Virus record (IMG/VR): IMGVR_UViG_3300027772_000952
Location: 1 to 44,844 of that record
Origin: a virus
Lineage: Duplodnaviria > Caudoviricetes
Strand: one strand, 5' to 3'
DNA: 44,844 nucleotides
Shown: positions 1 to 44,844 of the stretch, piece by piece
Layout: every line of letters begins with the position of its first letter
How positions within the stretch are numbered: position 1 is the first letter of the stretch
Made by a program: the position numbers and the translations under genes
Notes under the pieces: generated by a model
What the model was told of the DNA's origin: nothing
The model's input: the letters and a program-made list of their open reading frames with translations, nothing else
Database searches by the model: none

Positions 1-69
1 GTTGCATGGGGCGAAGCTATTGCGGAATACCGCAAGAGTAAAGCATCTCATCACTACTATTAAAATTAC

Positions 70-75
70 TAAATA
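70..75 (+). promoter_or_regulatory. T4-late-type promoter core TAAATA
   Basis: TAAATA 5 nt before ATG at 81; the same hexamer recurs just upstream of about 11 gene starts in the window. Confidence 0.6.
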
Positions 76-80
76 TTGGC

Positions 81-656
81 ATGAAATTAGTGTATATACA
101 CGGTGCCAATGCCACCAGCGAGAGCTTTAACTATATTAAAAGTAAACTAGGCGACGGATTAGATCTTAACTATGATAGTCGCAATGGGTTTGAAAATAAC
201 CTAAAAGACATGCAGACCGCACTGCAAGCCCATAAAGACCTAGTGTTTATTGCACATAGTCTGGGCGGTATCTATAGCCTGCATTTGGCCAATAGTATGC
301 CTAGTGCTGTTAAAGGTGCTGTGACATTGAGTACGCCATATGGTGGTGCTGAAGTAGCAGACTATGCTCAATACTTCTTGCCGTTTAGTAGACTAATGCG
401 TGATATTGGTCCTAGTTCGTGGGTTATGAAGCAGGCAAGCCGTATTAAGATACAGCATCCGTGGACTAATATAGTAACCGTCAAAGGACAGAGTCCTTTT
501 ATGCACGAGCCCAATGATGGTGTAGTAACCATTGCCAGTCAGAAGCATCATGAGGATATGGAATTAGTAGAAGTAGATTATAACCACTATGAGGTTGTGC
601 TTAGTGACGTAGTGGTTAAACTTATTAAGGAACGAGTAAACAAGTTCAAGAAATAA
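81..656 (+). CDS. alpha/beta hydrolase (lipase/esterase-like)
   Basis: IHG oxyanion motif, AHSLGG nucleophile elbow, STPYGG, NDGVV and a C-terminal NH giving a Ser-Asp-His triad. Confidence 0.85.
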   Translation: MKLVYIHGANATSESFNYIKSKLGDGLDLNYDSRNGFENNLKDMQTALQAHKDLVFIAHSLGGIYSLHLANSMPSAVKGAVTLSTPYGGAEVADYAQYFLPFSRLMRDIGPSSWVMKQASRIKIQHPWTNIVTVKGQSPFMHEPNDGVVTIASQKHHEDMELVEVDYNHYEVVLSDVVVKLIKERVNKFKK

Positions 657-657
657 G

Positions 658-686
658 TTGCTTTTTTATCACAAAGCATATATAAT
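658..686 (+). promoter_or_regulatory. sigma70-type promoter
   Basis: TTGCTT(658-663)-17 nt-TATAAT(681-686); AGGAG RBS at 738-742 before ATG 749. Confidence 0.7.
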
Positions 687-748
687 AGTACATAGAGAAA
701 AAGAAGTATCTATGTTAACACAGACATTAAAACACACAGGAGATTATT

Positions 749-1027
749 ATGTCAACAAAATTCGAAACACCAAAACTACCAGAAGTTAAATTTAACAAGA
801 ACGGATACGAAATCCGTACAGATATTCTGGACATGGCTAAGTCATTGGTCACTGAAGACTTCCAAGTTAAGTTTGCCGGATGGCAAATGACTGCTGAGAA
901 GGACGCTAAGACTGGTCAGATCGTTAACAAGGTCGAAATGCCACAGTTCCCAGGATTGGAAAAAGTATTAGAGACAGCAGAAAAGATGTACGCATTTGTC
1001 AATGCTGGTGCAACTGCTAAGAAGTAA
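749..1027 (+). CDS. hypothetical phage protein (92 aa)
   Basis: Has its own promoter, strong RBS and terminator; no recognisable catalytic motif. Confidence 0.85.
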   Translation: MSTKFETPKLPEVKFNKNGYEIRTDILDMAKSLVTEDFQVKFAGWQMTAEKDAKTGQIVNKVEMPQFPGLEKVLETAEKMYAFVNAGATAKK

Positions 1028-1045
1028 TAGTATATTACATTAAAC

Positions 1046-1069
1046 AAAAAGGACCTTCGGGTCCTTTTT
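1046..1069. terminator. bidirectional rho-independent terminator
   Basis: AAAAAGGACC-TTCG-GGTCCTTTTT: C(UUCG)G tetraloop hairpin with A and T tracts, between convergent genes ending at 1027 and 1073. Confidence 0.92.
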
Positions 1070-1072
1070 CTA

Positions 1073-1603
1073 TTACTTTATTCCTATCCAGGTTAGTCGT
1101 GTGTATCGCTCTTCTGGATCTTCAAGTCGCAAGCTGCTAAAATGCAGGGTTTCACTTAATGGATACAGTGTTTTAAAGTCTGGCATATCTCTTGTTTGAA
1201 GTGCCACTAGAGTGCCTTTAGGTATACGATCAAACCAATCACTGCCCTTGATGTTGTTGCAACTGGTATTGATTATCAGGCTTGGATTTTTATAGTTCAA
1301 TTTATTAGCATCACCAGTTAGCTGCTTTACTAAATGTGTTATATCAAAATGCTCTGCTACTCGATCTGCATCATCAACAACTTCAGGATCTATGTCCACG
1401 TTTAACAGTTGATTAAACTTGATCCCTTGATTAACCAACGCTGGCCCTATATTACCATACCAACTGCCCAAGTTGTAGATTTTATCATGACGATCATATT
1501 TGAGTCGTTTAAGTTGTCTTGCAAGATGCAGCTTACTCATAAGCAGGTCATCTGAACAACTACCCCTCAAGGTTAACGGACTTGACTCCAGTATCATAGG
1601 CAT
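1073..1603 (-). CDS. class I SAM-dependent methyltransferase-like protein
   Basis: YNLGSWYG (motif I-like), VDIDP acidic motif II, GDAN, LIINTSC. Confidence 0.6.
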   Translation of the reverse strand: MPMILESSPLTLRGSCSDDLLMSKLHLARQLKRLKYDRHDKIYNLGSWYGNIGPALVNQGIKFNQLLNVDIDPEVVDDADRVAEHFDITHLVKQLTGDANKLNYKNPSLIINTSCNNIKGSDWFDRIPKGTLVALQTRDMPDFKTLYPLSETLHFSSLRLEDPEERYTRLTWIGIK

Positions 1604-2034
1604 TAATCCGCAGATTTGTTCTTGTCTTTTTCAGTGATTGGTCCACCAGTGACCCAGGCCTTGCATGAACGTGTGCCAGCACACTTAAAGTGTAGGAAGT
1701 TGCAATATCCTAAATCTGATAAGTTAATAGTTGCATTGGCATCTATTGCTGTTTCATCGCCCTTTATGCCTGTGCTTATACACTCTCTCATACTGTCACT
1801 GACATCAAATGCCGCACAGTTTCCACACAACATTGTTTTAGCAGTAGCTGAAGTCACGTTGAATATCTTTGCGCTTTTGTTCCAATAGTCTCCAGCTTGT
1901 TCTGGATTAGCAGGACCATAGTGATACTCATCTATAGCTTTCTGACGATTCTTTAGGTTAACATCTATATCATAAGTCGCTATAGGACAGTCCTTGTTGG
2001 CTGCTTCTACTATGTTTATATATTTTCTATACAT
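1603..2034 (-). CDS. Cys-rich putative metal/Fe-S-binding protein
   Basis: CGNCAAF...GYC...HFKC...SC-x-x-W; TAATG coupling on both sides. Confidence 0.65.
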   Translation of the reverse strand: MYRKYINIVEAANKDCPIATYDIDVNLKNRQKAIDEYHYGPANPEQAGDYWNKSAKIFNVTSATAKTMLCGNCAAFDVSDSMRECISTGIKGDETAIDANATINLSDLGYCNFLHFKCAGTRSCKAWVTGGPITEKDKNKSAD

Positions 2035-3371
2035 TATTCATGCTCCTGCCATGATACTGATGCTACTGCATCATCGTTATTAGTAGTAGCAATAGCAGCC
2101 AAACACCAAATGTCACTTACTCCTGCTATGGTGCGGCCTAACTGTTGGCTAAAATCTACATCGTTGCCACTAACACTGGCTGCGCCACCTTTGTTAGATC
2201 CCACAAAAATACCTTGATCAATTACTATGCCGCCACTTAATGCAGTGGCCGATAGATCATATTCTACTGAACTGTTGTCGCCTGCTGATGTCCACGAGGC
2301 ATCGGTCAGTGTAGGATTTAATATTACTCTATATCCAAACGCCGCCAATTGTACACCGTAAAGATCAAACTTAGCAGGCACTACAACACTGTCTATGTTA
2401 GTAGACTTCATTCTAATACAGACTAATGGACGATATTCTGTTTGGCTGAGATTCTTACCAGTTAAACTGGTTCCTATTGCTCTACTCTGGCTTCGGTTGC
2501 TATAGCCGCCTTCTGATATCACAGTGCTGCATATGGCTCGCATAGTGCCTGCGGCACCTGTGCTGGAGAGTTCATATCTAACGGGCAATGACGCAGTAGT
2601 CATATAGACCTTGTCAAATATATTAGCATGATGGAATATGTGGCAAACAATAAACTGACCGTTGATAACAAATCCGCAGCGTACTGACCCTGCGCCCAAC
2701 CATTCAACATCACACCAAAAGATTTGTACTTTTGTTAAATCCAATGTGACTCCGCTGATGTTGCTCTGGCCGCCTTGGCCGTCCATTTTGTCACCGTTCC
2801 ATGTTGATCTGTTGATCTTTTCTGTGGTATCATCCACTGAGCCTGATGTGTATTTTCTAATCACAAGATTAATATCAGTACCGTCTATTTCAAAGTACAC
2901 ACCGTTTCGTTCCCCAAAATAACCAACACGCTGACGCAGACCCGCTGTAGGAGTGTTCATTACAAAGGTAGCCATAGTCAGCAAACTCTTGCCTGGCTGA
3001 TAACTAAACACTTGTTTACTTTGTCTAATAGCACTATCACCGTTGCCCGATACTGTCATTATTACTGAACTTTCGTTAGGTAAGAATGTACTAACACCGT
3101 TGCCTGTATCTACTTGATCCCATTTAAATCTGTCGTCTCTATAACGCAGAGCGCCGTCAAACAAAGTAAAGGGATTGCTGACTCGTAGTCGTCCAAACGC
3201 ATCTATACTGGCCGAGATGTTGCCAGCATCGTTGTAACTAACACCGCCTACATTGTTTACTCGCAATAATGGTTCACCTGACGCACTGTAGTCCATAGCC
3301 ATATGGAGGTCATTAGTGTTTGGTTCATAACTATGTACGTAGTCAGTACTGTTGGGATGTAGGTTAGCCAT
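2034..3371 (-). CDS. putative virion structural protein (beta-rich, 445 aa)
   Basis: DAFGRLRVSNPFTLFD start of a beta-strand-rich domain typical of large aquatic myovirus structural proteins; lies in a late operon. Confidence 0.6.
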   Translation of the reverse strand: MANLHPNSTDYVHSYEPNTNDLHMAMDYSASGEPLLRVNNVGGVSYNDAGNISASIDAFGRLRVSNPFTLFDGALRYRDDRFKWDQVDTGNGVSTFLPNESSVIMTVSGNGDSAIRQSKQVFSYQPGKSLLTMATFVMNTPTAGLRQRVGYFGERNGVYFEIDGTDINLVIRKYTSGSVDDTTEKINRSTWNGDKMDGQGGQSNISGVTLDLTKVQIFWCDVEWLGAGSVRCGFVINGQFIVCHIFHHANIFDKVYMTTASLPVRYELSSTGAAGTMRAICSTVISEGGYSNRSQSRAIGTSLTGKNLSQTEYRPLVCIRMKSTNIDSVVVPAKFDLYGVQLAAFGYRVILNPTLTDASWTSAGDNSSVEYDLSATALSGGIVIDQGIFVGSNKGGAASVSGNDVDFSQQLGRTIAGVSDIWCLAAIATTNNDDAVASVSWQEHE

Positions 3372-3373
3372 CT

Positions 3374-4132
3374 TTAGAATCCGTTGGTGGCTGAGTTATG
3401 GAATATTAAACCCGTCCATGTGGATGTTTTGGCAATGGTAGGTGTAGAATAACTCACTACCATTGTGCCTGGCCCAGTGTTATTACCAAACATGATCCTA
3501 ATAGGGTAATAGATATTTTGTACTAGGCTAATAGTACCGCTTTGTTCAGTGGTACCATGTAGACCACCGTTTTGTACAACTGCATTGGTATGAGTATATC
3601 CTGAGATAGCATCTGGACCTATCCACATATAACTAGCATCGTCTGTGTTAGTGAAAAAGGTGTATGTTTCTGTTGTTGGCGCACGTAAGTATCCTAGCAA
3701 CATAATAGAATTGTATTGAGGCTGTGCAGTGATATTCAATGTGACCAAAGTGCCCTGTGTTTCAGTCACAGGTGCAACTACGGGGTTATCAAAGAACGTT
3801 AGATCATCGTTGGTAGGGGTAAAGTCGAGGCCAAAATAACCGTTAGCATTAGTAGTTCCAACTCTGTTGTAGAAATAAATGTCCGGATCAAATGTGATGC
3901 CAGCAATATTGATCCAGGGACGCCCTTGAACTAATCCGCCTGTGTTAGGATTGTTAACAATAGAATTATTAGAATATTTTGTGGGTAGGGCATCTATATC
4001 GTAGGTATTATTTTCTCTATAGTAGTTTGCTGTAGTGTCGCCGCCTGCTTGACGTCGAGTTTGAGCCAAATTAAGTTTAGCTAGTTGTCTTTCTTCTCTA
4101 GTTGCTAATTGTGCGATTCCGTTTGCTGACAT
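3374..4132 (-). CDS. PA14/GLEYA carbohydrate-binding domain virion protein
   Basis: GYLRAPTTETYTFFTNTDDASYMWIG and YYPIRIMFGNNTGPG match the PA14 pattern, including the DD calcium motif. Confidence 0.8.
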   Translation of the reverse strand: MSANGIAQLATREERQLAKLNLAQTRRQAGGDTTANYYRENNTYDIDALPTKYSNNSIVNNPNTGGLVQGRPWINIAGITFDPDIYFYNRVGTTNANGYFGLDFTPTNDDLTFFDNPVVAPVTETQGTLVTLNITAQPQYNSIMLLGYLRAPTTETYTFFTNTDDASYMWIGPDAISGYTHTNAVVQNGGLHGTTEQSGTISLVQNIYYPIRIMFGNNTGPGTMVVSYSTPTIAKTSTWTGLIFHNSATNGF

Positions 4133-4133
4133 A

Positions 4134-4436
4134 TTAAACCTCTTGTTGATTTGGATACATGCTTGGATCTTTTACACGTAGGTCATGTGGGTGCTTAGGA
4201 CCGTTCACACCACCGCCTGCATCTACTGTGACTGCTGTAATATCTGCTATTTTTTCATTAGGACTATTGCTTAATGGGCTCATCTCACCAGGCTGTGTAA
4301 CAATGCCCGCAATCTGCTTGAATCGTGCTAGATCGTCATCACAGTATCCGCTGGGCGTATCGTCAGGTTGATCTGTGGCCTGTCCTGCTTGATCTATAAG
4401 GTCCAGGACTGTTCTAATAATCTCGTGTGCTCGCAT
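4134..4436 (-). CDS. hypothetical late protein (possible capsid-internal protein)
   Basis: First gene after TAAATA; N-terminus MRAHEII; acidic and low-complexity. Confidence 0.7.
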   Translation of the reverse strand: MRAHEIIRTVLDLIDQAGQATDQPDDTPSGYCDDDLARFKQIAGIVTQPGEMSPLSNSPNEKIADITAVTVDAGGGVNGPKHPHDLRVKDPSMYPNQQEV

Positions 4437-4454
4437 AATATATCCAGTATCAGA

Positions 4455-4460
4455 TATTTA
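4455..4460 (-). promoter_or_regulatory. late-type promoter TAAATA
   Basis: TATTTA on the + strand in the 4437-4478 intergenic gap. Confidence 0.6.
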
Positions 4461-4478
4461 GCCCGTTACACGCTGCTA

Positions 4479-7049
4479 TTATAAGATCCTGTGTATAGAG
4501 GGATTACTTGGTCCCCAAATAATGCGTACGGCGCCACTGCCGCCTTGGCCGGAGTTGGTGAAATAACCAACGCCCTCGCCGGAAGTTACATAATATTCTC
4601 CGCCGCCACCGCCGCCAAAATCGCCGCCTTCATATTGGGGTGCATTTCCACCAATGTTTCCCCATGGAGGTATATCTTGATAAGCACCGCCACCCGCGCC
4701 CCCAGAATCGCCACCACCACCCGCGCCACCCGATCCGCCACCACCACCATATTTCAATTGAGCGTTGGTGAATGGTTGAGGGATTGGTCGGCCATCTGCA
4801 CCCTGTCCCCAAATGCCCACACCGCCACCTGGAGAAGACGTCGTGCCACTGCCGTTTTGTCCACTGCCGCCCGCGCCACCGCCACCACTTCCAGCACCTC
4901 CGATCGTCACACTTGGTGTAGATGAACTTGAAGGGCCACCGCTGCCACCGCTGCCTGTATACCCGCCAGCGCCACCGCCACCGGCGCCGTAGCCACCATT
5001 ACCACCATTACCGCCACCATCTCCTACATATCCACCACCATTAGATACGCCAGAGGATACAGGGCCACCAGCACCACCATATCCTGCTACTGTAGCAGTT
5101 GATATAAAGTAACTTGTGCCGCCAGCAGCACCACCAGCAGCACCACGGCCACCTACTACAACAGTATAGCTCTGTCCAGGTGTTACTGCAATTGCATTCT
5201 TCCAACCAAGTCCACCACCAGCGCCACCTCCTGTGGTCACTGTGCTTGGACGGCCGCCACCACCACCACCTACAGCCACTACACTTACCCTGGTAACTCC
5301 TGCAGGAGCAATCCAAGAATATTCACCTGCAGCAATATATTCTGATGCGGAACTACTGTCATACTGATCTGAAACACGATTACTTGGAAAAGATCTGTTG
5401 TATCCCCATACTATACGTACAGCACCGAAACCGCCTTGGGTGGCAACTGCTGCACCGCCGGCACCACCACCACCGCCAAAGTTGCCGCCAAATGTGTAGG
5501 TGTAACTAGTACCTCCTGAACCACCTCCAGCAGGTCCTGCTGAGCCATTGACTTCACTTCTGACGGCACCAGCACCGCTAGCGCCTTGACCATATATACC
5601 AACTCCTCCACCGCCTGTAGAGCCAACGCCATTGCCAAAACCTCCACCCATTGCGCCACCGCCGCCACCACCGCCAGCGCCAGCGCCACCATTGTTGCTG
5701 AAGCCCTGGCCAGCCCCGCGGCCGCCGCTACCAGTATATCCGCCGGCACCGCCACCACCTGGGTATTGGCTGCCATTGAGGCCGCCGTTGTCGCCGCCTG
5801 TGCTGTAGCCACCGTTGCCGCCTGCGCCACCACCATCTCCTGCAAAGCCACCACCAGCGCCGCCTGATCCGCCACCGCCGCCACCGCCACCGCCTCGTAC
5901 TGTGTCTGTATTGATAAAGTAACTGTCGCCGCCGGCAACCCCTACATTGACGCCGCTCTCGCGGCGTCCACGGTTACCTACTACAACAGTATAGCTCTGC
6001 CCAGGTGTTACTGCAATTGCATTCTTCCAACCAAGTCCGCCACCACCACCAGCGGCATTTCCACCGTCGCCCGAGCCACCGGCACCAACACATACTACTG
6101 ATACAGAATATACGCCAGCTGGTGCTGTCCATGAGTAAGTGCCACCTATACCATCATAGGTGACACTTCCTCCACCTAGATCAGATCCTTTACCCACATT
6201 TGACGAAGGAAATGCGCGGCCTGTTCCCCATATAAGTCTAGCACCGCCGTACCCAGGTCTGGGGTCGGTCTCGACCTGAGGCCCGTTGTAAGGGACTGGC
6301 TGGCCTCCGCCGTAATTACCGCCGTGCATTTTTAAACGCCCGGTGCTACTAGTTCCGTACCCATATCCTTTTGTTCCACCTGATCCGCCACCGCCACCAG
6401 CGGTATGGTAGGGGTCACCGTTGGTTATGCCGCCACGTCCATTACTGCCTTGTCCATAAAGGCCAACGCCCCCGCCTGCTCCTCCGGCTCCACCGGAGAA
6501 TTGGGCACCGCTGGCTCCAGCACCACCACCACCACCACTTCCTGCTTGACCGGCGACCGGCGTACCGCTGGTTACCACACTTGATCCGCCATTACCAGAA
6601 TAACCTCCAGCGCCGCCACCGCCCGGTAGTCGGTCCGGATAGCCAAAACCAGCACCGCTGCTGGCGCCACCATTACCACCACCTATAATGCCACCGAATG
6701 GCCCTGCACCTAGTGTGCTGGACAGGTTATCTGAAAAATAACGTCCTAGGCTCCTAACAATAACATCAGTTGATCTTCTAACTTGTGTATTTAAATCGTT
6801 GCCTCCGCTTGCATCACTGCTACCAATTTCAACAGTCAGTGTTTCTCCTGGGGACACAGGAAAGTTGTTAATCCAACGTAGATCTCCTCCTTTGCCAAAG
6901 ATGCTGCCAGGTGCAATAAATACTCCGGACATTAGGTATATGTTGGGGGGCACTATAAAAGTGTAAGACCCAGGGCTTTCAAACGCCACACCACCACTTA
7001 GGCCAAATGGTATGTATTGTTGTCTTTGAATTGTTCCGATATCTAGCAT
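4479..7049 (-). CDS. tail fibre/adhesin with three tandem glycine-rich (polyglycine-II-type) domains
   Basis: Three units, each opening G-x-Y-[ST]-[FW]-x-[AV]-P and closing G-A-[AV]-R-[IL]-[IV]-W-G, filled with GGGG runs. Confidence 0.8.
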   Translation of the reverse strand: MLDIGTIQRQQYIPFGLSGGVAFESPGSYTFIVPPNIYLMSGVFIAPGSIFGKGGDLRWINNFPVSPGETLTVEIGSSDASGGNDLNTQVRRSTDVIVRSLGRYFSDNLSSTLGAGPFGGIIGGGNGGASSGAGFGYPDRLPGGGGAGGYSGNGGSSVVTSGTPVAGQAGSGGGGGAGASGAQFSGGAGGAGGGVGLYGQGSNGRGGITNGDPYHTAGGGGGSGGTKGYGYGTSSTGRLKMHGGNYGGGQPVPYNGPQVETDPRPGYGGARLIWGTGRAFPSSNVGKGSDLGGGSVTYDGIGGTYSWTAPAGVYSVSVVCVGAGGSGDGGNAAGGGGGLGWKNAIAVTPGQSYTVVVGNRGRRESGVNVGVAGGDSYFINTDTVRGGGGGGGGGSGGAGGGFAGDGGGAGGNGGYSTGGDNGGLNGSQYPGGGGAGGYTGSGGRGAGQGFSNNGGAGAGGGGGGGAMGGGFGNGVGSTGGGGVGIYGQGASGAGAVRSEVNGSAGPAGGGSGGTSYTYTFGGNFGGGGGAGGAAVATQGGFGAVRIVWGYNRSFPSNRVSDQYDSSSASEYIAAGEYSWIAPAGVTRVSVVAVGGGGGGRPSTVTTGGGAGGGLGWKNAIAVTPGQSYTVVVGGRGAAGGAAGGTSYFISTATVAGYGGAGGPVSSGVSNGGGYVGDGGGNGGNGGYGAGGGGAGGYTGSGGSGGPSSSSTPSVTIGGAGSGGGGAGGSGQNGSGTTSSPGGGVGIWGQGADGRPIPQPFTNAQLKYGGGGGSGGAGGGGDSGGAGGGAYQDIPPWGNIGGNAPQYEGGDFGGGGGGEYYVTSGEGVGYFTNSGQGGSGAVRIIWGPSNPSIHRIL
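5151..6045. repeat. 70-nt intragenic direct repeat (5151-5220 / 5976-6045)
   Basis: Two mismatches in 70 nt; both copies encode GGGLGWKNAIAVTPGQSYTVVVG. Confidence 0.9.
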
Positions 7050-7074
7050 ATTAAATTGTGTTTATAAAAGTTTG

Positions 7075-9519
7075 TTAAATGGCAGCAAAGTCTTTAATGG
7101 TTATTGCGCCCACCATTGTTCCGTGATTTTGACAAATGTATCTAAATGTACCTGAAACACTAGCAGGTATTTTCCAGTACAGTGTGCCTGAAACTTTACC
7201 TTGAGCGGCAGATCCGGTACTGACTACACCTGCGGTGCTTACATGTATTAGATTCGCAGTGGTAATATTTGTGCTGTCTTGCTGAAGTAAAAACGGATGA
7301 CTGGCGCCTTGCTGGAGGTTGAAAGCTATGGTAGTGCCACTGATAGCATATATTGCAGGATTGTCTCCTGAATATTGATCAATATTATAATTGAATACCG
7401 GTGTTGTGACTACTAACATTGTGATTGCAGGCAGATAAATTTTGTCTACTGTGAGGCTTGAACTTGTGGCATCCGATAGTCCGGCAAATGTTGATGCGCC
7501 TGACGATCCAGCACTGCCAGTATAACCTAGTGATCCAGCACTGCCAGTGTAACCTGAACTCACAGGGCCAATAAACAACCAAGTATCTGTAGCTGTCTTT
7601 ATTAAGGTACCTGCAGAGTATTGATTGATTAATGCCAAACTGCTGTTTGCTGCGGAGATTGTAACTCCGCCAGAGCCTGCTATTAATAATCCACCTGAGC
7701 CAGCAGTTGATACATCAATACGTTGTCCTACAGCAAATGGCACAACAGAATCTAATGGCACTGTTACTGTTAGGATACTAGAACTAGTAAATCTAACCAG
7801 CTTGCCAACGTCCGTAGCTTGTAGAGTATATGATACAGTTTGATCGTTAATTTCCTGTACAGATCCAAAACCACCTATTGACCCAGTGTAACCTATTGAC
7901 CCAGTAAAACCTGCACCTTGGCTGCCAGTAAAACCTCTTGATCCAGAAAAACCTGAGCTAGCCGGTCCAATAAACAACCAAGTGTCAGTGTCCATTTTTA
8001 CCAACGTTCCCGTTGCGTATTGATTAAACAATGCTAGACTTGCATTTGAAGCTGAGACAGTAACACCACCTTCGCCTGCTATTAATAATCCACCTAAGCC
8101 GGCAGTTGAAACATCAATACGTTGTCCTACAGCAAATGGCACGACTGAATTTAATGGCACTGTTAGGGTTAACGTACTAGCACTGGTAAATCTAACTAAT
8201 TTTCCTATGTCGGTACTCACTAGAGTATAATTTGTAGTTTGATCGTTAATTGTTTGTATAGATGCAAAACCACCTATTGATCCAGTATATCCCTGTGATC
8301 CAGTAAAACCTGCACCTTGGCTGCCAGTAAAACCTCTTGATCCAGAAAAACCTGAAGTTGATGGACCAACTAGGTTCCAAGTATTTGCACTAATTTTAAT
8401 TACTGATGCTGCAGAGTATTGATCTACAAGATATAAGGCACCGCCTGCTGCGGAGATTGTAACCCCACCTGCGCCTGCTATTGACAAATACCCCGTGCTG
8501 GCTAACTGTAGATCAATACGCTGACCTACTGAGAAATTCAATGTACTGTCATTTGGTATTGTAACAGTGATGTTGCCAGCATAAGTAAAACGCACCATGT
8601 TACCGCCATCACCTGCAAGCAGTGTATAACTGGCTGTAGATACTGTGGTAAAACTCTGTAGAGAATTAAATCCACCAACCGAACCAGTATAACCCAATGA
8701 GCCTGCATATCCTTGCGATCCAGTATATCCTATGGCTGCATAAGTTCCAGGAATACCCTGCTCACCTTGTGAACCTGTAAATCCAATATCACCTTGGCTT
8801 CCGCTAAAACCTACTGCTGCATATTCGCCCGGCAAGCCTCTAGATCCCGTGTAGCCAAGAGCTGCATACTCACCTGGAATACCTTGGCTACCTGTATAAC
8901 CTTGACTGCCTTCACTTCCTGTGTAGCCTAGTGCGGCAAATTCTCCTGGCTCACCTTGACTGCCAGTATAACCTACTGCTGCAAATGCACCTGCAGGACC
9001 TTCGCTGCCAGTATAACCTAGATCACCTTGTGAACCAGTGTAGCCTTGTCCTGCAAATTCTCCTGCAATACCTCGACTTCCAGTAAATCCTATTGATCCA
9101 GTGTAACCATCTCGTCCAATAAATCCGTCTGCACCTGCTGATCCAGTGAATCCTATTGAGCCAACAACCCCTTGACTACCTGTATAGCCTTGAATTTGTC
9201 CAACATCTGACCAAGTATTTCCGGTCCATACCCATAAATTACCTGTATCCCTAGCAATATATCCATCACCAAGATTACCACTGTAGGGATCAGGTAATCC
9301 CGAAGATGAAGCTACAGAACCTACAATGGTAACTGAAGTTCCAGCAGGTCCTCTAGATCCTGTAAATCCGATTGATCCTGTAAATCCTGCACCTTGACTA
9401 CCAGTGTAACCAATAGTAGTAGATATTGCTTTCCAAAAGCGACCGTTCCATACCCAAGTACGATCTTCAAACGTGTACTGTGTATCAACTGCGGGTAATA
9501 GGGGAAAATTTAATGGCAT
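7075..9519 (-). CDS. collagen-like fibre protein with three repeated beta domains and a C-terminal cupredoxin-like domain
   Basis: G[YF]TGS Gly-X-Y tracts; three copies of YTL-x3-D-x-G-x2-VRFT...GQRID...W; C-terminal HPF...YICQNHGTMVG. Confidence 0.8.
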   Translation of the reverse strand: MPLNFPLLPAVDTQYTFEDRTWVWNGRFWKAISTTIGYTGSQGAGFTGSIGFTGSRGPAGTSVTIVGSVASSSGLPDPYSGNLGDGYIARDTGNLWVWTGNTWSDVGQIQGYTGSQGVVGSIGFTGSAGADGFIGRDGYTGSIGFTGSRGIAGEFAGQGYTGSQGDLGYTGSEGPAGAFAAVGYTGSQGEPGEFAALGYTGSEGSQGYTGSQGIPGEYAALGYTGSRGLPGEYAAVGFSGSQGDIGFTGSQGEQGIPGTYAAIGYTGSQGYAGSLGYTGSVGGFNSLQSFTTVSTASYTLLAGDGGNMVRFTYAGNITVTIPNDSTLNFSVGQRIDLQLASTGYLSIAGAGGVTISAAGGALYLVDQYSAASVIKISANTWNLVGPSTSGFSGSRGFTGSQGAGFTGSQGYTGSIGGFASIQTINDQTTNYTLVSTDIGKLVRFTSASTLTLTVPLNSVVPFAVGQRIDVSTAGLGGLLIAGEGGVTVSASNASLALFNQYATGTLVKMDTDTWLFIGPASSGFSGSRGFTGSQGAGFTGSIGYTGSIGGFGSVQEINDQTVSYTLQATDVGKLVRFTSSSILTVTVPLDSVVPFAVGQRIDVSTAGSGGLLIAGSGGVTISAANSSLALINQYSAGTLIKTATDTWLFIGPVSSGYTGSAGSLGYTGSAGSSGASTFAGLSDATSSSLTVDKIYLPAITMLVVTTPVFNYNIDQYSGDNPAIYAISGTTIAFNLQQGASHPFLLQQDSTNITTANLIHVSTAGVVSTGSAAQGKVSGTLYWKIPASVSGTFRYICQNHGTMVGAITIKDFAAI

Positions 9520-9544
9520 TTTAGTAGTATAAAGTAATCATATG

Positions 9545-9552
9545 TATTTATA
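9545..9552 (-). promoter_or_regulatory. full T4 late promoter consensus TATAAATA
   Basis: TATTTATA on the + strand, 25 nt upstream of ATG 9519. Confidence 0.7.
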
Positions 9553-9634
9553 GTTAGTTAAAATGTCAAACCCATAGATAGGTGCTTTATCAAAAACTTG
9601 TGGGGTGTACCAACTTTTTTGCTTTATTTATGAC

Positions 9635-12505
9635 TTAACTGCCAGTATAATTAGGATTGCGTACAAGAGGAATAGTAGTAGAGCTGTTATCTGTAAACAC
9701 ATAAATAGGGGCATCGCTAAAAATTATACGTACAGCGCCGATGCCGCCTGTACTTCCATAAGCTGCTTTCCCGCCTGATCCGCCATAGCCATAGTTGGCA
9801 GTTGGCAATCCCGAATCTACACTACCGTTCCCGCCGGTGGCGTATCGGGCACCGTTGTTACCGGAAACACCAATTCCATATATACCAACGCCACCGCCGA
9901 TACGACCACCACCACCAAAATCGCCACCGCCACCTCCTCCGCCACCTCCTGCTTGACCGGAGGTGCTCGTAACGATGGAGGCGTTGGTTTGACCGTTCCC
10001 GCCGGGGCCGCCGTATCCACCGGCACCACCACCACCGGCACCATAATGAGTTGTGCTGATATAGTCTGGGCCATTACCGCCATTACCGCCAGAACCGCTA
10101 ACGGTACTATAACCTACAGGTACGACGCTAAGTGTTGGTAAAGTCACGCCACCGCCGGTGCCGCCAGTGCCGCCTTGATCGTTTTGGAGGCCGCCGCCAC
10201 TACCGCCACCGGCGATCCAAGAAACACCTTGATAAGTTATATAACTAGGCCCGCCTGGGGATCCACCAAAATCGGGACCGCCAACGCCTCCGCCTGCTCC
10301 ACGCCAGATGCCCACCTCTGTCCCAGGTGTTACAGGATAATTGGAAAATGCTACTAAAGCACCACCACCGGCACCACCACCACACCTTGCATCGGAAATA
10401 TAGCCACCACCACCGCCACCACCGCCTACAATTACTGCGCTCATATAAAAGCATTTAAGAGGTACGGTCAGTGCTGAAAAAGCAGCAGAAGATATGTATT
10501 CCTTGGTAACTGCATTAGCTGTTGAGTTATGTAACTGATATCTGTGTACAACACCTGAACCTGTAATAGTCGCCCAATTGGAGGTCTGTGCAGCTAAAAA
10601 GACTTCTCCAGTTAAATTATCTACATATGGTTTACAAAGAAATGTTCCAGTACTAGGGTTAATTATATTAGCGGCTGAGTTCCAGTGGTAGGCATTAGCC
10701 AAAGTCTGCGGGGTTACACCAGAAGGTGCTGCAGATAATTTATTATTTGTAATATTTGTACTTAGATCGGCAAGCGCAAATTTAAATGTTACTAAAGCTG
10801 CTATGGTTATATCAGTTCTATGGCGTTTTATACATAAAAAACTCATACTGTCACTGGGGCCTGCAATTGCGGTCATTATGTAAGGATCAAGATAATTAAT
10901 CCAACTTGAATCGCGAGAGTCTTTAAGGGTTAGAAATTTATTAACTTGTGTAGCATCATAAGTATACTCAGTCCAATTATTATTAACACTCGAATATTTA
11001 ATACAAGAAAGAGTAGCTACTGGAGCAGTAGTTTCACGAAATACATAGAATATATCATCATACTTTGGGCTGGCTGTGACCGTTATATAGTATAAAGTGG
11101 CGCTACCCGCAAGTGTATGTGTTGCGCCCCATTCATATCCCCCACTACTATAAGTAGTATTAGTATAAATAACGAGTTTTCCTGTATTCTCTACTGCGGG
11201 TGATATTTGGTCAGCGTTGCTGCAAGATAAAGCTATATGCGTACCACTACCACTAATTTTAATATGAGTTGGAAAAATGTCGTTATTTGCAACTGCACTC
11301 GGTACATTGGCAATAGGTATTGTTTGTCTAAGAGTCCATGTGGTTGTAGCAGTTGTCGCTCTAGTATATATATTTATTTGCACTCCAGGATTCGCACCTA
11401 CAAATACTAAACCATTATCTGATATATCCATAACCGCAGTAGCGAATACCCCGCTGATTACCGTACTGTTATCTACTAGAGTTTGTGTTAAAGTCCATGT
11501 AGTATCATTGGACTTAAAATAAACATACCATTTGGTGGAAGCATTGTCACTTGTCCTAGCACCCACAATTAACATGTTTGAGATAAGACAAATTTTTGTC
11601 TGGGTGACATAACCAGCATCAACAGGCAAATCTATCTTAGTTTGATAAACCGGATTTGTTCCTGCTAAAGTAGTGTAGATATAAACGGAATTATAGACGT
11701 ATTCAGAACGAACAGCTCCACTTAAATCTGATCTTCCTAATACAGCTAAAGTCCCACCATAAGCCGCTATAGCTTTACCAAAATTGGCATTAGTACTATT
11801 AGTAAATAAATTTGTTGGAGCCGCTAATGATGATACAAAATTTAAACCATAACCAGGTTCTGATACAGTAAAATACAACCTAAAGAATGTACGAGCATTA
11901 GCTAAGTTTACTCCATCAGACGCGGTAATTGTAAGCTCAAAACTTCCACCGTGAGCAGTATTAGTTGAAGGCGTTATAGTGAATACGTCATTATTCTGTG
12001 CTATAGTAGCTACGTTGCCTAGTGTACCCGCAGTAATAGTATAACTCCAATTAATCGGGCCATATTCAGGGTCTTGTGCAGCCATAGTAATTACTACAGG
12101 TGTACCTGTTGTACTTAGTAGATAACCTGGTTGAGGTCCTGCTGTAATAACTGGTGCTAAGTTAGCAGTAGTTGCAGTAAATATCAAAATCCAGGAAGTT
12201 CCGTTATACAGATACATCCTGTTAGTTGCGGTAACATATACTAAAGCTCCTTCATTAGCTGAAACCGGTAAGTTTGCTTCAAGCTCATAAATAGTTATTC
12301 CTGCACCTTGACTACCAGTAAATCCTGCACCTTGACTACCTGTATAGCCCATACTACCGGTATATCCATTAGCGCCTGCCGAACCTGTATAACCCGGAAA
12401 TGTAGTAACGGATTGCCAAGCGCGGCCATTCCATTGCCAAGATCTACCGCCAAAGGTGTAGACATCATTTGTTATGGGATTTACGGGAAAACTCACTGTA
12501 GTCAT
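9635..12505 (-). CDS. multi-domain tail fibre (N-terminal anchor, short GYTGS tract, Ig/cadherin-like domain, propeller-like region, C-terminal Gly-rich domain)
   Basis: FP-x-NP...W-x-WNGR-x-W N-terminus shared with 7075-9519; APVIT...DPE...ITASDG Ig pattern; terminal GGIGAVRIIF Gly-rich unit. Confidence 0.75.
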   Translation of the reverse strand: MTTVSFPVNPITNDVYTFGGRSWQWNGRAWQSVTTFPGYTGSAGANGYTGSMGYTGSQGAGFTGSQGAGITIYELEANLPVSANEGALVYVTATNRMYLYNGTSWILIFTATTANLAPVITAGPQPGYLLSTTGTPVVITMAAQDPEYGPINWSYTITAGTLGNVATIAQNNDVFTITPSTNTAHGGSFELTITASDGVNLANARTFFRLYFTVSEPGYGLNFVSSLAAPTNLFTNSTNANFGKAIAAYGGTLAVLGRSDLSGAVRSEYVYNSVYIYTTLAGTNPVYQTKIDLPVDAGYVTQTKICLISNMLIVGARTSDNASTKWYVYFKSNDTTWTLTQTLVDNSTVISGVFATAVMDISDNGLVFVGANPGVQINIYTRATTATTTWTLRQTIPIANVPSAVANNDIFPTHIKISGSGTHIALSCSNADQISPAVENTGKLVIYTNTTYSSGGYEWGATHTLAGSATLYYITVTASPKYDDIFYVFRETTAPVATLSCIKYSSVNNNWTEYTYDATQVNKFLTLKDSRDSSWINYLDPYIMTAIAGPSDSMSFLCIKRHRTDITIAALVTFKFALADLSTNITNNKLSAAPSGVTPQTLANAYHWNSAANIINPSTGTFLCKPYVDNLTGEVFLAAQTSNWATITGSGVVHRYQLHNSTANAVTKEYISSAAFSALTVPLKCFYMSAVIVGGGGGGGGYISDARCGGGAGGGALVAFSNYPVTPGTEVGIWRGAGGGVGGPDFGGSPGGPSYITYQGVSWIAGGGSGGGLQNDQGGTGGTGGGVTLPTLSVVPVGYSTVSGSGGNGGNGPDYISTTHYGAGGGGAGGYGGPGGNGQTNASIVTSTSGQAGGGGGGGGGDFGGGGRIGGGVGIYGIGVSGNNGARYATGGNGSVDSGLPTANYGYGGSGGKAAYGSTGGIGAVRIIFSDAPIYVFTDNSSTTIPLVRNPNYTGS

Positions 12506-12516
12506 AATATTTCCTA

Positions 12517-12522
12517 TATTTA
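12517..12522 (-). promoter_or_regulatory. late-type promoter TAAATA overlapping the upstream stop codon
   Basis: Minus strand reads TAAATA-TAGGAAATATT-ATG(12505). Confidence 0.5.
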
Positions 12523-12750
12523 TTGAGCCTGTAACTCGGCTTCTAAAGCTGTTTTGTGGAGTTCAGCTTTTCGTTTTTCTAGTTGACTAAAAGCGATTAC
12601 TCGTTCCATATGAGCTTTATACTCTTGTAAAGCTGGGTCTTGGCCAATAGTATCAACAACACGTTGGTTTGTTGAAATATCTAAGTTAAAACGCTCTATT
12701 TCTTCCGTACGTGCTTGAATAGCATTAGTTAAATATTCTGTTTTATTCAT
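12520..12750 (-). CDS. small coiled-coil protein (possible fibre assembly chaperone)
   Basis: 76 aa, helical and charged, between fibre genes; AAGGA RBS. Confidence 0.65.
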   Translation of the reverse strand: MNKTEYLTNAIQARTEEIERFNLDISTNQRVVDTIGQDPALQEYKAHMERVIAFSQLEKRKAELHKTALEAELQAQ

Positions 12751-12762
12751 TGATTATCCTTG

Positions 12763-13938
12763 TTAATTTGTTAATGTGCCAAAAGCGACACTAGTTGGGT
12801 TTGCTTGACCTACTGGCATAATAGTAACTTCTCCGAAACCTGCGGTATTGTTCCATCCTAGAGCTATTTCTGATCCCGATGCGCCACTAGTTGAAAACAC
12901 AAGCAGTTTATCATCGGGAGAAAGAACCACATCTGACAGCAAGGAACTTTGTGAAAAAGTAAAACTAGGTGGGTCTGCAAATCTAGCACCTATACCATTT
13001 ATATCATCCCATTGATATGCTTGAATGCTGGCGGCGTCTGCCGCCGCGGTATGAAAGAATAATACGTTTCCAGCATTATTCCAAAATACTTTCAATATAA
13101 TAGTCACGCCGCCAGTAAAGTTAGCATAACTATACTCGCTACCGTAATAGTTAACAGGATCCCACCTAAATAATTTAAATTTAGGGGTTCCTCTATCCAT
13201 GCCAACTCCTATAACTGTTCCTGTTGGATTCCACGTAACACTGTAAGTATATCTACTACTATCATTAGTAATACTAAGTGGTGTTGATATAGATCCTAGA
13301 CTACTACCGTCGCTGTTGTTTATCCTAAACAAATAAACTAAGCCACCTGAAGCAGAGTGTCCGCTACCATAAAAATTGCCATCTGGAGATATGCTTGGTC
13401 GCCTAATCCCACTAAATGGATAGTTATTTAAGTATACCGCAGTAGTGGCTATTCCAAACGTTTTGGTCGCTGTATCATATGTAATACTACATAATCTGCC
13501 ATCAACTGCGGCTGACCAAAACCATAATCTATCAGATACGGGCGACGCTCTCATTGTATCTCGAGCAGGAGTGTAGGTTTGAGTTCCTGGAGAATATGTA
13601 GAAACTGCTCCGCCTGCTTTGGTAAATTCGTAACCATTAATTGAGTTGTAACTTGCGTAAAACAATGTTCTACCATATCTGTCCCAAGCAACGCTAGAAT
13701 AAGCATTACTACCTGGTGCTGTATATAAAGTGGTTGAAATAGCAGAGCCGGTCCACGCATAAATTAACGGCAAACTTGATTGTTGACCAATCACAAATAC
13801 TATTGAGAACTCTTGAGGCCAGATTTTAGTAGCCTGAAATCTAGTAATCTGGTTTAGAGTCCACCATCCGTTAGCATTTAAAAAAGTTACTACAGGAGCA
13901 GCAGCTCGTATGAATCCCCCAGGTCTTGTAAGTGCCAT
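12763..13938 (-). CDS. beta-propeller (WD40/YVTN-like) virion protein
   Basis: Repeated blades SVAWDRYG, SISPDG, SVTWNPTG, VFWNNAG, VLSPDD. Confidence 0.75.
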   Translation of the reverse strand: MALTRPGGFIRAAAPVVTFLNANGWWTLNQITRFQATKIWPQEFSIVFVIGQQSSLPLIYAWTGSAISTTLYTAPGSNAYSSVAWDRYGRTLFYASYNSINGYEFTKAGGAVSTYSPGTQTYTPARDTMRASPVSDRLWFWSAAVDGRLCSITYDTATKTFGIATTAVYLNNYPFSGIRRPSISPDGNFYGSGHSASGGLVYLFRINNSDGSSLGSISTPLSITNDSSRYTYSVTWNPTGTVIGVGMDRGTPKFKLFRWDPVNYYGSEYSYANFTGGVTIILKVFWNNAGNVLFFHTAAADAASIQAYQWDDINGIGARFADPPSFTFSQSSLLSDVVLSPDDKLLVFSTSGASGSEIALGWNNTAGFGEVTIMPVGQANPTSVAFGTLTN

Positions 13939-13947
13939 ATATATCCC

Positions 13948-14319
13948 TTAACTTATTTCGTCCCAAACAGCCACAACTGACACAAAGTTAGCCGTTCCAG
14001 CAGTGGCTCCAATAGACTGATTTTCCAGCAAGTAAATTGAGTTCGATTTATCTACTAACAACATACCTGCGTTGGCTGGAATACCTAGTGTACTTACTAA
14101 TGGGTAACCTGTGCCGCCAAGTTCTGCTGCACTATGCAGTGTAAGTGTTAAATTTACAGGAGCGGCATTTGTATTGGCGGCATTAATTACGTTGATTTTA
14201 AAAATCTTGCCGCTTCCAGCAGGATTATTAATTAACTGTGTTGCTGCTGTAGTGGTTAAAGTTACAGCAGAATTATTACCATATAAGTTTGTTGCAGAAG
14301 CTATGTTTGGATTAGCCAT
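13948..14319 (-). CDS. small beta-sandwich structural protein (123 aa)
   Basis: AAGGA RBS; same residue pattern as 15632-15973 (N...T-L-T-L...IP-x-N...L-x-E). Confidence 0.7.
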   Translation of the reverse strand: MANPNIASATNLYGNNSAVTLTTTAATQLINNPAGSGKIFKINVINAANTNAAPVNLTLTLHSAAELGGTGYPLVSTLGIPANAGMLLVDKSNSIYLLENQSIGATAGTANFVSVVAVWDEIS

Positions 14320-14328
14320 GTATGTTCC

Positions 14329-15639
14329 TTAAATATTTAAAATGTAGTATTTGAGGCCACTACCGGCACTGCCAGTAAATCCTATAGAGCCTGTGTAACC
14401 ATCACGTCCTATTACTCCGTCTACACCAGCAGATCCAGTGTATCCTAAACTTCCAGTATATCCTGCTCCACTCGTGGTGATTTCAACCCACTGCACTGTG
14501 TCACCATCGTCAGTCCACACAAATTCAAAACCCAATGACGAATCATACCATCTATCTCCAGCTGTAGGATTTAATGGAGGTGTATCTGAATAGGTAAATG
14601 AACTTTCGCCGCGACTACCAGTGTAGCCAACTGAACCAGAGTATCCAATTGCTGCTGCTTCTCCAGGAAGTCCGCGACTACCAGTGTAGCCAAGTTCGCC
14701 AGCACTACCCGTGTAGCCTACAGCAGCATAAGCACCATCGACACCTTGACTACCAGTGTATCCAACTGAACCAGTATAGCCCACTGAACCAGAGTATCCA
14801 ATTGCTGCTGCTTCTCCAGGAAGTCCGCGACTACCAGTGTATCCAACTGAACCAGTAAATCCTATAGCAGCATATTCGCCAGGAACACCTTGCGATCCTG
14901 TAAATCCTGCACTGCCTACTGATCCAGTATAGCCTAAAATACGACCAACGTCATTCCATGCTGATCCAGACCATACCCATAGGTTCCCTGTGTCCTGTGC
15001 AATGAATCCATCACCTTGGTTTCCAGTGTATGCAGGATCTAATCCTGAGCTTGTAGAAACTTGTCCAACAATGTTTACTGAAGTTCCTGCAGGGCCTTCG
15101 CTGCCAGTATACCCTAAGTCACCAATTGATCCTGTGTAGCCTTGGCGTCCTAGAAATCCACTAGCAGCTACTTCAACCCACTGTGCAGTATCACCATCGT
15201 CAGTCCATACTAGTTCTGCACCAGTTAGACTGTCCATCCATCTATCACCAACTTGTGGATTTATAGGAGCAGTTGGTCCGTAACTAAAACTACTTTCACC
15301 TTTGCTACCACTAAATCCACGGCTTCCAACAAATCCTTCTGTACCTCTACTTCCAGTAAAGCCACGACTTCCAGTAAATCCTAACGATCCAGTAAATCCC
15401 GCACCTCTTGATCCTGTAAATCCCTGACTACCAGTAAATCCAACTGATCCTGTTAATGATGTTACTGTAGACCACGATCTAGCACCTACGGTGGTACTGA
15501 CTAATACCTGTCCATCAATAGATGGTAAGCCAAGATCTGGTTCTGCATTTCCTACATCAAGATAGCTACCGCGATTAGGATCTAATGCTGCACCAGTTAG
15601 CTTTTTTACTCTACCGCTAACTAGACGGCTTTTACTCAT
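14329..15639 (-). CDS. collagen-like G[YF]TGS fibre protein (436 aa; start moved to MSKSR)
   Basis: ATG 15639 with GGAG RBS; Gly-X-Y tracts and two GDRW-x-DS...WTDDGDT-x-QWVE knobs. Confidence 0.8.
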   Translation of the reverse strand: MSKSRLVSGRVKKLTGAALDPNRGSYLDVGNAEPDLGLPSIDGQVLVSTTVGARSWSTVTSLTGSVGFTGSQGFTGSRGAGFTGSLGFTGSRGFTGSRGTEGFVGSRGFSGSKGESSFSYGPTAPINPQVGDRWMDSLTGAELVWTDDGDTAQWVEVAASGFLGRQGYTGSIGDLGYTGSEGPAGTSVNIVGQVSTSSGLDPAYTGNQGDGFIAQDTGNLWVWSGSAWNDVGRILGYTGSVGSAGFTGSQGVPGEYAAIGFTGSVGYTGSRGLPGEAAAIGYSGSVGYTGSVGYTGSQGVDGAYAAVGYTGSAGELGYTGSRGLPGEAAAIGYSGSVGYTGSRGESSFTYSDTPPLNPTAGDRWYDSSLGFEFVWTDDGDTVQWVEITTSGAGYTGSLGYTGSAGVDGVIGRDGYTGSIGFTGSAGSGLKYYILNI

Positions 15640-15973
15640 TACTTGTCTCCAACACACTCATAACCAAGTTGATTGTACTGTTGACACTGACCACTGCTTT
15701 TACAGATGCACCTTCTTCCATGACTAATTTACCTGTGGTAATCTCTGCTGAGTCATTAGTCGGAATAGTAAATTCTTTCAGCATGACGTAATCTACATCA
15801 TTCTTTCTAAGTGTAAATGTTATAGTGGCAGCCACAGTGCCAAAGTTACTAGCCTGTGCACCTAATACAATAGTAGTAATTCCCTCAGGAGTTGTATAGA
15901 TTGTCTGTTCGTTAGTGGTTAGTTCATATGGTTTAGTTCTAAACGTATTTAAGGGTAGTGCTGCGGTTGCCAT
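15632..15973 (-). CDS. small structural protein (113 aa; start MATAAL)
   Basis: GGAG RBS and ATG 1 nt after the upstream stop; IYTTP...IVLGAQ-x-SN pattern. Confidence 0.7.
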   Translation of the reverse strand: MATAALPLNTFRTKPYELTTNEQTIYTTPEGITTIVLGAQASNFGTVAATITFTLRKNDVDYVMLKEFTIPTNDSAEITTGKLVMEEGASVKAVVSVNSTINLVMSVLETSNE

Positions 15974-15974
15974 G

Positions 15975-18221
15975 TTAATCTCCAATTGCTAATATATAAG
16001 GTGTCATCACAGCAAACAAACTCTTAGTAAACGTTCTACCAGAAATTGTACCTGTATTCCTATTAATAATTAATCCGTCACCAATTCTAAAGTCTCCACG
16101 CTGGTCAGTACCAGTGTAGTAGATCTTTCCTTGGTTTAAAGCTACCGCTTGATTCTCTGCTATAGGAATGCCACCTAGATAAGGCAAAGCTGTATTTACA
16201 TTTGTACCAGCACCTATCCATTCAAAAGTGTGTCCCGATGAAGTGATCAAACTAAACTGATGAAAGCTAACATTGGCATTGTCCGCAATGTTAGCTGGCA
16301 CACTTTCTTCTAATACAATAGTACTTGAATAGGCATTGGTAATTAAATTAGTTACTATGTCAAACAACCCATCAGTTTGGGTAGCTTCAGCGGCACTTGC
16401 TGCGGGGTTGCTAGTACTTTGTGTTACTATAATGTTTAGTGCTGTGATGCTAGTGTTAACTACACAGGCAGCTACTACTGACTTAATGTAGTTAAAGGTA
16501 GCGGCCGTTGCTGCCTGTTCACCTACAGGTACCTGTAGTGTGCCTGTACTATAGTATTCATCAGCTGCATCTGCCGTTTGACTGTTGCCTCCGTAGAGTA
16601 CATCGTAGGTCACTGCATCTACAATTAAGCCAATGTCTCTGCGGCATTTAGTTTGATCGTAAGTTAATCCAGAGTAGTTTGCAGTAATGTAAGCAATGCC
16701 TTCTTCAATGATAAAGTTTCTATTGGCCTGTATGATAGTCTGTGCTTTGGGCTTGTTAGCATCAACATTGCTAGGACTAGCCCATACATACGCAGGAGCA
16801 GTGCCGCCGGCCATGATAGCCAGAATGATGTCAAAGTTGTTGCTGACTCTAGTTCGTTCTGCGCCCACTGTCATTAAGGCTAGTACTGCTGTTTTAACAA
16901 AGTTTACAGCAGCCAACGTTTCAGTTAGTTGTCCAGTTATTACTAGACTAGCAGTTGCTCTATTATAGCTGATACCTGCTTGTATGCTCTTGTAGTTAGT
17001 GCTGAACATCATATCATCAACCACTGCATCAATGATCAATCCTATATCACGTGTACACTTAAACTCATTGTAGTCAAAACTTAGATATGTTTCATTTAGA
17101 AAATCAATAGTGTCTGCTTGTATTTTACTCTTGCCATCTAGCACTGTTTGTCTTAGGTTTCTTGCAGTTGCGGATTCATCTGCATAGCTAGGTGTAGCTA
17201 TTGCAGTGCTACCACTGGTAAAGGGTGTAGAACTAAACAAAGTATAGTAAGTATCATCGCCTGCAAATTTAACCGCGTCGCCTACGTTAGGACGAGTAGT
17301 TAAATTATCTATGACAAATGTACGTCCTCTAATTTCACCGTTAACCTTGCCCGCATACAGTGTAGAGCTAACTCCGTCTGACTTCAGCGCATATGTACCA
17401 AAACTACTGTTACTGTTAGTTACTGAACAAAAGCCTCCGTACTCACACAAGAAGCCTACTGAGCAACAGATCGTAAACACAGACACTAACTGAGTGTTAC
17501 CTCTGTTCAACATGTGAATACCGATACCACCTTGGTTGTATTGAGTATACGCATCAACAACCATAGAGCGAAGTCCATCTGCGTGAGCACCATCTACTCG
17601 CATGCCTGTACCAGTGGTGGTCATTGATGTACAATTTTGTACATATGGACTGGTATGAATAACTCCTGCGCTGCCGTCTGGATTAAATGCCACTGCTGAT
17701 GAAGGACTTTCATGATCTTTAAAAGTCATGTGTGCTAGATAGACTGCATTGTTTACCCAAAACATATCTTGTGTTTTGTTAAGTGGACGAACTGTAACTG
17801 TACGTAAACTGTCGCCTACAATGGCCACGCCCTCTGGCACTATCATAGGATTAATTTCTGTATAATCTCCGCTTTTAACAAAAATTGTAGTGCCGTAGGT
17901 AGCTGTTGCCAATGCGGATCTAATTGTTAGTTTTGAACTAACTAGAGAATCACCAGCATTTAGATCGTTTCCGCTTTTGCTAACGTACATTACGTTAGAA
18001 ACAATACCACTACCTGCTGACCCTGTATAGCCTGCGCCGCCTTGAGATCCAGCAAAGCCCCTTAATCCACCATAGGCAAGTGTATTCCATCTATCAACAC
18101 CATTACCTACCTTAAACAACGAGGTATCTGTTTCAATAGCCATTTCCCCATCTGCCAAGATAGGGTTGGCTGTGGTCCACTCTAGTGCTGTTCCTCTTCT
18201 AAACTGTATTTGTATAGCCAT
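15975..18221 (-). CDS. tail fibre/spike with Mtd_N-like N-terminus, pectin-lyase-like beta-helix and two KC-x-RDIG helical repeats
   Basis: IQFRRGT...NPIL-x-DGE-x3-ETDT-x2-FKVGNG; YVSKSGND...IFVKSGDY; KCTRDIG and KCRRDIG repeats. Confidence 0.8.
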   Translation of the reverse strand: MAIQIQFRRGTALEWTTANPILADGEMAIETDTSLFKVGNGVDRWNTLAYGGLRGFAGSQGGAGYTGSAGSGIVSNVMYVSKSGNDLNAGDSLVSSKLTIRSALATATYGTTIFVKSGDYTEINPMIVPEGVAIVGDSLRTVTVRPLNKTQDMFWVNNAVYLAHMTFKDHESPSSAVAFNPDGSAGVIHTSPYVQNCTSMTTTGTGMRVDGAHADGLRSMVVDAYTQYNQGGIGIHMLNRGNTQLVSVFTICCSVGFLCEYGGFCSVTNSNSSFGTYALKSDGVSSTLYAGKVNGEIRGRTFVIDNLTTRPNVGDAVKFAGDDTYYTLFSSTPFTSGSTAIATPSYADESATARNLRQTVLDGKSKIQADTIDFLNETYLSFDYNEFKCTRDIGLIIDAVVDDMMFSTNYKSIQAGISYNRATASLVITGQLTETLAAVNFVKTAVLALMTVGAERTRVSNNFDIILAIMAGGTAPAYVWASPSNVDANKPKAQTIIQANRNFIIEEGIAYITANYSGLTYDQTKCRRDIGLIVDAVTYDVLYGGNSQTADAADEYYSTGTLQVPVGEQAATAATFNYIKSVVAACVVNTSITALNIIVTQSTSNPAASAAEATQTDGLFDIVTNLITNAYSSTIVLEESVPANIADNANVSFHQFSLITSSGHTFEWIGAGTNVNTALPYLGGIPIAENQAVALNQGKIYYTGTDQRGDFRIGDGLIINRNTGTISGRTFTKSLFAVMTPYILAIGD

Positions 18222-18248
18222 TTTATGTTTAATCTACTGTTATTTTAA

Positions 18249-18254
18249 TATTTA
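18249..18254 (-). promoter_or_regulatory. late-type promoter TAAATA overlapping the upstream stop codon
   Basis: TAA of 18252-24980 extended to TAAATA, 27 nt before ATG 18221. Confidence 0.5.
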
Positions 18255-21200
18255 TGCAGTGACTCCACCCGCATCTATACTAGTGATTCCGCCGTATATT
18301 GATGTTGGTGATCCACCATCAAAATTACCAACAGCACCACCTCCTCCGCCGCCCGCATCACCTGGATCCCCTTTAGGTCCTTGACTACCTGTAAACCCAG
18401 TAGCACCTGGTGTGCCCGCACTACCAGTAAAACCTGGTGTACCTACTCCAGATGTTCCAGCCGATCCAGTAAATCCTAGACTACCAACAAACCCTGTAGC
18501 ACCTCTTGATCCAGTAAATCCTGTGCCTGCTGATCCTACAAATCCTACTGATCCTGTAAATCCACGACTGCCTGTAAACCCAACGCCATTACTACCAGTA
18601 AATCCTATAGAGCCTGTGTAACCATCACGACCTATTACTCCGTCTACACCTGCTGATCCAGTATACCCTTCACCAGCAGATCCTGTATATCCTAGTGGCC
18701 CAATTAATCCCTGTGATCCAGTAAATCCTACACCCTGCGATCCAGTAAATCCCAAACTACCTGTATAGCCTAAACTTCCTGTAAATCCTGTGCCGCCTAC
18801 TGATCCAGTATACCCTATACCTTCACTACCTGTGTAACCTATGTCACCTTGACTTCCGTTAAATCCAGTAAAGCCACGTGATCCACTGTAGCCAATGCTG
18901 CCTGTAAATCCAATAGTGCCTTGGCTACCAGTGTAGCCAACAATAGGTCCAACGTCATTCCATGCAGTACCTGTCCAAATATTCAAATGTCCGTTGTCTC
19001 TAGTAATGTATCCGTCACCAATTGATCCGGTATAAGGTATAGGTAAGTTAGCAAATGATGCTACTGATCCTACAATGGTAACACTGGTACCAGGAGTACC
19101 TTGATCACCTTGACTACCAGTATAGCCTATGGACCCAGTAAATCCTACACCCTGCGATCCAGTAAATCCTACACCCTGACTTCCTGTAAATCCTAAGCTA
19201 CCTGCGTATCCAGTTAGGCCTGTAGCACCACGGCTACCAGTGAATCCTGCACCTTGACTTCCAGTATAACCTAATCCTCCTGGTAATCCTGTAGTACCCC
19301 TGCTACCAGTAAATCCTGTACCTTGCGAACCTGTAAAACCTAAATCACCTTGAAGACCTTGAGTTCCACGTGATCCAGTAAATCCTGCACCTTGACTACC
19401 AGTGTATCCTAAACTGCCTGTATATCCGGCACTACCAGTAAATCCTGCACCTTGACTGCCAGTGTATCCTAAACTGCCTGTATGTCCGGCACTACCTACA
19501 AATCCACGTGATCCTGTAAAGCCTATACTACCTGTGTAACCTAACCCGCCTATACTACCTGTGAATCCTGCACCTTGACTTCCTGTAAATCCAATACCGC
19601 CAGGCAGTCCTGTGGTGCCTTTGCTGCCAGTAAATCCAACAGACCCAGTATACCCTAAGTCGCCTGACGGTCCTGCTACTGTACTTGCTGATCCAGTATA
19701 CCCTATAGGACCTGGGGCTGTACTTTGCGAGCCTGTGAAGCCAGCTGATCCAGTGTAGCCAATTGACCCGAACAATCCTTGTATACCACGTGATCCAGTA
19801 AATCCTACGTCGCCACGGCTTCCTGAAAACCCGATGTCACCACGGCTTCCTGAATAACCAGTAACTCCTGTACTGCCAGTAAATCCTGTTAGGCCAATTG
19901 GACCTTGGCTTCCAGAATAACCAAGTGAACCAGTATTTCCTTGACTGCCAACAAAGCCAGTATTTCCTTGACTGCCAACAAATCCTACCACACCTCTTAA
20001 TCCAGCACTGCCAGTATACCCTAGTGATCCAGCACTGCCAGTATAACCTAGTGATCCAGCACTGCCAGTATATCCTATATCACCTGCTAGTCCAGTAGTG
20101 CCTCGTGATCCTGTAAATCCTGCACCTTGACTACCTTGAACTCCTCGACTGCCTGTAAATCCAACACTGCCAGTATAGCCTTGACTGCCTGTATAACCTA
20201 TATTTCCTTGACTACCTGTATAGCCTAGTGCGGCAAATTCTCCTGGTATGCCTTGCGACCCAGTATACCCTAGTGAACCCACAAATCCTTGTGATCCTGT
20301 ATATCCTAATGCTGCAAATGCGCCGGAAGGACCTTGGCTTCCAGTAAAGCCAGTTATACCACGCGAGCCTATAAATCCAGTAACGCCCTGACTACCTGTA
20401 AAGCCGCCAGCAGGACCTTGTGGACCTTCATTACCTTGACTACCAGTATAACCTATCACACCTTGATCACCAATAGGTCCCTGGTCACCAATAGGTCCCT
20501 GGTCACCTTGGGAACCTTTTGATCCTGTATAACCTAGCGGTCCAATTTCTCCAGTTTCACCAATAGGTCCTTGGCTTCCTGAATATCCGCGTGATCCTGA
20601 GTAACCTAAACTTCCAATTAAACCTTGATTGCCGGTATCACCTTTGCTGCCTGTGAAGCCAGCTGATCCAGTGTAGCCAATTGACCCGGACAATCCTTGT
20701 ATACCACGTGATCCAGTGTATCCTATATTGCCTTGACTGCCTGTGTACCCAACTGAGCCAGCATCACCTTGACTGCCTGTGTACCCAACTGAGCCAGCAT
20801 CACCTTGACTGCCTGTATAACCTATATTTCCTTGACTACCTGTAAATCCTAGTGCTGCATACGCACCTGGAATACCTTGACTACCTGTGTACCCTATATC
20901 TCCTTGACTACCAACAAATCCTTCAGAGCCTGCAAAGCCACGTGACCCTGTATAGCCTATTGAGCCAACATAACCTAATGATCCTGTATACCCAGTCTCT
21001 CCCTGACTTCCGCTAAATCCTCTACTACCTGTAAATCCTAAACTACCTGTAAATCCTTTGCCACTTCCTACTGGAGTTAATACCACACTTAACGTAAATG
21101 TAGCACTGCTGCTCTGCGGCACTGCATCTGTTACACTTACTGTATAAACAGTACTAGTAGATAATACAGTAGGTTGTCCGCTGATAAATCCTGAAGTTGT

Positions 21201-24200
21201 ATCAAATGATAGTCCTGCAGGCAATACAGGACTAATAGCATATGCAAGTGTACCAAATCCACCGCTGGCTATAACAGGCTGTACGTTTGAATCACTGTTG
21301 ATTTCTAATATTTGACTGTTGTTCTGAGCAGATGCTATCAGTGCCGGTGGACTTACATCATTAACTGCTATACTAATTATTTTCGATGTTGTTACTGATA
21401 CTGTGTCAGTAACTGTTATTACAAAGTTAGCAGCAGGCACGTCATCAGTAGGAGTTCCTGTTATTTGTCCTGTTAATGTGTTAAATGATAATCCTGCAGG
21501 CAATGCGGGACTAATATCAAAAGTCAATAGCCCGGTTCCCCCAACTGCCGTAACAGGACGTGATGGAGTAATTTGTGTGTATACAGCAAATACCAATGTT
21601 GGTGTAACTATTGTTGCAATCAACGGCTGTGCTATCACTGACAATGCAAATGTTTTACTGCTAGTTTGACTTAGTGCATCTGTTACTGTAACAGTAAATG
21701 TTGTGCTAGCTAGTATAGCTACTGGGGTTCCCGATACTGTACCAGTTGATGTATCAAATATCAATCCATTTGGCAATGAAGGACTAATGCCGTAACTTAA
21801 TGTTCCATCACCGTTGGCGCCTGTTACCGGTATAACTGGAGTACTTGCTGTCGCAATAATCAATTCAATTATAGCTTGATTAACTGTAGTTGTTACTGCT
21901 GGTGGATTTTCTATAGTTAAACTAAATGTAGCATTTGCTGATGTACCAACACTGTCAGTAGCAGTTACAGTGAATGTTGTTGCTGTTAATGCGCTAGCAG
22001 AAGTACCACTAATGTTACCCGACTGCACATTGATAGACATGCTTGACGGCAATGCAGGACTAATACTGTAGGTTATCGGAGCAATGCCGCCCGTTGCACC
22101 TACTGGTTTAAAATTAGCAGTAGGTTTGCTCTTAGTAGCTGTCTTTGTGGCTATCAACTGTGTAGCTACAACTGGAGGATTAGTTAGTATTAGAGTAAAT
22201 GACTTACTACTAGATTGTCCTAACGAGTCAGTGGCTGTTACTGTAAAACTTTGATTAATTAACTGTGAACCAGTACCAGTTACTTTGCCATTGACTGAAC
22301 TAAATGAAAGTCCTGCAGGTAAACTTGGGCTAATAGCAAAGTTAATAGATCCATATCCGCCACTAGCACTTACAGGAGCAAGATTCAACGTGTCAGCTAC
22401 TCTATAATTGCTAACAGTGGCTGACACTAGTGTAGTTGTAATTGCAGGAGTATCAGCTACTGTTAATTTAAATGTAGCACTGGCAGTTTGTGAAATGCTA
22501 TCAGTGACTGTAACTGTATAGGTATACTCGGATAGTAAACTAGTAGGAGTTCCTGTTATCTGTCCTGTTGCCGTACTAAATGTTAATCCAGACGGCAGTG
22601 TAGGGTCTACACTGTAGGTGTAGACTGTTGATCCGCCACTAGCTGTTACAGGAGTAAATGGTGTAGCTACTACTGATTTGATTAACGATGTTGCAGGCAC
22701 TGCTTGTTGAGCTTGCAGTGGAGGAGTGTTGATTGTTAGATCAAATGTCTTGCTACTAGTCTGGCTTGCTTGATCGTTTACTGTAACCGTGTATGTTGTA
22801 CTAGAAATGTACTGCGTTGGTGTGCCTGTTATCTGTCCAGTAGCTGTGTTGAATGTTAGTCCAGATGCTAGTGCAGGACTAACTGCGTATGTTAGTGTGC
22901 CAAAACCACCTGTTGTGGTAATAGGAATAAATGGTGTAGCAGGTTGATTCTGTACAAGAGTTTTGTTTCCAATTGTCTGCGATGTTAGCAACGGTGGAGG
23001 ATCAATAGTCAGTGTAAAAGACTTATTACTTGTTTGACTTGATTGATCCGTTACCGTAACTGTATAACTTGTTGGACTTCCTACTACTGTAGGTATTCCA
23101 CTTATTAGTCCACTTGTAGTATTAAATGTAAGCCCTGTAGGAATAGTAGGGGTAATTGCGTAAGTTAATGTTCCATCACCACCACTACCGGTTACAGGTG
23201 TAAATGCTGTAATGGTCGTACGTTGTATAACAGTTCTGCTGGCAATTGTCTGTGTTGTTATTAGTACTGCAGGAGTTACTATAACAGTAAATGTCTTACT
23301 AGTAGTTTGGCTAGCTTGATCTGTGACGGTAACTGTGTAAGTTGTTAAATTACTAACGGCACTAGGTGTTCCACTTACTAATCCGCTTGCGGTATTAAAT
23401 GTAAGTCCAGCGGGTAATGCAGGGGTAATTGCATACGTTAATGTATTATATCCACCACTAGCACTAACAGGAGTTACCGCAGTGATAGCTGTATTCTTAG
23501 TAAAAGAATTTGCACTAGATAACACTGTAGAGTTTAATGCAGGTAAAAGATTTACAGTTAGACTAAAGGTCTTTGCGCTAGTCTGTGAAGGTGTGTTACT
23601 ATCTAAAACAGTTATAGTGTATGTTGTCTGAGAACTAGCAGATGTAGCTGTTCCTGATATTTCTCCAGTAGCTGTACTTAATGACAGTCCACTGGGTAGT
23701 ATTGGACTGATAGCATAGGATAATGTTCCAACACCACCTGTAGCAGTCACAGGAGTAAACGCTGCTGACGCTATAGTTTGTGTTAGTGTTTTAGTAGCAA
23801 CAGCTACCACTGTTATTAGTTCAGGCGCAGTTATAGTTAAACTAAATGTCTTACTAGATTGTGATCCACTAGCATCTGTAGCTGTTACTGTAAAATTACT
23901 AGCAGCAATAAATGTTGTGGGAGTTCCTGTTATTGCTCCTGTTGATGTACTGAATGATAATCCTGCAGGCAGTGCAGGGCTAACTGCAAATGTTATAGGA
24001 GCTGTACCACCTTGTGCTGTTACTGGTGTAAATGCAGCTACTGCTACATTCTGTACTAGCGTTTTACTAGCCACTGCTAGTGTGCTAGATAATTCAGCAA
24101 CAACACTGCCTATTACTTCTAGATTAAATGTGTTAGTAGCTGTCTGTCCGCTGGCATCTGTAAATGTTACTACATATGAATTAACTGCAGATGCAACTGA

Positions 24201-24980
24201 GGGTGTTCCAGAAATAATAATATCAACATAGTTGTACCAATAGTTTACTCCGTCACCACCTGTGATTGATCGTATACCTGCATCAGAGATTGTTGTGGCA
24301 GCTCCAGTGTCCCATGCAACTTGTCCAGCAGGATTAGCACCGCCACTTGAACTAGGATTAGCATTGTACTTTAGAGTAATAGTAGTAGGTGTTGCTGCTG
24401 TACATTGCCATACACCATTGTATGATGTTTTAGTTTGACCACGTACTGAATAGAAACTGCCCACTACAGGTGCTGTGCCACTACTTGATGCTATAGTATA
24501 AGTAGCGGACCATGTTGTTCCGGACCCACTAACTGTAGGAGCGGCACCCGCTACATTTAAATTAACTTTAGATTTTTTAAGTGTTAGGCCAGCTGGTAGT
24601 GCAGGGCTAATAGTTACGTTTAGTATTTGATTTGCAACGCCTGCACCACCATATGCATATAGCGGATTAAAAGATATTGCAGTACCTTGTGCGGCACTGA
24701 GTGTAGAATTACCTGGAGTATAGGTTGCTGCTGTAATACTAGGAGCAACAGGAGGTGTGGCTAGACCTGGGAAGACGCTGCCAATTGATCCAACAAATGA
24801 TTTAGTTGCATCATAGCTAGATAAAGTAATCTTACCTGCTGATAGTCCTGAACCTAATACACCAGCTCTTGCTGATCCGTTTTGATTAACATAGATATCC
24901 TGTGCGCCAAAATAGTTATCTGTGACTACTGTGGCTGGTGCTGGCTGTGCTGCTGGAGATGAATAGTAATAAATTGTCAC
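18252..24980 (-). CDS. giant fibre protein: 12 putative-Ig (He_PIG-type) domains plus about 900 aa of collagen-like G[YF]TGS repeats
   Basis: Twelve units of about 90 aa (LP-x-GL-x-F-x3-TG-x-I-x-GTP...TVT-x-TD), then a Gly-X-Y tract; C-terminal FDGG...IDAGG; GTG start. Confidence 0.88.
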   Translation of the reverse strand: MTIYYYSSPAAQPAPATVVTDNYFGAQDIYVNQNGSARAGVLGSGLSAGKITLSSYDATKSFVGSIGSVFPGLATPPVAPSITAATYTPGNSTLSAAQGTAISFNPLYAYGGAGVANQILNVTISPALPAGLTLKKSKVNLNVAGAAPTVSGSGTTWSATYTIASSSGTAPVVGSFYSVRGQTKTSYNGVWQCTAATPTTITLKYNANPSSSGGANPAGQVAWDTGAATTISDAGIRSITGGDGVNYWYNYVDIIISGTPSVASAVNSYVVTFTDASGQTATNTFNLEVIGSVVAELSSTLAVASKTLVQNVAVAAFTPVTAQGGTAPITFAVSPALPAGLSFSTSTGAITGTPTTFIAASNFTVTATDASGSQSSKTFSLTITAPELITVVAVATKTLTQTIASAAFTPVTATGGVGTLSYAISPILPSGLSLSTATGEISGTATSASSQTTYTITVLDSNTPSQTSAKTFSLTVNLLPALNSTVLSSANSFTKNTAITAVTPVSASGGYNTLTYAITPALPAGLTFNTASGLVSGTPSAVSNLTTYTVTVTDQASQTTSKTFTVIVTPAVLITTQTIASRTVIQRTTITAFTPVTGSGGDGTLTYAITPTIPTGLTFNTTSGLISGIPTVVGSPTSYTVTVTDQSSQTSNKSFTLTIDPPPLLTSQTIGNKTLVQNQPATPFIPITTTGGFGTLTYAVSPALASGLTFNTATGQITGTPTQYISSTTYTVTVNDQASQTSSKTFDLTINTPPLQAQQAVPATSLIKSVVATPFTPVTASGGSTVYTYSVDPTLPSGLTFSTATGQITGTPTSLLSEYTYTVTVTDSISQTASATFKLTVADTPAITTTLVSATVSNYRVADTLNLAPVSASGGYGSINFAISPSLPAGLSFSSVNGKVTGTGSQLINQSFTVTATDSLGQSSSKSFTLILTNPPVVATQLIATKTATKSKPTANFKPVGATGGIAPITYSISPALPSSMSINVQSGNISGTSASALTATTFTVTATDSVGTSANATFSLTIENPPAVTTTVNQAIIELIIATASTPVIPVTGANGDGTLSYGISPSLPNGLIFDTSTGTVSGTPVAILASTTFTVTVTDALSQTSSKTFALSVIAQPLIATIVTPTLVFAVYTQITPSRPVTAVGGTGLLTFDISPALPAGLSFNTLTGQITGTPTDDVPAANFVITVTDTVSVTTSKIISIAVNDVSPPALIASAQNNSQILEINSDSNVQPVIASGGFGTLAYAISPVLPAGLSFDTTSGFISGQPTVLSTSTVYTVSVTDAVPQSSSATFTLSVVLTPVGSGKGFTGSLGFTGSRGFSGSQGETGYTGSLGYVGSIGYTGSRGFAGSEGFVGSQGDIGYTGSQGIPGAYAALGFTGSQGNIGYTGSQGDAGSVGYTGSQGDAGSVGYTGSQGNIGYTGSRGIQGLSGSIGYTGSAGFTGSKGDTGNQGLIGSLGYSGSRGYSGSQGPIGETGEIGPLGYTGSKGSQGDQGPIGDQGPIGDQGVIGYTGSQGNEGPQGPAGGFTGSQGVTGFIGSRGITGFTGSQGPSGAFAALGYTGSQGFVGSLGYTGSQGIPGEFAALGYTGSQGNIGYTGSQGYTGSVGFTGSRGVQGSQGAGFTGSRGTTGLAGDIGYTGSAGSLGYTGSAGSLGYTGSAGLRGVVGFVGSQGNTGFVGSQGNTGSLGYSGSQGPIGLTGFTGSTGVTGYSGSRGDIGFSGSRGDVGFTGSRGIQGLFGSIGYTGSAGFTGSQSTAPGPIGYTGSASTVAGPSGDLGYTGSVGFTGSKGTTGLPGGIGFTGSQGAGFTGSIGGLGYTGSIGFTGSRGFVGSAGHTGSLGYTGSQGAGFTGSAGYTGSLGYTGSQGAGFTGSRGTQGLQGDLGFTGSQGTGFTGSRGTTGLPGGLGYTGSQGAGFTGSRGATGLTGYAGSLGFTGSQGVGFTGSQGVGFTGSIGYTGSQGDQGTPGTSVTIVGSVASFANLPIPYTGSIGDGYITRDNGHLNIWTGTAWNDVGPIVGYTGSQGTIGFTGSIGYSGSRGFTGFNGSQGDIGYTGSEGIGYTGSVGGTGFTGSLGYTGSLGFTGSQGVGFTGSQGLIGPLGYTGSAGEGYTGSAGVDGVIGRDGYTGSIGFTGSNGVGFTGSRGFTGSVGFVGSAGTGFTGSRGATGFVGSLGFTGSAGTSGVGTPGFTGSAGTPGATGFTGSQGPKGDPGDAGGGGGGAVGNFDGGSPTSIYGGITSIDAGGVTA

Positions 24981-24984
24981 TCTA

Positions 24985-24990
24985 TATTTA
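24985..24990 (-). promoter_or_regulatory. late-type promoter TAAATA (leaderless)
   Basis: TAAATA-TAGA-GTG with no Shine-Dalgarno. Confidence 0.6.
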
Positions 24991-25007
24991 ACCTAGTATC
25001 TTTTAGA

Positions 25008-26999
25008 TTAGGCCCTCACTGTTAAGTCTAACAAATCGTAGTAGCCTAGACCTGTGTCGTAAGAGATGTAGATAGCAGCATTAACATCATCGTAATAATA
25101 ATCTCCTGGTTTTAAATCACTTAGGCTTAACCCGTTGGCAGCATCTGCATTTGTGTACATTCTTGATGCTGCTGATATCTGTGTTGATCCATCTGGAAAT
25201 GTTAGCAGTCCATCTGCGCCTATTGTTATGTTTGCAAAGCTAACACTGCTGGCAATGTTTAAGTCTTGATCGGCTCCTGGACCTGCTGACCCAGTATAAC
25301 CTACACTACCATTGTAGCCGATGACACCGTCAACGCCTTTGCTACCAGTATACCCTGCAACACCGTCAACGCCTTTGCTACCAGTATAGCCTAATGAACC
25401 ACTGTAACCAACAACACCCTGTGATCCTGTATAACCTATACTGCCAGTATAACCATTCAATACAGTTCCATTTGGGCTAATAAACTGTATGTTGTTTTGA
25501 GCATCAACTGTGATAGAAACAGTGCCAACTTTAATAGAATCAACAACAATACCTTGCGGAGATCCTGATGATGTGGTAACTGTTAACTTTCCTGAGTTAT
25601 CAACAGATAGCAGTGTGCCGCCTAGATCAATAGTCTGTCCTGCTATGTATAACTTGCCAAATCTATTAGTAGGGGATCCTAAGTCTTGTAGTCCGTTAGT
25701 TTCTGGAATAAACTTAAATCCGGACGATAATGTTACGGTATTGGTAGCATTAGTAGTAAGTCCTTCACCAAAGCTTCCAGTATAACCTATGTCACCCTGA
25801 CTACCTGCAAATCCTCTTGATCCAGTAAATCCATCTTCACCTCTTGATCCAGTATATCCAATATTGCCTTGACTTCCGGTATATCCAATATCTCCTCGAC
25901 TTCCAGTATATCCAATATCGCCTTGACTTCCTACAAATCCTGCACTTCCAGAGTATCCACGACTACCTGCATATCCCTCGCTACCTGCATAACCGCGGCT
26001 ACCTGTGTAGCCTAGTGATCCACTATAACCTTGACTGCCATCATAGCCTTGACTACCTACATATCCAGTATCTCCAAATGATCCAGTAAATCCATTTTCA
26101 CCTCTTGATCCAGTGTAGCCGGTGTTACCAAATGATCCAGTAAAACCTTTGCTTCCGTGAAATCCAATACTGCCGGTATATCCTATATCGCCTTTTGATC
26201 CAGTATATCCTATATCGCCTATACTACCAGCATAACCCTTATCACCTATACTACCCACAAAGCCTGTAGGTCCACGCTCCCCATCACGGCCCTGACTACC
26301 TGTAAATCCTTTATCACCGTTGCTTCCAGTATATCCTTGATCTCCAAATGATCCTGTAAAACCTGCTTCACCTTTATCACCTTGTGATCCTACATATCCT
26401 GTGCTTCCTAAAAATCCACGGCTACCAACAAGACCAACTTCACCTTTTGATCCGGTAAAACCTACAATGCCTTGCGATCCAGTGTAGCCAATATCACCTC
26501 TTGAACCAGTGTAACCTGTATCCCCAACGTCTCCACGACTGCCTACAAATCCTACACTACCTCTTGCGCCGATATCGCCCTGGTCGCCTTGAATGCCGCG
26601 GCTACCTGTATAACCTATACTACCTTGTATACCCTGTTCACCTGTATTTCCTGTTGATCCAGTATATCCTGTATCGCCTTGAATACCTTTTTGCCCTGTG
26701 GCCCCTGTGGCACCATGACTGCCAGTATATCCTAACTCGCCTTGGATGCCTTTACTGCCTGTGTATCCTAAAAAACCAAAGTCACCTTGACTACCTACAA
26801 ATCCAGGTTGACCTTGGCTACCTACAAATCCGCGTGGTCCGGATCCTGAACTGTTAATAGGATTTCCACCAGGTGTGACGCCATCACTTAGGCGTAATTC
26901 CCCAGTGTCTACGTTAAAAAAGATTGTTCCCGGTTCGCCTACAAACTGTTCAAAGTCAAATTTGACTAGGCCGGCGGAGATTTTACGGAGATCTGACAC
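25008..26999 (-). CDS. collagen-like fibre protein (663 aa)
   Basis: GEPGTIFFNVDTGELRLSDGVTPGG N-terminal module; long nearly uninterrupted Gly-X-Y tract; DLGSPTNRFGKLY fibre motif; AAGGA RBS, GTG start. Confidence 0.85.
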   Translation of the reverse strand: MSDLRKISAGLVKFDFEQFVGEPGTIFFNVDTGELRLSDGVTPGGNPINSSGSGPRGFVGSQGQPGFVGSQGDFGFLGYTGSKGIQGELGYTGSHGATGATGQKGIQGDTGYTGSTGNTGEQGIQGSIGYTGSRGIQGDQGDIGARGSVGFVGSRGDVGDTGYTGSRGDIGYTGSQGIVGFTGSKGEVGLVGSRGFLGSTGYVGSQGDKGEAGFTGSFGDQGYTGSNGDKGFTGSQGRDGERGPTGFVGSIGDKGYAGSIGDIGYTGSKGDIGYTGSIGFHGSKGFTGSFGNTGYTGSRGENGFTGSFGDTGYVGSQGYDGSQGYSGSLGYTGSRGYAGSEGYAGSRGYSGSAGFVGSQGDIGYTGSRGDIGYTGSQGNIGYTGSRGEDGFTGSRGFAGSQGDIGYTGSFGEGLTTNATNTVTLSSGFKFIPETNGLQDLGSPTNRFGKLYIAGQTIDLGGTLLSVDNSGKLTVTTSSGSPQGIVVDSIKVGTVSITVDAQNNIQFISPNGTVLNGYTGSIGYTGSQGVVGYSGSLGYTGSKGVDGVAGYTGSKGVDGVIGYNGSVGYTGSAGPGADQDLNIASSVSFANITIGADGLLTFPDGSTQISAASRMYTNADAANGLSLSDLKPGDYYYDDVNAAIYISYDTGLGYYDLLDLTVRA

Positions 27000-27019
27000 A
27001 CTAAATCCTTAATTTAGTG

Positions 27020-27025
27020 TATTTA
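27020..27025 (-). promoter_or_regulatory. late-type promoter TAAATA
   Basis: Intergenic, 20 nt upstream of GTG 26999. Confidence 0.6.
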
Positions 27026-27045
27026 CCCAAATTTCGTAGAGTAAA

Positions 27046-27306
27046 TTATCTGCTGTGTATTGGATTTTGCGGATCGTGTTCTACTTCGTCTTGTGTAAGG
27101 TCTTTAATAATAGGACTTACTTTGCCCGCTTCTGCTTTTTTAAGCTCGATATCTTGTTGCAGAGGAGTTACCATAACTGGATTAGGGTCTAGATCGCTTG
27201 GATCTTTAGGTTCTTCATCAGTACCTGGCATGTCAATTTCTGGATCTCCGTCGCCGTTGATCTTAATAGTAATAGGTACGTTAATAACAAATTCTCTAGC
27301 TCTCAT
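27046..27306 (-). CDS. hypothetical acidic late protein (possible capsid-internal protein)
   Basis: GGAG RBS; N-terminus MRAREFVI. Confidence 0.7.
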   Translation of the reverse strand: MRAREFVINVPITIKINGDGDPEIDMPGTDEEPKDPSDLDPNPVMVTPLQQDIELKKAEAGKVSPIIKDLTQDEVEHDPQNPIHSR

Positions 27307-27324
27307 TTATTTCTCCGCATAGAA

Positions 27325-27339
27325 TATTTAGCGTAAATA
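27325..27339. promoter_or_regulatory. back-to-back divergent late-type promoters
   Basis: TATTTA-GCG-TAAATA perfect inverted repeat between divergent genes starting at 27306(-) and 27346(+). Confidence 0.65.
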
Positions 27340-27345
27340 CAGCCT

Positions 27346-28545
27346 ATGATAGATAAAACTCCCTTTGAAACTCTAATAGCAGATCTTAAAGCCAACGGCA
27401 AATATCGTGTGTTTAACGATATTCTGCGTGAAAACGGCAAGTTCCCTAGGGCCATTTGGTATGGACCGTATGCTATTAAAAACATTGTAAACTGGTGTAG
27501 CAACGACTACTTGGGCATGGGTCAGCATAAGGTTGTTATAGATGCCATGCGTACGGCATTAGATATGACTGGAGCAGGATCAGGCGGTACTCGCAACATT
27601 GCAGGTACCAGTCACTATCACGTGGCACTTGAGCACGAGCTTGCAACCCTACACAAGAAAGAAAAGGCATTGCTATTCTCAAGTGCTTATGTAGCCAACG
27701 AGTGGACATTAATTGCACTGGCCAAGATTATTCCCAACATTGAATATATCAGTGACAGTAATAATCATAACTCAATCATTGTGGGCATACAGCACAGTCG
27801 TGCTAACAAACAGGTCTTCCGTCACAACGATATGCAGAACTTAGAAGAGTGCCTACAGGCTGCACAACTATGCGGCAAGACTCCTTGTATTGTATTTGAG
27901 TCAGTGTACTCAATGGACGGTGATGTGGGTATGATCCGAGAGATATGTGACCTTGCTGACAAGTACGGTGCTATAACTTACATTGACGAAGTACATGCTG
28001 TTGGCCTATACGGTGCAACAGGTGCAGGCAAAGTTGAGCATCACGGACTACAAGATCGTGTTGATATAATCAACGGTACACTTGGTAAAGCATTTGGAGT
28101 ACAGGGTGGATACATTGCCTGTGACTCAGTGGTAGTTGATGCTATCCGTAGTATTGCTGCTGGCTTTATCTTTACAACATCTATGAGTCCCGTGACCTGT
28201 GCTGGTGCCCTGGCTGCTGTCAAATACCTAAAGAGTCACGGAGAACTACGTGAGCAACATCAAGATCGTGCTCGCAAGCTAAAGTATAGATTGATTAAAG
28301 CTGGCATACCCGTTATGGCGTGTTCAACTACCCACATTGTACCTGTGCTGGTTGGAGATGCTAAACGTGCTAAGGCTATGAGTGATGCACTAATGAATGA
28401 CCACAACATCTATGTGCAGGCCATCAACTATCCCACAGTAGATGTGGGAACGGAGAGGTTGCGATTTGCTCCCACTCCGTTTCACGATGATGGTATGATT
28501 GAGGATCTTGTTCAAGCCCTCGTCACTGTGTTTAACACATACTAA
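27346..28545 (+). CDS. hemA: 5-aminolevulinate synthase (PLP-dependent, C4/Shemin pathway)
   Basis: [40 protein letters not shown] (PLP lysine), [16 protein letters not shown]-x2-GTERLR; these are ALAS-specific rather than BioF/Kbl. Confidence 0.95.
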
Positions 28546-28765
28546 GAACTTGTGTAACACCAAACACCAGTGCTGCCCTAAGTTGCAAGTCAGCACCAGC
28601 AGCTTCTAGCTTTTCAGTGTTGATCAAATCTTCAAGTAAAGCGCGAGCTTCGTCTTGTGTGATTTGATTGTTCTGCAGAGCTTCTGCAATGGTCAGTGCA
28701 TATTGAGCACGTTCAGCTGCCCAAGGTTGTCCTGAGTTGATTACTTCGTGTAATACGTTGCTCAT
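28532..28765 (-). CDS. hypothetical protein (77 aa)
   Basis: AGGAG RBS; last gene of the late operon; 3' end overlaps hemA by 14 nt. Confidence 0.7.
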
Positions 28766-29095
28766 TTATTTTACTCCTAACTTTTCTAACTTAATGATTA
28801 TTTGTATTTTTGTTTCATTTCAGCAACTTCACTGCGAAGGTACTCAAAATCTTTTCTCAATAACTCAAGGTCAGCAGTATTGCGGCCCGGTTGCTTTATA
28901 TAGCTTGCAAATCTTTCATCTGATATTTTTATAGAATGTTCTAGATCTGCAATTCTAGTCTGTGTAGTAAACACATACCAACTGGCAATGACAATAGCAC
29001 TAACTACAGAGATCAAAGTCTTTAAGGGAACAGTAACTTCTGTCTTTTCATCTATTTGCACTGCCATTTACTTTACTCCTAACTTCTCTAACTTA
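28763..29095. repeat. 31-nt direct repeat (28763-28793 / 29065-29095) flanking the 89-aa gene
   Basis: 29/31 identical; minus strand TAAGTTAGA[G/A]AAGTTAGGAGTAAA[G/A]TAAATG. Confidence 0.9.
28798..29067 (-). CDS. single-pass membrane protein with C-terminal coiled coil
   Basis: LISVVSAIVIASWYVF transmembrane segment followed by a heptad-like region. Confidence 0.75.
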   Translation of the reverse strand: MAVQIDEKTEVTVPLKTLISVVSAIVIASWYVFTTQTRIADLEHSIKISDERFASYIKQPGRNTADLELLRKDFEYLRSEVAEMKQKYK

Positions 29096-29793
29096 CTAAT
29101 ATAGTTGGCCATTAGGTGATCAAACACACCGATAAACTTTTGCCCTTTTGCTCTGGCTTTCATTCTACTGCGAGCCATGTCCTTTACTCGCTGCCACGGA
29201 GTTAAGTTTCTAAACTCACCGTAGTAGTTCATATACACATGTGTGCCATGATGATCAAATCCCATAGCTCTAAATGGAACTTTGGTTACATCATCGCAGT
29301 TGTTCTGTACTCTATAGTGTTCAACAGCTAAACTCTTAACAAACTCTGCATTGCCAACTCTTGGCGAACCAAATGTTACCAATGCTGTAACACGATCCTG
29401 CATACGACTGGCAGCTATAGTGGCCATGGCAGCACCAAGACTGTGTCCAGTTACATATAGGTTACCTGGATTGTCTGCTAACACTTTAGAGATAGTGGGC
29501 CATAACTTGTTGATTTCACCTTTGAATCCAACATGCACTTTGCCACCACAGGCTTCTAGATTCTTACCAGACTTTAGGTCTGCTAATATATCTGACTTTT
29601 CAGTTACTTCAGTGCCTCTAAATGATAACACTGTGATTGTACCGTTGGTCAATAGATATGCTTGAGCACCGTCTATGTCAAAGAATTCAACGATAGAGTA
29701 GCCCAGTGCTTTAAACTTGGCCTTTGATGTTTTAGGATTGTCATAGGTAGTTTGCGCTATGTTGGCAAACTCTAATAGTAGTTCTGTCTTCAT
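29068..29793 (-). CDS. class 3 lipase
   Basis: SFRGTE, VHVGF, VTGHSLGAAMA, TFGSPRVGN, DDVTKVP and a C-terminal DH. Confidence 0.93.
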   Translation of the reverse strand: MKTELLLEFANIAQTTYDNPKTSKAKFKALGYSIVEFFDIDGAQAYLLTNGTITVLSFRGTEVTEKSDILADLKSGKNLEACGGKVHVGFKGEINKLWPTISKVLADNPGNLYVTGHSLGAAMATIAASRMQDRVTALVTFGSPRVGNAEFVKSLAVEHYRVQNNCDDVTKVPFRAMGFDHHGTHVYMNYYGEFRNLTPWQRVKDMARSRMKARAKGQKFIGVFDHLMANYISKLEKLGVK

Positions 29794-30170
29794 TAGAATC
29801 TTCCTTGTACTGTTTTAGCAATGATGTCAGCTTGCTGTATTATCAGCTTACGTTTGATATCACAATAGATAGGACTCACTGGACCTTTATTTGATCTCTC
29901 TGCAAATTCTTTAGCAGTGGCTTTCATTGTGTCTGTTAGTTTAGCAACATCTTTAGTGTTCTTACTTTCAGCATACAAATCAAACCACTGTAGTTGTAAG
30001 TTCAGAACAGTTAGCTGTTCTGTTAGATTGCCTTTGCAATCAAAGTTGGCAGCAGTTTGGCGCAGGTCTGTTGTGACCTTGGCTTGATTAACATCCCACT
30101 TACTTGGCCAAGGGCCTAATACGCTGCATCCTGTAAGTGTTAAGACTAATAGTAAAGATGCTAGTTTCAT
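29793..30170 (-). CDS. lipoprotein (125 aa; start MKLAS)
   Basis: MKLASLLLVLTLTG-C signal peptide II with an LTGC lipobox; ATG 1 nt after the upstream stop. Confidence 0.8.
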   Translation of the reverse strand: MKLASLLLVLTLTGCSVLGPWPSKWDVNQAKVTTDLRQTAANFDCKGNLTEQLTVLNLQLQWFDLYAESKNTKDVAKLTDTMKATAKEFAERSNKGPVSPIYCDIKRKLIIQQADIIAKTVQGRF

Positions 30171-30171
30171 T

Positions 30172-30618
30172 TTAGTTGCACCAGCTTTGTTTAGCTTCGC
30201 CGTAGTACTCACGAGCAAAGCCATTAGCAATCAATCCAGCACGTAGGCTTTGTCCATTGATTAAGATATCGCCTAGTACTCGTCCGCCAAACTTGTCCCA
30301 ACCATACATGGTAACTTGAAACTTGCCACCTTGTGCTGCTGCAGTAGCAATAGCATTTTTAGTAAATGCAGAGGCTGCTTCTCCACGCTGTGCTTCGCTT
30401 GGGCACATGGCTCTGTGTCCTTTCTCTGGAGTGTCTACACCAAACACACGAATTGCCAACTCTGGCTTGAATGGTGCTGGTAAGAATGGAGCGGCAATAA
30501 CAACTGTATCACCGTCGCTGACACGGAGGATCTGTGCGTCATAGGTTGCACCCTTAGGTGTCTTTTGTGCAAATGCTAGCAAGGGTAAGCATAGCAATAA
30601 TAGTAGAAATTTCTTCAT
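30172..30618 (-). CDS. secreted thermonuclease (SNase family)
   Basis: Signal peptide MKKFLLLLLCLPLLAFA; VSDGDT, IRVFGVDTPE, DKFGGRVLG, GFAREY. Confidence 0.92.
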   Translation of the reverse strand: MKKFLLLLLCLPLLAFAQKTPKGATYDAQILRVSDGDTVVIAAPFLPAPFKPELAIRVFGVDTPEKGHRAMCPSEAQRGEAASAFTKNAIATAAAQGGKFQVTMYGWDKFGGRVLGDILINGQSLRAGLIANGFAREYYGEAKQSWCN

Positions 30619-30639
30619 AGTAGTCCTTTAAACTACTAA

Positions 30640-30645
30640 TATTTA
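30640..30645 (-). promoter_or_regulatory. late-type promoter TAAATA overlapping the upstream stop codon
   Basis: TAAATA, then AAGGA RBS and ATG 30618. Confidence 0.55.
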
Positions 30646-31896
30646 GCGACTGAAGTAGTAATCTCCGTCGGGTCCGTAGTCACAGAAGCAACCAGCGCAT
30701 TTCCAACCCTGCTGCTCCATAAATGCAATAACTGTGTCTTTTAACGGAGCACCTGCATTGTATTCAGTTACCTGTAATTCTAATATAAGATGTTTTAATT
30801 CACTAAATGTAGCCAATGCGCCTTTTACAATGTCCATTTCTGCACCTTGTACATCTATTTTAACTAGATCAGGCATGGGCCATTGTCTAGTAGCTACAAC
30901 TGTATCCAATGTTGTTTGTGTTAATCCCGTAGGCTGATATAAGTGCGGATAGGCAGTTTCTCTATACACGCTAGATCCTGCAGGATGTTCTGGGTTTTGA
31001 TAAAAATGTTTAACAACTCCATCCTTGTCGCCTAACAGCCCAATATGGTATTTGGTATCTGATGCTTTATAGAACGTCTCTAGTTCTGCCACTGCTTCAA
31101 ATGCATAGTAGTCAGCTTCAGGCCATAGCTCTTTGGCTTCTTTGGTCCAGTGTAGTACACATGCACCTATGTCATAAACTACCTTAGGTGCTATGCCCAT
31201 TTGTTTTAGGTACTTGAGAAAGTTAGTGTGTTCAGCAGGAAATAATCTTTTCTCAGCTAGTAACTCATAACTAGTCCTAGTGTCTTCTTTGTAACCCTGT
31301 CCCACTTTAAATGTCCATGAGCCAGTATGACTGCAGAGTATGCTAGGATCAGCATATATCTTAAATCCTTTACGACGAGCTTTGATACAAAAGTCTGTGT
31401 CTTCTGACACTGTGTATCTATGATCTAATGCGGAGTGATACTTAAAGTATGGATAGCCAATAGCCTTAAAGACTTCTGTCTTGACTAACACACAGCCAAA
31501 ACCGCAGCCCACGACTTCAGTTAGACCATTGCCTCTTAATTTGGCGTAGTCCATATGAGTAGAGCCGCCTGTAGCAGTTGGCTCATATATTTCTAGTATG
31601 TGTTCGCCTGGCTTGCGTTGTATGTATAAGCCACTGACCATGTCTACCTCATGTGCCAACAGCTTCTTCAATGTGTCTGGAGCAAACGCAATGTCACTGT
31701 CTACACTGAATAGATAGTCGTAGCCTTTAACTACCCAATCTGCAATTAGGTTGCGTACTTGATCTACATTGTATCCATAGAAGTACTGGAACTCAGTTGT
31801 GTATCCTTCTGGCACCTGTAGATCATAGATACTTTTAAAAGTATCTGGCTCTATATTACGAGCCGTTGGTATTGCTATTAGTATTCTTTTTGGCAT
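30643..31896 (-). CDS. GT-A (GT2-like) glycosyltransferase fused to FkbM-family methyltransferase
   Basis: N-half FSVDSD, GFGCVLV, SEDTDFC; C-half YDIGA...AFEA...TTLD...KIDVQGAE. Confidence 0.85.
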   Translation of the reverse strand: MPKRILIAIPTARNIEPDTFKSIYDLQVPEGYTTEFQYFYGYNVDQVRNLIADWVVKGYDYLFSVDSDIAFAPDTLKKLLAHEVDMVSGLYIQRKPGEHILEIYEPTATGGSTHMDYAKLRGNGLTEVVGCGFGCVLVKTEVFKAIGYPYFKYHSALDHRYTVSEDTDFCIKARRKGFKIYADPSILCSHTGSWTFKVGQGYKEDTRTSYELLAEKRLFPAEHTNFLKYLKQMGIAPKVVYDIGACVLHWTKEAKELWPEADYYAFEAVAELETFYKASDTKYHIGLLGDKDGVVKHFYQNPEHPAGSSVYRETAYPHLYQPTGLTQTTLDTVVATRQWPMPDLVKIDVQGAEMDIVKGALATFSELKHLILELQVTEYNAGAPLKDTVIAFMEQQGWKCAGCFCDYGPDGDYYFSR

Positions 31897-33943
31897 TTAA
31901 TATTTTACTTGCTGTAATTGTTTGTTCACGACCGTTTATTTTGTAGTCGTTGAGAGGATTGATATCATTGTAGTTGACCACAACATCTTGTATTGCCAGT
32001 ACCTTAGCTGGGTCTGCACGTTCTAGTAGTGCATAGAATACAGCTATGTCTCCGCCTGCACGATACCATTCGTCTCCATCTTTGAACTCACTGTCGTCTA
32101 TACCATTTAATAGATACTTTCTAAATGTGCGGAGGTGTGTATATGGGACATTCCAATTGAACTTGTGATTCCTGTACTGCTTAGTTTGTTTGATAATCTC
32201 TGGATAGGGCTGTGCAATCAAAGGAATGTTATCAACCATTGACCAACAGCTACCGTAGGTAAATTCTGTATCTCCATGATAGATAGTATTGTAGTAACTG
32301 AGTATTGAGTTGTCATTGACTAGACTATCATCGCCATCTAGGATCATAATGATAGCTTGATCAATACAATCACGGAACACATCTATTTGATTGTGTACTG
32401 CTCCTTTGCGTTCAATGTTGTCAATTATAATTATTTTCTTTTGTATGTCCTGCGGCAATGATTGTATATACTCTGTAATTACACCCATAGTGTTATCTGT
32501 AGAGCAGTCATTGACTAGCAGCATTTGCCAACGACCGTAATCTTGTGTAGCTACTGACTCTATACACTGTCTAATATATTTTTCACAATTCCAAAATGTA
32601 CTAACAATCACAATAGGTTGTTCGTTGCCTGCTTTGTAATTTTCCAACTCTACAGTATTATGGAACCTACGTCCGTATACTTTGTGCAGACGTTTGTTTA
32701 TCAGTGATACTTGTCTGTACTCATCTCTGCTTAGATATTGGCCGCATTGTTTAAAGATGTGCTGTTTCCATTGTAGAGCAACTGCATCCCAACCACTCCA
32801 ACCTTTAACAATATTACAATAGTACTTCTTCTGTTGATGCAGATAAGGATTGTTGTATGCTTCGACTACCGTGCCAACAAACTTTTCAATCTGTTCAGGA
32901 TAATTGATATTAGGGAATAAGCCGTTAGGTTGTATAGCATAGTCTATCATATAGCAGGCCTCTGCTAGAGCTGTTTCCTCTAGTGCGCCAAATCTGCAGG
33001 TAATTACAGGAGTGTTATACAACAAACTTTCTAGTGTGGATATACCATAGGTCTCAGGAAAGGCAGCAGGGTATATCATAAAGTTAGCTTTAACTAGTAT
33101 CTCAGCAATATCCTGTTGTGATATGATGCCCGTAAACTCTATATCTAGCTCTGCGTTCTTGGGATCGTCTGCCATAACTCGCCAGTCACGCTCTTGTTGA
33201 TCAGGGCCATCCTGTTGACTAAAACGATAGTAGCCACCAATGACTTTTAATTTGGCAGTAGGAATCCATTTTTTAACATGCGGCCAAATATGTTTAACTA
33301 GGGGTATCATGCCTTTGGTAACACTAGCATTATAAACAAACAAGTCTTTGTCTTTGGCTTCTACATTAACATCTGATACCCATTGTCTAGCACCATTGCG
33401 TGTGATAAACATTTTACGTTTAAGCACTTCATAGTTACGTTTGTGTCCGTGATCACAGTTAGTAACGTAGTTTAAATGCCAGTCACTAAGTGTGAATACA
33501 TCTGTGATGCGATCTGATATTACCAACTGTTCTATCAGTCCGTCACCTAGGCAGAAGGTATCATGCATCCATAGGATGCGCATCTTTGCCTGTGCTAATA
33601 TACGATTGTAAAGGTCCATAGGCAGAAAAGGCATAGCACGATTGTCACCTATCTTTGCGTAGTCTTCAGTGGCCACAAAAGGTATAACTGTGCGGCTGCT
33701 GATCACTACGTCAAATTGCCAATCTTCATTTAGTCTATCTAACGGAACATATGTGACCTTGTCATATACTCCTGGACTGGCATGATCTGTGTTGCATCTA
33801 TTGAACACCGTAACATCAAATCCCAGCTTGGCTAACTCCAGTGCGTTTAGAGTAACAGCACTTTCTGAGCCGCCCAGTCCCTGTTTGAACACTGTGGTTC
33901 CATCGTAGGGTATTCCGATAATATCAATAATAGCAATTTTCAT
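31856..33943 (-). CDS. bifunctional glycosyltransferase (GT-B/GT4-like plus GT2)
   Basis: GLGGSE, WMHD, ETYGISTLE (E-x7-E); then STFWN...CIESV...VNDCSTD...LDGDD. Confidence 0.88.
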   Translation of the reverse strand: MKIAIIDIIGIPYDGTTVFKQGLGGSESAVTLNALELAKLGFDVTVFNRCNTDHASPGVYDKVTYVPLDRLNEDWQFDVVISSRTVIPFVATEDYAKIGDNRAMPFLPMDLYNRILAQAKMRILWMHDTFCLGDGLIEQLVISDRITDVFTLSDWHLNYVTNCDHGHKRNYEVLKRKMFITRNGARQWVSDVNVEAKDKDLFVYNASVTKGMIPLVKHIWPHVKKWIPTAKLKVIGGYYRFSQQDGPDQQERDWRVMADDPKNAELDIEFTGIISQQDIAEILVKANFMIYPAAFPETYGISTLESLLYNTPVITCRFGALEETALAEACYMIDYAIQPNGLFPNINYPEQIEKFVGTVVEAYNNPYLHQQKKYYCNIVKGWSGWDAVALQWKQHIFKQCGQYLSRDEYRQVSLINKRLHKVYGRRFHNTVELENYKAGNEQPIVIVSTFWNCEKYIRQCIESVATQDYGRWQMLLVNDCSTDNTMGVITEYIQSLPQDIQKKIIIIDNIERKGAVHNQIDVFRDCIDQAIIMILDGDDSLVNDNSILSYYNTIYHGDTEFTYGSCWSMVDNIPLIAQPYPEIIKQTKQYRNHKFNWNVPYTHLRTFRKYLLNGIDDSEFKDGDEWYRAGGDIAVFYALLERADPAKVLAIQDVVVNYNDINPLNDYKINGREQTITASKILNAKKNTNSNTNGS

Positions 33944-33948
33944 ATGCT

Positions 33949-33977
33949 ATTATATATACGTTGCAGGTCTAAGTCAA
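33949..33977 (-). promoter_or_regulatory. sigma70-type promoter (leaderless)
   Basis: TTGACT-17-TATAAT, 5 nt before ATG 33943. Confidence 0.75.
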
Positions 33978-33984
33978 CAGCTAA

Positions 33985-34404
33985 TTAGAAACTGTTATTG
34001 AACCAACCTACTTTTCTGCCTTCAGCAATGCGTTGATCATACGCGGCAACAGAGCTAGGAAAACGCCAAGCCCAAATAGCGACAAGTCCCATAAAAATTG
34101 CGGTACTGATAATTCCAATTGGTTTTACTCCTGTAAAAAACATAATGATCAAACTTGTTGTCATCATAGCTAACATAAAGTATTTCATCTTTAGAGGAAA
34201 CACACGCTTCTCGCTCCAGTTGGTTAGGAAAGGCCCGAACAGTTTATGATTATATAACCAACGATGCATACGTTCGTTACCCTTGCTAAAGCAATAGGCA
34301 GCAAACACTACAAATATTGAGTAGGGCAAGCCAGGAGTGATTACTCCAATGTAGGCCATGCCTAAACTTAAAAATCCTAATACATTCCAAAATATCTTTT
34401 TCAT
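33985..34404 (-). CDS. ybaN: YbaN/DUF454 family inner-membrane protein (start MKKIF)
   Basis: LG-x2-G-x2-PGLP-x3-F...CF-x-K...HRWL-x-NH-x2-FGP; ATGA overlap with the radical SAM gene. Confidence 0.85.
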   Translation of the reverse strand: MKKIFWNVLGFLSLGMAYIGVITPGLPYSIFVVFAAYCFSKGNERMHRWLYNHKLFGPFLTNWSEKRVFPLKMKYFMLAMMTTSLIIMFFTGVKPIGIISTAIFMGLVAIWAWRFPSSVAAYDQRIAEGRKVGWFNNSF

Positions 34405-35267
34405 GCTATTCCCCAACTTCCTTTGCTCTTGTGAGCTTGTAGATCAAATCCATTCTTACACTGTATCTTAGGGCAAGGATAAGGTTGTTGATCAAGTATG
34501 ACATCTTTAGTAAACACATTACCTAATGACCTGTTACTCTTGCACCATCCTCTATAGACATAACCAAAGTTGTCAATGACTATCTGATTATATCCTGCCC
34601 AACACAGGTGTCCATAATAGTTGTTCAAATGATTGACTCTCTTGAATTCTATTGTTGTTTCAACCTGTTGCTGATTAGTTACATCAATGCCTTTCTCAGC
34701 ATAGTATTCAGCCCACTGGTCGTCTGAGTATTTAAGATACTGATCGTTGCCCTTGCTGAAATTTGAGTAGAGTAATTGCAGTACAGTATGTGGATGAAGT
34801 TCTTTAAGTTGCCTGTAGGCCTGCATGCCTTCTGCCCATTTGTCTGGAGTAATAGCCACATAGACTTTTAGATCAGTAGTGCGAGCAATAGTTGTTACTT
34901 GTTTAAAATGCTCTAGGTCTGTGTGCAGATGATATGTTAGTATAAGTCCATACATAGATCCTATAACTTCTTCCCACCAAGCAACATCACTTTGGCCGTT
35001 AGATACCAGTTTGAATCTAACATTAGTATTCTTACTGTCTAGTATAGTTTGTTTAAGTGCAGGACTTTGTGTAGGTTCTCCACCTGAGAACTCTATCTGC
35101 ACACAAGAAAAGGCCCGGGTCTGCTCAACTAAATGAGCGAAGGCCGGGCTGAATTGTTCAATGGGTGGAAAAGGATTAGCACCGTTCTTTAATTCCCAGT
35201 AGCAATAACTGCAATCTAGATTACAGCTATTTCCTAAATTCCAATCTATAGTTAAAACATCGTTCAC
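34401..35267 (-). CDS. radical SAM protein with C-terminal SPASM/twitch-like cysteines
   Basis: CNLDCSYC, FSGGEPT, SNG; LCWAG...GWC...CPKIQC. Confidence 0.9.
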   Translation of the reverse strand: MNDVLTIDWNLGNSCNLDCSYCYWELKNGANPFPPIEQFSPAFAHLVEQTRAFSCVQIEFSGGEPTQSPALKQTILDSKNTNVRFKLVSNGQSDVAWWEEVIGSMYGLILTYHLHTDLEHFKQVTTIARTTDLKVYVAITPDKWAEGMQAYRQLKELHPHTVLQLLYSNFSKGNDQYLKYSDDQWAEYYAEKGIDVTNQQQVETTIEFKRVNHLNNYYGHLCWAGYNQIVIDNFGYVYRGWCKSNRSLGNVFTKDVILDQQPYPCPKIQCKNGFDLQAHKSKGSWGIA

Positions 35268-35776
35268 TGTAAGTATTCAAGCCACTCTGCATGCTTTATT
35301 TGAAAAGGCATTGCTTTACGCTTATTTACTAATTCGTAGAAGCTGGGCTTATGTGGCTTAAATTTAGGAACAATCTTCTTGTTGTTACCTTTGCTGGCAT
35401 TGCAGGGACCGCAGGCAGTTACACAGTTTTCAAAGGTAGTCTTACCACCTAGGCTGGTAGGCAGCACATGATCCAATGTACAGTGTTTCTTTTCTAAATC
35501 ACATCCGCAGTAGGCACAGTGATAGTTGTCACGCAGAAATACATTGCTTTTACTAAAGCGAATGTTTATTTTAGGTTTCATGTACTCTCTGAGAATAACA
35601 ATACTAGGTACAGCAGTTTCCCAGCGAGCTGATCTAACAATCCAATTATCGTGCCAAGCTAATACTGTGGCCTTATCTAAGACCATATATCGGATCGAAT
35701 CCTGCCAAGTAATTGTACTAAGCGGCAGAAAGCTGACTGGTGCGCCGTCGGCGTTGAGTAATAGCGTATCTGACAT
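35264..35776 (-). CDS. HNH endonuclease (McrA-like)
   Basis: NVFLRD-x3-CAYCG, TLDHVLP-x3-GG, CGPCN-x2-KGN. Confidence 0.92.
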   Translation of the reverse strand: MSDTLLLNADGAPVSFLPLSTITWQDSIRYMVLDKATVLAWHDNWIVRSARWETAVPSIVILREYMKPKINIRFSKSNVFLRDNYHCAYCGCDLEKKHCTLDHVLPTSLGGKTTFENCVTACGPCNASKGNNKKIVPKFKPHKPSFYELVNKRKAMPFQIKHAEWLEYLQ

Positions 35777-35813
35777 TTTTGGTAATCATTTCTTTTTGTA
35801 TGAAACAGCTTGT

Positions 35814-35842
35814 ATTATACAGCCATTTTGTAATTTAAGCAA
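35814..35842 (-). promoter_or_regulatory. sigma70-type promoter
   Basis: TTGCTT-17-TATAAT upstream of HNH-rSAM-ybaN. Confidence 0.7.
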
Positions 35843-36383
35843 GTAGATTTTGAACGAATTCCGTACCAGATTGCTCAATTGACTGAGTCCATTGGTCCTG
35901 GCCGTCTAAGGCAAACACACTATTATGATTTGGTGTAGCCAAAAGCCAACTAAAGTCGTGATTGTAAGGTGCAACGCCTTTGAGTTCGCTTTCTAATTGA
36001 TCCGGAGCCCATGCACATAACCCTAATGCTAGTCTCCAATGCATTGGACAATCACCCATTGCTAGTCTTTGTAACAGCTCATGACTAGAACTAATACTAA
36101 ACTCATTGTTGATGTGCATGGTATTGTTGCAGGTCCATTCTGATGAGTGTATTAAGGTAAGTGCTTTGACATTTACCGGGCCACCTACATATATGAATCC
36201 TTCAATGTCACATTCTATATTACACTGTTGGGCAAACTCTCTAATAGGCATTTTAGATTTCTTGTTTAACACAAGACCCATGCTGCCGCGGCTGTGATTC
36301 TCTGTGACAAATGTCACAGTCTTCTGCCAAAAGTTTCCTCTTACATTAGGAGGAGCAATTAAAAGTTTACCAGTTAAATTCAT
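35835..36383 (-). CDS. YqgE/AlgH (DUF179) family protein
   Basis: GKLLIA-x-P, GSMGLVLNK, YVGGPV, G-x2-AW-x3-QLE-x-E, W motif. Confidence 0.9.
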   Translation of the reverse strand: MNLTGKLLIAPPNVRGNFWQKTVTFVTENHSRGSMGLVLNKKSKMPIREFAQQCNIECDIEGFIYVGGPVNVKALTLIHSSEWTCNNTMHINNEFSISSSHELLQRLAMGDCPMHWRLALGLCAWAPDQLESELKGVAPYNHDFSWLLATPNHNSVFALDGQDQWTQSIEQSGTEFVQNLLA

Positions 36384-37273
36384 TATGCAAATCGTTGTAT
36401 AGAACCTTTTACGTCAGCGACAGTAATAGTTCCATCTTTATTTTTATCCAAACCTTTATTTTGTTTGTATACCAAATCACTACTTAGGTTTGTGCCTGGT
36501 ACCTTCCCACCACCCTGTTTTCCTAATACAAAGTCATCTGGATAACCAACAAACTTAGGCATAAACACTGCCATATATAGATCACCTAGATCCATTCCTG
36601 GCTTAACGCCTACCATTTTAAAATACTTATAGACATAGTCTAATTGTTCAACTGCAGACATTGTTCGCAATGCTTCTACACTAGTTCCTAATGATCTAGC
36701 AGTATCCGGCATAAACTGTATAAGTCCAGTAGCCCCTGACTGTTTGTTAACAGCCGATGGATCAACTCTAGACTCCATTTTCATAATAGCTAATAAGTGG
36801 CTGCTTTCAATACCTAATGCATTAGCAATTTTATCTAACTTTTTATTGAAGTCAGGATCTTGTATTGCTTTAGTATCTATATTACTTGCACTAGGTGCTG
36901 CTTTAACATCTGCAGGTGTACTTTTAATTAGCTTGCTAGCAATATTAGGTTTAGATTTTAGAACGTCATTTAACTTAGCAACTGTTGCAGGTCCTGGATC
37001 GCCATCAACAGTTAGCCCGTTATCTGTTTGAAACTTCTTAACTGCATCCACAGTCTCTGGTCCACGGATCCCATCAACGCCATGCTTTGGTAATGCGTAA
37101 CCTAATGCAATTAACGACTTTTGTACATCAGCAACTTCTACGCCACGACGCCCTTTAGGAACATTAACTACGAAAGTTCCTAGATCCATCTTGTCTTTAA
37201 TTCGAGGAGCACCTGGTTCAGCATCTGCTGGACCAAACTTTTCATTTATTACGTTAAATTCATTAAATCTCAT
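36383..37273 (-). CDS. peptidoglycan-binding plus lytic transglycosylase (SLT-like) protein
   Basis: VDGIRGPETVDAVKKFQTDNGLTVDG PG-binding domain; MES (catalytic Glu), GATGLIQFMPDTA; DKNKDGTITVAD EF-hand-like tail. Confidence 0.9.
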   Translation of the reverse strand: MRFNEFNVINEKFGPADAEPGAPRIKDKMDLGTFVVNVPKGRRGVEVADVQKSLIALGYALPKHGVDGIRGPETVDAVKKFQTDNGLTVDGDPGPATVAKLNDVLKSKPNIASKLIKSTPADVKAAPSASNIDTKAIQDPDFNKKLDKIANALGIESSHLLAIMKMESRVDPSAVNKQSGATGLIQFMPDTARSLGTSVEALRTMSAVEQLDYVYKYFKMVGVKPGMDLGDLYMAVFMPKFVGYPDDFVLGKQGGGKVPGTNLSSDLVYKQNKGLDKNKDGTITVADVKGSIQRFA

Positions 37274-37536
37274 TTGCGTGTGCCCCAGTCTGGTATCTTG
37301 CCGCCATATTTTTTGCCCTTGACCTTGTGTCCGCCCATGGTCATACGGCTTTCTGGACCTTTGCCCATTAGGTGACTTTTGTTGCCTTCGCGGCGTCGTA
37401 GGCCTTGGCTTTTACATGATGCTAGATTACTTGCTCCAAGATCTTTGTTAGATTTAGAGCTAGCACACAGCTTTCTGCTGGCTTTTTCGTCAAGAGCGGC
37501 CAGTTCCTCGTCGGTAATAAATTCGTTGATCAGCAT
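37270..37536 (-). CDS. small basic late protein (possible capsid-internal protein)
   Basis: N-terminus MLINEFI; K/R-rich; ATGA overlap with the next gene. Confidence 0.75.
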   Translation of the reverse strand: MLINEFITDEELAALDEKASRKLCASSKSNKDLGASNLASCKSQGLRRREGNKSHLMGKGPESRMTMGGHKVKGKKYGGKIPDWGTRK

Positions 37537-37540
37537 ACTG

Positions 37541-37546
37541 TATTTA
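37541..37546 (-). promoter_or_regulatory. late-type promoter TAAATA (leaderless)
   Basis: TAAATA-CAGT-ATG; the TAA is the stop of hldD copy 2. Confidence 0.6.
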
Positions 37547-38359
37547 ACTGTTTAGCCAGTCTTCTACAGTAATCCATTGTTGCGGCCCAATAGTAGCCGT
37601 TAGTTTAGTTAGATCAGCACAGGTATATGCTTGATACCCTTGTTTAAGTATTTCAGGCATATCTATGTACTCTATTTGTGCGTTGGTTTTCTTAGCAATT
37701 AGCTGGGCAACATGCTCAAAACTAACAGCATTGCCTGTGCCCACATTCCACACGCCAGATTCTTTAACTTGTTTAATAAACTCTACATGGGTTCTGCATA
37801 CATCTTCTACAGCAATAAAGTCACGTAGGTAGCTATCACTGTTATGAAACAGCTTGATCTTACCAGATTCTGCTTGTCTGCTGAACTGGCTTACAGGGCT
37901 ACCTTGACTGCCTTTATGCCCTTCTTGATTGCCGTAAACATTAAAGTAACGAAATCCTTGCACAGTATTGCCGCCTTGATGTTGTCTATGATAGTATTCA
38001 CACAGATACTTGCTCCATGCATACGGTGTGCGTGGATCTGGCATGGCTGTTTCAGTAAAGTCTGTTCCTAGCCCGTATACACTGGCACTGCTGGAGTACT
38101 GTAGATTAACACCATATGTTTTACACGCATTGAATAGTTGTCTAGTAAAGTCTACGTTCTGGCGCATTATTTTGTCTAGGTCACGTTCAGTTGTACTGCT
38201 AATTGCACCCAAGTGAATGATCCAGTCCTGTTCCATTACACTGGGCATATTGCCGTCGTCCCAATCGTATAGATTTACATTCCAGTCTGTGTTATCATTG
38301 ATATACTGAACTAAATTTTGTCCAATAAATCCTTTGTGGCCAGTTACTAATACTCTCAT
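37544..38359 (-). CDS. hldD: ADP-L-glycero-D-manno-heptose 6-epimerase-like SDR, copy 2 (start MRVLVTG)
   Basis: GHKGFIG, HLGAISSTTE, SSSASVYG, YAWSK, RYFNVYG-x2-EGHKG, RDFI-x-VED, YQAYTCAD. Confidence 0.88.
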   Translation of the reverse strand: MRVLVTGHKGFIGQNLVQYINDNTDWNVNLYDWDDGNMPSVMEQDWIIHLGAISSTTERDLDKIMRQNVDFTRQLFNACKTYGVNLQYSSSASVYGLGTDFTETAMPDPRTPYAWSKYLCEYYHRQHQGGNTVQGFRYFNVYGNQEGHKGSQGSPVSQFSRQAESGKIKLFHNSDSYLRDFIAVEDVCRTHVEFIKQVKESGVWNVGTGNAVSFEHVAQLIAKKTNAQIEYIDMPEILKQGYQAYTCADLTKLTATIGPQQWITVEDWLNS

Positions 38360-39111
38360 TCCAATTCCTGCAAAGTTGGGGCATAGACTCCTAAATGTTG
38401 TACAGTAACCGCACTCGCTGTTATTGCAAATTGTATAGCTTGTTCTATGCTGGCAGTATTTACATAGCAGTAGGCCAGAGCAGATAAAAATGTATCTCCT
38501 GCACCACAAACATCGCTAACCTCTACTCGTGGAGCAGAGAATCGTTGACCATTACACTCTGCTCCATCAGGACCCAGTGTAACTATCATATTACTACACT
38601 TAGTTTTGATTTGACTAAACTCTAAACTATTGATCTTAACAATACATCCTTCTAGTCTTGCTAAGTCTGTTTTCTTTGTATCAACAAAGATAGGGCCACT
38701 GTAGTCTTTACGCAGTGATTCAATTAGTTCATAACTAACTGTGCCTTTATTGTAGTCACTGATCACAATGGCATCGTAGTTGTCTAACTTATAGGTAATG
38801 ACAGCACTGGATGAATGTACATCGTTGTCAATACGAACAATCTGTTGTTTACTACGAGTATCAATTAGCCTGGTCTTAGTACTGGTCTCACCATAGACTG
38901 CGTATACATTACATCCTAGTGCTACTAAGTTGTTGTAAACATTACCTGCCATACCTGGACGGCTTTCTTCATGTGAGAACTTAAACACAGGGACAGGTGC
39001 TTCGGGACTGATACGATCAACTGTGCCGTATTGATATACGTCTATACAGTTATCTCCGATCAATAATATCTTGTATTGTTTTTGTCGTTGAGTATGGTTC
39101 AATTCGGTCAT
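38356..39111 (-). CDS. hldA: heptose-7-phosphate kinase-like PfkB protein (HldE domain I)
   Basis: IGD-x3-D, RISPEAPVPV, G-x-AGNV, ISDYNKG, DVCGAGDTF. Confidence 0.85.
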   Translation of the reverse strand: MTELNHTQRQKQYKILLIGDNCIDVYQYGTVDRISPEAPVPVFKFSHEESRPGMAGNVYNNLVALGCNVYAVYGETSTKTRLIDTRSKQQIVRIDNDVHSSSAVITYKLDNYDAIVISDYNKGTVSYELIESLRKDYSGPIFVDTKKTDLARLEGCIVKINSLEFSQIKTKCSNMIVTLGPDGAECNGQRFSAPRVEVSDVCGAGDTFLSALAYCYVNTASIEQAIQFAITASAVTVQHLGVYAPTLQELE

Positions 39112-39454
39112 AGTATATTACTTTAGTACAATATTGATGTGCGGTAGACTCTGTATCATGTTTCCAGTCACTGCCTTTAACGTACACATCTGGTTTGTAT
39201 CGTTCCATTAACGTGATTAGTTCTTCCTTGCTATCAAAGATCTCTACAATGTCCACAGCCTTAAGATTACTCAGCATGATCCTGCGATCGTTTTGATTGT
39301 TGATAGGACGATCTTTGCCTTTGAGTTCTTTAACACGACGGTCTGTATCAATAGCCACAATGAGATGATCACCGTAGCTACGTGCAGTGTTCAACAAGGC
39401 AACATGCCCAGGGTGAAGCACATCAAACGTTCCGTTAACCATTACTGTCTTCAT
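39050..39454 (-). CDS. hldC: heptose-1-phosphate nucleotidyltransferase-like (HldE domain II; start MKTVM)
   Basis: NGTFDVLHPGH, KGKDRPIN, PDVYVKGSDW, YSTT. Confidence 0.82.
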   Translation of the reverse strand: MKTVMVNGTFDVLHPGHVALLNTARSYGDHLIVAIDTDRRVKELKGKDRPINNQNDRRIMLSNLKAVDIVEIFDSKEELITLMERYKPDVYVKGSDWKHDTESTAHQYCTKVIYYDRIEPYSTTKTIQDIIDRR

Positions 39455-40272
39455 TCTAGATCCAACCATTCATATACATTTAGCCACTTGCGTTTGCCTA
39501 TTGTCTCTTTTAGATGCTTAAGGTTAGCACAGGTCTTTTGACGGAAGCGCGGTAACTCTGCGTCGGGCATAGGAATATGACGGATCTCTACACCTTCTTG
39601 TTCTGCAATAGCTTCTGCGATATCTAAGAATGAGTGTGATAGTCCGCTGCCTACATTCCAAATGCCACTGCCAACTACAGTTGTCATAAAGTCTAATTGT
39701 AAGCGGCACACATCTCCAACCCATGTCCAGTCACGATAGATGTGTTCAGCATTGTCCCACACTTCGATAAAGCCATCCTTCTTAGCCTGTTGGCGCCATT
39801 TGTAGATAGCATTAGCACGACGACCTCTAAGGTGCATCCATTTTCCATAACAGTTATGGTATCTAAATCCTTGCACCATTATGTGTTGTTCTTGTTGAAA
39901 GACCCAACGATCAAATAGATACTTGCTCCATGCGTACGGAGTTTGTGGGTAGCAGGGCGCATACTCACTAGTGTCTTTAGTATTGCCGTAGACGCTACTA
40001 GAACTAGCATACTGTAGGTGTACGCCGTGTTTGTTACATTCATTGAATAGACGCTGACTGAACTCTAGATTTTGATGTAGTACTTTGTCCACATCCGTTT
40101 CGGTCATGTCTGCAATGGCACCCAGGTGTATGACCCAGTTATAGGTTCGAACATCAGGAAATTCGTTAGGGTTCCAGTCCCACCCATCTACTTGCCAATC
40201 AGGTTGTTGGCTCAGAAAGGCTGACATGTTCTTACCAATGAAGCCCGAGGCTCCTGTTATTAACACTTTCAT
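39451..40272 (-). CDS. HldD-like NAD-dependent epimerase/SDR, copy 1 (divergent)
   Basis: GASGFIG, HLGA, ASSSSVYG, YAWSK, RDWTWVGD, NVGSG; lacks the HKG motif. Confidence 0.8.
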   Translation of the reverse strand: MKVLITGASGFIGKNMSAFLSQQPDWQVDGWDWNPNEFPDVRTYNWVIHLGAIADMTETDVDKVLHQNLEFSQRLFNECNKHGVHLQYASSSSVYGNTKDTSEYAPCYPQTPYAWSKYLFDRWVFQQEQHIMVQGFRYHNCYGKWMHLRGRRANAIYKWRQQAKKDGFIEVWDNAEHIYRDWTWVGDVCRLQLDFMTTVVGSGIWNVGSGLSHSFLDIAEAIAEQEGVEIRHIPMPDAELPRFRQKTCANLKHLKETIGKRKWLNVYEWLDLE

Positions 40273-41321
40273 TCTTCTACATCAAATAAGTCTTTGGCTA
40301 GTTGTGTTAACGTTGCTTGTTGTTTTTGTTTTTTCTTTTTACTGTTGAAGCCGTCTTTCATTCCAGGGTGTACTGTAGCAACATCAAGTTGTATCAATCC
40401 TGCAAGCTCATTAGGCACAAAGAAACGATCCATTACACCTTTAACTTTAAGCCATTGATCGGGTAACTTCTGTCCTCTAAAGTCATAAACAGAATAGTTG
40501 CCAATTTGATTAATAAAGAAATCCCAGATGTCATCTGGAGTATATCCAAACTTCTTACATTGTGCTTCTACAATTTCTAACTGTACTACCGGTCTACAGT
40601 TAGCAATAGTCTGCATTGCACCTTTAAGGATAGGAAGCTCATAGCCTTCACAGTCTACTTTGATAATGTCCACATCATCAAACTTGTAGCTATCTAATGT
40701 ATTAACTTGAACTGTGTGTACTGTATACTTTGTTTTAACTTTACGGTCATCAGTTAGGATACAGTTGTGTCCTGCATTGTTAGGATGATCTTCCATTTCA
40801 AAGCTACCTGGAGCATCACCTAGTCCTACATTGTGTGCAGTAACATTAGCAGTCATAGTTAGACTGGCAAATTGATCTTTGCCAGTCTTGTACCATCCAT
40901 CTGCATGATTGGGATCTAACTTTGTACTAACAGTCTTTGTGTCATAGTAACGACCTTTTAACTCAACATGTTGATTAAGTTCTATATTAGCCTGTGCTAG
41001 TTTATATGTTTCTGGGAACGGTTCAAAGCCATGTACACTCTGTGCCCATGTTGCGTATTCCATTGTGTTATTTGCCACGTTCATACCTACGTCACAGATT
41101 GTACGTGCGTTAGGTTTTAGTTTGCGTAGAAACTTTAGATTGCGTCCTTGATACGGACCGTTCTCTCTAGCAAAGCGTTGCACATACAATGCATCGCCTG
41201 CTGTGACCCAATACAGTCTACCCATACGGTTATGTATAAGTTCTTTTGTTGGATCAGTTTGTAACGGACTTAATGTCCTAAAGTGATTTATATCCCATTC
41301 GTGCCATTGATAGTTTTTCAT
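40269..41321 (-). CDS. FkbM-family SAM methyltransferase (start MKNYQ)
   Basis: CDVGMN, GFEP, VNTLDS, IIKVDCEGYELPILKGA, RPVVQLE; ATGA overlaps at both ends. Confidence 0.85.
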   Translation of the reverse strand: MKNYQWHEWDINHFRTLSPLQTDPTKELIHNRMGRLYWVTAGDALYVQRFARENGPYQGRNLKFLRKLKPNARTICDVGMNVANNTMEYATWAQSVHGFEPFPETYKLAQANIELNQHVELKGRYYDTKTVSTKLDPNHADGWYKTGKDQFASLTMTANVTAHNVGLGDAPGSFEMEDHPNNAGHNCILTDDRKVKTKYTVHTVQVNTLDSYKFDDVDIIKVDCEGYELPILKGAMQTIANCRPVVQLEIVEAQCKKFGYTPDDIWDFFINQIGNYSVYDFRGQKLPDQWLKVKGVMDRFFVPNELAGLIQLDVATVHPGMKDGFNSKKKKQKQQATLTQLAKDLFDVEE

Positions 41322-42238
41322 TTTGCCTTTTTCCATCTGTCTTTGAATTTATCTGGATAGAATGCTGTAGCAATTGCACTAGGATCATTACCAACTAAAA
41401 GTTTTAAGTTCTCTTCGTTTAACACAGGGGATGTACTACTACATGGTTCTTTCAAGTATGTACTAGTATACACTTCTTGTCTGTATTGATCAATAGTTTC
41501 TGGTTCAATTGCTTCAAAGCGGTTTCTAAACTCAGCAAAATATTTATTACGATTCCAACGGTTGCTATTAATTTCGTTAATAGTGCAATTGGTTACGTCT
41601 TCAAAGCCATCGTCTGTGTACTGTAACACATTAGCACCAACATTGGCATAGCGCCAGAATGGTGCAATGTTCTTATTAGTATTTGATCCGCCATCTTTGC
41701 GTTCACTGTTGTGAACAGTAACCACAAGACTTAGATCCATAACGAAACGAACAAGACTCTTTGGATCAATCTTGTTATTGTTGAGAATCTTTTCTACTGC
41801 TAACTTCTTAATATGATTGACTTGGAAGTTGTGTTCACAATGGAAGCCGCCTTCCTTAGTGTGAAACTCATCTGTGCTTAGTCCACTAAGACCATTAGTG
41901 AGCATTTGACTTAGTCCATAACCTGTAATAAGATCCGCACCCAAGTTGCCTTTCTTCTCTGTAGTGTTTAACACGTTGCTCTGTGTTTCTCTAATACAGA
42001 ATCCCAAGTTGTTATAGTTTTCGTTACTGGCACTACGATATCCAGGACCGGCGCCAAAGCCTGGACCAAAGTGTTGATTGAACCAATGGTACTGTTCTAA
42101 TGTGTTAAGTTCTTTACTGCCTACTTCGTTGGCAAAGGTGCGCAGATCGTTGGCTAGATAATGTAAACGCAGACCCCAAATACAGGCCTTCTCTAATTGT
42201 TTATTGATGTCTTGTGCTAGAAACTTTTGGATGTTCAT
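41318..42238 (-). CDS. hypothetical protein (306 aa), possible HNH-like metal site
   Basis: FHCEHNF motif followed by VVTVHNSE; weak support. Confidence 0.55.
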   Translation of the reverse strand: MNIQKFLAQDINKQLEKACIWGLRLHYLANDLRTFANEVGSKELNTLEQYHWFNQHFGPGFGAGPGYRSASNENYNNLGFCIRETQSNVLNTTEKKGNLGADLITGYGLSQMLTNGLSGLSTDEFHTKEGGFHCEHNFQVNHIKKLAVEKILNNNKIDPKSLVRFVMDLSLVVTVHNSERKDGGSNTNKNIAPFWRYANVGANVLQYTDDGFEDVTNCTINEINSNRWNRNKYFAEFRNRFEAIEPETIDQYRQEVYTSTYLKEPCSSTSPVLNEENLKLLVGNDPSAIATAFYPDKFKDRWKKAK

Positions 42239-42650
42239 CTGCTTCTTCCATATTATAAAATTTGTTAAACTCAGCAATGTTATCAATAGTTAAAGGTAGG
42301 AACTTTGGATCTACTTTCTCTAATAGATAGCCGTCCTCTGCAATTAACTTATCAATCATAACTGCAATGTCAGTGGCAGTTAATCCGCCTATCCACTCTG
42401 AGTGGCCGCGACCTGTCCTATCAATGTGCCAGTCATATATGCGTTTGATTGCACGTTCTAAATTATCTACTGCATTCGCTGGACCTATGTAGGCTACATT
42501 AAAGCAGGCAGTATGATTGTCCTTACTAAAGGAGTTTTGATATACGCCAAGGCGTATCTCAGCATTACCTGTGATACCTACCTTGGCAGCAATTCGATTA
42601 GTGTATTTTGCAAACGGACAATTAAATCCGTATAACACCTTCCTAATCAT
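42201..42650 (-). CDS. GIY-YIG-like (T5orf172/MUG113-type) protein (start MIRKV)
   Basis: LYGF...KVGIT-x5-RL-x2-YQ...LE-x-AI...SEW pattern. Confidence 0.65.
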   Translation of the reverse strand: MIRKVLYGFNCPFAKYTNRIAAKVGITGNAEIRLGVYQNSFSKDNHTACFNVAYIGPANAVDNLERAIKRIYDWHIDRTGRGHSEWIGGLTATDIAVMIDKLIAEDGYLLEKVDPKFLPLTIDNIAEFNKFYNMEEADEHPKVSSTRHQ

Positions 42651-42651
42651 G

Positions 42652-43845
42652 TTAGACTTTCCAGACATAGTCAGCTGGCGGTAAAACAGCACGGCCTACC
42701 TTGCTATTATACAGATTAATCAAACCGTTCATGACTTGCATCTTATGTGTGTCTTGAGGAACCCCTTTACCTTTACCTGTGTAAAGGGCATTTTCATAAC
42801 TTGCTTTGATTTGTCCCTGTACACTCTCTGCATCACCGTACTGTTTTTTAAGTAATGCAATAAGTTCTGTGTCGAACTGTGCATCCAATGTGCCGTGTTG
42901 TGTACTTGCTTTATGATACAAGTAGGCAAGTGGGCGGAACACTTCTAAGACTAACGGAGTGTTGGGCCAAGCCTTGCGATGTACTTCTAACGCACGATCA
43001 AAGTAAATGCCCTTGTTACCGTATTTGTCTTCAAGCTCAAAGCATTCTACACCACTCTTAATTTGTGTAAACGCACCTGCAGACGTAGAATGACGCTTAG
43101 GAACACAAGTATTCTTAACAAGGATATTGTTAAGGGCAATAGTTTCGCTGTCGCCGCACTCTAGTTTAATCATAAACTCGTCGTATGCATGAAGTTTACG
43201 TTTGTTCTTAGAGTTGATACGGATCATGTTAGTACCTGCTAACCAAATACCATATCGTTTGCGGCCTTCTTCTGTTGCGTCAAACCCAGCGTTAGTAATC
43301 TCTAACCACGAAACTGTGTCAATATCAATAACCCACAATGGGAACTTAGTGTAGCCCTGTAAGCGACATACTTGCAGTGTGTGGTGACCGTCCCACACAC
43401 AATAGTAGACTTTGCCGTTAATTGTAAACTTAACAGCACATGGCATAATGACAGCAGTATGCTCAAAGTCTGCATCAATGTTAACAGTATGGTTTGGAGC
43501 TACATCACGTTGGAACAATGTCCAAAGGAATAGCTCAGACCAATCTGCGTAAATTAGTTTAGGACTTGCAGATGAATTGGGCAGGTAGGTAATTTGTATA
43601 CCTGCAGATGGATCGTATGTATATGGTCCACGATTTTGAAATTTTGGTCCAACGACAGCAACGATTGCTTGGTGAATGTCTTCTAGTGGAATAATCTTTT
43701 CGTGATAATTCTCGGCCATTGTACGCAAGTCAATTGCGTCTGTTTCCATTTCAAACGGAGTACTGTACTTGAATAAGAACTGTTTGATACTCTGTTTTTG
43801 ATTCCACTTATGTGGGGCCTGCATGAGACTTAAAGATGTTGTCAT
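42652..43845 (-). CDS. ParB/Srx-like N-terminal domain protein (397 aa)
   Basis: FQRD...YYCVWDGHHT-x-Q resembles the ParB/DGQHR signature; IN-x3-KRKL-x2-YD downstream. Confidence 0.65.
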   Translation of the reverse strand: MTTSLSLMQAPHKWNQKQSIKQFLFKYSTPFEMETDAIDLRTMAENYHEKIIPLEDIHQAIVAVVGPKFQNRGPYTYDPSAGIQITYLPNSSASPKLIYADWSELFLWTLFQRDVAPNHTVNIDADFEHTAVIMPCAVKFTINGKVYYCVWDGHHTLQVCRLQGYTKFPLWVIDIDTVSWLEITNAGFDATEEGRKRYGIWLAGTNMIRINSKNKRKLHAYDEFMIKLECGDSETIALNNILVKNTCVPKRHSTSAGAFTQIKSGVECFELEDKYGNKGIYFDRALEVHRKAWPNTPLVLEVFRPLAYLYHKASTQHGTLDAQFDTELIALLKKQYGDAESVQGQIKASYENALYTGKGKGVPQDTHKMQVMNGLINLYNSKVGRAVLPPADYVWKV

Positions 43846-43943
43846 TTTACTTACCTTTCGCTGACTTAATTTACAGCATTAATAGATTTACTACGATCAA
43901 TGTATGGACCTATTTCCATACACCCTGTTTCAACCATACGTTA

Positions 43944-43972
43944 ATTATACAATCATAGTTGCTCAGTGTCAA
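43944..43972 (-). promoter_or_regulatory. perfect-consensus sigma70 promoter
   Basis: TTGACA-17-TATAAT upstream of the ParB-like to hldD operon. Confidence 0.88.
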
Positions 43973-43977
43973 GCGTT

Positions 43978-44006
43978 ACTATAATTAAATTTGTCCAAAA
44001 TGTCTA
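43978..44006 (-). promoter_or_regulatory. second tandem sigma70-type promoter
   Basis: TAGACA-17-TATAGT immediately upstream of the first. Confidence 0.55.
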
Positions 44007-44375
44007 CGTGGACAACTTCTTCCACTTTATTAGCCAATGTGTATAATCTTGTTCTTTGAGTTTGGCTGTGATAGCAAATTGATATCCATAATTAAATGGA
44101 TCTGCATGTCTATGCCATTCTGGAGTTTCAACTGCATTTTTCATAATCCATTGTCCTTCTTCACTATGCTCCCATTCGTATAATGGCTGGGCGGCATAGA
44201 GTATTGGATCCTCAACATCGCCCATCCTAAATGTATGTGCCGTTATTGTGTAAATGCGAACTGCCCGATCGTCTATAACGATAACTTCATGATCAATCTT
44301 GCCTCGTGGAGCACCCATTGGACCAGTCCTACTGTCCCAATCCAACCCCTTATCGTTCATTCCTGATACAGCCAT
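44004..44375 (-). CDS. hypothetical phage protein (123 aa)
   Basis: TAATG coupling; MGDVEDP-x-LYAAQPL-x2-W motif; function unknown. Confidence 0.75.
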   Translation of the reverse strand: MAVSGMNDKGLDWDSRTGPMGAPRGKIDHEVIVIDDRAVRIYTITAHTFRMGDVEDPILYAAQPLYEWEHSEEGQWIMKNAVETPEWHRHADPFNYGYQFAITAKLKEQDYTHWLIKWKKLST

Positions 44376-44844
44376 TATATTGGAAACTTAAAGTCTATTG
44401 ATACAGGTTCAACTTCTACTGGCTTTGGGTTTGGTCTAATAGTGATTAGGTCGCTAGCCAATGTGGCTCGTTCCTGTGAGTTCTTCTGTCCAAGTATAAC
44501 CACAGCATAAGGACTTCCAGCTTTCTCTACTATCATAACCACACACTTGCCTGCGGCATTGGTAGTGCCAGTTTTGCTGATCAAGATGTTGTCAAATTGG
44601 AACAAGGTTGAATTGGTGTTCTTAAGATTGATAGTTAATGACTTCTTGCCTTTTGGCACACTCACTGTGGTGTTACGTTCTTTGGTTATATCACGGATAA
44701 CACTGTTGCCCTGTATCTTTGCTAGAAACTTGACTAGATCGTTTACGTTACTGACATTGCCTGCCAGTAATCCACTAGCATCTACTACACGAGTATTGAT
44801 CAATCCCCAACCGGTGATCCAACGATTAGCATCTTCTAAGTAGA
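44375..44844 (-). CDS. peptidase S11 (D-Ala-D-Ala carboxy/endopeptidase, PbpG-like), 5'-truncated by the window edge
   Basis: Frame stays open to the window end; NT-x3-D-x-SGL, NVS-x3-DL, NTN, SKTG-x-T-x-AAG-x-C. Confidence 0.85.
   Translation of the reverse strand, partial: YLEDANRWITGWGLINTRVVDASGLLAGNVSNVNDLVKFLAKIQGNSVIRDITKERNTTVSVPKGKKSLTINLKNTNSTLFQFDNILISKTGTTNAAGKCVVMIVEKAGSPYAVVILGQKNSQERATLASDLITIRPNPKPVEVEPVSIDFKFPI

Follow-up and report, generated by a model that had tools for sequence, protein, structure and literature searches.

SgtA of C. difficile, encoded near the gene for the collagen-like protein BclA3, is described in PMC7157674 as a single GT2 domain with TPRs that uses UDP-GlcNAc and O-glycosylates repeat hydroxyls of this spore protein; it modifies collagen-repeat Thr with O-GlcNAc and also acts on Ser-containing peptides. 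Among viruses, Chlorovirus PBCV-1 A064R is described as a multidomain chain in which successive glycosyltransferases (GTs), some domains GT34-like and some novel, are followed by a sugar O-methyltransferase at the end, and which extends N-glycans on the capsid protein of this algal virus, while Mimivirus L230, a lysyl hydroxylase/glucosyltransferase acting on hydroxylysine, exemplifies a virus that modifies its own proline-poor collagen-like proteins (both PMC9614988). Mycobacteriophage GTs likewise glycosylate the phages' own virion proteins, though on capsid and tail-tube subunits, at their C-termini, rather than on collagen repeats (Freeman 2023, as cited in PMC12619734). In PMC3368898, unmodified collagens of phages and bacteria are described as stabilised by Pro and charge; the collagen-like fibre protein EPclA of an E. 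coli O157 phage, described there, is Pro-rich at X, has 22% charged residues and no Tyr or Phe, and is stable unglycosylated. By the account in PMC11923368, (Gly-Pro-Thr)10 folds only if galactosylated.

Here we analysed a stretch of 44,844 nucleotides, referred to as the window, from a freshwater jumbo phage that encodes proline-poor collagen-like proteins (Table 1). Unlike SgtA, the phage enzyme has three GT domains and an FkbM domain, no TPR family was found by Pfam in it or in three fused relatives, and the repeat that accompanies it is G[YF]TGS. Its likeness to A064R is one of domain architecture, several GT domains and a methyltransferase sharing one chain in the fused forms of relatives. 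Unlike L230, no 2OG-Fe lysyl hydroxylase domain was detected by Pfam in the window or in three fused relatives, and Lys makes up 2.6% of Y residues. As with E. coli Aah/TibC, the proposed target of O-glycosylation in the phage is a set of Ser-rich repeats within an adhesive fibre; unlike them, its GT folds are GT4 and GT2, and TIGR04414, which models that family, was matched neither by the two GT genes nor in any of five complete GYTGS genomes. We therefore rejected a relationship to TibC/Aah, which a preliminary description of the DNA had cited as users of ADP-heptose. A literature search limited to open main texts revealed no description of GYTGS collagens or their GT family; the Moraphage paper (PMC12619734), which may concern another lineage, mentions neither collagen nor heptose in the text covered.

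Table 1. Features of the window discussed in the text
Feature	Position	Strand	Evidence
Collagen-like fibre protein, 814 aa	7075..9519	-	24 G[YF]TGS; PF01391 E 1e-21
Predicted structural protein, 956 aa	9635..12505	-	4 G[YF]TGS; phrog_2295, phrog_3904
Collagen-like fibre protein	14329..15639	-	20 G[YF]TGS; PF01391 E 8e-28; phrog_819 tail
Tail-fibre-like protein, 748 aa	15975..18221	-	Mtd_N (PF18454); phrog_17885 tail fibre E 2e-85
Fibre, 2242 aa	18252..24980	-	11 He_PIG Ig-like domains; 68 G[YF]TGS
Fibre, 663 aa	25008..26999	-	26 G[YF]TGS; 120 unbroken triplets; PF01391 E 5e-63
GT-A domain + FkbM methyltransferase	30643..31896	-	VDSD at 65; PHROG 1574 E 2e-21; TIGR01444
GT4 + GT2 glycosyltransferase	31856..33943	-	E297-X7-E305; DGDD 536-539
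Sigma70-type promoter-like site	33949..33977	-	TTGACT-17-TATAAT; ends 5 nt before GT start codon
hldD-like	37544..38359	-	Best hit TIGR02197, below cut-off
hldA-like	38356..39111	-	Best hit TIGR02198, below cut-off
hldC-like	39050..39454	-	Best hit TIGR02199, below cut-off
hldD-like	39451..40272	-	Best NCBIfam hit TIGR02197, below cut-off
Stand-alone FkbM methyltransferase	40269..41336	-	Outside GT-repeat module

Collagen-like repeats in predicted fibre genes

The many G[YF]TGS Gly-X-Y repeats first reported were confirmed: six genes carry 143 motifs, compared with 0.23 expected from composition, all on the minus strand with none on the plus strand of the window, and the Gly-rich gene at 4479-7049, outside the region described before, carries 2 more. 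They are written in 95 different 15-nt encodings, which argues that the repeat is maintained at the protein level. The carriers had been divided into four long and two short proteins; their number stands, whereas the supposedly short ones are 956 and 748 aa long with short repeat patches, namely one 8-triplet GYTGS patch at the N terminus of the former, whose C-terminal part is Gly-rich, and a single motif within one short patch of the latter. The 814-aa protein, which matches phrog_8780 (minor tail, E 6e-42), has a single 48-aa "knob" insert and three repeated globular modules. A knob insert is also present in the product of 14329..15639 (start codon ATG at 15639), and the 2242-aa fibre has about 265 interrupted Gly-X-Y triplets after its He_PIG domains.

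The longest uninterrupted stretch covers residues 54-413 of the 663-aa fibre. Given the rise per residue of the collagen triple helix, this run would span about 100 nm if triple-helical. Unbroken runs of 120, 70 and 62 triplets were found in the window and the examined regions of relatives, together with many short runs interrupted by GAG-type and EYAA[LV]-type breaks. Pfam Collagen (PF01391) was above cut-off in four repeat-rich genes, and the best PHROG matches of the repeat proteins are collagen-bearing tail fibres; every match of an ESM Atlas search with the collagen was below 0.9. The triple GYTGS repeat was found in about 470 IMG/VR stretches.

Over 573 triplets, the X position is occupied by Ser (36%), Tyr (18%) and Phe (13%), and the Y position by Thr (27%), then most often by Gln and Arg, with Lys at 2.6%. 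Thus the low Pro content claimed earlier was borne out (2.8% of X and Y; charged residues make up 8% of the window collagens), but not an aromatic as the chief X residue. Within the repeat in the window, Ser at X is constant in 97% and Thr at Y in 74%; roughly 30% of the distinct contexts have Val, Ser, Ala, Ile or another residue instead of Thr, and the Ser two residues after it is near-invariant. The stress first laid on Thr at Y is thereby weakened, and Ser, being more fixed than Thr, is at least an equally good candidate acceptor.

A multidomain glycosyltransferase and its association with the repeats

All three GT domains reported for 30643-33943 were recovered. The GT4 domain matches PF13692/PF00534 above cut-off, with E297 and E305 invariant in 16 aligned rows, and the GT2 domain matches PF00535 (E 2e-17) with D536-G-D-D invariant; the GT-A domain matches Pfam weakly only, although its VDSD motif is present and it is supported by PHROG, and a PDB sequence search with the GT-A/FkbM gene gave no significant match. 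The modelled GT4 domain (pLDDT 85) resembles MshA/BshA/PimA folds; at 11-16% identity, its nearest solved structures are GT4 enzymes that act on small molecules and lipids, which are uninformative about the acceptor. In most relatives 30643-31896 corresponds to the C-terminal half of a single fused polypeptide of 900-1590 aa. We rejected an assembly artefact as the cause of the split into two genes in the window, since two independent DNA contigs cross the junction with no difference; five identical loci that end the GT at 695 aa argue the same way. The family was present in 414 IMG/VR stretches, had no close relative in 50,697 GenBank phage records and was found on only 2 contigs, one of them phage-like, in 185,579 prokaryote genomes, and by these searches appears nearly restricted to viruses. 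Searching for shorter homologues returned mostly fragments at contig ends.

Of 39 records selected for GYTGS, 30 contained the GT at full length (best E no higher than 8.5e-150); removing the same phage and identical hits leaves about 25 distinct ones. The main comparison was between records of at least 100 kb, 18 of which bear GYTGS arrays and 16 are repeat-free: the GT was present in 14/18 of the former vs 0/16 of the latter (Fisher p 2e-6, ignoring kinship and incompleteness), and its third domain showed the same distribution (14/18 and 0/16). Where completeness was at least 79%, all 5 records with at least 47 motifs and none of the 7 without motifs had the GT. The 14 GT-less records examined contained 0-3 Pfam Collagen matches each. 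In the reverse test, arrays were found in 6 of 9 GT-selected records of at least 50 kb, the 3 array-free ones being 14-20% complete, and a GTDB contig retrieved by the GT alone carried 85 motifs alongside it.

The pairing spans a clade of ~350 kb, G003 and T4-like phages of ~165-210 kb, and paired records are interspersed among negatives on the capsid tree, where three sister pairs fall below the star threshold and the negative sisters G042 and G048 are 55% and 37% complete. In G003, G015 and L467 the GT and a GYTGS gene are immediate neighbours; for 6 of the 14 records, by hand-entered upper bounds, GT and array are over 10 kb apart. Its side and orientation with respect to the fibre genes vary, and clade members with other fibres lack it. 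The four GYTGS records of at least 100 kb in which the GT was absent are G013, a complete genome with 11 motifs and chiefly GTQ/GSQ collagen, the giant-virus-like G016 (9 motifs, GAT/GPT collagen), G006 (40 motifs, 64% complete) and G005 (54% complete); it was also absent from G082 (6 motifs, a 60-kb fragment). Co-occurrence could also stem from block transfer.

A sigma70-type promoter was found at the GT in 23/39 relatives vs 22/998 other ORFs, which points to likely early expression, and the GT transcript is predicted to be leaderless and early. A GT that acts on DNA or at the host surface would fit such timing as well. The argument that GYTGS genes have late promoters was rejected, as the window shows no enrichment of ATAAATA, with 10 copies against 12.7 expected; TAAATA upstream of 13/33 GYTGS ORFs vs 200/998 others (p 0.014) is a weak hint. 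RNA run X15 gave contigs over all 30 bins at a flat low depth, which cannot show transcription.

The hld-like cassette and the second FkbM gene

The gene order hldD-hldC-hldA-hldD was as first described, with all four scores under the equivalog cut-offs (153 vs 345 for HldA, 126 vs 181.5 for HldC, 226 and 177 vs 274.6 for HldD). Neither gmhA nor gmhB was found in the 45-kb window; among five hld-bearing relatives, gmhA was found in none and weak gmhB matches in two. The same hldC-like/hldA-like/epimerase order occurs near fibre genes in the cyanomyovirus cassette T4-GC 302-308 of P-SSM2, S-CAM1 and S-SSM7, phages with no GYTGS repeats, and the hldA-like product of the window is 41% identical to that of P-SSM2. 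The window differs in having two epimerases and, in this fragment, no flanking GT9-like, carbamoyltransferase or cupin genes.

The preliminary description had made the heptose genes part of the fibre system, together with the GT. By the co-occurrence check that it had itself suggested, only the GT was found to follow the repeats, and the heptose part fails: hldA occurred in 5/39 GYTGS records, one being the same phage, and in 3/18 GYTGS-bearing records of at least 100 kb, while arrays were found in 0/22 hldA-selected records and in 0/4 hld-bearing cultured cyanophages. In the complete genome of the syntenic relative G001, the GT and 109 motifs are present but hldA is missing, and G015 lacks both hldA and hldD. 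A link between hld and GYTGS was rejected on these counts. A flank-only test (0 motifs around 80 hldA loci) is weak because over 10 kb separates the window's own hld genes from the repeats as well. On the other hand, a GT9-like gene was present in 6/8 near-complete hldA-positive vs 0/4 hldA-negative records (p 0.06). The proposed single system therefore splits: the GT enzyme tracks the repeats, and the heptose genes track the GT9-like gene rather than GYTGS. Judged from gene content, the hld-like genes are a separate cassette shared with cyanomyoviruses and uncoupled from the GYTGS genes. This takes heptose out of the GT-repeat module, and the sugar is probably another one.

Both FkbM domains reported earlier exist, but the second lies almost wholly past the end of 7075..40272, in which it had been placed. 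Its true orthologue was found in just 1/34 records, and that one is repeat-free; it was thus rejected as part of the module.

Proposed glycosylation of the fibres and competing readings

We propose, with a probability of roughly 0.6, that the phage O-glycosylates its own predicted collagen fibres with a non-heptose sugar by means of the GT4-GT2/GT-A-FkbM enzyme. This proposal builds on what was computed here: the repeat arrays, GT folds whose motifs are intact, a close co-occurrence of GT and repeats, and hld genes that are not coupled to them. The enzyme would add short, likely methyl-capped O-linked chains to Ser and/or Thr of G[YF]TGS, one GT domain initiating the glycan, the others extending it and FkbM capping it, with donors that are probably host nucleotide sugars and not hld gene products. 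The repeats would fold as collagen triple helices on the virion. A GT made early from a host-type promoter would be present when the late fibre chains are made and still unfolded, and the glycan may offset the missing Pro and charged pairs and/or mask the fibre.

A more specific version is put forward tentatively. The G-[YF]-T-G-S hexad might play two parts: a dedicated multidomain GT would recognise it, and it would act as a structural unit whose sugar, attached to the fixed Ser (or to Thr), stacks on the fixed Tyr/Phe of a neighbouring chain; folding of the 100-nm helix might then need glycosylation of the nascent chain, and each fibre on the virion might carry hundreds of methylated glycans. 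If true, this would be an additional route to stable collagen with almost no Pro and few salt bridges. For the O-glycosylation of fibres in freshwater phages that are abundant but uncultured, the locus supplies a specific enzyme with a candidate acceptor of six residues, and it could offer a hydroxyproline-free path to recombinant collagen. PMC11923368 names as an open question whether chains are glycosylated at Thr while unfolded and whether this drives folding of the triple helix, a question that the GT-GYTGS pair makes testable.

Alternatively, the early target of the GT may be the envelope of the host, at the LPS O-chain or capsule, its link with the fibres reflecting a shared mobile host-recognition island. 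This seems unlikely, since it leaves unexplained that a single GT family goes with a single type of collagen repeat in three capsid lineages and does not account for the changing side and orientation of the GT or its absence from clade members with other fibres; the near absence of the family from prokaryote genomes also speaks against it. It fits the conserved sigma70-type promoter and the best family/structure matches of the GT, the envelope-glycan enzymes TuaG, EpsE, TagF and chondroitin polymerase, and it is the published reading for GTs in pelagimyophage host-recognition clusters (as described in PMC7029224).

It is quite improbable that the GYTGS helices are stable unmodified and the GT targets another virion protein or DNA. 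The stabilisers would then be Q/R-G-Y/F amide-pi and cation-pi pairs, beta-branching of Thr/Val, trimerising domains and cold lake water; aromatic axial pairs are known from designed peptides. The replacement of Thr at Y and the frequency of Gln and Arg there agree with such helices, which would predict neither the GT-repeat co-occurrence nor a near-invariant exposed Ser. Phage GTs, one of them heptose-adding, are described as glycosylating DNA (bioRxiv 10.1101/2023.12.21.572611), but neither a methylcytosine dioxygenase nor a cytosine methyltransferase or other gene for DNA modification could be recognised next to the GT, within the window and the regions examined.

That the donor is ADP-heptose made by the phage, with heptose or O-methyl-heptose on the fibres, as originally suggested, is very unlikely in view of the genomes and counts given above, the unmatched TIGR04414, the lack of gmhA in the five hld genomes and the GT9-like gene that follows hldA. 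The hld-like genes do have intact catalytic motifs and lie 3.6 kb from the GT, hldA is about 0.7 kb from a fused GT in G008 and occurs in a few large GYTGS records, and a Gram-negative host could provide ADP-heptose with no phage genes.

Finally, another Gly-rich fold (a polyglycine-II bundle or beta-solenoid), in which glycosylation would still be possible, is the least credible reading, the very low Pro and the short, broken runs in its favour being set against the long unbroken runs, the Pfam Collagen matches and the collagen-bearing tail fibres among the PHROG matches.

The repeat genes and their products

The sequence features claimed in the preliminary description were all recovered in the window by motif counts and domain scans. 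Six genes carry 143 G[YF]TGS motifs (0.23 expected) written in 95 encodings, with a longest Gly-X-Y run of 120 triplets; over 573 triplets, Pro accounts for 2.8% of the X and Y positions, charged residues for 8% and Ser plus Thr for 35%. The domain content of the repeat proteins is of fibre type, with Mtd_N, 11 He_PIG repeats and matches to tail-fibre PHROGs, and repeat genes adjoin what we take, by recognition and without a family scan, to be neck genes in the virus record G015 and in the contig L467. The usual position of T4 fibre genes is beside the neck genes. Given these domains and this neighbourhood, the repeat proteins presumably sit on the virion.

A 48-aa knob breaks up the collagen in two of the proteins, and a stretch resembling it can be seen in relatives as well as in the 2242-aa protein. 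The two GYTGS motifs of the 856-aa protein both lie within GGAGGYTGS turns, and this protein is likely a polyglycine-type fibre tip, not collagen.

Features located in the window
Feature	Position	Strand	Basis or remark
Gly-rich protein, 856 aa	4479-7049	-	three repeated modules, phrog_4474, PF21722
48-aa knob (GTSV-IVG-V...GNLWVW-G--W-DVG)	7075-9519, residues 60-107; 14329-15639, residues about 184-231		
5-aminolevulinate synthase, full-length	27346-28545	+	TIGR01821, 575 bits, above cut-off
Lipase class 3	29068-29793		profile scans
GT-A + FkbM	30643-31896	-	
GT4 + GT2	31856-33943	-	motifs intact, confident structure model
Radical SAM protein	34401-35267		top match viperin-like model, far under cut-off
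AlgH/DUF179	35835-36383		profile scans
PG-binding + SLT lytic transglycosylase	36383-37273		profile scans
D-Ala-D-Ala carboxypeptidase-like	44375-44803		profile scans

Co-occurrence of the arrays with a multidomain glycosyltransferase

A triple-repeat DNA pattern retrieved 165 loci from 18 of the 64 parts of IMG/VR. From the records behind loci L003-L182, 40 were picked by length (every record of at least 100 kb, most of 60-100 kb and three shorter), of which 39 were searchable. The full glycosyltransferase (GT) was identified in 30 of these 39, about 25 being distinct after removal of same-phage and identical matches. The first control set, all 22 records of at least 50 kb among 80 hldA loci, contained neither an array (a single motif match aside) nor a full GT (a weak partial match aside), while the second, 14 capsid-selected fragments, had one array and the GT in none. 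Among records of at least 100 kb, the GT was present in 14/18 with arrays vs 0/16 without (p 2e-6, a value that ignores kinship and fragment incompleteness), which supports the proposed link between fibres and GT; the third GT domain split identically. For records at least 79% complete the figures were 5/5 vs 0/7 (p 0.001), or 5/7 vs 0/7 (p 0.02) with G013 and G016 included, kinship and incompleteness again being ignored in both p values.

The four array records of at least 100 kb lacking the GT are informative exceptions. G013 is a complete 197-kb T4-like phage whose collagen is mainly GTQ/GSQ, also GIQ (L469/L470); G016, presumably a giant virus and with no Gp23 match, has GAT/GPT/GFT collagen of 103 triplets (L471:11003-15433); G005 and G006 are both incomplete. 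G013 and G016 represent further Pro-poor collagen dialects. In a capsid tree, GT/array-positive and negative genomes were interspersed, with the positives in three lineages, sister pairs falling under the star threshold and two of the negatives being partial. The negative genomes carry almost no collagen of any type. In 8 of 14 records, the hand-entered distance between GT and array did not exceed about 10 kb.

In most relatives, GT4-GT2 and GT-A-FkbM are joined in one chain of 900-1590 aa, some with additional GT or methyltransferase domains; the two-gene split in the window is genuine. The GT4 domain is duplicated in G007 (L446:10966-15051), G009 and G014, and the G010 form carries extra GT2 and methyltransferase domains, which suggests that glycan length may vary. 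In public databases the GT appears solely among the unassigned proteins of uncultured phages, the GenBank phage records searched contained no close relative, and the literature searched for GYTGS collagen or its pairing with the GT gave no description. GTDB yielded just two contigs, the longer of them phage-like with 85 motifs alongside. L467 (CAZIWB010000010.1), a 201-kb contig binned in a Cellvibrionaceae MAG, encodes GYTGS collagens and a fused GT along with neck and fibre genes of T4 type, and is probably a phage contig within the bin.

Possible targets, acceptors and donors

Judging from sequence, we favour, at a probability of roughly 0.6, that the multidomain GT would assemble short O-glycans on the collagen repeats from host nucleotide sugars, with FkbM capping them. 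Among precedents, SgtA acts on BclA3 collagen peptides (PMC7157674), A064R and L230 are viral precedents (PMC9614988), and (GPT)10 folds solely when galactosylated (PMC11923368, citing the Riftia reference); in contrast, EPclA is described as unglycosylated and stabilised by Pro and charge (PMC3368898). The window enzyme resembles SgtA-BclA3 in its proposed mode of action and A064R in build, but is a member of neither family, nor of BAHT or PLOD.

TTGACT-17-TATAAT lies five bases upstream of the GT gene's ATG; over the whole window, promoter sites were no more numerous than in shuffles. Of 39 distinct GT relatives, chosen by hand because they start with ATG and have sufficient DNA upstream, 23 keep the pattern, vs 22/998 other ORFs and 0/33 GYTGS ORFs. 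An early-made GT would be in place when late fibre chains are still unfolded, and predicted early expression fits this; a host-envelope target would fit it too. Modification of the host envelope, for which this early-type promoter is the main support and PMC7029224 a precedent, seems unlikely to us. Rather less probable is that the helix is unmodified and the GT acts elsewhere, DNA being a target with precedent (bioRxiv 10.1101/2023.12.21.572611).

For O-glycans on the repeats, the emphasis on Thr at Y as acceptor is weakened: in the window pattern G[YF]-a-G-b-x-G, Thr is common at a (142/193), but Ser at b, an X position, is more constant (188/193). When all loci were pooled (3,122 distinct contexts), a was Thr in 63%, Val in 9%, Ser in 7% and Ala in 5%, and b was Ser in 93.5%, both the Thr and b-Ser values being inflated since loci were partly chosen by GYTGS. 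Replacement of Thr by Val suggests that shape may count at Y. The fixed Ser, exposed at X, would be an acceptor candidate at least as good as Thr.

Heptosylation of the fibres with phage-made ADP-heptose, as originally proposed, is improbable, and the heptose genes do not appear to belong to the fibre module: hldA occurred in only 5/39 GYTGS-selected records (one being the same phage), and hldD-like genes in 3/18 large GYTGS records vs 9/10 large hldA-selected ones. Four of four cultured hld-bearing cyanophages tested, and one huge phage, had zero GYTGS motifs. The hld cassette of the window is the known cyanomyovirus cluster, and the second FkbM gene also proved unlinked to the module. No TibC/Aah family match was found for either GT gene of the window or in five complete GYTGS genomes, which speaks against an enzyme of that type. 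A GT9-like gene (T4-GC 302 type, weak PF01075) tracks hldA in near-complete records (6/8 positive vs 0/4 negative, p 0.06) and is therefore the stronger candidate for using ADP-heptose; the window fragment lacks this gene. L269:4917-12744 holds an hld cassette with the GT9-like gene, a carbamoyltransferase, a GmhB-like HAD and a cupin amid fibre genes; this is the arrangement of cyanophage T4-GC 302-308, here within a freshwater jumbo phage. That the repeats adopt a non-collagen fold is the least probable reading, and very improbable.

Genome setting

The window, a linear fragment of 44,844 bases in IMG/VR, is syntenic with G001, a complete 383-kb record with a T4-type Gp23 capsid gene, and thus appears to be a piece of a ~350-kb T4-related jumbo phage. 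Its sequence is contained in freshwater and lake sequencing runs of many studies, with at least half of its words in 15 runs, 2 of which are possibly the source of the record. The 5-aminolevulinate synthase gene, which separates the fibre cluster from the GT and runs antisense to both, is a haem-pathway auxiliary gene found in 2/5 relatives tested (G044, G047) and in 15/80 hldA loci; this C4-route enzyme would indicate an alphaproteobacterial host. A perfect TTGACA-17-TATAAT and a second overlapping site (43944-44006, minus strand) lie upstream of an unannotated operon (42652-43845) that runs on into the FkbM and hld genes.
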